Translations under genes and position numbers: made by a program
Source: Lama guanicoe
Lineage: Eukaryota
Assembly (NCBI GenBank): GCA_013239625.1
Contig: MU054117.1
Location: 806,001-870,000 of the forward strand
DNA length: 64,000 bases
Direction of reading: 5' to 3'
In this document: piece after piece, positions 1 through 64,000 of the stretch
Layout of the letters: each line of letters starts with the position of its first letter
How positions within the stretch are numbered: the stretch's first letter is position 1
Notes under the pieces: generated by a model
What the model was told of the DNA's origin: nothing
The model's database searches: none
The model's input: the letters and a program-made list of their open reading frames with translations, nothing else

Positions 1-759
1 CGTGCACCGACTTGAGGTCCTAAGGAAATCAGATCTAAAAGGGTTTTTAGAGATCAGATCACTTAAGGCCTCATTTGAACAGACAATAAAGTGAAAGGGC
101 AGAGAGAAATGACGTCGTATGTGGAGCCCGGGGTGTGTTACTGAGCCTCCCAGTGACTCCGGGGGTGGGCAGATGGCACAGACCCCTTCCCAGAGCCTCG
201 CAGCCAACACGTGGGTGGGGAACCAGGACCGCTGACCAGTGCCCGGGCCCCGGCCCCCACCGTCCAGGCACAGGCCTGGGGCGGCACAGCCAGGCTCGTG
301 GGGTCCTTGACGGAGCCCTGTGCCCACCCTCCTTTGCACCCCCTCCTGCTGACGTGTCATCAAAGTCCCAAGTAGGTCCGGAAACAACGTGAATTAAACT
401 GCTGAACGTTTACTACGATCTGTGCTTTCAAGGACATCTCAGACATGGATCAGACCCACCCCATCTCACTGCATTTCTACAACCACCCAGTTTCCTCTGT
501 TGCCCCAGAATTTCCCTGTCTGACGACAGGTGGAAGCAAGGGCCCCGGCTGGGTCCCGCCCTGTCCCGTTAGAGGCTTCACGAGTGGCTCCTGGGTTGCA
601 CTTTCAAAGAGTGAGGGTTGGTTCAGAAAACCTTTCCCAGAGCCATCTTGTGTTTGTCGTTTCCTTTCGGGTTAGTAAAGGCAATGCTTGGCCCACTGGC
701 GTCCGTCTGAGGAGCCAGGAGCTCTTACCTCTGCTACTGAGAACCTAGATTTGGACAAG

Positions 760-1265
760 TTTTCGTGAAAGTCTCTTGGCAACGTATAAAGAAGCGTCAC
801 CTTTACCCATGAATCCCACCTGGAATTCATCACGGGGAGAAGCATGTGGGGACACAGACGAGCACAGAACGATGCTCTGTGTTGCACACGCCCTGTACTG
901 AGACACGCACGACGAAGGCGTGCCGGGACGGTGGTGAGGTCAGCGTCGGTGATCCCCAGATGAGGAACTGACTGCGCACATCACGGAACCTCCATGTAAC
1001 TCATGCTGCGGGCTCATGCTCAAGGCCACAGGACGGCCACGGTGTGCGACTCGGGGAGAACCAGGGGACGCAGTGCTGTGGGGAGCAGGGTCCTTCCTGT
1101 AAAATCATGTTTCTGCACTTGCATGGTTGACGCTGGAAGGACAACACATAAGAGACCCTGGGGTCCCAGGTCTGGGATTCGGAAGGAATTTTTTCTACTT
1201 TTTAAATCAGTCCTTTAATTTTTCTATTATTATGATGCATAACTTTCGTAATTATAATTTAAAAG
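760..1265 (+). mobile_element. Highly degraded old L1 (L1ME-like) 3' end
   Basis: TTGGCAACGTATAAAG...CCTTTACCCATGAATCCCACCTGGAATTCATC and the terminal T-rich/TAACTTTCGTAATT..AAAAG segment resemble the recalled L1ME 3' end; heavily GC-shifted. Confidence 0.55.
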
Positions 1266-4200
1266 TTACTCCTGAAGTCAAAACAAAGGCTATTACTGAA
1301 ACCTGGAAAACAGAGGACAGCATTCTCCCTATAAAACACGTTGTAACTCACCGCGAGACGAGTTAAACCAAGCTGGGGGGTCGGGTGAGAGCTCGTCTGG
1401 GGGTGCTGGGGGAAGGGGTGGACTCGGTGGAGGAAGGCAGGTGGAGGAGGAGCCCTCTCATTTCTGTGGCCCTGGACGCCCCCTTCCACCTCCAGGGCCC
1501 CCTTGGCGTCCAGCCTCCTGCCCCCCGACACCACACCACTCACTGCCCTCCAGCCCCTCCACCCGCTCCGGCCGCTCTGCCCCAGAGTCACTCCGGCTCC
1601 CCTTCCTCATCCCTCCGGCCTCACCCAGCTTCCGGGGACTCACAGCCGTTTGTGGTCACAGCAGACTGGCTGGAGGGCAGCCGTGGCCCTCGTGGGGTGG
1701 GGGCGTCTCTGGTTTGAAGGAACTTGGGCTCCAGGACTTCCGGAGCAACACAGGGGGTCCTGCTGATGGCTCAGGCCCCCCCGGCCTTGAACAGACGCCC
1801 CGCTCCCCCTTGACACCCGTTGCAGGCAGCCCCTCGCCCCCCATCCTGCAGCCGCATCTGCTCCCGACCCTGTGGCGATGCCCACTTCGCTCAGGTTCTC
1901 TGACCTACTGACTCAGAGGGGTCACTGCTGGTTAACGAGCCCCTTGACAGACACGGACAAGGCTGCAGCAGAAAAAACAACAGAGCTGCTGCTCTCCCAC
2001 CTGACCTGTGGCCGAGCCTGGTCCGGCCTGGTGAGCGCCTGGGGAAGGTCAGCCTGTCCGCAGAGGCTGCAGCGGGTGGCGGGCGGGGAGGGGCGGGGGG
2101 AGGACCAGGCCGTGCCCAGAGGGGAGTCCAGTCTGAGAGCTGGCCTGCATCCTGGGGGAGTGAAGAAGCAGGAGAGTTTGGGAAAGATGGACGGGGCGGC
2201 AGCCAGTGGGGCGGGGCAGAGGCTGAGTCCGAGCTCCGGAGCAGATGGGTGAGAGGAGGGCGCAGCCACGCGGCTTTCAGAGGGGCCAGAGGGCCCCACC
2301 GGCCTCCGCAGCGTCTTCTGTGGGCGCACCGCATGTGGCGCTGCCCGGGAAGAGCCCGTGGCGCCGCAGAGCCCTGCGCGAGTGCTGGCCGTGACGATTA
2401 AAGGCCCAGAGCGTTTGTCGCAGCTCAGCTCTGCTCAGGTGGACGCCGCGCTCCAGACGTTTCACCAAACACCGAGCAGGACGTTGTTGTTTGGGGAAAA
2501 GATTCAGGCGCTTTCACAGAACACTGGGAAATCCAAACAGCGCACAACTGTCCCAGCGTCCGGGAGAAGCACCCTCGCTTGGTGGGGCCGGGGCCTCCCA
2601 TCCCTGGGACCCTCGGGCCCACACCCAGGGGGCCCGTGGGCACTTGGCGCCAGGAGGGCTGGGTCTGGGAAAGCGGGAAGGAAGGGTGCTCCCGTGGCCG
2701 GACCCAAGGGCTTCCTCTGGGCTTGTTCACCCCGGGACGTGCCCCACGAGCAGACCTTGCCGGAGACCGGTCTAGCACCACGGCTCCGACGGCAGGTATC
2801 GCGACCTCAGCTGTGGAAGGGACCTCGCGGCGGGACCGCCTTCCCCCGTGCCCTCCACCCGTGTCCAGCAAAGGGCCCTCAGTGTGCCGTGTGTACTGGG
2901 AGCTCGCGTCATCAGACGGATAGACAGGTGGATGGACGGACAGATGGCTGGTGGAGGATAAGTGAATTCCACAGCATTTCTGGTCTGATCGAGAACAGAC
3001 CACGCTTTCTGTCTTTCAGAGGAAATTTTCTTTCCAGTTTTTTCCTCTTAACGGAGAAAAATCTCCCTGGAACCTCCACCTGCCCTCCGCCCGCTCCTTC
3101 CTCCCCCAACGTCTGCCTGTGGCGGGGGAGGCCGTGCTGTTAGCTCTGAGGCTGATGTGGCCAGGACCACGCACGATGGGAGGGAGGGGCCCAGGGGCCA
3201 GCCCGACTCCCCCGGGTGTGGGATGAGCGCCTTCGGAGGGCAGTGGGTTTCCAGCTAAACATGATGCTTTCTCTCCTGTTTTTCACTCAGCACAAGAGCA
3301 CCCCTTAAGCCCCACCTCCTGGTGACCAGGCCACTCCTGCCTGTCTGTATCACACATCTCCGGGCAGCCAGGCCCTCCGACTCACAAGGGGTTGAAATCC
3401 CAGAGTCACAATATCACAGAGCTGCTAAAATAGGAATCACGTATCTGGGCCCCAGAACACGACAGGGACGAACACGGCTCCTTGAAACACTCCTGCCCCA
3501 TCTGCAACGCAAAAATCAAATGGGCGCAGCCGTGCACGTTCAGACGGCCTACGGTTTACAAAGGGCGCCCTGCGTCTCCTGGAAATCCGCAGTCCGTGCG
3601 GACCAACACCACAGACAGAAAGACAGGTGGGCGGGGCCGGGGTGACGACGCCCGACACGTCTGGTTGTTTTGTTAGGAAATTCTAGACCTTTAAATTGGC
3701 ACGGGGGGCTTTTCACAGCAGCGGCGGGGAAATGGAATTTCTCCCTCCCAGCTTCGACAGCTCTTTCCACTGTTCGCACACTCTTTGCACATGAATGGCC
3801 CCGGGACCAGACCAGCCTTGATTTCGTGTCAGCTGTGCTTTCTGGGGAACGGCACCTGCAGCACCGCCGTGCGCTCTTCTGGGGTTGAAAGTGCTACAGC
3901 TCACTTCACTCTGGATCCGCGCTCTAGGGCTGATGGCGGTTTTCACCTGCGCGGCCTCCTTCGACCCCACGATGCCCTGGCAGGAGGGTGAGCAGGTGTC
4001 CCCACTCTGGGCTGCAGGTGAGACCCTGGTGCCAGAGGACGCGCCCAGAGGGAGGTGGCCCCGCGCCCGTGACGCAGCCGGTCTCTGACCCGGGACCCCC
4101 GTCCTGCGTGCCGTGCGCACGGACACACATCTCGGGGACGGAAGGACCGCGGGGCCTGCTCTCAGGGGACGCGGGGGAGCCAGCGTGGGGTGTGGTGCTG

Positions 4201-5989
4201 TGGGACAGGCTGCCCACACGGAGAAAGGTTCAGCGCAGAGTGGGTGACCCACAGGGAGCCGCCCTGGAGCCTGGCTCCAGGGAAGGAGGTGGCTCCCGAC
4301 AGGACGCACTGCAGCTGCTTGTTCTACAGGTGTTTTTAATTCCCAGCGACTTCCGGCGGGCGGGAGGCTCCGGGCCTGTGGGCGCAGGGCCCCAGGTCAC
4401 AGGACGTACATCACGTACATCGGAAACCAGCCCGAAACCCTGGGGCCCAGACCAGGCTGCTGGCTGGGTGGGGTGAGGATGGTGGTCACGGCCGCATGCC
4501 GGCTCACGGGGCCTGAAACACCGGGACCGCCCACTCCAGGTCATGCCGCGTGGCCACCGCCAGCTCGGAAGTGTGTGTCGGAGTCCCCACGGCAGGCTGT
4601 GGGGGCCTTGTGTGGGGGACCAGGCGCAGCTCAGAGAGAGCAGTGGCCCAGGGCACCGGCTCCTGGAGGCCAAGTGAGTCTGTGTGCAAAGAGCTGTGAC
4701 CCGATCTTTCTGCTGATGGCAACGGGCACCCAGGGTCAGGGGACACTGAGACTTCGGCCCAAAGCCACGAATCCCTAACTTCTCAGTCTAAGCGCGGTCT
4801 CAGGGCCCTGTTCTGTGGAAGCAGCAAAGGCCTGCTTGTCTTACAGAGAGTCAGTCACTCGTTCACTTGCTCATCAGCCGGGTCCACATGCAGAGTAACG
4901 CCCAGCACCAGCTTGTTGCTTGGTAAGTAGGTTTCCTCCCCTCTCACGCCCTTGCCGGGCCTCACCCGGATGGTGGGTGGACGGCGCGGCCACCTGCAGC
5001 TCCGGGGGGTGCGGGGAGCACGATGGGGCGGTGGCACCGAGGCGGCCAGAGCTGGGCCAGGGAGCCGGTGGGCGAATTGGGCTGTGTCGGGGGCTGGTTC
5101 CACGTAATGATTTACAGCATGGCTGAGGGCTCGTTTCTGGGCTTAGGTAGACAGAGTCACCCAACTCCAAGACTGGGGAGCACTTGCTCTAAACACCTGC
5201 AGGATTTTGGTGACCATAAGCCTTTTTCAGGCAAGAACATGACAGGACGGTCGAAACGTGACCCTGGGCTACGTCGTCGGACACAGAACAGAGCGGACAG
5301 TAAGATCCCGGTGCCCTGTCTGACCAGACCAGACCTCTGGGCATCGCTCGGAAGCAGCACCGCAAGCCCAGGAGGACACCCAGGACGGGACGGTCCCGTC
5401 ACACGCAGAGCGGCTGAGGGGAGCGAGGCGGCTCGGAGGAGGTTCAGGCAGGAACAGAAACATCACTTCCAAAATCTCAGAGCGATGGCAAGAGGAGCAG
5501 GCCCTTTATTCTGTGTGGCAGGAGAGGCCGGAATGGGGTCAGAGCACAGGGCACAGGGGTTCTCCCCTTACTATCAGGAGGAATTTCCCACAATTAGAGT
5601 TGGACGAAGGAGAGCTGGTGGGCAGCCCGCCCCGCACCCCTGCCCCGCCCCCACGTGGAAGGCGAAGTCCCTTTCCTCCTGCAGCAGTGGGCAGCCAGGT
5701 GACCTCCAGAGCCCCTTCCAACGGTCCCAGTGACAACCAAAGCAGACACCACGTGCTCCCCGCCAGGCGTCCCGGCTCTGAAGACGTAGCCGGGCGGGAG
5801 GGGCTGGCCAGCCCCCAGCCGTGGCTCCCTGGTGCTTCCCACACGCGCCAGACACACGTCGGCCTGGGTGGAGCCACCCGGACGCCTGCGTCACGTCGTG
5901 GGTGAGGACCAGCTGAGGACTCGCAGGGCTCACACGATCCCAAAGAGCCCTCGCAGCCTGGGCATCCTGCTTTTCAGTCGGGGGTAAAA

Positions 5990-6110
5990 CACTCACAGAC
6001 GTAAAGGTTACCATTTTAACCATTTTTAAGTGAAGAGTCAGCAGCCTTAAGTGCATTCACGTTGTCACGTAACCGTCACCACGATTCGTCCCCAGAACGT
6101 TCATCCTACT
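5990..6110 (-). mobile_element. L1MB-like 3' terminal fragment
   Basis: TTACCATTTTAACCATTTTTAAGTG...AAGTGCATTCAC...AACCGTCACCAC is the characteristic reverse-complement L1MB 3' end. Confidence 0.85.
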
Positions 6111-7949
6111 TTTCGGTGTCATCACGAAGCTGAAAAATTCTTCCCCAAAGCTGATCCTAGTTTGATCAGCCACGGACTAGATGACGCGGCTTCCCCTGCC
6201 GGCCCGCCGTGGACGTGGCTGCCCCCCCACCCCGGCGGGCGCACCCTTGAGCTCCTCATGGAGCCAGCGTCTGACGCTGACACAGCAGGTGGGAGGTCAC
6301 GCCTGTCGTGGGCTCCAGGTCGGGGGTTCCAGGTGGACACAGGACGCCCGGCTCTGCTGCCCATGCGCAGCTGGCTTCTGTTTGCTGGGGCAGAGGCGAC
6401 GTTGTGCGAGGCCTCTTCTCCCTCCGGGGCTGACCACCACCCCTGGGGAAACGGGGCAGCCTGGGTCCGGTTCCACCTTTTCCTGAAGGGAACAGAGGAC
6501 AGTAATCTTCAAGCGTTCAAGGGCGCAATCCGCTGGCTCAGTGCAGACAGTTCACTGCAGGCTTGCAGGCCTTGGAGAATCGAGGGTGGCTTTAATTAAT
6601 TCCAGTAACACGCCTTGCAATGTTTACATTCCAAATTACCTTCAGGTCAGAAGTACGTGGCCCAGAACCACAGTTTGGGGGCAATAAAATTCCACTGCCG
6701 TGCCTCCAGCATCTGGAAGCCATTTGCTGAGAGACAGAGTCTGCTGTTTGGGAAGGTTCGCTGTGCTCTGGGAGACAGATGAGGTGGCACTGGCTTCCCC
6801 CCAAGCTGCTGGCCTAAGAGAAGGCCCGGGCGGGCTCCGGAGCCGGGTGACGTCCTGTGCGCTCCGAGCGGAGGGGGAGCGGCACCCCCTGCAGACAGGA
6901 AGCCTGGGACGGGAGCCGGGGAGCTGGGGGAGGGGGCGGATGCGGCCCCACAACCAGGATCAGGTTTCTAGAAATTATTCCACGCCGTTGCAGACGCCGG
7001 CCTGACTTTGCCAAAACCGGGGTCCTCCTCCTCCTGCTCGTGTCCTCCTCCCACTGCACCCCTTCTAGGGCTCCCAGAAAACCCCTCTGCGTGAAGGAGG
7101 GCATCTGGGGGCCACGGCTGGCTCTCCTGACGCTGTCCCTGACGGAGGACACCTCGAGCTGGTGGCAGGACGTATGCAGAATGCACAGCCCCTCGTGCAC
7201 GAGGGCCGGAACCCAGGGACAGAAAGGGCCGGGGGTAGCAGGCCCTGCCTGCGGAGCTTTCCTTGGCCATCTGGCCTGCGGGCAGGGCTGCCCACTTCCG
7301 GTCACTGTCTCCCTCCTCAGACCTAAGACGGGAGGGCGGGGTTAGGAAAACTGCTTTCTGTTTGCTCCTTTGGAAGTCAAATTTCCCAAGGAGTCAGTCA
7401 TGCTGTGGGGCTTTCTGTGTTTCTCTAAACAAATCAACACTCACATAAGCCCTGTCATCTGTCAGTGTCACTCCACCCCCGCCCGTCCAAAACCGAGCCG
7501 GCTTTGTTGGAGACACTTCTGGAATTCTAGTCTCGTCTCTCTGGCCCGGAGGGAAGGGGCCGGTGCGGCCACGCTCCCGGCTGTGGGGACAGGAGGGAGG
7601 GGAAGTGGGCCCTGTGGTCCTGCGGACCTGCACCTGGACGTGGCCGCCCCGTGGCTCTGGGACCCAGCAGTGAGATGTGCAGGTGTCCCCTCCTCCCCGG
7701 ACTGTGAGTCGCCAGAAGGCAGGGGCACATCTGTGCAGGTCACCAGGTGGGGTGCTCACAACGCCACCGGCACAGTGGGCCTAGAAGGGCTTTCAGACCA
7801 GCAAGGGGACATCGCCGGTCACACGCGCCCCACGCAGCCCCGCTCACCCACACGGGCGGTTGTGACCCGAGTTCCTCTCTTCCCTGCCCAGCGTGGGCGT
7901 TGGGACGGTTCCTGTAATTAAGCAGTTTTGGTTCATTACTGCGTGCGTC

Positions 7950-8048
7950 AGCATCTCACCAGTGGCGTCCGAGATGACTGCATCGGAACCACACGGCGGG
8001 GAGGGGGCGTGCTGGTTAAAGATGCAGATTCCTGGCCTCCACCCCGGG
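7950..8048. mobile_element. MER5-like hAT-Charlie DNA transposon fragment
   Basis: GCATCGGAACCAC...GGTTAAAGATGCAGATTCCTGGCCTCCACCCC matches the MER5 core. Confidence 0.7.
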
Positions 8049-9367
8049 CTGTCCTCCCTGGGGACTCCAGGGGTCTCCCCTCCACACAAGCCCCCCTACC
8101 CCCGGCATTGCCTCTGGGCTCTGGGGGCCTCTCTTCCTGTCCCGGCTTTTCAGGGTCTGCGACCATGGGCGCTTGTGCTGGTCTTTGGAGAGGACGGACG
8201 GGCAGCTAGTTACATGCGTGGGTTTAAGCCACAGGGACGGGCACCTCCAGCCTGTGGAGAATCTGTGCCGGGGGATCCCAGGGTCAGCCACGCAGAGAGG
8301 ACCGCTGTCCAGAGCCTGTTCCCAGGAGGGTCCTCGTGCGTCCAGACTGACGGCTCCATGGGTGTGAGAACGTGCCCGGCCTGGCTGTGCCGCGCAGGAA
8401 CACCTGAGAGCCCCAGCTCCAGGCCCTGCACCGCCGCCCCGTGAGCTAACTGTGAGGAGACTCCAGGGGCCCCAAGGTGGTCCTGAGCGGCCAGGGACGG
8501 GCTGACGCCCAGGCCGACCAGTGTCGCCCAAAACCACACGCAGCAGCTGCCATCAGCTCCTCAGAGCCACAGTCAGCCGGGCAAGAACGTGACATCGTGT
8601 TCAGGGTTAAAACTCTCCAAGTTGAAAGCCCCTGGACGCCTTCCCACCACACGTGGTCCTCTCCTAGACCCCATTGTTGACGCCTGCGAGCTACTCACCG
8701 TAGCTCAGTGTTTGGAGGCGAAGGGCATCTGTGCCTTGCAGAGAGGGCTCGTTCCCAGGTCCGGACACGCCTAGGGGCCTGTGACAATCTGCCTCCCCAC
8801 CGTTCCGGGGGTGGACGCGCACTCACTCTTCCAGCTTCGTGGCCCTGCTCGGGGCAGGGGCAGTGACAGCTCAGGGACAGCCTGTCACCAGGTGATTTCA
8901 TGTGATCAGAGAAGCCAGGCGCCTTCCCCCTGCACAGAGACACACGTGCACACACACGCACGTGTGCACACGATCTGGACTGACGGTACCTAGCCAGAAC
9001 GCGCCCTCTGACACGCCCCGTCCCAGAGTCAGGCCCTGCAGACACCCCGTCTGTCCTCGCCCGAACTCCCAGAGCTCTGACAGCACCAGTGACAGACGCC
9101 ACCTCCTCCCCGCCCGCACCCGGCAGGTGGGGGAGGCTGAGCCTCCTACCTGGGCCACGCCAGGGCTCCTCTGGGGAAGGACACCCCCCGCCAGGGAGGC
9201 AGCAGGGTCGGCGCAAGGACGGCCCCCCAGCCCCAGCGGCCGTCCACACACTCGTGGGCCGCGGTGGGACCTGACAGAGGCTGGCCCTCTGCACAGCCGC
9301 ACGCGGCCCGGCCACTCAGACGCACCCACCGACGGCCTCTGTCACTGCCGAGCGGGTCCCCCAGACT

Positions 9368-9640
9368 CACAGGATGGAGTCCAAACCCCCTGCACCCCCG
9401 GGTCTGTGTTTCAGATGAGGCTTCACAGGGAAGCGAAGTTGAAATGAGGTCACTCGGGGAGCCTCACCCAGTCTGACGGGTGTCCCTACGAGACGAGGAA
9501 GTCTGGGCACAGGGAAGACGGCGTCTAACACCGAGGAGAGGCCTCGAGAAGCCAACCCACTGACACCCTGACCTCGGGCTTCTGGCCTCCAGAGGGGAGG
9601 GGCATGTCTGTGTTGAAGACGCAGGTTCTCAGTCTGTCGG
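9368..9640 (+). mobile_element. MLT1 (ERVL-MaLR, MLT1B-like) solo LTR fragment
   Basis: AAGTTGAAATGAGGTCA...CCAGTCTGACGGGTGTCCCTACGAGACGAGGAA...GACACCCTGACCTCGGGCTTCTGGCCTCCAGA follows the recalled MLT1B consensus. Confidence 0.8.
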
Positions 9641-12600
9641 ACGCTGGTGAATGGGAGCACGGCCCTCACACTGCAGCCCCCGCGGCCGGCCGGCGGGCCT
9701 GGGCGGGGTGGGCGGGGTCAGGGGAAGGAAGGGTCCCAGCCACGTCCCCGCACGTGGCCCCCCGGCTCCGGCGGGCACGGACACTTGCTTCTCGCTCTGT
9801 GACGTGGGTTCTGCATCCACGAGGCTCCGGGTGACCCCTCCCTGTGGAGGGGCCACAGGTCCAGCCGGAGCGCTCGGCTGAAGGCCGCAAGCCGGCTCCC
9901 GGGCCTGAATCGGGATGCCGAGGGCAGGCGCAAAGCAGACCAAACACGTTCTCCTCACGAGGGAGTATTTACTGAGCGGTTTACACACTGAGCGGGTCTT
10001 ATGTAAGAGTCAACATGTTCAAAGCACTAAAAATAGGTCTGTGCACTTTCTGGTGAACAGCCGATGGGCTGAACACCTCCCCAAGAAAGGGGCACACATG
10101 TGCAGCAAGGTGAGTGTCCCTCCTCGCCTGCACCCCTGCTCGGCTCGCTGGGGCCCATCGGGGGACGGCCACAGACCAGGGAGCCCCGCCCAGCAGAGCA
10201 GAGACGCCCTCGGGCTTCCCAGAACAGGCAACTTCCTGCAGGCCTGTCCTGCCTCTGCGGGAGGTGGGCGTGGCCTCTGCCTCCCCCACCCAGAGGCAGG
10301 CCGGGCCCCTCCGCGCTCACTTCCCAGTCGTGGGAGAGGCCCCCGGCCAGAGGCCTCGGAGGCCTCGGGTAGGAATCCGCTGAGCAGGGCTCACCAAGTA
10401 GCAGAGGTGGCCAGACTTCAGTTCGTAAACACTTGCTGGTCACGAAAACCATCCAGCCTCAAAAGCAGTGTCCTTTCCAGAAACCCACACACGTCTCCTT
10501 GTAAGTGACCCAAAAGTTTACAAATTTTTTCCTAATAAATCGGTTGGATTATACTCCTGTAGAATTACTGACCCTTAAAAGTCTTCAAAACAGCCTCGGA
10601 CCACACCGACGGCTCATTCAGTCTCAAGCCCTGCCCGGTCCCCTCTCACTCTTCCCTCTGGCTGGTCGGCACCCAGGGAGGGCCGAGCCAGGAGCAGGGC
10701 CTGGGCTCCACCTCTGCCGCAGCCAGGCTGGGGAGCCCTGTGCACGCGGGCCTCGTGCGGCTCCCGTGGAAGAACAAAGGGCGGGCGGCGTCTCTATGGC
10801 TCCCTTGGGCCCTGCCTGGCAGGACCTTCCTGTCTGCTTTTCCCAAAGCTGATCAGCCGGGGACGTGAGTGTCCCAGAAGTTCACAGCTTCGGGGATCGA
10901 GAGGCGCTTTACTTCCAGACGTCTCTGAACCTCGAAAATGCTCATCTTTGTGCCCCTCCAGGAAGGGGATCAAGCTGCAGCACTCCTGACATAAGGCATA
11001 AAGTCTGATCATTAAAAGCGTTTTTATAGGACTGGAGAACTCGTAAGGCGGGAGGGGGTGGGAGGGCCCCAGAGCCCATCCCCTGGTCGGCCGTTTGGGG
11101 CAGAGATCTGGAAGAGATCTGGCTGAGGCCAGGGGTCCCCGGGCCAGGCAGAGAAGGCAGCTTTGTCCAGGTGTGCTGTTCCCGCCCTGGCCCGTCCCCT
11201 CCTCCACACATCCCACAGCCTCCAGGTCCCTCCCTGCAGCCGGCCTGCCTTGGCACCATCAACCCCGGTGGACAAACGTGGCCCATTTAGTGAGTGGATA
11301 CGTGAGGTGCAGGGAGGTTCACAACGTGGTTGAGGTCACGCCACTGGGAAGAGCTTGGAGGTTCCTGAAACAGTGCTCGTGACCCTGGGCCGTGTGACGT
11401 GGGCTGGGGGCACCCAGGGGCGAGAGGGGTCCCTGACCTCACCGTGCTCCAAAGAGCTCAGAGCACCTGCAGCAGTGATCTCCACGCGGGGGAGGACGCA
11501 GAAACGTACGCCGTGACCCATCATCCCAGACAGCATCTCGACGTCTGACCACATCTGACCACGTCTCCCTTCTCTGACGTCCCAGAAGAGGGTGGGCCCG
11601 TCTCCTGGGACCCCCGCCCTCCACTGACCCAGCACCGGCCGGTCTCACTCCCGATCCATCGTCTTCTGAGGACGAGGTCAGTCCTGCCCAGGAGCCAGCA
11701 GGAGGCCTGGCACTCTAACGTCCCAGCCTGGAGACGCCCTCCTGCAGGGTTACTGACAGTGAGGCTCACACCGCCCGGACCCAGGCCGTTCACTCAACCC
11801 GCTGAGCAGCGAGAAGGAAGACAGCCTTCCTTGTCTTCGCAGCTAGAGAAACGCTTTCCAGGCAGACCTCAGAGCAAGGTGTGCAGGGCTGCCCGAGCGG
11901 GACCCCTCCCTCTGTCTCACCGAGGGCATCTGGAGGAGGTCTCCCTGCGGGCCCGCTGCCGCCCCGCGCAGCGAGCAGCGGCGACACTGACGGCAGGCAG
12001 ACCAGCCTCAGTGCGCTGGTGGCCGCTTCTCCTCTTGCTTCCCGGAAGGGACGGACAGGGACTCTTCGGGGACCGGGCTGTGCTGCCCAGAGCAACTGTT
12101 CTAGAGGCCGCCTCTCCGAGTCGCCTCCAGCTCTGTCACTGCCAAAGCCTGCCTTCTCCGCGGCAGGATGGGGCTGTGACAAGTTTTAATAAAACTGTGT
12201 TTATGCTGAACACAAGGCCAAACGGAATCTCCAGACTCTTATTTACAAACACCCCAACTGGAAGCAAGCAAAACAGTGCAAAACTGCTGGCCGCCCTCCC
12301 TTCCTGCCCTGCCCTCCCCCGGTGTCCTGGTCTCCAAGGAGCCAGATCCAGGGAGGGAGCCGGTCGTTTGCAGGGACTCCGCGAGGCGGTGCAGGGGGCC
12401 CTCCGCCCCCGGCTCCAGGCCGGGCCGTGGGTGGGTGAGCAGAGCCCTCAGACAGACGCCCGCCCGGGTTCCACTTTGATCGCTTTGGCTGGGGTTTCTG
12501 GATTTTGAGCCCCTCAGCAAGAGTCTGCTCCATTGCCAGTAACTTTTTTTTAGCTTCGGAGGAAGGAGCTCTGATGGTTTCACGTTAATGAAGGTTACAT

Positions 12601-14948
12601 TCAAGGGCTTCCCGCGAGCCAGACGCACTGCTAGGCGTGTTAGACACTGTCGGCCCCTGTGATGAGCCTAGGCTGTGCGCATTACCACCCCACACTGCGG
12701 AGGACCCAGGACTGTGCGTGTAAGTGACCTGCCCACGGGTCAGCAGCTGGTAGAACTGAGGGTTGAAATCCTGGCTCAGAACTCCAAACCCCATGCTGAA
12801 GACCACCAGCACTTCTCCCCAGCAGGCGAGTGACTCTGACGACCCGTCTGAGAAAGCCAAGGGTGAGATGAGGTGCTGGGGTGTCCCCGGGCCCCAAACA
12901 GCTGCATCAGCACCGATGACGCAGGAAACTTCAGCCCCGGAATGCCCCCCTCCCCCACAGTCAATCCCGTGAAATGCACGTCTTCTCCAGACAAAGTTGA
13001 CTCCCTTCGTGCACACATGTCACCCGTCACCCTCCACCGCACGGAGCAGGCTAGCCCTGGGCCCGCAGGAGGGGTCCCGGGTGCAGCGGCCCCCAGTGTG
13101 GCCCATGATGAAGCCCCGGCCGAGCTCCTCCGGTCACCTGCCACGGAAGGTACAGGGAAGCGTGGCTCCCTACAGCCCTCCCTCCCTGCCTCTGGCCTCC
13201 GTGCCCAGAGCTACAGCCGGGAAAGGAAGTTCCTGGACACGGAGCGTTTCCTTCCCCTCAGAGGGCGCGTCCTCCTGCTCCACCAGCGCCTTCTCCTCGT
13301 CCGACCTCACCCTCCAGCCCCTCGAACGGGGCTGCCGCCCTGAGGGGCCAGCACCACCCTCTCGGGGACGTGCCTTTGCCTCGATGAGCCGGGGCGGGGG
13401 CAGGGCCGAGGGCAGCGTCTCAGCGTCATTGCCTCCTGGTGCCCAACCCCGAGAGGTCAGGAGCCACCAGAAGCCCCCTGCTGACGCTGACGCCCCACCT
13501 GTCCACACTGACCCACCCGCAGACGGCGGTTCTGCTGCTCCAGCTGAAACGCCGCCTCTTCCGAGTGAGAGCAGCTGGCGTCAGTGCCCCAGAGCAGCCC
13601 CGGTGGCGGCTTCACCTTTGCAAAGGTGACAGTGAGGCAAGTCAGAGCGGAACCGAGTCGGGAGTCGGGAGGGCAGGCCGCCCTCCAGGCTTTATTGCTG
13701 GCCAGCGGCATCGCTGTGGACAACGTCCTTAACTTCTCCGGCTCGAGCATCCTCACGCTCCAAGTGGGAGGTGTGGGCCAGGTGAGCCTCAGAAGGCAGC
13801 ACCCGGGCTCTGTGGGGCGTGACACAAACCTCGTCTCAGCAGCTGAGCAGGTGTGAGTGTTGAAGCGGCAAAGCAAGGAGGCCGCTCTTTTGTAACCAAG
13901 GAAAAAAACAGCAATAGAGTATCTGGGTTTGATCACCAAGGACCCTCAAAAGAGACTTCAGACCTGGCTGTCGGGTTCGCACACACGAGCCCCTCGGAGC
14001 GGTGCCTGCGCGGCCCCGACACGTGTACCGTGACCTCCTGCTTACGTCCGAGCCCTCAGGCGGGACAGGGATCTCCAGGGCCGCCGTCTCTCTGCCCCTG
14101 CGGCACCCCCACCCCGGCTCCCTGCGGGCAGTCAGCGCCATGGCCTGAATGACCTTCGACCGTGCAGAGCTGACACCTGACCACGCCAGAGCCCGCGCGG
14201 CCAGCACACATCTCGCGGACTCTGTGCTTCTCCATTTTTCTGGAGATTTCCACGGGAAAGTGCTCTAACAGGCCTGTGTCCTGGGTGGGGTTGGGGCGGC
14301 CTCTGCAGATGGTGGACTCCCTCCCCGGCCCTTCCCCCCGAGCTCCAGGAAACGGGGTGCCGGTGGGCCCAGTGCCTGACAGCCACACCCCCGGGCTCTC
14401 CTGACACCCCCTTCCTCCACTCCAGAGCCCACCTGCCACCCAACACCGCTGCACCCCGAGCACGGCCTGAGAGGAGTCCACCCTCCTCCGAGGCCTGGCT
14501 CCTGCCGCTCCGCTCACCGCCCGAGGCACAGCCCCCATCTGGGAGGCATTTGGCGCATATTTAATCAAAGGCATCTGATTTCAGTGAGGCCCCAGTTCTT
14601 CCCCTCCGTCTGCTTGGCAGGAAGGAGCCCATTGCACCTGCCTGGCAGCCAGAGCGTGGCGCTCCGCGTCCTCGAGGGCGGGCTGAGTAGCAGAGCAGAC
14701 TTGGGATGAAATTCGACTCGACGTTACGTCGTTGTCCTCAGGTTGCAGGTCACACTGCACACGGGTGCTGCCTTCGGCTGCTGGCAGCGACGGCCCTGCC
14801 CGGGAGGCGGCACCCCAGAACCGCAGCGGGGCAGTGAGTGGCCCCGCAGGCCAGGCCAGGGGGCTCAGGCCCACCCAGGACACAGCACAGAGGGCGGGCG
14901 CGGGAGCCCAGCACCCAAACGGGGCAGAAGGCTCACCCTGAGGCCTCA

Positions 14949-15020
14949 GGGACCACAGCCCGTCGGGACCACAGTGCGTCGGGGACCACAGCCCGGCGGG
15001 GACCACAGCCCGGCAGGGAC
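14949..15020. repeat. Minisatellite, ~17-bp unit GGGACCACAGCCCGGCG x ~4
   Basis: Four direct copies of GGGACCACAG with 16-17 bp period read directly. Confidence 0.9.
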
Positions 15021-15611
15021 GGGCTGGCCCGAGCAGGACGGAGCTGCAGACCCGTGTGACGGGGACGGAGCTGGGTGCAACCAGCCTGCCCCAGAGCAGC
15101 TGGCCAGGTTCCCGGGCTCCCGGGCCGCCAGGGCCAGCCGAGTGACTGGTTCCTGAACTGCCTGGGGACAGAGCTGCACAGGAGCCTCAAACCTCCAGGC
15201 GAGGTAAGCAGAGCGTCATCATGAAAGTGGAAAGAAATGACCGAACCTGCGGGAGAAGCTGGCTGGAGAGGGAAGGAGGCTGGGGCAGAGGCAGGGCCAC
15301 CCGCGGTTCCCTGCCCGCTCTCGCTCGAGGGGCTGGCGGGGGACGAGGCCCGCCTCACTTCTCCGAAGGAGAAGGATAGCCACCGTGTCCTGGGTGGGGC
15401 TGCGCTCCCTCTGATGGCTGGGGTGGGGGGTTCAGAGGCCCTCGGGGGACCTCACCTCAGCGTGGAGCCTGGCGCGGGCTGACCAGTGATGGAGCAATCC
15501 CGGGACGTGAAGCAGCCCGCAGCCGGGGCCGCACTGCAGAGTCAGCCGGGCAGCCCACGGGGCCCTGACGCTGGTCGCCAGCAGAGGCGGAACTGCACTG
15601 GGGCATCCACA

Positions 15612-15778
15612 CCGTGGCTCTCCCGCCGAAGGTGGTCCCAGACCAGCAACACCAGGGGGCTTGTCTGAAATGCCCAACCGCAGCCCGTCCCAGAGCCACC
15701 GAGCCTCGGGGTGGCCCGGGGGTCGGTGTCTCCACAGGTCCTCCAGGAGTCTGACGTGCGGCCGAGGAAGAGAATTAT
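15612..15778. mobile_element. MER5A-like DNA transposon, near full length, GC-shifted
   Basis: CCGTGGCTCTC...GTGGTCCCAGACCAGCAACACCAG...CTTGTCTGAAATGC...CCTCCAGGAGTCTGACGTGC...GAGAATTATT follows MER5A motif order. Confidence 0.75.
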
Positions 15779-16959
15779 TAAAGACGCACACGCCCAAAGG
15801 CTCCCCCACCCAGAACCACAGGATGGTGGGAGGTTACCACGGACAAGGTCACGTCCAGACCGCGCAGGCACAGAAGGACACTCAGGGCCCTGATCCAGCT
15901 GACCCCGCCTCCCCAGGGAGCCGCTCGTGTCCACCCCGTGTGGCCCACAGACCCTCTGCCACTGGGGGTAGGCACCTCTGGGCCCCGGGACGCCCACCAC
16001 CCAGGGGTGCTCGAGGTCAGCCCAGCCCCACAATATCCTCGCTTCTTACACGAGCCCCCACCTGCGGACTCTGGGTTTTCTCTCTCAAAAACTAGAATAA
16101 AAATCTGCTGAAGAGTCCACGGGGGCTGATACCAGTGACCCCTCGCAACATCAGCACCCGAGACGCTTCCTGGGATAGGGAAGAAGTCCCTTATCCTGGG
16201 AGAGCGCCACTAGGCGATAAAAGCAACGTTGTGAGGATTCCCCGCCTCCACCCCCGCCCCCCGGCGAAGAGCGTCCTGGGCCCAAGCTGCACCATTATCA
16301 CTTCTCCGCTCGCCCCCAGCAGCCGACGGGCCGTCGGGGTAGGGACTGCGCTGTCCACGCTGCTGTGACCACAGCGCCCCGCTCATCACCCACGTCCGCT
16401 CCACGGGAGCCGCTGAAGGAACCCCACGGCCTGCTCGTCCACCGGCCAGAGGAGCCCCAAGGCCAGGCTGCAGCAGAGCCGCCGGGCCCGGGTCACCAGG
16501 CCCCTTCCCGCCAAGTCCTTCCCTGGAGCCGATGGCCAATCCCGGGGACGCGTCTGGCAGACACCGGCCCCAGAGAGCCGGCACCGCTGGGGCACACTCT
16601 CCTCTGCCTGCTCCACCCCAGAGACTGCATCCTAGGAATTCCAGCCCCCTAGCTCTCCCCGAGTTCCTTTACTAAAAAGGATCCTGGGAGGGCAAGTTCT
16701 GGTGTCCCGATTCCTTGTCACGCGAACAACCAAACGTGCTCCCAGCGAGTTTTGACGTTAGCGCTAAGTGGAGAGTCAGGTTCAAGGTTCTTTGCAAAGA
16801 AAAAGGACAGACAGAGACAGAAATGGCCGGGTGCGAATGGCGGGCCCTCAGCAGTGGTAACTCTGCCCGTTTCAGTGCCTCCAGCGGCTCCCCCGGGTCC
16901 CGCGAGCCAGGCGGGAAAAGGTGCAAAGGGGCCAGAAGAGCCTAACTCTCGCTGGAGCC

Positions 16960-17056
16960 CTCGGCAGCCTCTCTGGGCCTCAGCTCCCTCACCTGTGAAA
17001 TGGCAGCTGGACTGAGGACCTCGAAGGGGACTTCCAACCCTAAAAGGCGATGACTG
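16960..17056 (+). mobile_element. MIR (MIR3/MIRc-like) fragment
   Basis: CTCTCTGGGCCTCAGCTCCCTCACCTGTGAAATGG...GGACTGAGGACCTCGAAGGGGACTTCCAACCCTAAAA is MIR core plus tail. Confidence 0.8.
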
Positions 17057-19020
17057 AAAACGTCACCAAGCCTGAATAGCTGGCTGTGCACTTCAGAAAG
17101 TGCTTGCCCACCTCCAGTGGGCAGCAGGGAACGCCACCATCTGCGAGGTTCTCCTTGGACTTTTGACTTTGATCCCTGACAAAAGCCCCCCCCCGTGCCC
17201 CCAGAACAGGCCCTGGGCAGGCAGGCCGCAACCTCTCTTTGCACAAGCACGATGGCAGCAGGTTGAGAACAAAGAGCAGGAAAAATGTCAGACAAAGGCA
17301 AGGTCTGGGTAACGGGGAGCAGTGGAAGGGCACGGAGGGGGCCGGAGCGCACAAGTGATCTCGCTGCAGCTTTGCCTGGAGTGACACCAGCTCTGCTGCA
17401 GAGCAGAGTCCTCTGTAGAAGAGCTGGGTCAACTCCCTGGGGTCAGGACGAACCTGGAGAGGGTTCCAGAGAACAGGGCTCCTGGGTTCCAAGAGCTGCT
17501 CAAGGGGCCAGCACAGGCTGGGGAAGGAACGGGGTCCCCCCGTCTCAGCCACACCTTCCTGAGCCAGTCTGACCACGTGCTCTTTGGGGAGGGCGACACA
17601 GGAGCCCTGGTTTGCGGCATCTGCCGATTTCCGTGGTGTAAACGCTGTCACCAGCGCCCACTTGGAACTATCGGTCTGATGACGCTGGACGCAGAGGTCA
17701 GAGGCCCGGGTTCTGTCGGCTCTCGTGAGCCTTCCAACCCCTTGGTCCGAGGCAGGGAGTTCCTGTTAGGTAAACGCGGTGTTTCTAGGGCGGGGACACG
17801 GTCTGAGACACTGCTGCCTGCCCTCGGTGGCCCCTGCTCCACCCACAGGCCGTCCTGCCCAGTCCCCTCTCACCGCAGGGAGGGCAGCAGAGGAAGGAGA
17901 GGGAACCCCCGGGCCAGGCCACCGGGTGACTCCCAGGAAGGTGCTGGGGAGGGGCCTGGAGGCACTGAGAAAAACGAAGTTGGAGTATCACCAGCCAAAG
18001 TTACTCATCCTGGCCCCTGGGGTAGCAGGCGTTGGCTGCAGCCTCACAGGGAGCAAGGGTGATGGACAGAGTGGCCTGGGGCCAGGACATCCGTCTGGTC
18101 CGGGGGCCCACCAGTCGGAACCCGAACAAAGCAAGACCCCACGGAGACCGAGGCCCAAGTTACGGTAAATCACGGATGCGATAATCACTTACATGTGGAC
18201 GTGTCCTACGGGGGACACACGCTTTCACAAATCCCTCCCCAGCCCTGCGCTGTTGTTTTTTTTCTTTTTGATCCCGGGAGGAAGACGGGTACAGGCAGTT
18301 CTTCCCCTAAAAAGCTGAGGGTGCAGGAGTGGGTGCCGTGCGCGGTGGGGAGCTGTCCCATGGCAGCCCCTCGCCCCGTCCCCTCGCCCCGGCACCCCCT
18401 TTCCGGAGCTCTTATTCATCCCGTCTTGGCAGCTGCCTCTTGTGTAACTGAAACCTCAAGAAACTTTTTGTTTGGCTTTATAGTCAGAAGAAATTCCAGT
18501 AACTTGGTTCCCGCTACTCAAAAAAAAAAATTCCCAGCCCGGCTCTGGAGAACTCAGCTCCCCGCCCCCCAGCACAGACTGGTCCCTGAGAGCAGGCTCC
18601 TCCCGCCCCACCCGACTCTGTGCGGGGCCTGGCCCCTCATGCTGCGGCCTGGCGGGCCCGGGGCTGAGGGCAGGGTGAGGCGGGCAACGCGGGCCTGCTC
18701 CGTGGCTGCAGCCAAGAGAGTTAAGGGCTGTTGAAAGGTCTGCTTGGCTGGTCTCCCTCTCACCGGGGTTCGCTGCTCACTTTTGTTTCTGGCCGGCAGG
18801 ACGGGGAGCCTGTGGTGAGGCCCGCTGTCCGCGCACCGGAGACCGTGCCCAGGCCCCCTCCCCGGGCCTCTAACCAGGATCTGCCCGCGTCCTGACCTGC
18901 TGCCTGCCCGCCTGGGCCGGCAAGTGACCGCTGTTGAGTCAGGAAGACGGCCTTGACTCCGTGTGTCCTGAACCCTCTCCTTCAAGTGGGGCCACCGGGA
19001 AGCTTGTTTAAGCAGCAGCA

Positions 19021-19721
19021 AAGGCGGCCTGCCTGCACTGCTGGTGGGAGTGTAAACTGATGCAGCCACCATGGAAAGCAGTGCGGGGGGCTCCCTGAAC
19101 GCTGAACCAGAGCCACCCTGTGACCCAGCAGTCCCACTCCTGGGCACGTAATGGAGGAAACTAATTCGAAAAGTTACGCACACCCCGATGTTCACAGCAG
19201 CACCATTTGCAGCAGCCAAGACGTGGAAACAACCTAAGTGTCCATCGGCAGACGACCGGATAAAGCAGCTGTGCAGTGGAGTACTACTCAGCCACGAAAC
19301 GGAACAGAACAACGCCATTTACAGCAACGGGGATGGGCCTAGAGATGATCACACTAAGTGAAGTAGGTCAGACAGAGAAAGAAAAATCTCACATGACACC
19401 ACTCACTTGTGGAATCTAAAATATGATACAAACAAACGTTTACGAGATGGAAGGAAACTCACAGGCATAGAAAACAGCCGTGTGGTCACCAAAGGGCAAG
19501 TGGGGAGGAGGGGTAAGTTAGGAGCGTGGGAGGAACAGACACCAACAACAATAAACAAAACAGACAGACAAGGTCCGACTGCACAGCTCAGGGAGCCGTG
19601 CTCGGGGCCCTGCGACAACCTGCAGTTTCTCGCAAGAGCTCTGCCTCTTCAGGAAAGAATCTGAAGCTGTGCCCCTGAAACTAACAGAATGCTGTGAACC
19701 AACTACAGCTGAGTAAGAAAG
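19021..19721 (+). mobile_element. L1 3' end (ORF2 C-terminus + 3' UTR), 5'-truncated
   Basis: CACTGCTGGTGGGAGTGTAAAC, GACCCAGCAGTCCCACTCCTGGGC, ATGTTCACAGCAGCA, CTAAGTGAAGTAGGTCAGACAGAGAAAG and TGTGGAATCTAAAA are hallmark L1 motifs; alignable to the 26.2-27.0 kb copy. Confidence 0.95.
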
Positions 19722-19759
19722 AGGTCAACTAAAAGGAAGAGGATTTGGGGGAAGGCAGC

Positions 19760-19866
19760 CCCCTGGGCCCCCCTCCTGAGGAACTGAATCAGAAACCGCA
19801 CTTTAACAGGACCCCCCACCGGTTCAGGGGGCAAGCTGAGCCCGCACGAAGCTGGAGGGACACTAG
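19760..19866. mobile_element. MER5-like fragment
   Basis: CTGAATCAGAAACCGCACTTTAACAGGACCCCC matches the MER5 internal motif. Confidence 0.65.
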
Positions 19867-20194
19867 TGAGAGGTGCCCTGGTGACGCTGCTGGCTGCCTG
19901 CGGCGTGCCGGCGGGACCCGCTCCAGCGGGCGCACGAGCCCCGCACGCACACAGACGGTCCCCGTGGGTGGCCGTGGGCGTTGTGCGCAGGCCCGCGGAG
20001 GTGATCGCTCTCATCGTCCCAAGTCAACCTCGTGACACCCGAAGTCCCCCCGCCTGCATTTCCAGCAGAGCCTTAGCTGACAGTTTGCTACCCAGACCCT
20101 CGCCGCCCCTCTTCTCCTCCATCCCCTCCCACCAGGAAGCCACCTTGTCCGCCTCCCGTGCAGCTGTAACCAGCTGACTGAATCCTGGCCACTC

Positions 20195-20340
20195 AACAGT
20201 TTCCAGACGCACGGACGCACCCTGGGAGCTCGGTCCAAATGCAGAATTCCAGGCTCCACCCCAGACCTACAGTACTCAGATCTGTCTTAAGATCCTCAGT
20301 GACACTTTTGCATATTAAATTCAGGAAGTGTTATCCTAGG
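20195..20340. mobile_element. MER5-like fragment
   Basis: CCTGGGAGCTCGGTCCAAATGCAGAATTCCAGGCTCCACCCCAGACCTAC. Confidence 0.75.
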
Positions 20341-20603
20341 GGCTCCTGGGAAAGTCTCTTTCCTGTTAAAGGGACAGAGTTGCTGCCACCATGCCTGCCT
20401 CATCCCCCTGCCTTGAATGTAAGTATGATGCCAGGGTCGGCATCAGCCATCCACAAGAATGAAAAAGTGAGTGAGCACAAGCAGGCTGGGGATGAGGATG
20501 CAAAAGTGACAAAGAGTCTGGGTCCTCAGTGGCACCCTGAGCTGCTGGACCAGACTTCCTAAGTGTCCTGTTACTGGAAGCTGAAAACATTGCTAATTAA
20601 CAC
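20341..20603 (+). mobile_element. Old MLT1 (J/K-like) LTR fragment
   Basis: CTGCCTTGAATGT..ATGATGCC...CAGCCATC...CTGGGTCCTCAGTGGCACCCTGAGCTGCTGGACCAG...CTGTTACTGGAAGCTGAAAACATTGCTAATTAACAC. Confidence 0.65.
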
Positions 20604-21344
20604 GTGCTCTAAGGCCGAGCACGAGGAAGGGTCTCCAAGGAGGTGGCCACGCCCAGAAGCTGCACCTCCCTGGAGACGCGCCCTGGCCGGGCTGCAGGTC
20701 CCCTGATCCTGACCACTCCTCGGGGGGCATGGCTGGCTGACACTGCGCACAGGCACGCCGCACACGTGTTTCTCGTCCTTCTGAGCGCCTGCGCAGCCAT
20801 GGGGAGCAGCAGTCGTGGTGACCTCCTCCTGAAGTCGCTGCCCCAGGGCCTCCATGGGCACCTGAGTCCCCCCAGGCATTTACTGGACACTCAGTTTCCT
20901 ACGCGGTGCCCGTCCCGCCTCGCTCCGCACACAGGCTCCCTGAGCTTTCTTGTTGGGGACGAAATCCAGCCACTGAGCTCTGCAAGGCAGGGCGCACCCA
21001 GGCCAGCTGGTACCTTTTGGCTCACAGGATGGGCCTTCCTTTGGGGACGGGAAAGGAGGAGGAGGAGGAGGCAGGAGAAACTGGACGCATCCCAACCCAG
21101 CCTCCAAAGAGCGATGCCATGCAAAGTCTAGCCGTTCCAGAAGCGCCACCTTGGGTCTCCTCCCTCCACAATCTCAGCAGTGATCTGGCTTAGACGGTGA
21201 CGCCTCAGCCTGCGGAGGACAGGCTGCAGAGCTCTGGGTTGGTTTTCAAATAACGATCGTCAAATGATTATGTTAAGCTACCTAGGTTCTTCGAAAGGAA
21301 GGCAGTCTGTGGACTGATTACTCCCAATTCACTGAAAGGACGGC

Positions 21345-21642
21345 GGTGCGTACACACAGGGCGCTTCTCAGGAGTATGAAGGGATGGGGTCCGTGAGGTC
21401 ACACGGATGCCCAGTGGCAGCGTCGTGCTGCACTGAAAGAAGCCGGACTCAAAAGGCTACGTACTGAGCGATCATTTATATCATATTCTGGAAAAAGCAA
21501 AGCCATGGGGGTGGAAACCGGAGCGGCGGTCACCAGGAGCAGGGAGGGAGGAGCAACTGCAGAGGATGCTTCTGGGCACGAGGGAACACTTTCGTCTTGA
21601 TGGTGATTGTGGTTATATGATTACACAAATTTGACAAAGTTC
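21345..21642 (+). mobile_element. L1M (MB/MC-like) 3' end fragment
   Basis: AAAAGAAGCCGGACTCAAAAGGCTACGTACTG...CATTTATATCATATTCTGGAAAAAGCAAA...TCTTGATGGTGATTGTGGTTATATGATTACAC. Confidence 0.8.
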
Positions 21643-22038
21643 CTGGGACCGGAGACTTCTGCTTCTGGCCAAGATGGGTTAATGGACTTAGCCCCTTGCC
21701 ATTAACAACCCAAACCGAAAGCATCATAGGGAAAAAATGGGTGAAATAACAGTTTTCGAGCCCTGAGACGGGGGGTCCCAGCCCGTGGGCTCCAGCACTG
21801 CCCACCTGCTGTCTTGTCCGAGGTCTTAGGCCACCATGCACACAAGGGCGCCCGGGTGGAGCCGTGAGAGCCTGAGGAGCTGGGGCCGAGAGTCCCAGGA
21901 GACCAGGGCAGCTGGGCTGCCGGGACGGGGCAGCGGGCAGGGAAGAGCCGTGCAGAGAAGGAGCCCCAGGGCCCGGCAGAGGGGCCTCGGGGCGAGGGGC
22001 GCACGCGTGTGAGGGAGCCACCCGAGGCCGAGGGACGG

Positions 22039-22519
22039 TGCGTTGGTCTGCGGCTCCTGGGAAACAAAGCAGCACGAACTCAGTGGTTAAAACAGCCCAC
22101 GCGCACTTCCGGGCGGCGTCCACGGGTCGGGAGCCCAGGCCCGGCGTGGCTGGGCCCCGTCCGCTCTCACGGGCTGCACGCGAGGTGTCAGCCTGGGCGG
22201 AGCACCGCCTGGAGAAGCACCTGCTCCGGGCCCGTTCTGACTGGAGGCAGGACTCGTCCAGCCCGCAGCCGGGCTCCGGAGGGCTGGGCGCCTTCGAGCT
22301 CCAGCTGGTGCAGAGGAGACGCGTGCAACCCGAACACGCACTGGCGACCCGTCACCTTCCCATGTGACACAGCCCGGTCACATCCCGTTACTCTGTCATG
22401 TGTCACTGGTTAGACACAAGCCCCAGGTCCTGCTCACACTCTAGGGGAGGCGGCTACACAAAGGCGTGACCAAGCAGAGGCAGGCGTCACTGAAGGCCAC
22501 CCGAGGGCCCTTCTGCCAC
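22039..22519 (-). mobile_element. MLT1F-like solo LTR nested in the L1 5' region
   Basis: AACAAAGCAGCACGAACTCAGTGGTTAAAACAGC...TGGTTAGACACAAGCCCCAGGTCCTGCTCACACTCTAGGGGAGG..TACACAAAGGCGTGA...TGCCACG follows the recalled reverse-complement MLT1F. Confidence 0.8.
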
Positions 22520-22951
22520 GAGCCACCAGGAGGGTTAAAGGGAGTGGGGCCCAGCGCTCACAGACCGACGTCTCCCGGGAACCAGGCTCGAGGAGCTCGT
22601 GCCTCACCGCGCACTGGCAGCGGACGCGAAGGGTCTGCCTCGGTCGCAGGGGGACTTGTCCCCAGACTAAGGGCCGCACTGGCTCCACCCAACGCGTTTT
22701 AGAGGCAAAAAGGCCCCGCCACTCGGGGTCAGAGCGCTGGCAGCGCACGTGCAGGACGAAAAGGCCCGCCACCTCCCGGAGCTGAGCTGAGTCCCGAGCA
22801 GAGCTCAGGAACGTCTTCCGACCATTTTGAATGAGCTGAGCTTGTAAGAAATCAAAATGACCCAAAATAAAATCTGCAATCCTGGCAGCCAAGACACGAA
22901 AGCAGGAAAATGCAACCCATGGCAAGGGGGAGAGTCAGTCCAAACCGACCC

Positions 22952-23041
22952 CGAGCTGCAGGTGCATCAGAGCTACAGGCGTGTCGTCAGAGCTACAGAC
23001 ACGTCAGAGTTACAGACGCGTCAGAGCTGCAGGCGCGTCAG
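22952..23041. repeat. Minisatellite, ~17-bp unit CAGAGCTRCAGRCRCGT x ~5, within L1 ORF1 remnant
   Basis: Direct copies read at 22952, 22968, 22988, 23005 and 23022. Confidence 0.85.
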
Positions 23042-23550
23042 TTAGCGGCAGGGACGTTGCTGCTGCCATCACAACTGTCCTGCACGTGGCCAGGAAGTTT
23101 AGCAAAGACATGAAAGACGTTTAAAAGACCCCAGAAGTCATAGAGAGGAAAACTACAACGTCTGATTTAAAAAACACACTGGGTAGGATTAACGTCAGAT
23201 TTTATGTGGCAAAAAAAAAAAAAGAGTAAACTTGAAGCCCTAGTAATAGAAACGACCGAAAATGAAAGACAGATTTAAAAAATGAAATGAAACATGAAGT
23301 GCAAGGAGAACTTCAAATAATTTAATACACAGAGTCCCCACAGGAGCAGGGAGCGTGGAGACACAGAAACGTACAGAGTGAAGAGCTAACACTTCACCAA
23401 GTTTAATTTTTAAAGCACAAACCCCCAGTCCAAGAAGCTCAATGAACAGTAAGCATAAGAAATACGGAAAGAAGCTTCCACACCAAGGCATCCCATAGCC
23501 AACTGCTCAAAGCCCGTGAGAGAGAGGAAACAGCAGAAGCTGCCAGAGTC

Positions 23551-23695
23551 GGGGGGAGGGTGCAGCGCAGCGTGGAGCACGCGCTTGGCGTGCGCCAGCC
23601 GTGCACTTGGTGTGCACGAGGTCCTGGGTTCCATCCCCAGTCCCTCTGTTAAAAAACAAACAAACCTAATTACCTCCCCCCCAAAAAAGAAAAAA
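23551..23695 (+). mobile_element. Camelid tRNA-derived SINE (Vic-1-like), GC-shifted head with internal duplication
   Basis: GGGGAGGG...GCACGAGGTCCTGGGTTCCATCCCCAGT (B box)...AAACCTAATTACCTCCCCCCC plus A-tail. Confidence 0.9.
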
Positions 23696-26137
23696 GCTCT
23701 TAAAAATGAGTATTATTTTCCCAAAAGGAGGCAGGAAAAGAAGAAACAACGAACATACGGATTAACAGGAAGCAGCAGCGAGATGACTGACTCAAGCCCG
23801 ACCACACGTCCACGATCGCCTTCGACGCGCACGACGTCAACACCCCGACCAGAAGCCGGGGCCCGTCAGGCTGGGCTTGGGAGCAAGACCCAGCTACCTG
23901 CTGCTTACGAGAAGCCCGTCTTAAACATAAAGACAGACGCGGGTCAAAGGCGGAAAGCTGGAGAAGATACACGACACCGACACGGGTCCAGAGCAGCCGG
24001 AGCAGCCGTGTCAACGGCAGGCCGAGCAGAGCTCAGCGCGAAAACAAGCACCGGAGAAAAGGAGGCTTTCCCTAACGACAGGGACCGGTCCTTCCGGAGC
24101 TCGTGGCCCCACTAACATCCACGCAGCTTTAAAAAGGTTTTAAATGAAGTGGTTGATTTATGCACCTTTTACAGAGCTTCAAAATACACAAAGCTGAGAG
24201 TGTTCTCGGTGGAAGCTGGCAAGCTGATTCTAAAATTCACACAGAAACGCAGAAGACCTGGGACGGCCCGAACAACTCTGATGAGAGAAGAACAGAGCTG
24301 CAGGGGTGGCTGCCACCCCTGATTGCAAGACAGTGTCGAGCTGCAGCAACCAAAACGGCGTGCTCTCGGCGTGCAGACAGACCAGTGGGCCCACAGGACA
24401 GGAGAGGGCACCAGAAACAGGCCCACGCGCAGGCGGAGGCTGACTTCTGACTCAGTGAGAGCGGAGACAAGCCGCGGAGCGGGACAGGGCATTTGCAAAG
24501 CGCGTGTCTGGTGAAGAACCAGCGTCCGAAGCACTGCTGAAGCGCAGGGCTAGGAGAGCAGCCCCCTGCAGAATGGGCCCAAGCCACGAGCAGATGCTCC
24601 CCTGCAGGGACAGAGCTGCTGGGGTCCAGCCCGGGCGGCGCGGCGTGGCGAGGATGGGCAGCGGCCTTGCCGGAGGCCCGGAGGCAGCCAGGTGTCCCTG
24701 CACACGGGCAGCCTCTGCTCCCATCTCACACCAGCCAGCCCCCCTTTTGGAAGGAAAATAACACAGACCCGGGCTCCCGTCCCAGACCTACTGCCCACCA
24801 GCTGCATCTGCTCAGACCCTGCCTCCCACGGCCCAGGGCCTCAGCTTTCTCGCTGAATAAGGAAGTCACTGGGCTCAAGGACCTCAGAGATCCCTTCTGG
24901 CTCCACAGCGCTTATTTCTGGAGTGTTCACGATGACAACTCTCTCCTGAGAGGGCCTGCCCATGACCGCATCGCAGGGAGGGTCTGAGCACCTCACTGTC
25001 CAAGGGGCCGGCTCCCCTGCCGTCTCACCGTCTACAGTGCCGGCTTCCTCTCCCCAGCCCAAGCTTCCATGGCAACACGGTAGCTCCTTTCCCCTCCCGG
25101 CCTGACCGGAGAGAAGGGCCGCTGGGCAGAGGGACTGAGACAGCCGGCTTCCCATGGGCAGCGCGGAGGGCTGGTGGTTCTGCGGGCAGAGGGACGTCAG
25201 GTGGGGTTCTCTCGTTTAGTGGATAAGAGCCCTGTGAGTGGGCGCAGGCGCCTGAAAGCAGACGGAGGTGGCAGGTCAAGGGTGGGAACTGGGATGCGGG
25301 GGCTTGGAGCTGGGATGGAGCAGGTGGGGTGCTGCCGGTGGGGTGCAGGAGAGGGTGGGGGGATGGGGGAAGCCGGGGCAGGAGCATCCAGGCTGCCGGC
25401 CCACAGGACAGTCGTGGGGGCATGAACCTTCCAGGAGGGCACGGCCTGCAAGACACCCCCGCCTCGGGTCCTGGTGAGGAGCCAGGCACGAAGACAGGGT
25501 TAGGGTTAGCTGCCCAGGCGCCCTGTCCCCTGCCCCCGGCACACAGAAACTGATACCAACTGGGGAGGGCAGAGAAAAATTGGGTTTGCTGGGCTCGCAC
25601 TGCTGATGACGGCTGGCCAGCAGGACCGCGGCTACATACCGAAAGCACCACAGCAGCTAATTTTCCACCAGATCAAAATAAATCAGAGAACAAAACCATT
25701 CTGACAGCAGAGGAATGTGGCAATGTGTTAAGAGGTAATTACAGCCTTTTCCTCCTTGTTTCACCCGCGTTTCTGCTGCCGCTGGTGCAGGAACTGAATC
25801 GCAGCTGTCACTCCCTGTCAAGAGGCCCGAGCAGGCTGAAGGAACCGAGCCGGGGCCGCAGAGCAGCCAGCATCCTGGTTGCCTGGGGAGCGGCGCCTTC
25901 TGACAGAGACATCAGTCCCACGCCTGACGCCGGGCGGCCAGGGAGCCGCTTCCCTTCCCAGCCGGGGGCCTCTGTGCCAGCCAGCTCACCATCTGCGGCT
26001 CCCTGAAAGCAAACCCATCCTCTTGCTCCGGACAGGCCGCACCCCGCTCTGTGCCGGCCTTGGGATCCGACAGACCGGGCCGATCTCCAGACCCGCCAGC
26101 TCCCAGTGAGGTGGTCTAGGAAACATCCTGGAAATCT

Positions 26138-26219
26138 ACGGCCTCGGTTTCCCTTCTTGGAAAGGGGGACGTGAACGCCTACCTCGTGCAGTCGTGAGAA
26201 TTAGAAACCGCGCGTGTAA
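26138..26219 (+). mobile_element. MIR 5' part (interrupted by L1; continues ~27049-27100)
   Basis: GGCCTCGGTTTCCCTTCTTGGAAAGGGG...CCTACCTCGTGCAGTCGTGAGAATTAG is MIR core. Confidence 0.75.
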
Positions 26220-27048
26220 TCACTAATCAACAGAGAAACGCAAATCAAAAGTGCAGCGAAGTACCACCTCACACCTGTCAGAACTGCGACCACCAAAAAA
26301 ACACAAATGACAAACGCCAGCAAGGGCGTGGAGGCGAGGGAGCCCTCCTGCACGTCTTGGGGGGGGTGCAAGCTGGTGCAGCCGCTGATGCAGAAAACAG
26401 TACGGAGTTTCCTCAAAAGCTAAAAATAGAACTCCCATATGATCCAGCAATTCCACTCCTGGGTATGTATCCAAAGAAAACAGAAACATTTATTTGGAAA
26501 GATACATGCACCCCAATGTTCACAGCAGCACTATTTACAACAGCCAAGACATGGAAGCAACCTACGTGTCCATTGACAGATGACTAGATAAAGAAGATGT
26601 GGTCTATTTATACAGTGGAATACTACTCGGCCATAAAAAAGAATGAAATAATGCCATTGGCAGCAACATGGATGGACCTAGAGATGATCATACTAAGTGA
26701 AGTAAGTCAGGCAGAGAAAGACAAATGTCATATTTATCACTCATATGTGGAATCTAACAAATAAAACAAATGAGTATAACAAAACAAAAACAGCTCACAG
26801 ATGCAGAGAACAAACTCTAGTTACTGGCGGGGGCAGGGAAGGGGGAGGGACTACGACACAAACGACTCTGTGTCAGCAGATGAGCTGCGAGGACAAGCCA
26901 CATCGTACAGCACAGGGAATTGTACCTGCTCTTTTGTAAGAACTTTAAGCGGAGCCTAACCTATAAAATGGTAAATCACTGCACCATATCCCTGGAACTA
27001 ATATAATCTCACAAATCAACTGCACGTCACTGAAAAGAAAAAGAGAGA
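26220..27048 (+). mobile_element. L1 3' end (ORF2 C-terminus + 3' UTR + A-rich tail), 5'-truncated
   Basis: ORF 26357-26587 reads KLKIELPYDPAIPLLGMYPK..DTCTPMFTAALFTTAKTWKQP, the classic L1 ORF2 C-terminus; 3' UTR and tail follow. Confidence 0.97.
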
Positions 27049-30000
27049 GAGTCATGCACGTGACAGCCGGCACCTGGCCAGGGCCGCCGTGTTCATCCTG
27101 ACTGTGACCACAGCCTTCTCAAGTCTGAAGCGACGTCACCCACGGCTCCTGCGGACCCTCTGACAGCAACCCGGTGAGGACGTGGGGCCTCTGGTGGCTG
27201 GGCTGTCTTGGGACCCTCTCAACGAGGCGAAGCCTCTTCCAGAGCAAGCCTCCTCCTGTTGCCTGAAGGGACGCTCGGCTTGGAAGAATCAGCAGCTACT
27301 TCACAGCTGAATGAATGAGGCGAACAGGAGCCGTTCTCATGAAACTGCTTGGGAGGGCCCCGGTGGACCCCCGGGCTCCTCAGGGCCCTGGGAGACGGCT
27401 GCTGGGTGTCAGAAGTGGGGGACGGGAGGCAGGCCTGCTGCTGTGAGGGACGGAGCAGCACGTCCTCCTCCGCACCGACCTACCCAAGCCCGGGCCCGTG
27501 TGAGGCCAGGCTCCGCGTGAAACCACTGCTTGCACTGGACGGGACCCTTGGGTCAATGGCAGTGCTGCCCAGGGCCAAGGGCAGGGCCTGCATACAGGGA
27601 TGTAGGCGCTGATGCTCAGGGAAGCAGGCCCCTTGCCACATGCCCACCTCTGGCCCGACCAGACCCAGCCTATGCCGTGAACGCCCACCCAGAGCGTCCC
27701 CCGCACAGCCACGCTGGGCACCTGATGCCCAGCCAGCTGGCGGCACCACCAGGCCTCGAACTCAGGCTGGCTCGGGGACCGAGGGTCGTGGCCTGGCGGG
27801 GGGTCGGGGGCCTCTCTGAGGGCCTCTCCCAAGGGTTTCTGTTCTATGCCAAAAGGGGACATACCAGCTCCAGAGCTGCGCCTTGGACTTCAAACTACAG
27901 GCGTTTTGTCCATTTGGGAGAGAACTCGGGAAGAGAAATGAGAGCAGAGGAAAATTTGCTTTTCACCCAAATCGGCATCAGAAGCCTGAACTGAGTTCCA
28001 CGTGCCGCCTGCCTGGGCCCTTCCAGCTGGCCACCTCACAGGGTCGCAGATGACAGAGGCCAAGCAGTGTCCCGTGAGATGCCGCGTCCCCACGGGTTCT
28101 CAGGGTTCTGGGAAGCAGGCCACTTGGCACCCGGCGCCCGGCCCCACCCCTGTCATCCTCACCTCGCCTGTACCCCATGCAGCCAGGGCCTGGCCAGGGA
28201 CGGCGATGACCAGCTGGCCCCTGGGAGCAGTCTGACCAGTGTGGCCTCAGGAGGGCCGGCACGGTCAGCCCTCAGCCAGAAGGACAGCGCTGACTGCCCG
28301 GCTCTGGCTGGGTGGCAGGGCAGGTCCCACAGCACAGACGGACCACGTCCTTGAGGGAGCTTGCGGCCTCGCTGGAGAGCTCAGGCTGCTCAGTGAGTGT
28401 GCCGAGGGCTCCGGGCGTCACCGTGTCCGTAAAGCACGGGGTCTGCACACGGGGGCTGCCCCGTCCCTGCCCGCAGAGAGCCGACCTTCACCGAGGAAGG
28501 AGGCGTTTGATTCTGCCACGGTTTGTGCAAGCTGGGCGGGCCAGTCTCGGGGATGGGATGATCCGACAGCAGGTGACCTCTTAACAGATGCCCTTCTCAG
28601 GAAGGGCCTCTCAGAGCTGAACTAGGCCGACGTGGCAAGCAGGCTCTTGTCCCCTGCTGACACCCCCGCCCTCCCGGGCCCACGCCTGGAGGCCGAGCCC
28701 TCAACAGTGTCTCCCAGGCGCCCCTGCCCTCCAGCTTCCTGTCGGTCTGGTGGATGAGGAAGGAAAGAGAAGCCAGGGCCCTCTGTCCACGCCCACCTGG
28801 TGTGGTCCCCAGGCCTGGCGGTGGCCGCAGCCCTGCGAGACCAGCTGAGGCCCAAGGTCCCTCCCCCCAGCTCCAGCAACCACTGGGCCCCGGGAACACT
28901 ACCTCGTCCCATTAGAAGGTGGTGACAGCCCCCCCGTCACTGGCCCTTGGGCCCCAACAGCCCCGCTGTCCCCTTATCCCGCTGGACACACGCCCTCCCG
29001 TGAGGCCCTTTCAGCGGAACCATCCGTGTAGAATTCCATTTCCCACTGCGATGCCCATTCTTCACAATCGAGGAAGGTTTATAGAGAAAACAGCGCTTCT
29101 GTGGTTGGAAGTCAAGTCCTGGGCTCCACCGTGTTGTGTCCAAACCTGTCCTTGACAGACAACCACCGAATGCCCCCATGACAGCCCGTTTCCACCGCCT
29201 GCAGGGCTGCACGTGGCCCTGAATCCAGGCCCCAGGGCCGCTGACTCCTGCCCCCACCCTGGGCGGGCACCTTGCTCTCCACCAGCAGAGGGGCGCCGCT
29301 CCTTGGGCACGCGTGTGGAGAGAGAGCAGAGCTCAGGCAGGCCTGGCCCTGCTGACCTCCGTCAGCCAGCCTACGAGTCTGCGCTAACCCCTTCCTCTGC
29401 CTGGCTCCGGGACCCCACTCCCTCCCGGCCACCACGGACTGTCCTCTGCACGTGAGGTCACTGCCCACAGCCCCCCCGTCCCCGCACAGATGAGGGCTCC
29501 TTGTCACCGTCAGTGTTTCGACCGAGTGCAAGTACTTAACCCTCTGCCCGTGACATTCCGTCCCCGCCCCCGCCAGGACAGGACAGCGGGCACAGAGCAG
29601 GGCGCCCCGAGGCCTGTGAGCCCAGAGCCGTGGTGGCCTTCACGCCCACTCGGGGAAGGAACACTGGCCGAGGGAAGGAACCAGGTGACCCGGGACAGGG
29701 AGGGCCGGCTCTCCCTCTCCCCCGCCCCTCCTGGAACTGGCACATCCTCGGCAGATGGTGATTCTAGCCCCGTCTCCCTGGGAAACCCGCCCCAGCGCTG
29801 AGCAGCCTCCAGGCCGGTGAGGGCTGGCCAGGCTCCAGCTTGACACCAGGTGCTCCCGCCCCAGGCCCCCCCAGGCCCCCCAAGGCCGGGCGCTTACAGG
29901 AGACCTCACAGGGACCCGCACGGGAGGGTGGACGCCACCAGCCCTGTCACTCCCTCCCGGGAGCCCCTGGCCTCCCACTGACCAGTCTGGGTCCCCACCC

Positions 30001-30819
30001 TGCCAACATTGCCCACAGCCCCCAGCCTGCCACCCCCAAACCTCCCTTTCTTAAAAAGAAACAACTGCCCGAAGCTCAGGGAGTTAACCCATGAGATCCT
30101 CTTGAACTAAAGCAGCTGGGCCGGGGCCCGGATAGTCAATCAACAAACACGGAGAGCCGGGCCTCGTGGGCTCCCGGTGCTCTTTGTTCCAGCCCCAGCA
30201 GGGACTGGCTCCTGCTGGTGACCTGGCCCCCTGGGCCCCTGCCCACTCCCGCCAGGCCCTGAGGGCTGGGCTCTCCTCAGAGGGACCAGCCGTCACCACC
30301 CCCACCCTAGTCTCTCCCTCTTTCAGAACCACCTGAGCAAATGGGGTCCACGGACAAACGGAAACAAAGTGACCTCTCGCAAAAGGCAGGCGCTGCCCAG
30401 CGGGGGCAGAGGCCCCACAAGCCGTGGCTCTGGGAGGGAATCAGAGCCCTGAAGACCCGAGTCTTGGCCACAACAGGGGAAAAAAGCCTCTGCTTTCCCC
30501 ACTCTTCATTTTACGTGCAGTCTGTCCTGAGTGGAGTCAGATGTTTGGCTGGCGCTCCGAGAACAAAAGAACAGTCGGAGAAACAGGCTGGAGGCCGGCC
30601 AGACGCCAGAATTTCCCAAGAACCTCGGGGAGGGGGGCGGGCACCCTTCCCAGATGTGCCGTGGAAGGAATTCGGCCCGGCCCCTCCCTCAGTGCCCCGG
30701 GCAGAGGCATTCCAAGCCTTCCACCCGGGTGGGGAGGCAGGTCCCCTCGGAGACGGAGACGAAGCAGTGGGGGAATTTATTCCTTCGCCTGGGCTCTGTC
30801 AAGCCAGAACTGCAGCCGC

Positions 30820-30900
30820 CAGGTTCTCCCTCTGAGCCTCAGTTTCTCATCTGTGAAAAGAGTGCTAAACCACTGATTCTGCGGGCTGTTGTGAGGGACA
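30820..30900 (+). mobile_element. MIR fragment
   Basis: CTCTGAGCCTCAGTTTCTCATCTGTGAAA...GGGCTGTTGTGAGG. Confidence 0.85.
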
Positions 30901-33900
30901 CAGGACACAGCAGGTTTTGGGGTGGCGGGTGCGGCCCCAGCGGTGCCCTGCTGTCCCCTCCCTGCTCAGTCCTGCCTGCGCCCGAACAGCCAAGGAAGCT
31001 CTAAGGGCCTGTGTCTTGCAGGCTCTCGGGCGGCGGGAAGGAGGGCGGCTCCTCCGTGTCCGCAGAGCCCAAGGCCGAGACGTTCCTGTAGGCAGCTGTG
31101 GGTTGCAGGGGGTGTCTGATGGCGTTACTGCGTGGAGAGGAGTGGCGACCCCGACATAAATGACACAGGGCCTTTATAAGATCCACTGGGACAAGAGGAC
31201 CATGAGGAAGCCAGGGGCCCACCTGCACTCCCTTTCAGTAGGAGACGGGGGCCGAGCGGAGAGGGGACGTGTCATGGGACAGAGGCCGCAGGGGAGGGTC
31301 CAGGGCTCTCATTTCAGGCTCACCCGCTGCCCCGCAGGCCTGAGCTCCGAAATCTCCAGCAGAGAAAGGGTGCTGGGGGAAGCGCAGGGAGGGTGTCGCC
31401 TGAGGGGTGCCTTGAGCAACTGCAGAAGCCGCAGGTTGGAGTCCCTGCCGAGAAGGGACACAGGAGTCCTGGCCCTTGCTGACGTCCATGTCCCCGCGGG
31501 CGGCAGGGAGCTGAGCGGGGCACGGCACAGCACGGAGGGGCGTGCTGTCTCCTTGCTGGGATGCACATCGCACACCTGTGGGCTCGGGGAGGACACACAA
31601 AGAGAACCAGCCTCCGCAGGCTCTGAGCCGCCGGCCGGGGCAGAGGCCGCAGTGCCTCACCTGCAAAGGCAGGCGTCACGATTCTGTCTCGGAGGCCGGG
31701 GGATGGTGGGGGTCCCTCTGCCCACGTCCAGAAGGACCAAGGGCCTCCCAGCAGGCAGCAAGGACGCCGACCCTCAGACTCACTGCCCCCGAAACCCTAG
31801 TGCTGTTGCTCAACCCACCAGGTCACTTGAGGGGAGGATGAGCTCAGCCTGTCAGGCAGGCGTCCTGGAGCTGATCTTTAAGGAGAAATCCAGAGGCTTA
31901 AGCAGGAGTCAAGAAAAAGGCAGCTCAGACAGCTGGAAGGGCAGAGGGGTCTGCCGAGAACAAGTGGGACGGAAGTGGGTTTGGGCAGACGTCTCGGGAC
32001 GGGACAGGGTGGACTCTGGCAGACGGAGAACACCTTGGTGCAGAGCAAAGCCAAAAAAGGCACGATCGGTTTTAAGAAAGTTCTTTCTTGGGGAAGCGCT
32101 GGCTGCCAAGGAATCTGTGTGTCATCCGACAGGGGGAGCCGGATTGCCAAAAGGGCTGGGTGACCTCGGGCTGCCAATCACCCTCCAAACTGCTCTGGCA
32201 GCGCAAGTTCACGTGGAGGGCGGTCGGGAACAGGAAGACGGAGGAGCACGCGGCCGCCTCCGGGCCAGCGCGTTCGGGAGGCGCCTCGCGGCTGCGAGGG
32301 TTAAGTGATTCGCCCTGGGCTGGAGCTTTTGCTGGGAGGGTCCTGTGACCCTCTGGAGCTCAGTAATGCTTCCCGCGTCCGTAAGAAGAGGGGCTGGACT
32401 GGACGCCCGCTCTGTCGGTTCTGACGCTCCGCTGGGCTATTCAGGGACCCGGATCTGCCAGGTCCATCTCCCTGGTAGCTGCAGGCTTCAAAGACAGGCC
32501 CAGGGAGCCCCAGTGCCCGAGGGCTGGTCTAGGAAACACGGAGCCTGCCTGCACCCCCGCCCCAGGGCCCAGCAGAGGCAGCCCCCAGCTCCGGGGACAC
32601 CAGATGCCCACACGTCCATCCAGTCCCAGCAGGGCTGCACCCTCCCGCCCACTCCCTGTCAGAAGGAAGGCTCTGTGCCCCGTCCTCTGCTGCCCACGAG
32701 GGAGCAGCGAGGGCAGGCAGGGGTTTAAACCCAGGGTTTGGGGCTGGTCTGAGATACCCTCTCACTTCTCATCTGATCCCGGGCAGGATTCGGCCTCAAA
32801 GAGCCACCGCTGCTGGGTCTCCCTCACATCTTCGGTCGTGTCCCGTCCTCCCTGCTCCAGCCTGGACCTGTCCCTCATACGGACACCTCTGCTTGGACAC
32901 CTCAACCTGACACGTCCAAACCCACACCTGAACCCGCCCTGGCTCCCGGCCCTCTCCTGCCCACTCGGGTGAGGGCTCTCTCCAGCCCTCCGGCTGCTCA
33001 GGCCCAGAAATTCGAGTCCCCCACACCCGGGGCCCAGGTGCCAGCACATGGTTTCGGCTGAGCTTCTGAAGGACACCAACAATCCAGCAGGCCTCTCCCT
33101 CCCCCGCCATCACCCTGGTCCAAGCTGCTGACCGCTCCTCTGAGGCGCCCGTAACACCAGCGTAACAACTGGTGTAGCTACAACGCTGCCTCCCACGGAC
33201 CAAGCACTCAGTAACGCTCTGTTGAGTGAGCGTAGCCCCCTACCCGCAGGCGCCCCGAGAACACCCCAAAAGCAGAGCCACCCTGCCCCACCCCCCTGAC
33301 GTCTGGTCCCCCACTTCAGACGCCCCCCTACCCCGACCTGCGATGCCTCCTCCAGCACCAGGCTGACCTGCTCTGACCTGACCAGCACGGATGCTGGCCT
33401 GCTCTGAGGTCGGCCGGCGGTGCAGGTCAGTCCCCGGCCCCGGCACCCCGCCACATCCTCATCCTCCATCTGCACCCGCCCCGCAGGTGCCAGCCACGTG
33501 CTCCTGCAACCGCAGGCTGCAGCCGGCACTTGGATGGGTCGCCGTTCCTCTGCTTTTCCCTTGGTGGGAGGAACAGATTGGGGACTGAAAACACACCAGG
33601 TGTTTAATAGATGGGCAGTGGAAAGGGTTTCCAAGCCATGTGCCAACCCAGCAGCTGGCGGCCGCTCAGCCCCCCATCTGCACCATGGCTCTGGACTCAG
33701 AGAAAGGCCACAGAAGCGGCTGGGGCGGCAGCTGACCGTCATGTGGCGTGGAGCCCCCTGATGAGGACAGAGGCTGCCTGTCCCCACACTGACCCCTCTC
33801 CAGTCCGAGGCCTGGGCCTGGCAGGGCTGACGCCCCACGGGGCACCAAGAAGACAGACAGACGGAGGAGCTGACGGATGCAAGGGTTTTGCCTCTCAGGA

Positions 33901-34124
33901 GGAAGGGCGTCTCTGATGCCCATGGAGCCCACAGCCGGCCCTGCAGCCCAGACCGCGTCCCACAGCCAGAAGAGCCGTCCCACAACCGCCTGGAGGGCCC
34001 ATCGATGTGCACAGACCGCCTCCGAGGCCGTCCCCTCGCCGCAGTGGCGTCACAACCGGAGCTCATCCTTCCGTGCTCACCACAGGCAGGGCAGCCGCCA
34101 GGAGCGCGTCGTGAGGGTTTAACC

Positions 34125-34561
34125 CAGTGGTTCCCAAAGCGTGTCCCCGGGAACCCTAGAAGGAACCCTAGAACCCACGTGTCTTCGAGCTCAAAGCTGT
34201 TTTCATAATCATGTTAAGTTGTTACTTTCCCTCTTTGATGCTCTCAGAACGTGTTTTCCAGAGGCCACGTGACAACCGCGCGACACAACAGTGACAGCAG
34301 AGTCGGAAGCCCCCGACTGCTGTTAAGCCAGACACCAAACACACGTCTTAAAAACGTAAAGCAATGTCACGCTTCTCACCAAGGTTTCCTTTTGTTTTGG
34401 AAAACGCTTTTTCATTAAAAAGGTGTTATTTCTGTTAATCCCTCGTGGGCTTTTTTTTACAAATAAGGTTTTAATTTCTGTAAACACTGGTAGCCATAAC
34501 CCACAGACATGAAAACCCTTTGGAGTCCCTGTCCTGAGACCAAAAGTGCTGGGAACCGCTG
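34125..34561. mobile_element. Non-autonomous hAT-Charlie DNA transposon (MER119-like) with both termini
   Basis: Terminal inverted repeats CAGTGGTTCCCA...TGGGAACCGCTG; internal TTTTCATAAT, TTTTCCAGAGGC and TTAAGCCAGACA motifs. Confidence 0.8.
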
Positions 34562-35294
34562 CATGAATGCATCCGGTTCTCAGAGCAGCCCCCCGAGCTG
34601 TGTGCGGTTACGGCCCCGTCTCGGTGAAGGGAACACTGGGAGGAAACGGTGCGGCCAGGATCACAGCACACAGGCCGTCAAAACGCCCTGGAGCCCAGGT
34701 CCCCCCGAGCCACGTCCACACGCTTGGCTGGTACGTGGCACTGACCCTGGGACCGGCCCTGCCCTCCCAGGGCTGGACCATCCACGCTCCCCCGCCAGAC
34801 CGGGTCGGCCCGGCCCCACGCAGGCGGGCACGCCCAGCGCAGCAGAGCCGACCACCTCGCAGAGAGCAGGCCACCCGCTCCCCTCTGTGGGCCAGCGCCT
34901 CTGAGGATGCCTCTCCCCTCCACACACCGGTGTGCGACCTGGGGACACCGGCGGGAGGGGGCTTCTCTGAGTGTGACAGTGAGAACTCCCGAGAAAGCCA
35001 GAACTTGAATCTTAATGCCTTTACTTACAACTTTCCTACCAATTAAAAAAAATAAATTGACTAATTGTTAGTGATAAAATGTTTAACAAGCACAGCACTT
35101 GCTCTCAGTTATAGATACACACCCAGAGCTGACGCAGTTCTTCACCCAGCGCCGCGGAGCAGCTCCTGAGGGTGTGTGTGTGTGTTTAGGACAAGGGTAT
35201 TAGTTTGCCTTATCATGCCTTTAATTTGCTCAGAGACGTCTTAACTCCCCAAATGAAGACATGCTCCCAGCTGGTCTCGGAGGTCGTTTTAAGC

Positions 35295-35480
35295 CAAGTG
35301 GCCACAGCTCTAGCACACGTCAGAAAACCTGGTGGGCTCGTTAGAACAGAAATGATCGGGTCCCACCTGGGGGGCTCTGGTCTGTCGTCTCGGGCACGGC
35401 CCCAGAATCTGAAGTTCTAATAGGTTCCTGTGTGATTTTCGAGGTTGCTGGTTCAAGACCACATTCTTGAGACCAGCTGC
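35295..35480. mobile_element. MER5A-like element
   Basis: GTCAGAAAACCTGGTGGGCTCGTTAGAACAG...GGCCCCAGAATCTGAAGTTCTAATAGGTTCC...GCTGGTTCAAGACCACATTCTTGAGACCAGCTG. Confidence 0.8.
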
Positions 35481-36165
35481 TCGAAGCTACCTTTCCTGGC
35501 ATCTCCACGGCCCCTGACGTTTTTATTTTTCTTTCCAGATGGAAAAGAAAAAAACAAAGAAGGAAATACTGAGCTACCTGGCTTCCCGCAGGCTCAGGTG
35601 AAGCACGTGTAGGGAGGAGGCGCCCTGGTGGGTAATCACGCTCTGTCACTGGTGTCTCTCCATGACCCTCACTGAGTTGGGGGATTTAAAAGCACCCACA
35701 AGTTGATTTACATTGAATTCATGGCATTATTTTATTAATCCAGCTCTCAAATCTACTTTTTCAAAGGGCTTTTTGTCTCTTTACCTCTACTCTGAAGACT
35801 TAAAAAGTCGTTTCAATGGAACAAAACTAAATAGAATTTGAAAACAAAACAAAACATGGTGACTTCCTCTTAATTAGATGGCGCTTAGGCATCTGCAACA
35901 ATAAGTAAGATGGAAAAAATTCAGTCTCTTAAAAACATGAACCCCGTGGAATTGAGATGGAGGAGACTAGAGTGATGGCTGGCCGTCGGGAGGAGGCAGC
36001 CTGCACCAGTGGAGATGGGCTGGGGCTAGACCCGGACCCACACGAGGCCCAGGACCACGTGGAAAAATCTCTTAATTTCTAGGGACCTCAAGTTCCAAGT
36101 ACCTAAGATGAAGATATGGTGTCTTCCTCAAAAGATGATCATGATAGAATTAAAATTATTTGCTT

Positions 36166-36302
36166 GGGGGGAGGCCAAGTGGTAGCTCAGTGGTAGAGCG
36201 CGTGCTTAGCGTGCACGAGGTCCTGGTCCCATCCCCAGTACCTCCATTAAACAAACTAATTAGTTAATAAACCAATTACCTGCCCCTCCCTGCAAAAAAA
36301 AA
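36166..36302 (+). mobile_element. Camelid tRNA-derived SINE (Vic-1-like)
   Basis: TAGCTCAGTGGTAGAGCGCGTGCTTAGCGTGCACGAGGTCCTGG..CATCCCCAGTACCTCCATTAA...AATTACC plus A-tail; A box intact, B box damaged. Confidence 0.93.
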
Positions 36303-36539
36303 TACTAATTTTTAAAAACCTCAAAGCTCACTGGTTTTATCCACATCATTTTTTTTAAAAGGACTTGAGAGTTTTCAAATCCCGTAACTTAAAAAAAAAA
36401 AAACTTGAAGCAGAAGTAACAACTGTCTAAAATCGATGAGTAAGATGTAAGTAAACATGCAGGACAGCAGCGTTCTCCTGACCGGTCAGAAACGCCGGCC
36501 TAAGCTTCCTGGCAGTTACGCGAAGGAAGTTATGATAAA

Positions 36540-36630
36540 GCTCTCATTATCTCATTAATTGAGAGACGGGAACAAACTGATTCCTCGAAGCCATTAGATG
36601 AGATAACGTACGTGAAAGCTTTTAGTAAAT
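36540..36630 (+). mobile_element. MIR fragment
   Basis: ATTAGATGAGATAACGTACGTGAAAGC. Confidence 0.6.
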
Positions 36631-38092
36631 GACCCTAAAGCAGACGTGGTCGTTATGGCTCAGGGCACGGGCGAGGCGTGCGCTCACTCACAGGTGGGGT
36701 GGGGGACCCCAAACTCATCGGGGGATGGGGTTTCATGCAAAGAGCCCGGCTGCACCTGCCCTGCCCTCTCGTCCTCTGGTCGGATTCTCGGAGGTCCCCA
36801 CCAGGACCAGGAGGCATCTCCATCCCGGGGTCTCGCAGGAGAGAGTCGAGAGTATGAGGTCCCACTGGGCCGCACGGCAATGCCGGTTCTGCGGGTCAGA
36901 TCCCTTACGGCTGAGCCTAAGGGGAAGCCCAAATGCAGCGGAGGCAGAGGAGCAGCGAGGGCGGAGGACACCGGCTCCGAGGACCTCTCTGCGGTTCTGA
37001 CAAGTGTGGAAGTCTGAGGGCGACAGAGGCTTAACCAGCGGTGACTCTCACAGCCCGAGGGCCTGGGCGAGTTTTGGAGGAGAAGGGACTGACCTGGGGG
37101 TCCAGTCACCACACCAGCCCTTCCTCCCGGGTCCCCGGGTGCCTGCGCTCCCAGACGCTCTGCAGACGGGGTGGCCACAGGCGACCCCTGGCCAGTGGGA
37201 GGTTAGTGGCGGCGAGAGCCCCCACTTCCAGGCCTCGCCCTGAAGAGCCACCGTCAGCGTCCCGGCTGGTGATCCCCGAGCTGGCCGCTGGGTGCTGGCT
37301 GTCAGGGAGGTGGGGACGCATGTGACCAAGGCGGCAAAGCCCTGGCCCCTCAGTAAACAATGAGCAGGGCCACCTGAGCCCCTGGGGGGACCGAAGTGAA
37401 CGATTTAAAACTCACTGTGATTTCAGGCTTCAGCTGATAGCACGGCTCGTGTAAGAGAGGAACAGACGGAGGAACTGACTCCCATGCCCCGGGGGAGAGC
37501 TGGACTCAGGGAGAGACGGCCATTTGCTATTTAAACAGACAATGTTCTGGTTCCCAAGCCGCTGACACCTCCCAGGCACCCAGACAGACTCCCCTACACA
37601 CCGCCCCGGTCTCTTGAATTTTCCCAGGGTATTTTTTAGCTGCTTTGTAGGCAACGACGCTGGTCATCAAATCGGAATCAAGAATGGGGATGCGACCCCG
37701 GCCCAGCATCCTCCTCGCTGGGTGCGCGGCCTTCATCGGCTCTGCGTCCCGGCCCCGATCCTGCACCGCCTGCTCCCCACCTCCAGCTGGTTCGCTGCTG
37801 CGTTTCATCAACCCAAGAACCCTGGAGGCTCGTGGGGGCTGAGATGACAGCCTTTAGGGTTCCTCTCCGGACAGCGTGGAGCCGGGCAGGCAGTGAGCCC
37901 CGTCAACGCTCGAGTCCATTGGCCTGGAGAAGTCGTCTTCCACACGACGCGGGAAGTGGGGAGAGGGCCACCCGCCCAGCGAGACGCAGGAGGCTGCACC
38001 TGGCAGAACCGCTTCACACGTGCCCGCACGTCACGCGCCGACGCTGGTGGGGGAGCGAGCAGGTCTCTTCTCTGCGACGAGGGGCGTGGCCA

Positions 38093-38235
38093 GCTCTCCA
38101 ACTTTAACGCACAGGAACCAACTACCAAGCTTCCTGACAACGTGGCTTCCTGGGCTTAACCCCCACGTTCTGATCCTGTAGCTCTGGGGTGGGGCCCAGG
38201 AACCTGCATTTAGGACGCTGCTCCTGCAGTTCCCA
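38093..38235. mobile_element. MER5-like fragment
   Basis: TTCTGATCCTGTAGCTCTGGGGTGGGGCCCAGGAACCTGCATTT. Confidence 0.75.
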
Positions 38236-38789
38236 GTTCCCACACAAGGGGCAGGAAACCGCAGTGTGAGGTGAGGCCACGTCCAGGTCCCCCCGCTGAG
38301 GTTACCTCCCAGGCCTCCGCGACGCCGCTGGGCCCACAGGGGAGCTAGCGCGCTCTGCCCCAGGCCACTCATCCACCAGACTAACCCCAAACGCTGTCCT
38401 TCCTCCCGAAACAGGAAGGACCGGGTGACCCCTCTGTCCTCTGAAGGCCACCGTTCGCTGTCACTCCCGGGCAAACTGGGAAGTGACCCCCCCGCCACAG
38501 CGCCGCAGCCCCATCTGCTCCGAGTCCTACTCGGCCTCCTTGGATTGGCACGTCCGGCTCGCGCTGCCAGGGACCATCTGCACCCCGCGCCTCCCGACAG
38601 CCCAGACTGGCCCTCTGCTGGTTCAGATGGGCAGGCGCCAGCGAGCACACCCAGCCTCGGGGGGTCCCACTGTCACACCCTGGGTGGCTCCCCACAAACC
38701 CCGCACCTGGGGGTGCTTGCTTTGTTTCTGGGCACAACTCTTGAGCACTGCGTTCCCTAAGCTTACTCGCGCTCTTGGTAGTCAGGAGA

Positions 38790-38915
38790 GCAGCAGGTAG
38801 CGGGCGTCTTTACCCATTTGCAGATGGCAAACAGAGAGGGGCTCTGACTTGCCCAAGGTCACACAGCAGGCCGGCTGTGCAGCCGGAGCGCAGCCAAGCT
38901 CTCTGCATCCAAGCG
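38790..38915 (-). mobile_element. MIR fragment
   Basis: CCCATTTGCAGATGGCAAACAGAG..TGACTTGCCCAAGGTCACACAGC. Confidence 0.9.
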
Positions 38916-39972
38916 GCCCGGTGCACAGAGTTGCGGCTGCTCTGATTCGGCTGCTGCTCCGTCGGAACAGAAGCATCCCGCTAGGCTCTGCCTCCCATCA
39001 TTTAAAGAGCCTGGGGGGCGAGCCGTCTCCGAGGACCACTCCCCCACCGGCATCACGGTGAAGACAGCAGGGGAAGCGCTTCTGCCCACAGCCGCGGCCG
39101 GGGCGCAGGGGTGTTGCCTCTGGGTTCCAGGGCTGGCCTTGTGCTGGACACGCACAGGAAGTGAGCGGGTGTGCATTCCAAATTGGGAGAGAAAACCATT
39201 CGCTCATACAGGAATCTCTGGCCACTGTCTCTGGACCAGCTCGATCTTTGCTTTAAATAACTCGGCCAAACTCAGGACTGCCCAGGGGAGGCCAGCGGCC
39301 GACACCCCAGGGCTCATCGCGCCGGCTTGACAATCTAAGCGACCAAGCCCCATCCCACCTTCCCAGCCCAGGCCCCTCGCTTCTCCCCGCTGGTCTGAAG
39401 TCTTCCCTCCGCAGAGTCCCTCCCTATGAATCAGGGATGAGACTTTCCCATCATCTTTTGAGCTTGTAAACTTCTCTCAACGAGATAACAGAAGTGGCCT
39501 TCAGTCACAGCACGAGGGGCACGTGTCAGACATCAGCGTGAACCTTCTGACACCAGTTGCTCCGGCAGGACACAGGCAGCCGAGGCTGGCGAGCTGGCGT
39601 TCACCGCGTGCGCGTGCGGCACTTCGTCGACTCCTCAGCGCCCTGCGGTCGGGCAAGCGTCTTTGTTTCAGAGACGAAGAAAGAGGAAGATGGTAACTCT
39701 TCTGCAGCACAAGTCCTCAAAAGGCAGGAGGCACAGACGCAGGTGCTGGTGAATTCAAATAGCATTCTGGAGGAGGAAAGGGTCTGCAGACGTCCCCTTG
39801 TCTCCTCTGCGCCCGGAGCTGCTCGCGAGCCTTCCACGTGCACGAATCAGCCATCACGGAGCCCCGGGCCCCGGGTGGTCGCCGAAAGGTAACAGTCCTT
39901 TCTTCCCCTTAAAGTTCAGAACCAGTTGAAAAATAAAACATAGGAGGCACAGACTGAAATCAAACTAAAGGC

Positions 39973-39978
39973 TTTATT
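39973..39978 (-). terminator. Candidate polyadenylation signal (AATAAA) with downstream GU/U-rich element
   Basis: Minus strand reads AATAAAgcctttagtttgatttcagtctgtgcctcctatgttttatttttc; it lies in unique (non-repeat) sequence. Confidence 0.4.
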
Positions 39979-40609
39979 ACGAACCAGTTCTAAACAGGAG
40001 GACACGGCCTAGGTGTGTGGTTACAAAGGGCCCCTAACAGCCCAGGATTAACCTACTTGCTCAACCGAAAAGTGGGACCATTCTGGGCTCTCCCTACAGG
40101 CCGGAGGCAGCCGGGCACCTGGCGAACCTGCTTTGCGTCTAGATTCAAGAGAGTCCCCAGACGAGCTGAGCCAAACTCCCAAGTCAGAGAGCTCAGTTCT
40201 CCTGGGCCGGGGTCAAGGGCAGAGCATATCTTCCAGGGGTGCGGGGGACACTCCCTCCCCAACCCATGGTGACACCAGGCGTTAGAAGTGTCCCCTCTGG
40301 GTGGGTCACCAAAATGTACGTGGGGGCACGGGGGTAGGAGTAGTGGAACCCACAGACGCGACAGGGGCACCCTCTCCACGATGACACGGGAGGCCTTGGG
40401 AAGCAAAAAACAAACGGAGAAGAACAGGGGCTCAGAAAGAAGACTGCACGCAGCCGCCCGGGCCAGCGCCGGAGCCGGCCTGGAGCTGCTCGGGGAGACC
40501 CTGCGTAATCCACGGGACAAGGAGGGCAGGGCACCAACCCCACGGGAGCCCACGCCCGCCCGTGGCTCTGGGCCGTCTCCACCGTCTGCCCTCCCCCCTC
40601 CTCCCCCCT

Positions 40610-40857
40610 NNNNNNNNNNNNNNNNNNNNNNNNNNNNNNNNNNNNNNNNNNNNNNNNNNNNNNNNNNNNNNNNNNNNNNNNNNNNNNNNNNNNNNNNNNN
40701 NNNNNNNNNNNNNNNNNNNNNNNNNNNNNNNNNNNNNNNNNNNNNNNNNNNNNNNNNNNNNNNNNNNNNNNNNNNNNNNNNNNNNNNNNNNNNNNNNNNN
40801 NNNNNNNNNNNNNNNNNNNNNNNNNNNNNNNNNNNNNNNNNNNNNNNNNNNNNNNNN
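40610..40857. other. Assembly gap (N run)
   Basis: N bases; the left flank is C-rich low-complexity sequence. Confidence 1.
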
Positions 40858-43030
40858 TTCGGCCCGCCCCGAACCCCAGACATCTCTGCACGGAGCCAGC
40901 GCCAATGACTCGGAGAGGCCCTTGACTGTGGCCAGATCGTGGAGGCCACGCCAACGACACCAGCCCTTTTTTGGACTTTCTTTTCCAGGCGGCCCGAGTG
41001 TTTACACACTGGGAGCAGCCCCACAGGGGCTCCCGGCGCATGACACATCCCCGCGAGCCGCCGGCTCCAGCGGAAAAAGATCACCATTGCTGGGGCCACA
41101 GCGCCCGCTTGGCTGCAGCGGGAGCGGTGGGCCTTTCTGAACCCCAGCGGACACCCCACAAACAATGACAGACATCACAGCAGGGGCCGGAGGTGGCGTG
41201 GGCCATCCCGCCACCACTTCCCGTCGCTAAGCGCCCCCGTCCATCCCGCGCGAGGATGCACATGCTTTGCATGCTGAGCAGCTGCGGCCAGACCGGAGGA
41301 CGGATGCTCACACCGCGGGGTCTCAGGGACAAGCGCTGTCCTGGGCCTGTTTCACAGACGCGGAGACCAAAGGCCAGAGGAAGGGCCCGGGGCCAGCGGG
41401 AGGCCCCTGCTCCCACCCCAGCTCCGATTCTGCCTGCTCTCCCGAGAGTTCCCGCCTCACGGGGGCTGGGAAGACTCGGTTCTCTGACGAGCTGCAGGGC
41501 AGCCGTTTTTGATTACTTGTGCAAGAGAGACACACAAGCAGGGTATTCTGGTTGGGAAGCGACTTCTCGTTCCACCCGCCAGAATTCGTGTGGGTTCATT
41601 CACGTGGCCCGGGGGCTGTGTCTGGTCCAGCCGCTGGGCTCCCTGCGTCGGGAAGGTCAGGGCGGGAGCTCCGGGGCTGCGGCCGCTCCACGGGGGCCAA
41701 CACCCACCGTCCGGCCATGTCACCGAGCTACCTCGACCTCCGGCTGGTGCCGCACAGGACAGGGCACCCCTTACGGCGCCTGCTCTCGTTGTGAGGGCTG
41801 TCACCCCGGCCCAGCTGCATCCTCCCCATCGCTGAGGCCGGGTGGTTTTGCAGCCCACCCCTCACCTGTCCTCTGGTGCTGGGGACGGTCAGAGAAACCA
41901 TGCTCCCCCTTTGCTCTTCACCCCAGTGACCCTGTGATGCTGTAAACTGTTCTGGACTCTCCTCTGCTCTTCAGAAGCCTCAGGGATGATTTTCCACCCC
42001 CCAGACATGGATGAGACGGGCCCTCGGCAGACACCAGGCTCCAGGAGACGCACCGTCAGCGCCTCGGGGAGAAGGAGAGAAGGGTGGGCACAGAGGGACA
42101 GACGTGGCCCTTCCCCGAGGAATCTGCAGAAGGCAGGGCGGTGATCTCTGTGTGGGGCCAGCAGCAGGTCTCAGGCCTGGCCCCACCTTAACAGCTGGTG
42201 AGGGTCAGAGCCGGGATTCAACAAAGGCGAACTGGGCCCACACGTCTGCCCGCCTGGCCTCCCTGCCGACGCCCCCCCACCCCACGCCAGCACACTCATC
42301 AGGGCGCATATTAACCCTTAAATGAAGCGAGATGCCCAGCCAGGGTGACAGAGCAGAAGCCCAGCTCACTGCGGGCCGAGCGCACAGCAGCCCTGTGCCA
42401 GGTGCCACGGCGGCCTCCTGTCACAGACGGAGATGCTGAGGTCAAGAGCTGCAGGCACCTGTCCAGGGTCGCAGGGTCGGCGACCCTCAGGCTGTGACAG
42501 CCTGCCCCTCGGTCCAGACCCAGGCCGCCCAGGAGGCCGCAGTCGGGGGGCTGTCTCTGCTCCTTGCTTGGTCCTCTTCTCCGCTGTCTTGACGGCAGAG
42601 GTGGTGTTGTCTGTCTGTCTACACCTAGCGGGGCTTTGCAGGTGTGAGCACCAGCCCAGCCCCCGGAAAGGAGGGGCTTCTGTTCCCCCTCCAGCCTCGC
42701 CTCCGGCCGGTTCTGGACGTCACTCAGCAACGCGCAGCACCTGTCAGTTTCTAGGGCACCGCGGGCTTAGCATCTCCCTTGCAGTCAGCTAGCTGAAACT
42801 GTGTGGAGACGGACCCTTGCCTCCACCACGAGGAGGGACGCGCCCCTGGGGCCTGGGCCCAGCGGTGGAGGAACGTCCCTGGGAAGGACGGCAGGGAGAC
42901 GCCCAGCGTTCCCACCGTGGCTGCGGGCTCCTGCGCTCCCCTCCTTAGCTGGTCAGGAGTCGGGCCGGGGAGAGGCTCAGCTCACCGGCTGTGCTGTGAA
43001 CAGTCTCTCAGCCCGGCAGGGGAAGCCAGG

Positions 43031-43379
43031 TGCTGTGGCCTGAATGTGTGTACCCCCAAACCGCTGACATGACGGTCCCTGGAGATGCCGCCGTGGGAGG
43101 GGACTAGGTGTAGATGAATCAGGAGGGGCTGCTGGTGGGATCAGTGACCTTGAAAGCCGAGGAGGAGACACCGCAGCACCCGTCTCTCCGCACATGTGCA
43201 CCAGGAGAGGCCGTGTGTGCACAGCGATGGGGCGGGGGGTGGGCGTCCACATGCCAGGAACCAAGGCCACCGACTCCTTGTACTTGGACGTCCAGCCTCC
43301 AGACCATGGGAGACACAGGTCTGGGGGTTAAGCCCCAGCCAACAGTGTCTCGTTACCGCAGCCTGAGTGGGCCGAGGCG
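43031..43379 (+). mobile_element. MLT1A-like solo LTR
   Basis: TGCTGTGGCCTGAATGTGTGTACCCCCAAA...TGGGATCAGTGACCTT...CTTGGACGTCCAGCCTCCAGACCATGGGA...TTAAGCC...GTTACCGCAGCCTGAG. Confidence 0.88.
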
Positions 43380-43484
43380 CTGGGCCGGGCAGAGACCTGC
43401 CGCTCAGTTACTGAATACGACGTGCGAGCTAAGCCTGCCCACGGACCTGTGTTCTGCCCAGCTTCCCCTCAACAGAAGAACCAC

Positions 43485-43520
43485 AGACACACACACACAC
43501 ACACACTTACACACACACGC
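43485..43520. repeat. (CA)n microsatellite, interrupted
   Basis: Read directly. Confidence 0.95.
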
Positions 43521-46004
43521 AGAGAACTTTTAAGTTAAAAAAGCCTGAGCGGATAAATAACCCAGCTCAATTTTGGAAACAACTATTTTTTGAAAACAGA
43601 GAGAAAAGACGTGCGTTTCGCTGGCCTGCAAAGTCCCTCCACCATCTGCCCATTTTCCGCTGGGGTCACAGGTCCTCCTCCTTTCCGCGAGGTTTTTCGC
43701 TTTGTTCCTAAAATCCAAGTTTTCGTCCCCTCCCCCGGGGATGGGGAGGAGCAGCAGCAGCACAAGGGTACGTGAAGGTGACGGACAAGCACGGGGAGAA
43801 GCACAAAGAGGCTCGGCAGGAACTCGGAGCCGGAGGAGGGGCGAGACGGCGCGTGAAGGCCTAAAATGTCTCAGCAAAGACTTCTGTCCCTTTGCAAAGT
43901 CGTGCCACCACCTTCCGCAGGGAACCGAGGGACCCGGGAGTCCAGAGCCCATGCTGGCTGCGCCCCAGGACGGCCAGGAAGCCCGGAGCCCAGCCTCGGG
44001 GACAAAGCGCCCGCCAGCAGGATGAGGCCTGCGGTCACGGGCCTGTCTCTGGGGACCGTCCACCACAATGGGGGGCCGCGCACTCCCCCCACCCTCGAGT
44101 TTCCCAACAAAGGTGACGCCTGATCGTGGCACCTGCAGGTTTAGTTAATTGAACCCACCGGGGAACGGAGCCCAGCGACCACGGAGCCTCAGACTCACGG
44201 GAGAAGGGCCTGCGGTGCCGGCGGATGGGGCTGCAGGGGTGCTCGCGTCCTCCCGGGGACCCAGGAGGCGCTCCGGCTTCCAGGGAACACAAGCCAGGGC
44301 TCGGAACGCGGCCCACCCCCCAGCAGTTCTAAGACAAAAGTACCATTTGTTTCCGGAATAATCAGAGTGAAAACCCAAAAAGACCAACTCAGAACGAGAC
44401 CGAGAGTTTTAGGGGTCAGGCAGAAGGAAGGAACCTGATGAGGTCTTTTCTACTGGCAGCCCTAGATCTTCCTAATTTTGAGGGAACTTTGGTCCTACAT
44501 CCGGGAGTTACCCAGGGCGCGTCCCACAGGCGCCGTGAGCGGGTGCCGGGGGCGGACAGGGAGGGAAGCTGCCAGGAGGACGCCCCTGAGGAAATCAAAT
44601 CGCATTTCCCGGCAGCGGGGTCACAGGCTTCAGGACTCGCCCACCCCCAGGCTGCGTGCCGTGTGTGGTCACCGCTCCCACCACCGCCACGATTCCGGGG
44701 GAAGAGCGGAGCACCGCCTGACAGCCCCTGGGCCGGGGGTTTGCTGTGTCCGGGGCACGGTCATTCCTGGGACTCGTGGAAGAACAGAGTGAGGCCAGGG
44801 CAGCGGCACAGGCTGGGCTCCAGGACTGCCCCCAAGCCCCCCACATATGGGGGACCCCACCCCCTACACACGGACCCAAGGCAGCCAAGCCCACCTGCCA
44901 AGCCCTCGGGGCCTCGTCTATAAAAGGGGGAACCTTTCATCTGTCCACAGGGTCGTCAGGGCCGGGCAGCTAAAGCACTAAGCAGCGCCGACCTCAAGAG
45001 ACCCCTGGTGACTGTCAGCCCTTCTCACTCACGTGTTTCAGAACAGAGACCTGGCCCACGGGACAAGGGAAGCCTGGATTTAAGGTCCCGTTCACTCTGG
45101 GAGCCGCCATCCCCAAAGCCGCAGCAGAGCCCCATCCTCTCTGCCCAGAACTCTGCCGGGGCCTCAGTGCCCGCACGACGGGGTACTGACTCCTCTGTGG
45201 ATGGCCGGGGCCCCCCGACCCAGCATTGTCCCCACTGCCTCTCTCCCTCACCGGCCCTGGATGCCCCGTGCTGGTCCCAGCTCCCGAACCCTGACTTCCC
45301 TCCTGCTGGGCACCCACCCCCTTTTTCTCCTCTTGCCTAATCGGGGCCCCTGCTCGTCCCCATCCCGGTCCCCACCCGTCCTCCCTGTACACTGCGGCCG
45401 CCTTCACTGTCGCCCACACCCCGCCCTGGACATGGTCATCTTCGGGTCTTCCCTCGCTGGCCCGGCCTCTCGCCAGCACACGGCAGGGCCTCACCAAGGC
45501 TCCTTGGGCCACTCACTGCTGTGCAAACGTGGGGAGGTTCCCGCCAACGCAGCCACAGCCCCGCCAGCCTCACCCGCGGCCTCACAGAGGAACTCAGCCC
45601 TCATGGCCAAGTGCATTTCAGAATCCAGACGTCCCGGGTCCTAGAGGAGCAATCTGTGCGCTCACCATATGAACGCCGTGGCAGGGTGAGGTCCCCACAG
45701 GCCTTCACGCTCCTGCCAGGGACCCTGGAAGGGCCATTCTGAGCGGGTTGAACGTGACTGAGCCCACCCCCGCCAGCACCTGCCCAGGCGCCCCGACATG
45801 AGTTCCGTCAGGTTTTGTTGCCAAATGGATAAAAGCTGAACTTCCATTTTTCAGAGATGGTTAGATTCCAGAATCACAGAGCAGGGCTATGGGTCTGTAT
45901 CAGGTGCGATGGGACAAAAAAATAAACATAAAAATAAGCAGACGACAGCCCCCCGGCCTTGAGGAGGCCCAGCGGGCAGAGCGCGAGCTCAGGCGTGACG
46001 CAGA

Positions 46005-46070
46005 CCCGTCTCTGAGCCTCAGCTCCTCGCCTGTGAAACGGGCTGAAAGGAGGTGACTCACGCGGAGAGG
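46005..46070 (+). mobile_element. MIR core fragment
   Basis: TCTCTGAGCCTCAGCTCCTCGCCTGTGAAACGGG. Confidence 0.75.
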
Positions 46071-48172
46071 AGAGGCTTGCAGAGCACCCGGCAAATTTCC
46101 AGCCCAGGGGGAGCCTGTACGGGGGGGTCACAGCACCGTCCTGTCCGTGGAAACCCGCACGCCTGTGTCCGAGGGCACAGGTCCCGGGAGCCTCTCGGGG
46201 ACGGAGCTGAGATGACCTCCTGGAAGGAGCTTCTTGGTGGGAACGGACTCGGAGCAAACCTGACGCTCCGGACGTGTTGCGCACAAAACGGCGGAACAGA
46301 GCACCGGTGACCGAGCCAGCTCCCCGGCCGTCTGCAGAACTCCGGGCAGCAGCGGCCTGTGACCCCAGGCGCGGCGTGGCCTGCGCGCTCGGGCTGCTGT
46401 CTCTGCCGGTCGCTCCCTCTCAACACTTCCGTTTCCAAAGACGTCAAACACACAGACACAGCCAGGCACCCGTCTGCGCAGCGGAACTGCGTTCACGGCC
46501 CACGCGCAGGGTCGGGACCAGACCCAGGCCTCGGACGCCACGAAGCTGGGCTCCCAGTTTACTGTTTTTGTTGGTAAAAGTCATCTTCCCACTGTGAGGA
46601 CAGCTCCTTTTTGCGCCAAGTGAACCTAATCCTGATGTTTATTAACATTAAACTTGACATTTACGGCCTGAGCGCCTTACCGGCATTAACGGATAATCCT
46701 CCGAGCATCCCGGGGTGGTGGGGGCGCCACGTGAGGCCCAGGACGGCCCAGGCGAGGCGTCACGGGGCTGGGCCCCCACCGCCTCGGGCTCTGCAGCCTT
46801 GCTTCCGGCCGTGGCTCTCGCTCAGGAGGCATCACCTCTTCCTTCCGCTCAGTTTCTGAGCAGCTCCATCCCGAAGCCCCACCGGCGTCTGTGCGCTGGG
46901 CCCCGCCCGTCCAGGCACCTTCCGGTCAGAGAAGCAGGATCATCAGCCACCTGAGCCAATGGCCACGGTGCCACGGGGTCCGGAGGCTCTGGAGCAGGGG
47001 TCACACCCAGGGGCCAGCGGGCCGAGACCCACAGGTGGGTGGAACTTGACTGACATCGTTTTTAAGGTAAAAAATTTTGAGCACATTTAAGGAGCAATAA
47101 ATTTCACCTAAAGTCCAAATTTCGTGTCAAGAGGTCAGAAGGGCTTATAATGGCAGGTAGACAGCCCTCACGGCGACGGTCTGCTGTGGCTGCTTCCGCC
47201 GGGGACACGAGCTTGGCACAGACCCCGGCCCTGCTGCTTCTCGAGGCCCAGCGTCCGAGTCGGCAGCTGTCTGTCCTTCTTCCTGCACTGCTGCCTCGCA
47301 CGGGGTGGGAACGAGCACGCTTCCGTGGGACGTGAGCCACCCCCCGCCCGGACCTGGCCCACCTCCCCGTGCTCCCCTCCTGGCCACCTCCTGCAGGCCT
47401 CTGAGTTTGCAGCCTCCGACCTGAGCACAGAGAAGGTCCCAGGAGGTCGGGAGGCAGGACGTAGCAAGAGCCAAGTGGGGCTGGGGACGCAGGGAGGCGG
47501 CCAGAGCAGCAGCCCGGCTGGAGTCGGGGTGGGGGAAGGGGACCGGCGGCTGGAGGGCTGGGGAGAAGCTGGGATCCGGAATGAGGCTGCACAGGGAGCC
47601 GGGATCGCGAGTGGAGATGGTGACCAGTAGGGGCCGGGGCCCGAGGGTGGAGACACCACCTCAGGGTGGAGAGGAAGTGAAGATGCCGACGGCTGAGGGC
47701 CGGAGAAACACTCCGCAGGCTCGCGCCTCCGGTGACCCCGGACTGAGCGCCGCCGTGACCCAGGCACGGGGCAGGGCCAGACGGAAATCCCCGCCGCGCA
47801 GCACACAGGCCGGGTGGGGAGGGCTCCCGCCCGGACCGGAGATGCTTCTGCCCCGCTAGCCAAGGGCCTGGAGAGGTGCCTTGGCAAGGGCAGGCAGGCG
47901 GGGGCAGAGTCGGCGGTCCCCCCAAAGGGCTGCTGAGCAGGGAGCGGGGAAGCGGGCTGGTGATTCTCCTCCCGACACAGCTCAGCCCAAGAAAGCACAG
48001 AGCGGCTGCAAACCCCGCTCGTCAATCTCCCGAGACACCGGACCACCTTCAGAATCACAGTGCAGACGGCGGGCCCCGTCGCGCCTTTGACCTGTTTTCC
48101 CAGGCTTCTCACGTCGTGTGACTGATCACACATATTCCCCCAACGGGCTCCTCTGCCTGCCTGCTCGCGAGC

Positions 48173-48305
48173 TGTGTTTGTGTGCGTGCACGTGTGCGTG
48201 TGTGCGTGCATGCATGCCCACGCACACGTGCACACACACACATGGACAGGTCCATGCACACAGAGACGTGCACACACGTGCACAGACAGGTCCACACACG
48301 CATGC
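48173..48305. repeat. Degenerate (TG)n/(CA)n alternating purine-pyrimidine tract containing an inverted repeat
   Basis: Read directly; a 15-bp perfect inverted repeat at 48186-48200 / 48219-48233. Confidence 0.9.
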
Positions 48306-48769
48306 TCACAGGCACCCCCCCAAGCTTTCTCAGAAGGTCACGCTGGCAAGAAGACGTCTCAGGCGAGGGGGATCTGCACATGGAGAAAGGGGGAAGAAAC
48401 ACACCAGCGCAGCTCAGGGCCCCTCATGACAACCCTCTGAGCTCCGCCCGAAGAGGAGACAGAAAAGGTGATGACGGGGCAAACGCGGACTCGTGCCGGG
48501 GGATCGTCTCCGTGTGGAGCAGAGGCACCTCCCTGAGAGGGGCTCAGGGACGCGCAGTGGGGAGGGCCACCTCCACGGACGGGACCTCCGTGGGTTCCTT
48601 CTTGGCCAAACTCTCTACACCTGCTCTGCTCACTGGCCTTGGGCGCTTGCCCCAGAGCTAGAAGGGCAGGTGGGAACAGGGCAGGTGGAGACAGGGGCAC
48701 GGACGGCGCAGGTGGCACGAGTGAGGAGGCCGTGGCGGCATTACCATGACGCGCGTCATGAGTACTCAC

Positions 48770-48933
48770 CGTGTCCCTGGCGCTGGGCTGGCCACCAGGG
48801 CCACGACGGTGATACCTGGGGTGGAGGGGGCCAAGGGCAGAGCAGCCGAGGCGGCCCCCTGACGGAGGGGTCCGAGGAGGACACAGCAGCCCAGAGGAGG
48901 AGGGGGCAGGATGTGGGCAAGGAGGAGATGGTC
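48770..48933 (-). other. Candidate spliced exon (164 nt), product unknown
   Basis: Acceptor cctttcctccagctcccttcccccgtctgcAG and donor ACG|GTGAGT; no homology recognised. Confidence 0.35.
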
Positions 48934-48985
48934 CTGCAGACGGGGGAAGGGAGCTGGAGGAAAGGCTGAGCAGGCACCCCGGGCA

Positions 48986-49050
48986 AGTGCGTGCGTGTGC
49001 GTGTGCGTGTGCGAGTGCACGCGTGTGGACGAGTGCTTGTGTGTGTGTCT
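48986..49050. repeat. Degenerate (TG/CG)n microsatellite
   Basis: GTGCGTGCGTGTGCGTGTGCGTGTGCGAGTGCACGCGTGTG...GTGTGTGTGT. Confidence 0.85.
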
Positions 49051-50344
49051 CGGGGGGTGATATGCAGGGAGAGACAGACACACCACGTGGATGATGGACG
49101 ATCTGGACTTGATCACCTGACTTGAACCCCAGCCCCCCTTGGGGACCCTGGGAAGTGACTGCTTTCTGCTTCCACGTCCCCGTCCTGAGGCAGGAGGTAT
49201 GTGTCGGCCGGCCAAGCGGGGGCCTGTCAAGGTCGTTCCACAGCACGGACTTCGGAGAGGAAAATTTCCGCCCCGCCCACCTCGGAGTGCAGGGACCAGC
49301 GCTCCTGGAGGCCCCAGACCCAGCGGAGCCAGGAGCGAGCGCCCCACGCTGTTAGCGTTGTGGGCAACGATGCCCTAATGATTCAATTAGCGGCAGCAAC
49401 ACTTCCCGGCGGATCCACGGCTCAGCGCTCGCTGCCGACGGACTCAGTTCCTCCAGCAACAGAGCAGCTTGCAGGGAACAGGCTCCTTTCTTCACAGTCA
49501 CTTTTCAAAACACTTCCATTCTCACTTGCCTCATTTTCCACTTCCTTCCCATCCCCCGAGGTCACGAGGACCCCTCGCCAGCCCCCTCACACGCCCATGG
49601 TGCGGCTGGGTCCTCCCTGCCCCCTGTCTGGGCATCCTCGGGCCTTACCGCCCCCCACAGGTGCTCGGGGCTGCGGCCAGAGGAGCAGATGGGCACGGCC
49701 GCTGAGCCTCGGCGAACGGAGCCGGCACACGGCCGCCGTGGAGCCGGCCCAGGCGAGACCGCTGCGGGAGGCTCTCTGAAAATCTGCCCTGGCAACACCA
49801 CTAAGGTCGGAGTCAGGCAGCGTGTGCAGGGGTGCAGTCGGGGCCTGGCGGCCGAGAAGAGGGCCGGTCAGAGATGGGGAGGAGGCTGAAACCTCCTGCC
49901 AGGCAGGATCAGGGGGCTTCCCAGGGAGGGGGCTGCAGCCCACGGAGCTGGGAGTGTCCCTGGGCGGACACAGCTCCTGCAACCGCAGGACAGGGCCCTC
50001 CGCGGGCCCCGTGGTACCTCTTCTGATGCTGACTCCCAGCCCACATCCCCCCCGTGCCCAGCTGGGCCCCCCAAGAGCCCTCTCATGATGAAATGAGCTG
50101 TGGGGGATGCGTGTGCGATGTCGCCCTGGAGACGCATCCCCACACGGCAGCCCTGGTGGTGGGGCCAAGAGGGGCGCTCAGGCGGAGCCCCTCCACACGG
50201 CTCTACCAGACTCCACCGGCCCCTCTGGCCCCACAGTGCTTTCCCACCGGACGCTGGGGCAGAACTAGAGGCGGCAGCAGTGACGTGTAGGACGTGAGGA
50301 AGGGCACTGTGACAGGGGCGACACCAGCTAAATGGCCCCCATGT

Positions 50345-50490
50345 GTCACGTCACACAGGCCCCTCACCAGCCGTCCAGAACGAGCACCCCCACCTCACAG
50401 GTGAAGAGACTGAGGGTCAGAGTGGTTATGCCATTGAGCAAAGAGACCGAGCAAGCAGCAGGGCTAAGCCCGTGAGGACGAGACTCCGCC
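50345..50490 (-). mobile_element. MIR fragment
   Basis: CCCCCACCTCACAGGTGAAGAGACTGAGGGTCAGAG. Confidence 0.75.
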
Positions 50491-52311
50491 TCCAAGACCT
50501 CGGTCAGGGCCTCACAACCTCTCTGCGTCTCCAGCTCCCGCATCCCGGCCACTGCAGCGAGGTTTTCTCCTGCCTTCACCGCCCCTTCACCACCGCCTAC
50601 AAGTCCAGCCTTCTATCCTCTTCTCAGAGAAGAGGAAGGTGGGCACAGTGACCTTTCACCCAAAGGACAGAGAAACCCGGACCCCTCCCCTCCCCGAGAC
50701 AGGCCGGCCCCTCCTCTTCCCGATCACCTCCTGAGCACTGACCCCCTCTTGGGCCCCTCCCAAGCCTGCTCTGCGTTGCCTTGCCCTCCAAGTTCCCATC
50801 AGAGCTCCCTGCTGGTTCTGACTCACGAGGGAGCCAGACGGACCGGTTCCCTCCCTGTTTCCCCGTAACATTCAGTGTGACCCGGGTGGCATTCCCACCG
50901 TTCCTCCCCACTCCCCACACCTTTCACCCTTCACCACTGAAGCCAGAGAGCGGATCGTGAGAAACGTCGGGGTCTGCAGCCCCCAAGCTGCACTCGAGGC
51001 AGGAGCGGGAGAGGCAGTCTGTGGCCGGGCTCCAGTGCTTCCTCGATTCAGTACCAGTCTGTCTGTGGTCCAGCGCCAGTGTTTCTGTGTTAGGAGCACG
51101 TCCAGACCAGCTGGCTACCTAGCTGCTCCTTCCCGGGAGATGCTCCCTGGCTCGCACGCGCTCAGGCTCACTACCCATGCTGGTGGCGCTGGGGGGACCA
51201 TGCCACATGCAGGAGCCTCGCTCCCAAACCTGCCTCTGTCGCCCTTGAGGGTGAAGACTGAACACGGAGTCCCTGGAAGGAAGCAGCAAATCGTTGGGCT
51301 TCCACGTCGAGCTGCACAAACGGGCACGTGGACAGGAGCGGCCGTCAGCACTGCATTTATTAACGGCCTGTCTTCAGCGTTAAAACCCACCGCCGCCCCT
51401 CCCCTGCAGGTCACGTGATCTGGGGCACGGGGTCCACGCAGAGGCTGGGAGGGCGGAGGGACGCTGCGTGGCTCTTGATCTGGACCGACAGCAAACCTGC
51501 CCACTCGTGCTGCACGAGGGGTGCTGTTTCCTGCAGCTCGGCCCAGCGTGAGAACCGTGCTGTTTGCTGACACGGGTTTCCTGCAGCTCAGACAGAAAAC
51601 GAGGAGTGAGGTGAGGCTGAAACCCTCGTCTGGACCCGGTGCTTCCTCCGGTCACGTCTTGGCAGAGCACCATCCCTGAAAATGAGACTCTGCGGGAGGC
51701 AGGAAGGCCCGTCTTCCCTTCCCAGTTGGAAGTGTCTCAAAAGAGGTGGGCCAGCCCGCTGAAGCGGGGAGGAGCCTTTCAAGGGGTCACGCGGCCAGCT
51801 AGCGCCCGAGCCCACGTCTCCTTCCACCAAACAGCAGTCCCAGAGCCACACGGGTCCCCACGGCCCAGTCTGGCTGCTCTCAGCTCAGCTCATCATCCCG
51901 TCACCTCCTGGGTCTCAACGCGGAGCTGCAGGGTGCTTCTCCGGTGACGTCATCCGGATGAGGAGGACCAAGTGGACCCACACCATCGTCCCTGAGCGAC
52001 CTGGGGAGGGGTGGGGGCGCCGCGAGGAGGCGGGGCTGGTCCAAGCGGCAGGAAGCAGCTTCTGCTTTAATTCATGGTAAAAGCCCCAGATCCAGAACGT
52101 TCCACACACTGGGATCAGGGCCCCCAAGGCCACCATGGGGGGGTCCGGTCTGCCAGCCCCCTCCCTACTGGATCTGCCACACGCCCCAGACCAGCAGAAC
52201 GCAGACAAACCAGAAAATGGACACGTTAACACGGCACGACTCGGAGGTGGTTTCCACCAAAACTCAAAGCAGAAGCACAGGAGGAGCGCCACACACTGCA
52301 GCGTTCTCCTG

Positions 52312-52353
52312 GCGCTGGACGCTGCGCTGGACGCTGCGCTGGATGCTGTGGAC
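52312..52353. repeat. 12-bp tandem repeat GCGCTGGACGCT x ~3.5
   Basis: Read directly. Confidence 0.85.
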
Positions 52354-52549
52354 ACCCTGGGGCCAGCGTCGAGGTCCCAGGGAGGGAGCAGCTTCCGAGG
52401 GCCTGGCATCTTCAGAGCGAGGGGAAGGCCGCTCCCGCGGGGGTGAGGATGGCACAGCCCCGGGGGGGCAGGGCGCCACGGCCCCCCATCTCTGGGAGAG
52501 CAACTTGGGTCACTTCAACGACCGGCTCCGCTCAGGCCGGGCACCCTCG

Positions 52550-52579
52550 CCAATCAGAGGGCACGGTTACCATGGCGAC
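52550..52579. promoter_or_regulatory. CCAAT box plus RFX X-box module
   Basis: CCAATCAG at 52550 and GTTACCATGGCGAC at 52566-52579, close to the palindromic RFX consensus GTTRCCATGGYAAC. Confidence 0.6.
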
Positions 52580-52744
52580 GGCCTTTGTGACAGAATCTGA
52601 CTTGCTGTCTGATCCCTGTGCACTGACTGCCAGGGTGTGGTTGGGAGACGTGTAGACAAAGGAGACTCAAAAAAATTAGGATGGAAACTAGCCCAGAAGC
52701 GCTAAGTTCAGCCCAAGAACCGGAGAAAGACGCTTGGCTGAGAC

Positions 52745-52880
52745 GCCGGCCGCACGTCATCTGGGAGCGTGTCGGAGACGCGACTCAGGCCCCATCCTAG
52801 ACCAGCTGGGCCAGAATCTACGTTTACCGAGGTCCCCGGCGACCCGTACGCAAATTCAAGCTTGACAGGCACGTCCTTAG
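52745..52880. mobile_element. MER5-like element
   Basis: TCATCTGGGAGCGTGTCGGAGACGCGACTCAGGCCCCATCCTAGACC..CAGAATCTACGTTTACCGAGGTCCCC. Confidence 0.7.
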
Positions 52881-52974
52881 GGACGCTGAATCCCGCTCTG
52901 CAAACCCATGGGGCCGGGACGGGGGACCCAGTGAAGCCGGCGGCCACTCGTGCCCTCGCTGTGGAAGCAGACGT

Positions 52975-53130
52975 CGTGAGCAGCTGTGCCCACCGCGCAG
53001 TGCCCCGGCGTCCTCATCTGTAAGACAGGGTGACAGCAGTGCCTGCCTCAGGGGTCCTGAGGGCCCCGAAGAGCAAATACACGTGAAGTTCTCAGGACAG
53101 CGCCCGGCGCGCAGAGACTACTGTGCACGG
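52975..53130 (+). mobile_element. MIR fragment, GC-shifted
   Basis: TCCTCATCTGTAAGACAGGGTGACAGCAGTGCCTGCCTCAGGGG...ATACACGTGAAGTTCTCAGGACAGCGCCCGGC. Confidence 0.85.
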
Positions 53131-55559
53131 TCTAGGCGGCTGGGCGTCAGGATGGGCGTGAGCCAGAATGGTGGAGCGGAGCCGGAGGCGGCGTCTGCAC
53201 CGGCTGTGCACCCAGCGGCCTCTGCTCAGCCTGAGAGACACGCCTTTGTCAATCACCCCTCCTCTGTCCCCTCCCCACCCCACCTGACACAGTGCCCAAG
53301 GAGCCCCGCAGACAGAATCGGGAGTCCGACGCTTCACCTGGTCCCGGTCTGAGCATAGCCCCCCACCAGGCAGGCGCATCCTACAGGCAGTGCGGGGGGA
53401 CGGCCCGCCAGCAACTGCACCATCTCCTGACCCCCTACCAGAGAAAAAGCCTTCGAAATAAGCCAGCAATTTAAAACCCCTAACCCATGACGCCCTGGGC
53501 AGAACAATTAGCCCGAGGTGCTCCAGCCCTCGGCAGCCCCTGCAGCGCGCGGCGTCAGGTTGGTGCCCTGCCCAGCGGCCGAGCCGGTGAGGACGGAGCA
53601 GACCGGCCTGGAGCCGGGCCAAGCCACTTCCCCGACTGCGCAGCTCCAGGGTCAGCGCCCCCTTGCCCAGCGCAGAGTGAATCAGGGGTTTCTGGGGAGT
53701 CGGAATTCCGAGCAGTAGGGAAAGGAGGAAAAGAAGAAGCAAGGACAACAGCCTGGGGCCTCGAACGGCGTCTCCTCTGTGTCCCCGCCTCGGGAACGGC
53801 TGGAGAGGGGCAAGCACTGCCTGGGGAACCAGCGTAGGGACCACCAGGACCCTGCCCGGGAGACAGGAGGGCGGCCCCAATCCCACCCAGGCCGCGGCCC
53901 ACGGCGCGGGGCACCGAGAGGCCACCTTCCAGGGACGTCAGGCGCCGCGGGTGTCAGACTGTCAGCGAGCCCCACCCACAGCCTTCTGGCCCTTCCGTCA
54001 CTCAGCCTCCCTCCTGCGAGGGGGCCCCCGCCCCCCTCACCAAGCCACGCTCTCCATCACTTTTCACTGGACTGCTTGGGCCAGCAGGTCAGCGCGGTTA
54101 CAATTCTCAAGGGCAGAGCTCTGCACACGCGCAGGGCGGGGCCCACGAGGCTCCTCTCTAAACTGGATTCCCCGTGTTAACACACACGGAGCACTGCTGT
54201 GAAAAGCACCAAGGAAACCCCAATTCAGGCCCTGGGATCCAGCAGCCCGGGTCGTCTCCCAGGCCCAAGGCCGGACGACCGCTTGGTGAGTGGCCCCGGG
54301 GCTGAGGACCGTCCACCCAGCTCTGGTACGCGTGGCAACACTCTCAGGTGCCTGGGCCCCTCAGGACTGTTCGAGGCAGACGCAGGTGACGCCCCCGCCC
54401 TCACTTCTCACCCAAGTGCACGCCACCAAGCTGCCCACTGCCCCACGGGCTCCCTCCTCCCAGGAACGGGCAGGGCAGCAAGTCGGCCACAGGAGCGCAC
54501 GTCGCACTTGGCCAGTGACACGGAAGACGGATAATCGGGAGGTGCCAGAGGGCACCAGCAGGAAGGGCGACCCGCCTGCAGGACTTCCCAGCGTTCCCGC
54601 CTTCCCCACAGACGCTCCCTGACGACTGACTTGTCGGAAGGGTAGGCCGTCCAACGGGCAGAGTCCCCGTCACGGGGACACGCTCCTGGGCAGTGACCAG
54701 GACACTCAGTCCATCGAAGCTCGGGAAGTTCCAGGAAATGCTAGCAACCGGCCTGAGCGGGAAGCACGGGAAAAAGGCGGATAGTGTTGTCAGACAGGAG
54801 ACAGAAGAGCGGGGATGGGGAGGGCACGTGCCAGGGAGCTGGACTCCCACCACTGCCAACCTGCTGCCACCGGGACCCAGGGCCGCCTCGGCGTGCAGTG
54901 GGGTTGAAGTCCAGCAGCAGAGCCTAGAAAACGCGCGTCTGCCGAGGGATCCCTTTGGGGCCTGAGCGCAGTGTGGAGAGGGGCGCTCCCCCCCCCACGC
55001 CCACCCCACGCCCACCCCGCGGTGAGGGGGCGCCCTGGACGTGGAGCCCTGAGCCTGCAGCAAACTCCTCCCTCCTCCCTTCACGTGCTTGAGGGAGCAG
55101 TTAGACTCCAAAGGTCTTTTCAGGCCAGAGAAAACGCCTCCAGCTCCCCAGCACGAGGCCTGCGGGAGTCCCCCACCTGCCCGTCAGAGCCAAGCTGGGG
55201 GCAAAGGTCTCAATGGCGCCAAGAGGCCCTGGGCCGGGAACAGCCTCTTCACAGGCTACCAGCCCCTGCATCTACAATCAAAATCAAAACTCCCCAGGCT
55301 GACTGTGCAAGGCTGCAGAATGCTGAGAACTCTGAGATGAGTTCTCCTCATCGGCAATGACCAAGAAGAGTCCCGTCTCCGAGGTCTGACGGAGGAGCAG
55401 AGCTCCCCCCAGGGCAAACCCGGGCCCATCGCCAGGCCGGGCGCAGGTGACTGAGAGAGTAACATGGACTCACGGCCACAGTTCAACAGAATTTTAAACT
55501 GCCGCCAGACGGGTCCCGTGGACACGGCGACAGGTTCTTCAGGCTTAAAGTGGCAGGGT

Positions 55560-56728
55560 CACCACGTGTTACAGACAAGAGACGGAGCCGGTTGACCCAC
55601 ACACAGCACAGACGGACACACTGCCTCCTTCGGGAAGGAAAGACCGACCTCAGAGAGCCAGGGGACAGCAGTACGTGCACCTGCGCCCGGACGCTGGGTG
55701 TTAAACACCTCTCTCCTAGAAAAGGAACCAGGCCCCGTGCAGAGGCGTTTCATTTCAGGGCTCGAGCAGGGGAAATTCAAGATGATCTCGGAGCATCTTG
55801 TGGCCCGAAAGCAAGAAAACGCTTGAGGGAGGAGGAGGCACGTGGGAGGGCACAGGAGCTGACCTGAGAGACCCCCCCCCGACGGCCACAAATGAACGGC
55901 GACGACAGACAGGCACAGAGGTCCTGGGTCACAGCCCATAGGACAAGCTGAGCAGGCGAGGGACACAGACTCGTTGCTGAATAAAGATGCACTGGGGGCG
56001 GAGAGACAGCTCTTCCAGACAGAAGAACTCCGGTAACAGACGTGGAGGGAAGGGGCCCAGAGGAAACGCCACGAGGCTCACGCCAGGGCTGCTGCTGCAG
56101 GGGTCTCCCCCAGTGGGTGCTCAGCTGGGAGCAAAAGCTTATGAAACAGGATGTCTGCATCATCTCAAAATACCTCCCCCAGATGACTTATTAATTAGCA
56201 CTGGGGAGATGGCAGCCTTACAGTCAAGAAACTCAACAGACACCACCTTCACTGAGGGATGAAAACTAACAGCGCCAGGAAGCAGGCGCAGTGATGTTTG
56301 TCCCGACAGGATAGGTCACGAGGGGTGCGTGGCGTCTGCGACACTCAGAAGCGATGTGTGTATTCAATAAGCAAAGGTGCAGGACTCCGCCTAATCGCGA
56401 CGGCCTTCAGACAGACCCACGGCAAGTGGCATCATCAAAGTAACGGCCGTGCTCTGCGAGTGCCCAAGGCAGGCCACGCCAGGAAAGCCTGGGGCAGGCA
56501 GACGGAATGACTAAACGCCACGTGGGGCCCCCGATCAGATCCTGGGCCAGAAAACGCACGTAGGTGGGGAAGCTGGTGAACTCCAGATGAAGTCTCTGCG
56601 GAACCGAAGGCACTGCACCGACGGGAACTTCTCACTTTTAATCATCGTGTTATGATCGTAGGAGATGCTAATTAGAGGGAGCTGAGGGTTCCTCAGCACC
56701 ATTTTCAGCTTTCATGGGAGCCTAAAAT
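55560..56728 (+). mobile_element. L1MC4/5-like 3' UTR
   Basis: AAAAGGAACCAGGCCCC...TTTCAGGGCTCGAGCAGGGGAAATTCAAGATGA..GAGCATCTTGTGG...CATCTCAAAATACCTCCCC...GGAGATGCTAATTAGAGGGAGCTG. Confidence 0.75.
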
Positions 56729-56886
56729 NNNNNNNNNNNNNNNNNNNNNNNNNNNNNNNNNNNNNNNNNNNNNNNNNNNNNNNNNNNNNNNNNNNNNNNN
56801 NNNNNNNNNNNNNNNNNNNNNNNNNNNNNNNNNNNNNNNNNNNNNNNNNNNNNNNNNNNNNNNNNNNNNNNNNNNNNNNNNNNNNN
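56729..56886. other. Assembly gap (N run)
   Basis: N bases. Confidence 1.
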
Positions 56887-57528
56887 GTGTTCGTGGTTGC
56901 CCTACGTTCCATCCTGAGCTTCGACCTCGCCGTGGACTGGTAACTGCGCTCCTGGCTAGGGACCACGTTTTGAGCAGCACGGTGCTAGGTTTTCACAATT
57001 TACCAAAAAGAACAGAATCAAAACCCCTGCTGCTCCCACCTGGTGAGCATCCTGGGTGCTGGGACCCAGTTTCACACCTGGCTGGTGGGTGCGCTGACCG
57101 TGCTCACAAAACGGGGAACCAGGAGCTGATGGTTCCACTCGCTGCTCTGACTTTAAACACAAAATCAAAAACAAACCCTCAGAAGTGTGTTTATGAGCCC
57201 AGGCAGGTCACTTGCCTCTGACCGCCGTTTCCTCGTAATTAAACTGGGAAAGCAGCGTGCCCCCGGGGGCCTCTCCCTTCGGAAGGGGCTGGGAAGGCAC
57301 CTCGGGGTCGGACAGATCCGGCCGCTGCAGCCTCCTGAGCTCAGACGCAAAACGCAGCCCCGAGGGTCCCCGACACCGGTTCACTCATAACCCCAACACC
57401 CAGGAACCCTCCCTCCGCGGCTCCCGGACCCAGACAGCAACCTGCCTCCTGGGGCGCTGGACACACGACCCGGAGCCAGGAGCCCGGAAGCACCCGCATC
57501 CGGAATCATCGGACCGACAGGCCGACAC

Positions 57529-57620
57529 TGAAGAAGAACACGCGCACACGTGCGACTGGGTCACCCTGCTGCACACCCGGAACTAACACAACGCGGCTTC
57601 AATTAAAAAGGAAAAAAAAA
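57529..57620 (+). mobile_element. Short L1 3' terminus with A-tail, strongly GC-shifted
   Basis: GACTGGGTCACCCTGCTGCACACCCGGAACTAACACAAC..CTTCAATTAAAAA versus recalled AACTGAATCACTTTGCTGTACACCAGAAACTAACACAAC. Confidence 0.85.
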
Positions 57621-57789
57621 TCACCAGATCAAGGCAGCTGTTTGATACTTGAGTGGATGGGACTTAAACTCACATTTTTAAAAATTCCTGCTGTAATCCG
57701 TCCAATTAAAGAAGCCATAGACGGCACACATACTCATGATCGTACGTGCTCATGAGAGAAAAAAACGCTGCCAACTGTTTTGCAACACA

Positions 57790-57870
57790 CCCTCTATCGT
57801 AAAACGCATTCCAATTTTAGAGAAATTAAAATTTAGGGGGAAATGTGTGTCTCAGAATCAAGTGAGTCAA
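57790..57870. mobile_element. TcMar-Tc2 (MER104/Kanga-like) fragment
   Basis: ATCGTAAAACGCATTCCAATTTTAGAGAAATTAAAAT...AAATGTGTGTCTCAGAATC. Confidence 0.55.
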
Positions 57871-58202
57871 TGAAATGCAGCAGGTCAACCCCAACCGTCT
57901 GGCGCTTCCTCGCAGGGGCCGGTGGTCCCCGGCGGTAAAAGGACCTCTGGTCTCTCCTGCCTGGTCAGCACTCTGGCCAGGGTCCTCAGACGGAGAGGCC
58001 TGGGGTCTTCAGGAGGGAGGGAGACGGAGCTGCGGGTGGTGACCCCAGGCACCGGCGCGTCCGGGTGCGTCCCGGGACCGCGTGCGAGCCTCTCGCCAGG
58101 ACAGCATCAGGACTGCCGTCCTGCAGACTCGGGAAGGGTCGAGAACCTGCCAAAGGTTCGTCCAGGGTGGAGCTGGGCTGCAAACCGACCACAGAGCCCA
58201 CA

Positions 58203-58311
58203 GCGTGAGTCACGCCATCGGGAAACCCCTTTAGCAACGCAGACTCCACGCTGAGCACCGAAGTCTCGAAATGCTACCATCCTCGGCAACCCTGACCTGG
58301 ACGCAAGGTCA
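58203..58311. promoter_or_regulatory. Candidate enhancer: AP-1, NF-kB and everted nuclear-receptor repeat
   Basis: TGAGTCA at 58206-58212; GGGAAACCCC at 58220-58229; TGACCT-N7-AGGTCA at 58293-58311. Confidence 0.5.
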
Positions 58312-58408
58312 GTGTCACAAGGATCACGTCTCCAGGAAGCTGGTCTTGGTGGGAGGAGGGGGTGGAAGGACAGGAAGTCCCCGCAAAGTAAGGAAAGGCT
58401 CTCAGAGC

Positions 58409-58427
58409 GGGGGGGGGGGGGGGGGGG
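58409..58427. repeat. Poly-G run (19 G)
   Basis: Read directly. Confidence 0.95.
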
Positions 58428-59628
58428 CGATCGGAGGGAACGCTCGCTCATGGCCTCCTGCACACCCAGCCGCGGCGGCAGCAGGTGGGGCCGTGCCTGC
58501 GTCGGGCCCAGGACGGGTGTATTTTCAAGCCTTTGGCAAGTCCAGGGTCTCCCGCGTGGCCGGGACCAGGAGGCTGCACTTCCTCAAAAACACCCGGGTC
58601 TGTTTTTTCAAATAAGCGAACAGCAGGTGCACACGCGGGTGCCAGCCGTCCAGGCAGACGGTCCTGAGCGGGCTGGGCAGCCCGGCTTGCGGGCCTCTGC
58701 TTTGGCGAGGCCCTCGGACCAGCAGAGAAGAGGGCGGGCGGGGGACATCCCTGACCTCACACCCGGACCAGCCGCAGAAGCAGGACGGTGGGTGGAAGGG
58801 GGCGTTTCCGCGGCTCCAGCCCCGGGGGTCTGCTCGGCCACCAAGGCCCCGGGCTGCCCTCGCCTGCGGGAGCATCCAGTGCGCTTAGGGTGATTGTGGA
58901 AAGGAGACGCCGCCGGGCAGGTTTATAAAGCGGATCATCAGACACGAGCTCGCCGGAGGCACTGAGCGCAGCACGGTGTAGACGCAGGCCTTCCCTCGCG
59001 GCACAAGCCCACAGCACACGACACACTCCGGGCCCAGGAGCTCGTGTCCTCGGAAGGCACGTCCCAGTCCTCGGCCCTGCGACACAGGCCACCCCACCCC
59101 GACGCGGAGGCCGCCAGACTCGGGCCGGTCCACCCGCGGCCAGCGCTGCCACGATTAAAGTCAGCTGGAATGACCAGATTCCTGCCCAGCCCTCGCGTTC
59201 CTGTTTTTCCAACAAAACAGATCTTCCTAAACGTATTTCACGTATCGCTGCAGCCCGGACATCAAACGTCTCCCAGGGTGAAATTAAATACAGCATTTTA
59301 TCTGGAACAGGCCGCCTAACTCGATTTCCCCCAGCACTGACCCGCGGAGACCCGCCCCTTGGTGGCTAACGACGCTGGGCTCCGAGCCGAACTTACAGCC
59401 TCCCTCCAGGCTCCTGAGAACCCCCCGCCTCTCTGCCCCGGTTCAGGCACTTTGCGGGTGGAGAGGCCAGCTCGCCCCTTTGCCTCCTCGGCCTGCAGAG
59501 CCTCTCCAAGGCCCTGGCGAACAGTCCTGCACCGCCGGAAACACAACTTCCTGCAAAAGACGAGTGAGCTGCCACGGCGCGGGCGCCCTAGCCAGGGGAA
59601 GGGGTGGCTCCCATCCGGATGCTGCCAT

Positions 59629-59808
59629 GTGTCCCTGCATGTCCCTGCGTGTGTCTGCGTGTCTCTGCATGTCTCTGCATGCTCCTGTGTGTCCCTGCAA
59701 GTCCCTGCTTGTCCCTGCGTGTCCTTACGAGTCCCTGTGTGTCCCTGCATGCTCCTGTGTGTCCCTGCGAGTCCCTGCATGCTCCTGCGTGCTCCTGTGT
59801 GTCACTGC
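59629..59808. repeat. 10-bp minisatellite RTGTCCCTGY x 18
   Basis: Exact 10-bp period over 180 bp with variant units. Confidence 0.95.
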
Positions 59809-60374
59809 TCTTCACCTGACAAGGCAGTGGGAGAGCCAGCAGGCCAGGAACCCTGCTCTCGGTAACCATCACTGGACACCCAAGCTCGCTCCAAACCCGG
59901 AAGCCTTGTGCTCACAGCAGACGCAGCAATGAGACCCAGAAAGGACGGGGGCCCCACGGTCCCGGCCTGGGTGCAGCCTGGGGACCTCCCACACGCAGGC
60001 CCGGCTGTCCGGCAGCCCTCTCCCCGGCTCAAATGTGAGGACGGTGTGCCTCCAGCCGGCAGGCCCAGCAGCCGGGACCCGGGCTCGCAGCAGCAGCAGC
60101 CCCTTCCTGAGGGCCCGCGTGGGGCAGGGCATCTCCCTTCACGTCCGAGACAACCCGGAGCGAGGAAGCTGTCCCAGGTCACGCAGGCCCTGAGGGTCAC
60201 AGCGGCACCTGGAGCCTGGTCTTTCTGACTCCAAACCTGACCACACCGTGCGGCCCCGCTGACAAGCTAACACCCCCCTCCCCACAAAGGCGTCGCTGAG
60301 AAACGGCGCTAAACCACCGCCGCATCCAGAAGGAAAGCCGGGCGCAAAGTCGTAGGTGAAGTGAGACCGTGTCT

Positions 60375-60500
60375 GAGTGTGAGGAGTACACGGCACACGT
60401 GCAAAGAACACGTCTAAATCCACGGTGGAGATTTTAAGTTTTCTTCTTTATAAATTCGCTTTTCCAAAATATTAAAATAGATGATCCTTACTAATCTGAA
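60375..60500 (+). mobile_element. Old L1ME-like 3' terminal fragment
   Basis: GATTTTAAGTTTTCTTCTTTATA...TTTTCCAAA...TTACTAATC. Confidence 0.45.
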
Positions 60501-60507
60501 TTAGACG

Positions 60508-60903
60508 TTTTCGTTGTGGCAGCACACACACACATTCGCCGTCCCGGCCACCTCTAGGTGCGCAGGTCAGAGACGCCGAGCACTCGCACTGCCGGCAGCC
60601 AGCCCCGCCACCGCCTCTCCAGGGCTCACCCCCCGCCCCCACGGGCAGCACCTCCTCGCTCCCCCTCCCCCAGCCCCTGGCGCCCTCCGCTCTGCTCTCT
60701 GCGTCCACGGGCTGGACGTTCTCGCGTTTGTCTCTGTCTCTGGCTTATTTCACTGAGAGCATCGTGACCTCAAGGTCCATCCACGTGGCAGCAGGTGACA
60801 GAACCCCCTCCTCTTGCACGCACGGGCCACGCTGTGTCAGCCCGCCGTCCAGGACGCTTGGTTTGCTTCCATTTTTGCTGCTGTGAACACGGGTGCACAA
60901 AAG
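60508..60903 (-). mobile_element. L1MB-like 3' end, extremely GC-shifted with internal deletions
   Basis: CCCCTCCCCCAGCCCTGGC, CTGGCTTATTTCACTGAG, CCTCAAGGTCCATCCACGTGGCAGCAGGTGACAGAA and GCTGCTGTGAACACGGGTGCACAAA are L1MB landmarks in order. Confidence 0.88.
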
Positions 60904-62119
60904 CTTTTTTTTAAACACCTAAACTTCACTCCTGTCATTTACGTCAGCAGCCGGTGCTACTGCGGATTAACGTCAGGACCCGTCTTCCACTGGCCCCGGC
61001 CTGGAGCATGGCGAACTCTGCCCGGGGTCTGCAAGTTTGCCTCTGTCTTCAAACCAGCGGTTCAGCCTGGCCGGACCCTGGAATCGCCCAGGGGCATTTC
61101 ATAAAGGACACCGGCGTCCAGCCCCAGCCTCCGCGCCGAGGCAGAGGAAGCGGTACGCCGCGAAACGCGTCTGCAGGGGCACAGTCGTTCCCCTAGACTC
61201 TCCTCACGGGGGCCTTCCCTTTATTTACAAGGTGTCTGTCCGTGGGTAACTTCTCTCTTTTCTCCCATCAAGAACAAAAAGGCTTTGACAACCGGTCAGT
61301 TAGCCCAGTAGCTGGGCTGATTACATCTCAACCGAGAAACACCCGCTCCAGGCCGCACCTCCTGGGTCTCAGCCTCTCTTCTCACTGTGCACCGAGAGCC
61401 TGCTCCGTTCCTGGAAGGAGCCGACCTGAGGGAGCAGGTGGGGAGGCACTTCCAGGCCCACGCAGTCTCGAGGGCGTCATCACTGAGTCCTCCTGGACGG
61501 CGGGGCCAGGAAGGGCTCCAGGACTCCCTGGAGGAGACAGAGGGCGGGTCCGCCCTGCGCTCCTCCACCCTGACGCCCTGGCTCTTGCCCGCGACTCCCA
61601 GGACAGACAGGTGTAGTGTCCCCACCAGCAGTGAACAGAGTCAGTCACACGGCCTCCTTGCGGGGAAGGTGTCACCACAGTACTTTCGTGCCACATGAAT
61701 GTGCCACCTTTTACAAACACACAGATGAAAAGGCAAAGCGACTGCTCAGGAGCTGACCCCTGGGCGAGCCGGCGGGAGGAAGGGGGCCGTGTCCACCTGG
61801 CCCGACCGCTGGGGTGTCACTGGGGCCTGGCTCCTGAGAACAGTCCAGGGCGGCGTGGGGGCCACGAGGGCTCCGACCACTGTGCACCCTCGCGAGGCGC
61901 CCCTCCCTGGAGGCGACATGTGACAGTGACTGTGATGCAGGGTCTCAGAGCCCCTCCTCCCAGGGGAGGCGGAGGCACCCTCGAGGGCCCCGGCCTGCCT
62001 GCCCCTTCCTGCGGCCAGAGCGGGGCCCCACAGCTCCGAGCCCCGGGTTCCTGCTCTGCAGTCAATCTCACAAGGTGAGTGTGAGGGTAAAGAATGGCCA
62101 GACAGAGCAGCAGCTGCCG

Positions 62120-62240
62120 GGCACCCAGCGGTCACTTCACGCTCCTGATGCGCCGCAGCCCTGCGATCATGGCCCTTCCCTTACAGGCGAGGAGCCTGAG
62201 GGCCGGGGAGTCCAGGGAGGCAGGCCTGTGAGTGGAGCCT
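62120..62240 (-). mobile_element. MIR fragment, GC-shifted
   Basis: CCCTTACAGGCGAGGAGCCTGAGGGCCGGGGAG resembles TTTTACAGATGAGGAAACTGAGGCTCAGAGAG. Confidence 0.6.
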
Positions 62241-62653
62241 GGCGCCCTGCACCACCGCCCAGCCGACCGGGCACGTCCCCTGGCGTGGGCCCACTCCCCA
62301 GCAGGACTCGGGATTCGGAGCCCCGCTGACCACCCGCAGGGAAGGTGCCCTGATCCCACGCGTCCCGAGGGCCGGGAACGGGGGGACCTGGTTCTCGTCC
62401 ACCAGGTGGAGCAGACCCTGAAGACTAAGGGCCTGGCGGGAGGAGGGGCCGTCTGTCTGCAAACCGAGAAGTCAGGAATGTGGAGCGAAACTACACCCCC
62501 CCATCCCTGTCCCTGCGGTCAGGGCCCGGGGGCCTGGGAGAGGGAGTCCAGCGTACGGCCCCCACCGACGGACAGACAGACCCACAGCTCCAGGGAGAGC
62601 CCCTGTCTGGGTCGCCGGGTGGAACAGACTCCCCGAGAGCCTCACTCATTAAC

Positions 62654-62692
62654 ATTGGCGTTGCCATGACAACGAGCCGTTGCCAGGGAGCC
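62654..62692. promoter_or_regulatory. RFX X-box pair with adjacent ATTGG
   Basis: GTTGCCATGACAAC at 62660-62673 (one mismatch to the palindromic consensus); weaker GTTGCCAGGGAGCC at 62679-62692. Confidence 0.6.
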
Positions 62693-64000
62693 GCCAACTA
62701 GGAGAGTGAGAATCAGCGAGGCCTAAAAATAAAGCCGCTATGTCTCCAAGTCCGCGTGTAACAGGCCGCGAGCTCGCCGCCTCCCCCCCAGCGGCCCCCA
62801 CCGCTGCTCCGGCCCCGAGCCGCTCAGACGGGCGGCAGAGGGCCGCGGGGAGGGGCCAGGCGGGACGCTGCTGTCCAGAGGCCAGGAGCAAGCCGCACCG
62901 GTGGGCCGCCTCGCAGAGCCTGAGGGCACCTCCTTCCCTCTGGGAGGTGCCTGGTCCAGCGCCAACCTCCACTGCACGTGGAAGCAGGGGCCACCCTAAG
63001 CCGTCGGAATTTGCCAGAATTTGCCCAGCCCCTTGGCTCTGGGAGAACCGTCTCCCTCGGACCACTTTCCTCTTGGAAAACATCACCGAGGCCCAAGCCC
63101 CAGAGGCATCTGTGGGAGCAGGAGCCCCGATCGAGCAGCGTGTGTGGCTCATGGCTCCTTTCACGACTGATACTGGCAGGGCCGTCGTGGGCCTGGCTCC
63201 AAGAAGGAAGGTACCCTAACACTGAAAATCGTGGGGAAATCGTAAACATCCCCAAGGGGCAGGCGAGGGTCTTCCCGGCTGGTTCTGGCACCGCAGGGGA
63301 ACGCCTGGGTCCGCCCGTCTCCCCCGCCAGCCTCGACTCCCCACGAAGGCAGCGATCCCGCTAACTCACCCCATAACCTCAGCGTCCACACCACCCCAGA
63401 CACACCGTCTGCACACGGCAGAGGGCATGTCCTGGGCGAACGGAGAGACGTCAGCAGTAGCAGCCTCTGACCAGGACAAAACCTCGCTCTCTCCAGATTC
63501 TAAGCTCTGCACCCGGAGAGCCAAGCCCTATCCCTGCCCAGGCCTCTGTGCTCAAGAAGTGGTTTATCAGTTGTACCGGGGCATCATGCCTTGAGCAGAT
63601 CAGATCAATTAAAACCCAGAACTTCGTGGGCAATAATTTCCCTGACGAGCAATCGTAACAGGGTTTTGTCGAATGTAGACCTGCCCGATTTCTTCCGAGT
63701 CTGACTTGTTTAATTCAGATAGTGCGTGGTCCTCGGAATCTGTGCTTTGCATGAAGCTGCAGCAGCCTGGCTCCTGGCTTCCCTCCTCACGGCCACGCTC
63801 ACCCTGGAGATCTCCCCCGACCATGGCTAACGTGTGCTCAGCACACGCAAACAGCGGCGAATCTTCCTGTCAGCGAAAGAAGTCCGTCCTCGAGAAACGA
63901 GAGCGCGTATCTTGCTCACCATCACCCCGTACAAAGAAGTAACCCATCTCTTGGTTCTTCGGCTGTCCTGGATTATCCAGCCACTAATCCAAATGCCGGC

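What the first reader, a model, noticed from the sequence alone, without database searches (positions are those of the whole stretch)
1..64000. Window-wide AT-to-GC rewriting of fossil repeats, with CpG gain
Seen: L1, MIR, MER5, MLT1 and SINE remnants are recognisable by motif order, but their differences are overwhelmingly A>G and T>C, often creating CpG. For example, the MLT1A terminus recalled as ACTAAGACA reads GCCGAGGCG at 43371-43379. Established: neutral mammalian repeats normally drift toward AT and lose CpG, whereas GC-biased gene conversion (gBGC) in high-recombination, often subtelomeric, regions reverses this. Inference: this locus has experienced unusually intense gBGC. The mechanism is known; what stands out is its strength here.
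Basis: partly seen in the sequence, partly recalled or inferred. Interest (0 to 1): 0.75.

Follow-up and report, generated by a model that had tools for sequence, protein, structure and literature searches.

The report
GC-rich region rewriting old repeats
A 64-kb stretch of a camelid genome with no gene found in it is very rich in G, C and CpG, and its older L1 remnants changed from A/T to G/C about three times as often as the reverse, which is the ordinary footprint of GC-biased gene conversion and not a new mechanism.

Summary
Observation partly confirmed. The window is 61.8% GC with CpG o/e 0.59. Of its 200-bp bins, 84% are at least 55% GC, and 59% of the window lies in CpG-island-grade 500-bp windows. 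No exon, RNA gene or telomere repeat was found.

Only three repeats could be tested with tools, all L1 3' ends. I polarised them against 35 natural L1 ORF2 fragments or against each other:
- Copy B: 20 W>S vs 4 S>W.
- Copy C: 25 vs 10.
- A 150-bp cluster at the 5' edge of copy A: 14 vs 5.
- The rest of copy A: 7 vs 5.

The bias is about 3:1 (GC* 0.68-0.76), not 'overwhelming'. Transitions and transversions share it. CpG creation is no more frequent than chance.

This fits gBGC, a known process. MIR, MER5, MLT1 and the 'L1 endonuclease' piece remain identified by eye only. The scan noted similar GC-rewritten L1s elsewhere in this genome.

The parts
1..64000 (.). GC- and CpG-rich plateau: 61.8% GC, CpG o/e 0.59, broken by a few low-GC islands
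   Evidence: 84% of 200-bp bins have GC >=0.55 and 59% of the window is in CpG-island-grade 500-bp windows. No Rfam family, no tRNA, no Pfam domain in the 10 longest ORFs and no codon-periodic exon.
19022..19714 (+). L1 3' end, copy B: older and GC-shifted (GC 0.515 over the aligned part)
   Evidence: nhmmer E=5e-48 to copy A and tblastn to L1 ORF2 fragments down to 3e-12. 20 W>S, 4 S>W and 3 other at 149 sites, GC* 0.76. 21, 4 and 3 at 162 sites with 30 references.
26150..27050 (+). L1 3' end, copy A: younger, GC 0.43 over the aligned part
   Evidence: Residues translated from 26588-26761 match human L1 ORF2p residues 1220-1269, E=6e-13. 35 L1 ORF2 fragments were found with 26198-26584 as query.
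26270..26419 (+). Cluster of W>S changes and three frameshifts at the 5' edge of copy A, next to the GC-rich flank
   Evidence: 84 sites with 14 W>S, 5 S>W and 2 other. The W>S rate is 14/46 against 7/105 downstream, p=2.4e-4. The frame path is seen in the HSPs. GC is 0.61-0.70 in 60-100-bp bins.
26420..26761 (+). Little-changed ORF2 C-terminal coding part of copy A (GC 0.30-0.43 per 100 bp)
   Evidence: 168 sites with 7 W>S, 5 S>W and 0 other. There is one stop and no frameshift. GC per 100 bp is.
60725..60901 (-). L1 3' end, copy C: the most GC-shifted (GC 0.62). It may run from about 60520 to 60950
   Evidence: nhmmer E=3.7e-6 and tblastn E=0.008. 115 columns, identity 0.61, with 25 W>S, 10 S>W and 10 other, GC* 0.68. 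The rest of the alignment is unreliable.
36160..36310 (+). Young tRNA-derived SINE inside the low-GC island 34.2-36.6 kb. A second, partial copy lies at 23580-23704
   Evidence: Sequence read. The pair was found by blastn and nhmmer E=2.5e-9. ARAGORN calls no tRNA. The family name is recalled, not tested.
43040..43380 (+).
Evidence: The letters are confirmed. No library was available and there is no paralogue in the window.
23516..24511 (+).
   Evidence: No L1 match in PDB at E<=1 or E<=10, nor in Pfam at E<=1. The resemblance is by motif order from recall only (translations).
40610..40857 (.). Assembly gap (N)
   Evidence: The flanks do not overlap. Not filled.
56729..56886 (.). Assembly gap (N)
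   Evidence: The flanks do not overlap. Not filled.

Best explanation
The window is a GC-rich, isochore-like stretch with no exon detected. Its substitution process favours fixation of G/C over A/T, most probably through GC-biased gene conversion during meiotic recombination.

AT-rich retroelements that land in it are gradually pulled from about 40% GC towards an equilibrium near 65-75%. The oldest L1 remnant already matches the background (62%). An intermediate one is at about 50%. The youngest is still about 40%, except for its edge next to the GC-rich flank. CpG rises only as a by-product of the GC rise.

Shown: the composition, the direction of change in three L1 remnants, and the sub-kb contrast inside one of them. 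Inferred: that recombination is the cause, and the time-averaged strength (B of about 1-1.6).
For: - Composition.
- Protein-anchored polarised counts: B 20:4, the A 5' cluster 14:5, and the rest of A 7:5. They hold after dropping 5 references with bacterial labels: 21:4, 11:5 and 6:5.
- In the uncorrected per-reference counts, W>S exceeds S>W for copy B with 27 of the 27 references that align to it, out of 35.
- Copy C within its nhmmer-supported block: 25:10. In the same block B is 9:4 and A is 3:6.
- DNA pair A/B: 123 columns have A weak and B strong, 69 the reverse and 43 other, out of 235 differences in 639 columns.
- GC rises with divergence: A 0.41, B 0.48, C 0.62.
- The bias is the same for transitions (43:14) and transversions (19:6).
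- The W>S rate differs 4.6-fold across about 26420 within one L1 fragment while S>W does not.
- The same method gives no bias in the young part, so it does not create the bias.
- 19 sequencing runs with four organism labels, from 8 studies, hold 0.74-0.86 of the words of 19001-25000, so this stretch is not a one-off assembly product.
- Literature: the stationary GC content averages 0.37 in human and rises with crossover rate and towards telomeres (PMC2346554: abstract and passages read).
Against: - Only three repeat remnants, all L1 3' ends, could be polarised. They give about 400 protein-anchored sites plus 115 columns, so 'window-wide' rests on composition.
- The reference states are majority votes of decayed L1 copies from other species, not a true ancestor.
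- A random alignment of an AT-rich ancestor to GC-rich DNA would itself give about 2:1 (80:38 in shuffles), and copy C is only 61% identical.
- In the badly aligned 3'UTR part, three-way parsimony gives A 7:21 and B 7:22. Over all 357 columns B is 20:26.
- The A 5' cluster alone is not significant against 1:1 (p=0.06, or 0.21 with 30 references). It coincides with three frameshifts, so an older or otherwise damaged segment is not excluded.
- No recombination, polymorphism or orthologue data were available.
Confidence: 0.7

Rival explanations
1. A regional mutation bias or low germline methylation, with no fixation bias. The domain would mutate more often from A/T to G/C, for example through transcription-associated A>G change, or would lose fewer CpGs because it is unmethylated in the germline.
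For: CpG o/e is 0.59 throughout. There is a strand asymmetry, with A>T in 31 of 32 2-kb bins, that suggests germline transcription of the minus strand. The young SINE at 36160-36310 keeps several CpGs.
Against: Low methylation preserves CpG but does not turn A/T into G/C. The bias is equal in transitions and transversions (43:14 and 19:6), which a single mutational process would not be expected to give. The W>S rate changes 4.6-fold within less than 200 bp of one L1 fragment. W>S changes land in CpG no more often than chance.
Confidence: 0.15
2. An ancient, stable GC-rich isochore shared by many mammals, now at or past its peak. The rewriting of the old L1s would be old, and little is happening today.
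For: GC* from the old copies (0.68-0.76) is close to the present GC (0.62). The least diverged L1 part shows 7:5, GC* 0.46. The low-GC islands coincide with the identified young insertions.
Against: With 12 changes, the 7:5 count cannot separate GC* 0.4 from 0.7 (my inference from the counts). The W>S cluster at 26270-26419 sits in a fragment whose remainder is only 7% diverged at the scored sites. If the fragment is one insertion, the process was active after that insertion.
Confidence: 0.1
3. An artefact: repeats recognised by eye in GC-rich DNA, or weak alignments, make composition look like directional change. Alternatively, the stretch is misassembled.
For: Shuffled columns give 80:38. 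The unreliable part of the three-way alignment gives composition-driven counts. My first count was inflated by wrong-frame alignments. The heavily shifted 'L1' stretch at 23516-24511 has no tool-supported L1 match.
Against: Copies A and B are secure L1 homologues (E=6e-13; E=5e-48). The frame-corrected, protein-anchored counts keep the bias in B and show none in the young part of A. Nineteen runs from 8 studies hold 19001-25000.
Confidence: 0.05

Closest known systems
gBGC-driven GC-rich regions of mammals (high stationary GC near telomeres and in crossover-rich DNA; Duret & Arndt 2008, PMC2346554, abstract and passages read)
   Same: W>S substitutions exceed S>W. The stationary GC content lies far above the genome-typical 0.37 reported for human. 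Both transitions and transversions are affected, and old retroelements serve as the neutral markers.
   Different: The recombination rate, the distance to the telomere and the lineage on which the changes fell are unknown here. The estimate rests on three L1 remnants, not on megabases of aligned sequence.
GC* peaks at PRDM9-independent, CpG-island-like hotspots in placental mammals (Joseph et al. 2023, bioRxiv 10.1101/2023.11.17.567540, abstract and two passages read)
   Same: There is sub-kb to kb-scale heterogeneity of W>S change (the edge at about 26420), and most of the window has CpG-island-grade composition.
   Different: The window is a 64-kb plateau and not an isolated peak: 84% of bins are at least 55% GC and the maximum is 75%. 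No camelid is named in the paper's main text. Its species list is in supplements I could not open.
Runaway GC regions of gerbils (Pracana et al. 2020, PMC7403616, abstract read)
   Same: Both are large regions with a W>S rate above the S>W rate. In the copy A 5' cluster, substitutions of several kinds and indels are raised together.
   Different: The gerbil regions were defined on coding genes and have all substitution classes strongly raised. Here no exon was found, S>W is not significantly raised (5/38 vs 5/63), and GC does not exceed 75% in any 200-bp bin.

Membership tests
gBGC-shaped GC-rich region | W>S substitutions exceed S>W in neutral markers, so that GC* is well above the ancestral GC of the markers | tested here: met
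   B 20:4 (GC* 0.76), the A 5' cluster 14:5 (0.70) and C 25:10 (0.68). Ancestral GC of the scored sites is about 0.40.
gBGC-shaped GC-rich region | The bias follows the weak/strong class and so holds for transitions and transversions alike | tested here: met
   Copy C, all 230 columns: transitions 43:14 and transversions 19:6. Copy B, uncorrected: 17:6 and 5:1. Numbers are small, and part of the C alignment is weak.
gBGC-shaped GC-rich region | Changes are clustered on the scale of conversion tracts or hotspots (sub-kb to a few kb) | tested here: inconclusive
   The W>S rate is 14/46 against 7/105 on either side of about 26420 in one L1 fragment, p=2.4e-4. However, three frameshifts coincide with the cluster, and a composite origin of the fragment is not excluded.
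gBGC-shaped GC-rich region | W>S derived alleles segregate at higher frequency than S>W alleles | not testable with these tools
gBGC-shaped GC-rich region | High meiotic recombination rate, often near a chromosome end | not testable with these tools
There is no map and no chromosome position. No (TTAGGG)2 is present in the window.
Promoter-type CpG island | GC >=0.55 and CpG o/e >=0.65 over >=500 bp | tested here: met
   34 merged intervals covering 59% of the window.
Promoter-type CpG island | Association with a transcription start or first exon, and a germline-unmethylated state | tested here: inconclusive
   No exon or domain was found. Methylation is not testable. Sequence of this grade covering 59% of 64 kb is not what single promoters give.
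L1 (LINE-1) 3' end remnants | Significant similarity to the ORF2 C-terminal region or the 3' end of L1 | tested here: met
   A: E=6e-13 to human ORF2p. B: E=5e-48 to A and 3e-12 to ORF2 fragments. C: E=3.7e-6.
MIR, MER5, MLT1 and other named fossil repeats | Significant alignment to the family consensus | not testable with these tools
   No Dfam/Repbase library was available, and consensus sequences from memory may not be typed. Self-comparison finds no paralogues.

The most novel reading that the evidence does not exclude
This camelid genome may carry unusually many and unusually strong W>S-rewritten tracts. The evidence would be this 64-kb plateau plus the sharply bounded GC peaks inside L1s that the scan noted on other pieces. 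That would point to long-lived, PRDM9-independent recombination hotspots, or a gerbil-like runaway of GC, in Camelidae. The edge at about 26420 inside a little-diverged L1 would then mark a hotspot border that has been active within the camelid lineage.
Probability: 0.15. Interest if true: 0.5.

Novelty: new member of a known kind. Interest (0 to 1): 0.22.

Why it matters
If the reading holds, the window is one more example of how recombination-linked fixation bias erases the identity of old transposable elements and produces CpG-island-like sequence without any promoter function. This matters in practice for annotating camelid genomes: spurious CpG islands, spurious long ORFs, under-masked repeats and gaps in GC-rich DNA. 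It also matters for tests of selection near such regions. It does not change what is known about the mechanism. Only a genome-wide, lineage-polarised comparison could show whether camelids are unusual.

Tried and rejected
- Genes and RNAs. There was no Rfam family at gathering score and no tRNA. The 10 longest ORFs had no Pfam domain. Five of them, checked, have equal GC at all three codon positions, so they are chance ORFs. No codon-periodic open stretch reached GC3-GC2 >=0.5. Five weak ones appeared at >=0.38, none convincing.
- Telomere repeats: none.
- Dispersed repeats. Self-blastn found only the L1 pair, one SINE pair and internal minisatellite hits. Profile searches added only copy C and a marginal hit at 21480-21557 with E=0.047.
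- The GC-shifted 'L1 endonuclease' ORF and two neighbouring pieces gave no L1 match in PDB or Pfam. I therefore did not spend a large protein search on them.
- First polarised count. I rejected it in part because wrong-frame HSPs inflated the divergence of the copy A 5' part (42 of 122 sites, 8 'other'). On that basis I briefly read copy A as an old/young chimera. The frame-corrected count removed the excess of 'other' changes (2 of 84). The chimera reading is no longer favoured, but it is not excluded.
- Upstream continuation of copy A into the GC-rich 25.8-26.1 kb. There is only one weak collinear match, at 26149-26211 with E=1.2. Not used.
- Three-way parsimony outside the nhmmer block was rejected as composition-driven.
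- Literature. No paper on gBGC, PRDM9 or isochores in camelids turned up in searches (listings seen).
- Two further homologous-protein searches, which would have extended the L1 references upstream, were not run. The verdict would not have changed.

Full report
WHAT IS THERE

The window has 63,594 read bases and two N gaps, at 40610-40857 and 56729-56886. It is 61.8% GC, and every 2-kb bin lies between 0.51 and 0.68. CpG o/e is 0.59 overall and 0.47-0.79 per 2-kb bin. TpG and CpA stand at 1.21 and 1.20.

At 200-bp resolution the mean GC is 0.619 with sd 0.078. The binomial expectation for the sd is 0.034. Of the 316 bins, 84% are at least 0.55, only one reaches 0.75, and 13 are below 0.45. This is a plateau with a few low-GC islands, not a chain of peaks. 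59% of the window lies in 500-bp windows that meet GC >=0.55 and o/e >=0.65.

I found no Rfam family, no tRNA, no telomere repeat and no Pfam domain in the ten longest ORFs. Five of those ORFs, checked, have equal GC at all codon positions. No codon-periodic exon candidate was found. The stretch therefore looks non-coding.

Nineteen sequencing runs under four coded organism labels, from eight studies, hold 0.74-0.86 of the sampled words of 19001-25000. At least that part is not a one-off assembly product.

The gaps: their flanks do not overlap and have similar composition. Whether the sequence is continuous across them is unknown, and this finding does not depend on it.

I did not test it further.

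WHICH REPEATS COULD BE TESTED

The letters GCCGAGGCG at 43371-43379 are as stated.

Self-comparison finds very few paralogues. Three L1 3' ends are secure:
- Copy A, 26150-27050 (+). Its translated 26588-26761 matches human ORF2p residues 1220-1269 at E=6e-13.
- Copy B, 19022-19714 (+), E=5e-48 to copy A.
- Copy C, 60725-60901 (-), E=3.7e-6.

Its motif order does resemble L1 ORF2 as I recall it, but that is a lead, not a test.

POLARISED COUNTS

One protein search with 26198-26584 returned 35 natural L1 ORF2 C-terminal fragments from horse, pig, camel, hyena and others. Five carry bacterial labels.

The method was as follows. For each aligned codon I used only the positions whose base is fixed by the reference amino acid. 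I took the majority of at least 3 references with at least 75% agreement as the earlier state. At each place I chose the reading frame with the best local identity.

Results:
- Copy B: 149 sites, 20 W>S, 4 S>W, 3 other; GC* 0.76; p=0.0015 against 1:1.
- Copy A, 26270-26419: 84 sites, 14, 5 and 2.
- Copy A from 26420 on: 168 sites, 7, 5 and 0.

Dropping the five bacterially labelled references gives 21:4, 11:5 and 6:5.

An earlier version without frame choice overstated the divergence of the copy A 5' part. I report it only as a rejected step.

For copy C I used A and B as the reference where they agree. Within the nhmmer-supported block there are 115 columns at identity 0.61, with 25 W>S, 10 S>W and 10 other, GC* 0.68 and p=0.017. 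In the same block B has 9:4 private changes and A has 3:6.

At the DNA level, A and B differ at 235 of 639 aligned columns. In 123 of them A is weak and B strong, in 69 the reverse, and 43 are other. GC over the three-way alignment is A 0.41, B 0.48, C 0.62.

RESULTS AGAINST THE READING, AND LIMITS

- Over all 357 three-way columns, B shows 20 W>S vs 26 S>W and A shows 12 vs 28.
- In the poorly aligned 3'UTR part the counts are A 7:21, B 7:22 and C 32:8. This is what composition alone produces when a GC-rich sequence is laid on two AT-rich ones.
- Shuffling the columns gives 80:38. Weak alignments therefore exaggerate the bias, and I rely on the protein-anchored counts and the supported block.
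- The young part of copy A shows no bias (7:5). With 12 changes this cannot separate a neutral from a GC-biased regime.
- 'Overwhelmingly A>G and T>C' is too strong. These two types are 43 of 103 private changes in C and 17 of 32 in B. W>S of all kinds makes up about 60-74% of changes.
- CpG is not preferentially created. 18 of 62, 3 of 22 and 6 of 25 W>S changes now lie in a CpG, at or below the roughly 0.3 expected from base frequencies.

HOW IT MOST LIKELY WORKS

Four observations bear on the mechanism:
- The direction of change is towards G/C.
- The bias is equal in transitions (43:14) and transversions (19:6).
- GC rises with divergence from A to B to C.
- The W>S rate jumps 4.6-fold within one L1 fragment (14/46 vs 7/105, p=2.4e-4) while S>W does not differ (5/38 vs 5/63, p=0.50).

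These are what a fixation bias on the weak/strong class predicts when it acts in short tracts, and that is GC-biased gene conversion.

From GC* 0.68-0.76, or the present GC of 0.62 if the region is at equilibrium, set against a neutral GC* of about 0.37-0.40, the standard relation GC*/(1-GC*) = (mutation ratio) x e^B gives a time-averaged B of roughly 1-1.6. This is my inference and it is rough.

Such values fit recombination-rich, often telomere-near DNA of other mammals. In human the stationary GC averages 0.37 and rises with crossover rate and towards telomeres (PMC2346554, abstract and passages). They do not stand outside what is known.

The W>S cluster in copy A coincides with three frameshifts. 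Recombination-associated damage, or a composite origin of the fragment, could explain that. I cannot tell which.

RIVALS

Germline hypomethylation or a mutation bias would explain the high CpG and perhaps the strand skew, but not the class-wide bias or the sub-kb contrast. An old isochore that is no longer being driven is not excluded. If copy A is one insertion, however, its 5' cluster arose after an insertion whose remainder is only 7% diverged at the scored sites (12 of 168). An artefact is unlikely for copies A and B.

COMPARISON WITH WHAT IS KNOWN

The case belongs with these three:
- gBGC-shaped GC-rich regions (PMC2346554).
- The GC* peaks at CpG-island-like, PRDM9-independent hotspots reported for most placental mammals (10.1101/2023.11.17.567540, abstract and two passages). 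No camelid is named in that main text, and the supplements are closed.
- More distantly, the gerbil runaway-GC regions (PMC7403616, abstract).

My four searches for camelid work on gBGC, PRDM9 or isochores listed nothing relevant. That covers only the held library.

The scan's own earlier notes list many 'L1 rewritten into a GC peak' observations on other pieces of this genome, and one follow-up that judged the process known. These are unchecked leads, not support.

VERDICT

The window is a real GC- and CpG-rich stretch in which ageing L1s are pulled towards G/C at about 3:1. The mechanism is most probably gBGC, of a known kind.

Noticed in passing
window 1-64000: The + strand has A>T in 31 of 32 2-kb bins (overall AT skew +0.098) and C>G in 20 of 32 (GC skew -0.027). 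This is the asymmetry expected, from recall of work on transcription-associated mutation, if the minus strand is the sense strand of a unit transcribed in the germline. No exon was found.
   Followed up: partly
window 26290-26420: Three frameshifts lie in the same 130 bases as the W>S cluster of L1 copy A. There are none in the next 340 coding bases. Substitutions and indels are raised together there.
   Followed up: partly
proteins P0005, P0008, P0009, P0012, P0019: Five L1 ORF2 fragments are filed under bacterial species names, on contigs of 284-530 bases. They are presumably mammalian contamination in bacterial assemblies. I did not look at the contigs.
   Followed up: no
window 59629-59808; 22953-23041; 14949-15020: GC-rich minisatellites: a 10-bp unit x18, a 17-bp unit x5.1 and a 17-bp unit x4.3.
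   Followed up: no
window 34200-36600: This is the largest low-GC island. It contains a young tRNA-derived SINE (36160-36310) that still holds several CpGs, plus A-rich tracts. It looks like a cluster of younger insertions not yet pulled towards the background GC.
   Followed up: partly
window 48179-48240: A 62-base stretch matches its own reverse complement at 84%, within a CA/CG-rich tandem region (22-bp unit at 48259-48300).
   Followed up: no
window 21480-21557: There is a marginal fourth match to the L1 3' end profile (E=0.047) inside a low-GC island.
   Followed up: no

Follow-up and report, generated by a model that had tools for sequence, protein, structure and literature searches.

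How 25 bases of a decayed repeat come to differ from a related stretch at 12 positions, every one of them in the direction of G or C, and whether such a concentration marks a past recombination hotspot, are the questions raised by this locus. The window, meaning the whole stretch of DNA analysed here, comprises 64,000 nucleotides of Lama guanicoe (contig MU054117.1, positions 806,001 to 870,000). The gapless alignment on which the original prediction was built, between positions 6008-6032 and 60536-60560, was reproduced with 12 differences, comprising 5 A>G and 7 T>C changes. The majority of 47 other copies of the family is identical, letter for letter, to 6008-6032, and the 60.5 kb copy therefore carries the derived letters, so that the proposed direction toward G/C was also confirmed. 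The 25-mer at 60536..60560 has been changed by transitions at 12 of its 19 ancestral A/T sites, and the one at 6008..6032 is unchanged; neither was assigned a strand.

Both stretches belong to minus-strand relics of the 3' end of an L1-type LINE. Copy B (60508..60901) is a decayed 3' end rewritten toward G/C, as judged by alignment to the majority of copies from its own genome, while copy A (5971..6107) represents a shorter stretch of that 3' end and is moderately shifted. A blastn comparison of the window with itself does not link copies A and B, and the link needs the other copies in the genome. The suspected L1 origin is supported by a dispersed multicopy family with a common 3' end and an A-rich tail. 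Each of the two copies, used as a query, returned at least 40 genome matches, and an end-to-end alignment of 47 copies opens with a run of T in the orientation of copy B, corresponding to the A-rich tail. On the same contig, a reverse-transcriptase (RVT_1) match at 984.1-984.7 kb is followed about 2 kb further downstream, on the same strand, by an L1 3'-end copy at 986.3-986.8 kb, a single case that involves a copy more diverged than copy B. Copies A and B presumably belong to L1MB or an L1MB-like subfamily.

With W denoting A or T and S denoting G or C, two other L1 3'-region copies on the plus strand, at 19188..19707 (W>S 0.29, S>W 0.21, neutral 0.045) and 26507..27014 (W>S 0.21, S>W 0.21, neutral 0.049), likely represent an older or different L1 subfamily. 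The window also contains two plus-strand copies of a younger tRNA-like SINE. One, at 23509..23731 together with A-rich flanks, is presumably vic-1-like (W>S 10/29, S>W 0/31; 49 matches among the sampled loci), and the second lies at 36119..36350 (W>S 4/30, S>W 0/38; 70 matches among the sampled loci). SINEBase names vic-1 as the simple SINE of camels (PMC3531059).

When all 25-mers of the window were compared on either strand, only 6008-6032 and 60536-60560 matched up to A>G and T>C changes, the chance expectation for such matches in the window being 2e-4. Positions 60536-60560 are covered by contigs from all four runs, which represent four closely related organisms about 0.2-0.7% diverged, and no other letter is listed there. 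The 25-mer is thus real and older than the split of those relatives, and an assembly error at these positions is excluded by the agreement of 4/4 runs with the assembly. Elsewhere in copy B, the assembly carries G at 60623 and C at 60627 where all four runs carry A; these G/C alleles are linked and found in the assembly only, and represent either a real haplotype or an error.

As a block in its own right, the 25-mer did not survive permutation. A 25-column window with at least 12 W>S changes arose in 51% of 2000 shuffles of copy B's own changes (P=0.51), which excludes the 25-mer as something special within the copy. It is where the changes lie most densely in a copy that is shifted uniformly, and no sign of function was seen in it.

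Over the reliable columns, copy B has undergone W>S change at 85 of 196 A/T sites (about 43%; 74 transitions and 11 transversions) and S>W change at 5 of 132 G/C sites, with only 7 GC-neutral changes in 328 sites (5 W<->W and 2 S<->S). The 11 W>S transversions stand against 1 S>W transversion, and the prediction's restriction to transitions proved to be a feature of the chosen 25-mer. Its expectation of strand symmetry held, A>G (31/82) and T>C (48/124) being equally frequent in copy B (Fisher P=1.0). Away from CpG-prone sites, W>S reaches 54/108 and S>W 5/121, and CpG retention as the sole cause is excluded because the shift persists there. Cut into eight consecutive blocks of some 50 columns, the copy shows W>S shares of 30-63% in all but the last, where the share is 17%. 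Over majority columns 1-145, the W>S share is 19/91 in copy A versus 42/81 in copy B (Fisher P=3e-5), and the S>W share is 4/43 versus 1/41. The share of copy A was taken as 19/91, its profile-scan row overrunning into flanking DNA. Copies were counted with symmetric scoring and a purine/pyrimidine filter, which removes only part of such overrun, and the values of other truncated copies may be likewise inflated.

Transitions make up 79/90 of the W>S changes in copy B, compared with 0.74 in other copies (P=0.0009); at non-CpG sites, this excess has P=0.11. Relative to young copies in AT-rich DNA, and corrected for multiple hits, W>S in copy B is 7.2-fold and S>W 0.23-fold. Crude estimates of the strength of the bias disagree, at about 7 from the W>S fold and 3.4 from the ratio.

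The shift is also part of a wider gradient. Scoring covered 115 copies, of which 64 came from loci selected for their similarity to A or B and 51 were sampled by position; among the latter, the GC content of the flanks correlates with W>S (rho 0.69) and inversely with S>W (rho -0.61). An age-matched set of 42 copies with neutral divergence of at most 0.03 was compared between flank GC below 0.40 (7 copies) and above 0.60 (5 copies, B included). Between these bins, W>S rose from 0.053 to 0.237 for transitions and from 0.018 to 0.061 for transversions, S>W fell from 0.158 to 0.053 and from 0.035 to 0.007, respectively, and the neutral classes went from 0.026 to 0.017 (W<->W) and from 0.018 to 0.017 (S<->S). 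With copy B removed from the top bin, W>S is still 4.0-fold up and S>W 0.36-fold. The majority used as reference mixes subfamilies, and 18 low-GC copies helped to define it; a version built solely from those of the 47 whose flanks are AT-rich (18 copies) differs from it at 19/637 columns. The trend recurs in the younger SINE family, where 105 of 106 copies were retained: at non-CpG-prone columns, W>S goes from 0.07 to 0.22 and S>W from 0.11 to 0.045. This indicates that the bias also acted after the SINE insertions.

The loss of internal blocks that had been suspected for copy B was established as 7 deletions totalling 96 bases, a shrinkage of 20%, located after about 60531, 60625, 60630, 60724, 60813, 60844, and 60875. 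Three of the seven are private; for each of the other four, 1-4 of 81-108 copies have a comparable gap that overlaps it. This shrinkage is the second largest among 54 young copies, and 27 of the 96 deleted bases were G/C, versus 36% for the element. Across the 54 copies, deletions per copy rise with the W>S share (rho 0.52), a count to which the caveat applies that alignment gaps increase with divergence. The relation of net shrinkage to flank GC is weak (rho 0.27 in the 54 young copies) and is not significant in 112. Four GC-shifted copies, L029, L025, L011, and L088, are also the most deleted, with 16-21% shrinkage; three of the four were picked by likeness to copy B.

The genomic setting was determined from protein-coding matches on either side. 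CACNA1C-matching exons were located at contig 921.3, 758.2, and 738.6 kb, all on the minus strand, and the window (806-870 kb) therefore falls, over its full length (1..64000, minus strand), inside a single CACNA1C intron of about 163 kb, which we take to be intron 3 by human exon numbering. The human counterpart is roughly twice as long, and deletion-driven shrinkage would fit the smaller size. Pfam gave no match in 107 of the 113 window ORFs of at least 150 amino acids, and Rfam gave none in the 64-kb window. The plus strand carries a steady excess of A over T from contig 750 to 1000 kb (skew 0.07-0.10), as would fit transcription of the minus-strand gene. With a PDB chain as reference, the minus-strand CACNA1C exons in L075 (2051-2398, near contig 758 kb) and L077 (2367-3209, near 738 kb) show I>V and F>L in one case and N>S and Q>E in the other; at the protein level, to which this comparison is confined, all of these but Q>E are typical of A/T-to-G/C substitution.

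The 5.31 Mb contig starts with a telomere-type hexamer array, from which the window is 0.81-0.87 Mb away, and this position provides indirect support for high recombination. At the contig start (L081:1-490), many array units read CCCGAA rather than CCCTAA, a T>G variant, and grade into degenerate units. Copy B is directly adjoined by an AT-rich tract of 24% GC (60433..60507, no strand assigned), for which no other genome match was found and none at E<0.1 among the sampled loci. The stretch at 61056-61200 resembles a strongly GC-shifted DNA-transposon relic, presumably MER5A-like, for which searches found no usable relatives, and no polarisable neighbour was found within 30 kb of copy B. Additionally, a short tandem repeat of roughly 10-base units at 59619-59809 varies in length between runs, and an imperfect inverted repeat (palindrome) of about 85 bases occupies 48179-48262, with a similar stretch in L078.

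The observations on copy B and its relatives thus combine raised W>S, lowered S>W, and flat neutral classes with strand symmetry and a regional gradient that carries copy-to-copy variation. With transitions and transversions sharing in the change, and both strands alike, this is the pattern expected of a fixation bias, and it matches the footprint of GC-biased gene conversion (gBGC), CpG hypermutability not being its source. In mammals, gBGC is the established cause of such a fixation bias (PMC3157837). We consider it likely, with a probability of about 0.85, that copy B is a strong gBGC footprint extending over the whole L1 relic, in a recombination-rich, GC-rich subtelomeric domain; the step from fixation bias to recombination is one that we infer. 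For the original prediction of a past hotspot, this means that a recombination-linked cause finds support, a discrete hotspot at the 25 bases being the less likely part, with the shift spanning the 394-base copy and topping a regional continuum.

A narrower version of the same process would place a discrete recombination hotspot of less than a kilobase on copy B, acting locally and episodically. Within a near-continuous 740 kb around the window, where 41 of 56 profile hits passed the filters, copy B ranks first of 41 for W>S (0.43) and has the lowest S>W share, and copy A shows half its shift over the shared columns. Among six copies matched for age and flanked by high-GC sequence, W>S shares extend from 0.16 to 0.43 (heterogeneity P=5e-11), and there is accordingly fine-scale copy-to-copy variation on top of the regional bias, which leaves room for a local warm or hot spot, although differences in copy age could add to this spread. 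CpG observed/expected is 0.80 in 60001-61000 versus about 0.6 for the window, yet no peak of GC or CpG surrounds copy B at 200-base resolution. The next six copies in the 740 kb reach 0.42, 0.41, 0.40, 0.37, 0.36, and 0.36, two others there also contain a 25-column window with 13 W>S changes, and the 25-mer is unremarkable within its own copy. A discrete hotspot is possible but less likely than not. A regional mutation bias, with more A>G and T>C mutation and less CpG decay through germline hypomethylation, would dispense with biased fixation altogether. It would accommodate the high transition share of copy B and the CpG observed/expected of about 0.6 across the domain, versus 0.07-0.42 in 20 stretches of three large contigs, but it does not account for the rise of W>S transversions, the fall of S>W at non-CpG sites, or the flat neutral classes. 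Polymorphism speaks on both sides. Between 44.1 and 53.3 kb, the assembly stands alone against the four runs at 25 sites, its lone allele being A/T at 18 and G/C at 3, with the other 4 sites S<->S; the 18:3 lean toward A/T (binomial P=0.0015; from the 40 of 225 rows that were listed, five haplotypes) argues against GC-biased mutation. The lone alleles beside copy B (58.5-62.5 kb, complete table of 27 rows, five haplotypes), with 8 S>W and 6 W>S, do not; the difference between the two tallies is not significant (P=0.11). Mutation bias in place of fixation bias is improbable.

Two remaining groups of explanations fare worse. Copy B might descend from a GC-rich source subfamily, might be a selected regulatory element, or might be misaligned, and it is true that the first profile search missed its first 140 bases. 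No sister copies were found, however, the best other matches being partial, at most 88 bases at 77-86% (best 40 of 148 candidates); its large deletions are mostly private; the scoring was symmetric and filtered for purine/pyrimidine changes; and the trend holds in two unrelated families, the L1 end and the SINE. These possibilities are very unlikely. ADAR editing and transcription-coupled damage are one-stranded processes. A-to-I editing of the RNA before insertion, or damage in the transcribed host intron, with its strand skew of A versus T, could produce A>G, one of the two main changes. The equal frequency of A>G and T>C on one strand contradicts such one-sidedness and excludes one-stranded editing, and neither process would lower S>W or follow flank GC, so that this account deserves almost no credence.

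Under gBGC, meiotic heteroduplex repair would favour G/C alleles at copy B, so that, compared with copies of matched age in AT-rich DNA, W>S fixation would be about 7-fold higher and S>W about 4-fold lower. The process would have been long-acting, in a recombination-rich domain near a chromosome end, and the extra deletions of copy B would stem from the same high recombination. Some observations do not fit a simple gBGC picture. The 24%-GC tract adjoins copy B, a feature that a simple conversion tract several hundred bases long would leave unexplained; GC is highest not at the contig end but 0.55-1.15 Mb inward from it; and the transition excess and the 8:6 lone alleles point the same way.

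Copy B offers a clean example, suited to teaching, of a known neutral process acting on non-coding DNA. It cautions against reading amino-acid changes in the G/C direction in the neighbouring CACNA1C exons as necessarily adaptive, and shows that profile searches miss repeats with a strong shift. Its weight would grow only if the strength of the bias were lineage-specific and sharply local. A bolder reading, which we regard as a long shot, is that this lineage, likely camelid, has experienced unusually strong and long-lived gBGC, with copy B as a stable, promoter-free, sub-kilobase hotspot in mid-intron, where almost half of the A/T sites were rewritten and AT-leaning blocks were deleted. If this were true, old L1 ends would form a genome-wide fossil map of hotspots in a group that has no recombination map.

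Several known systems allow the locus to be placed. The study that derives equilibrium GC (GC*) from repeats is said to be the work of Popa et al. 2012, and a separate study reportedly deals with hotspots of biased substitutions. The literature search, which did not extend to most subscription journals, found among the papers listed none on gBGC at camelid CACNA1C and no camelid recombination map, and South American camelids were described as without one as of 2020 (PMC7331169). GC* estimated from transposable-element copies against their consensus is correlated with recombination (PMC3318449). Like ours, that approach derives strand-symmetric substitution rates from copies of repeats, and it covers mammals, pig and sheep among them; it differs in using large windows and genetic maps for seven species, none of them a camelid, whereas single copies were used here, without a map. 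GC-biased fixation near human recombination hotspots was described by Katzman et al. in 2011 (PMC3157837), and resembles the present case in that substitutions are W>S-biased while rare variants are not so biased. In contrast, that work places its changes on short branches and draws on allele frequencies and maps, and the changes in copy B are undated and summed over the age of the insertion.

Runaway GC evolution in gerbils was reported by Pracana et al. in 2020 (PMC7403616). It likewise involves domains of hundreds of kilobases with a strong AT-to-GC skew; in the main gerbil region all classes are raised, whereas here S>W is lowered and the neutral classes are flat. Joseph et al. (2024) describe stable, PRDM9-independent hotspots as common in placental mammals (PMC11161765), in a main text where the words "camel" and "alpaca" do not occur. 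Such stable hotspots would give long-lasting local gBGC, as copy B may show; they are located at hypomethylated, promoter-like sites, whereas copy B lies in mid-intron with no clear CpG island. Nam and Ellegren (2012) found that the deletion bias in transposable elements rises with recombination (PMC3342960). Copy B is similar in having lost 20% of its length, as is its family in that deletions per copy rise with W>S; deletions were set here against the W>S share and flank GC, and not against recombination rate. Finally, the subtelomeric GC enrichment of eutherians has been attributed to gBGC (PMC8336415). Among these systems, copy B represents a new locus for a known process, a clear but ordinary example.
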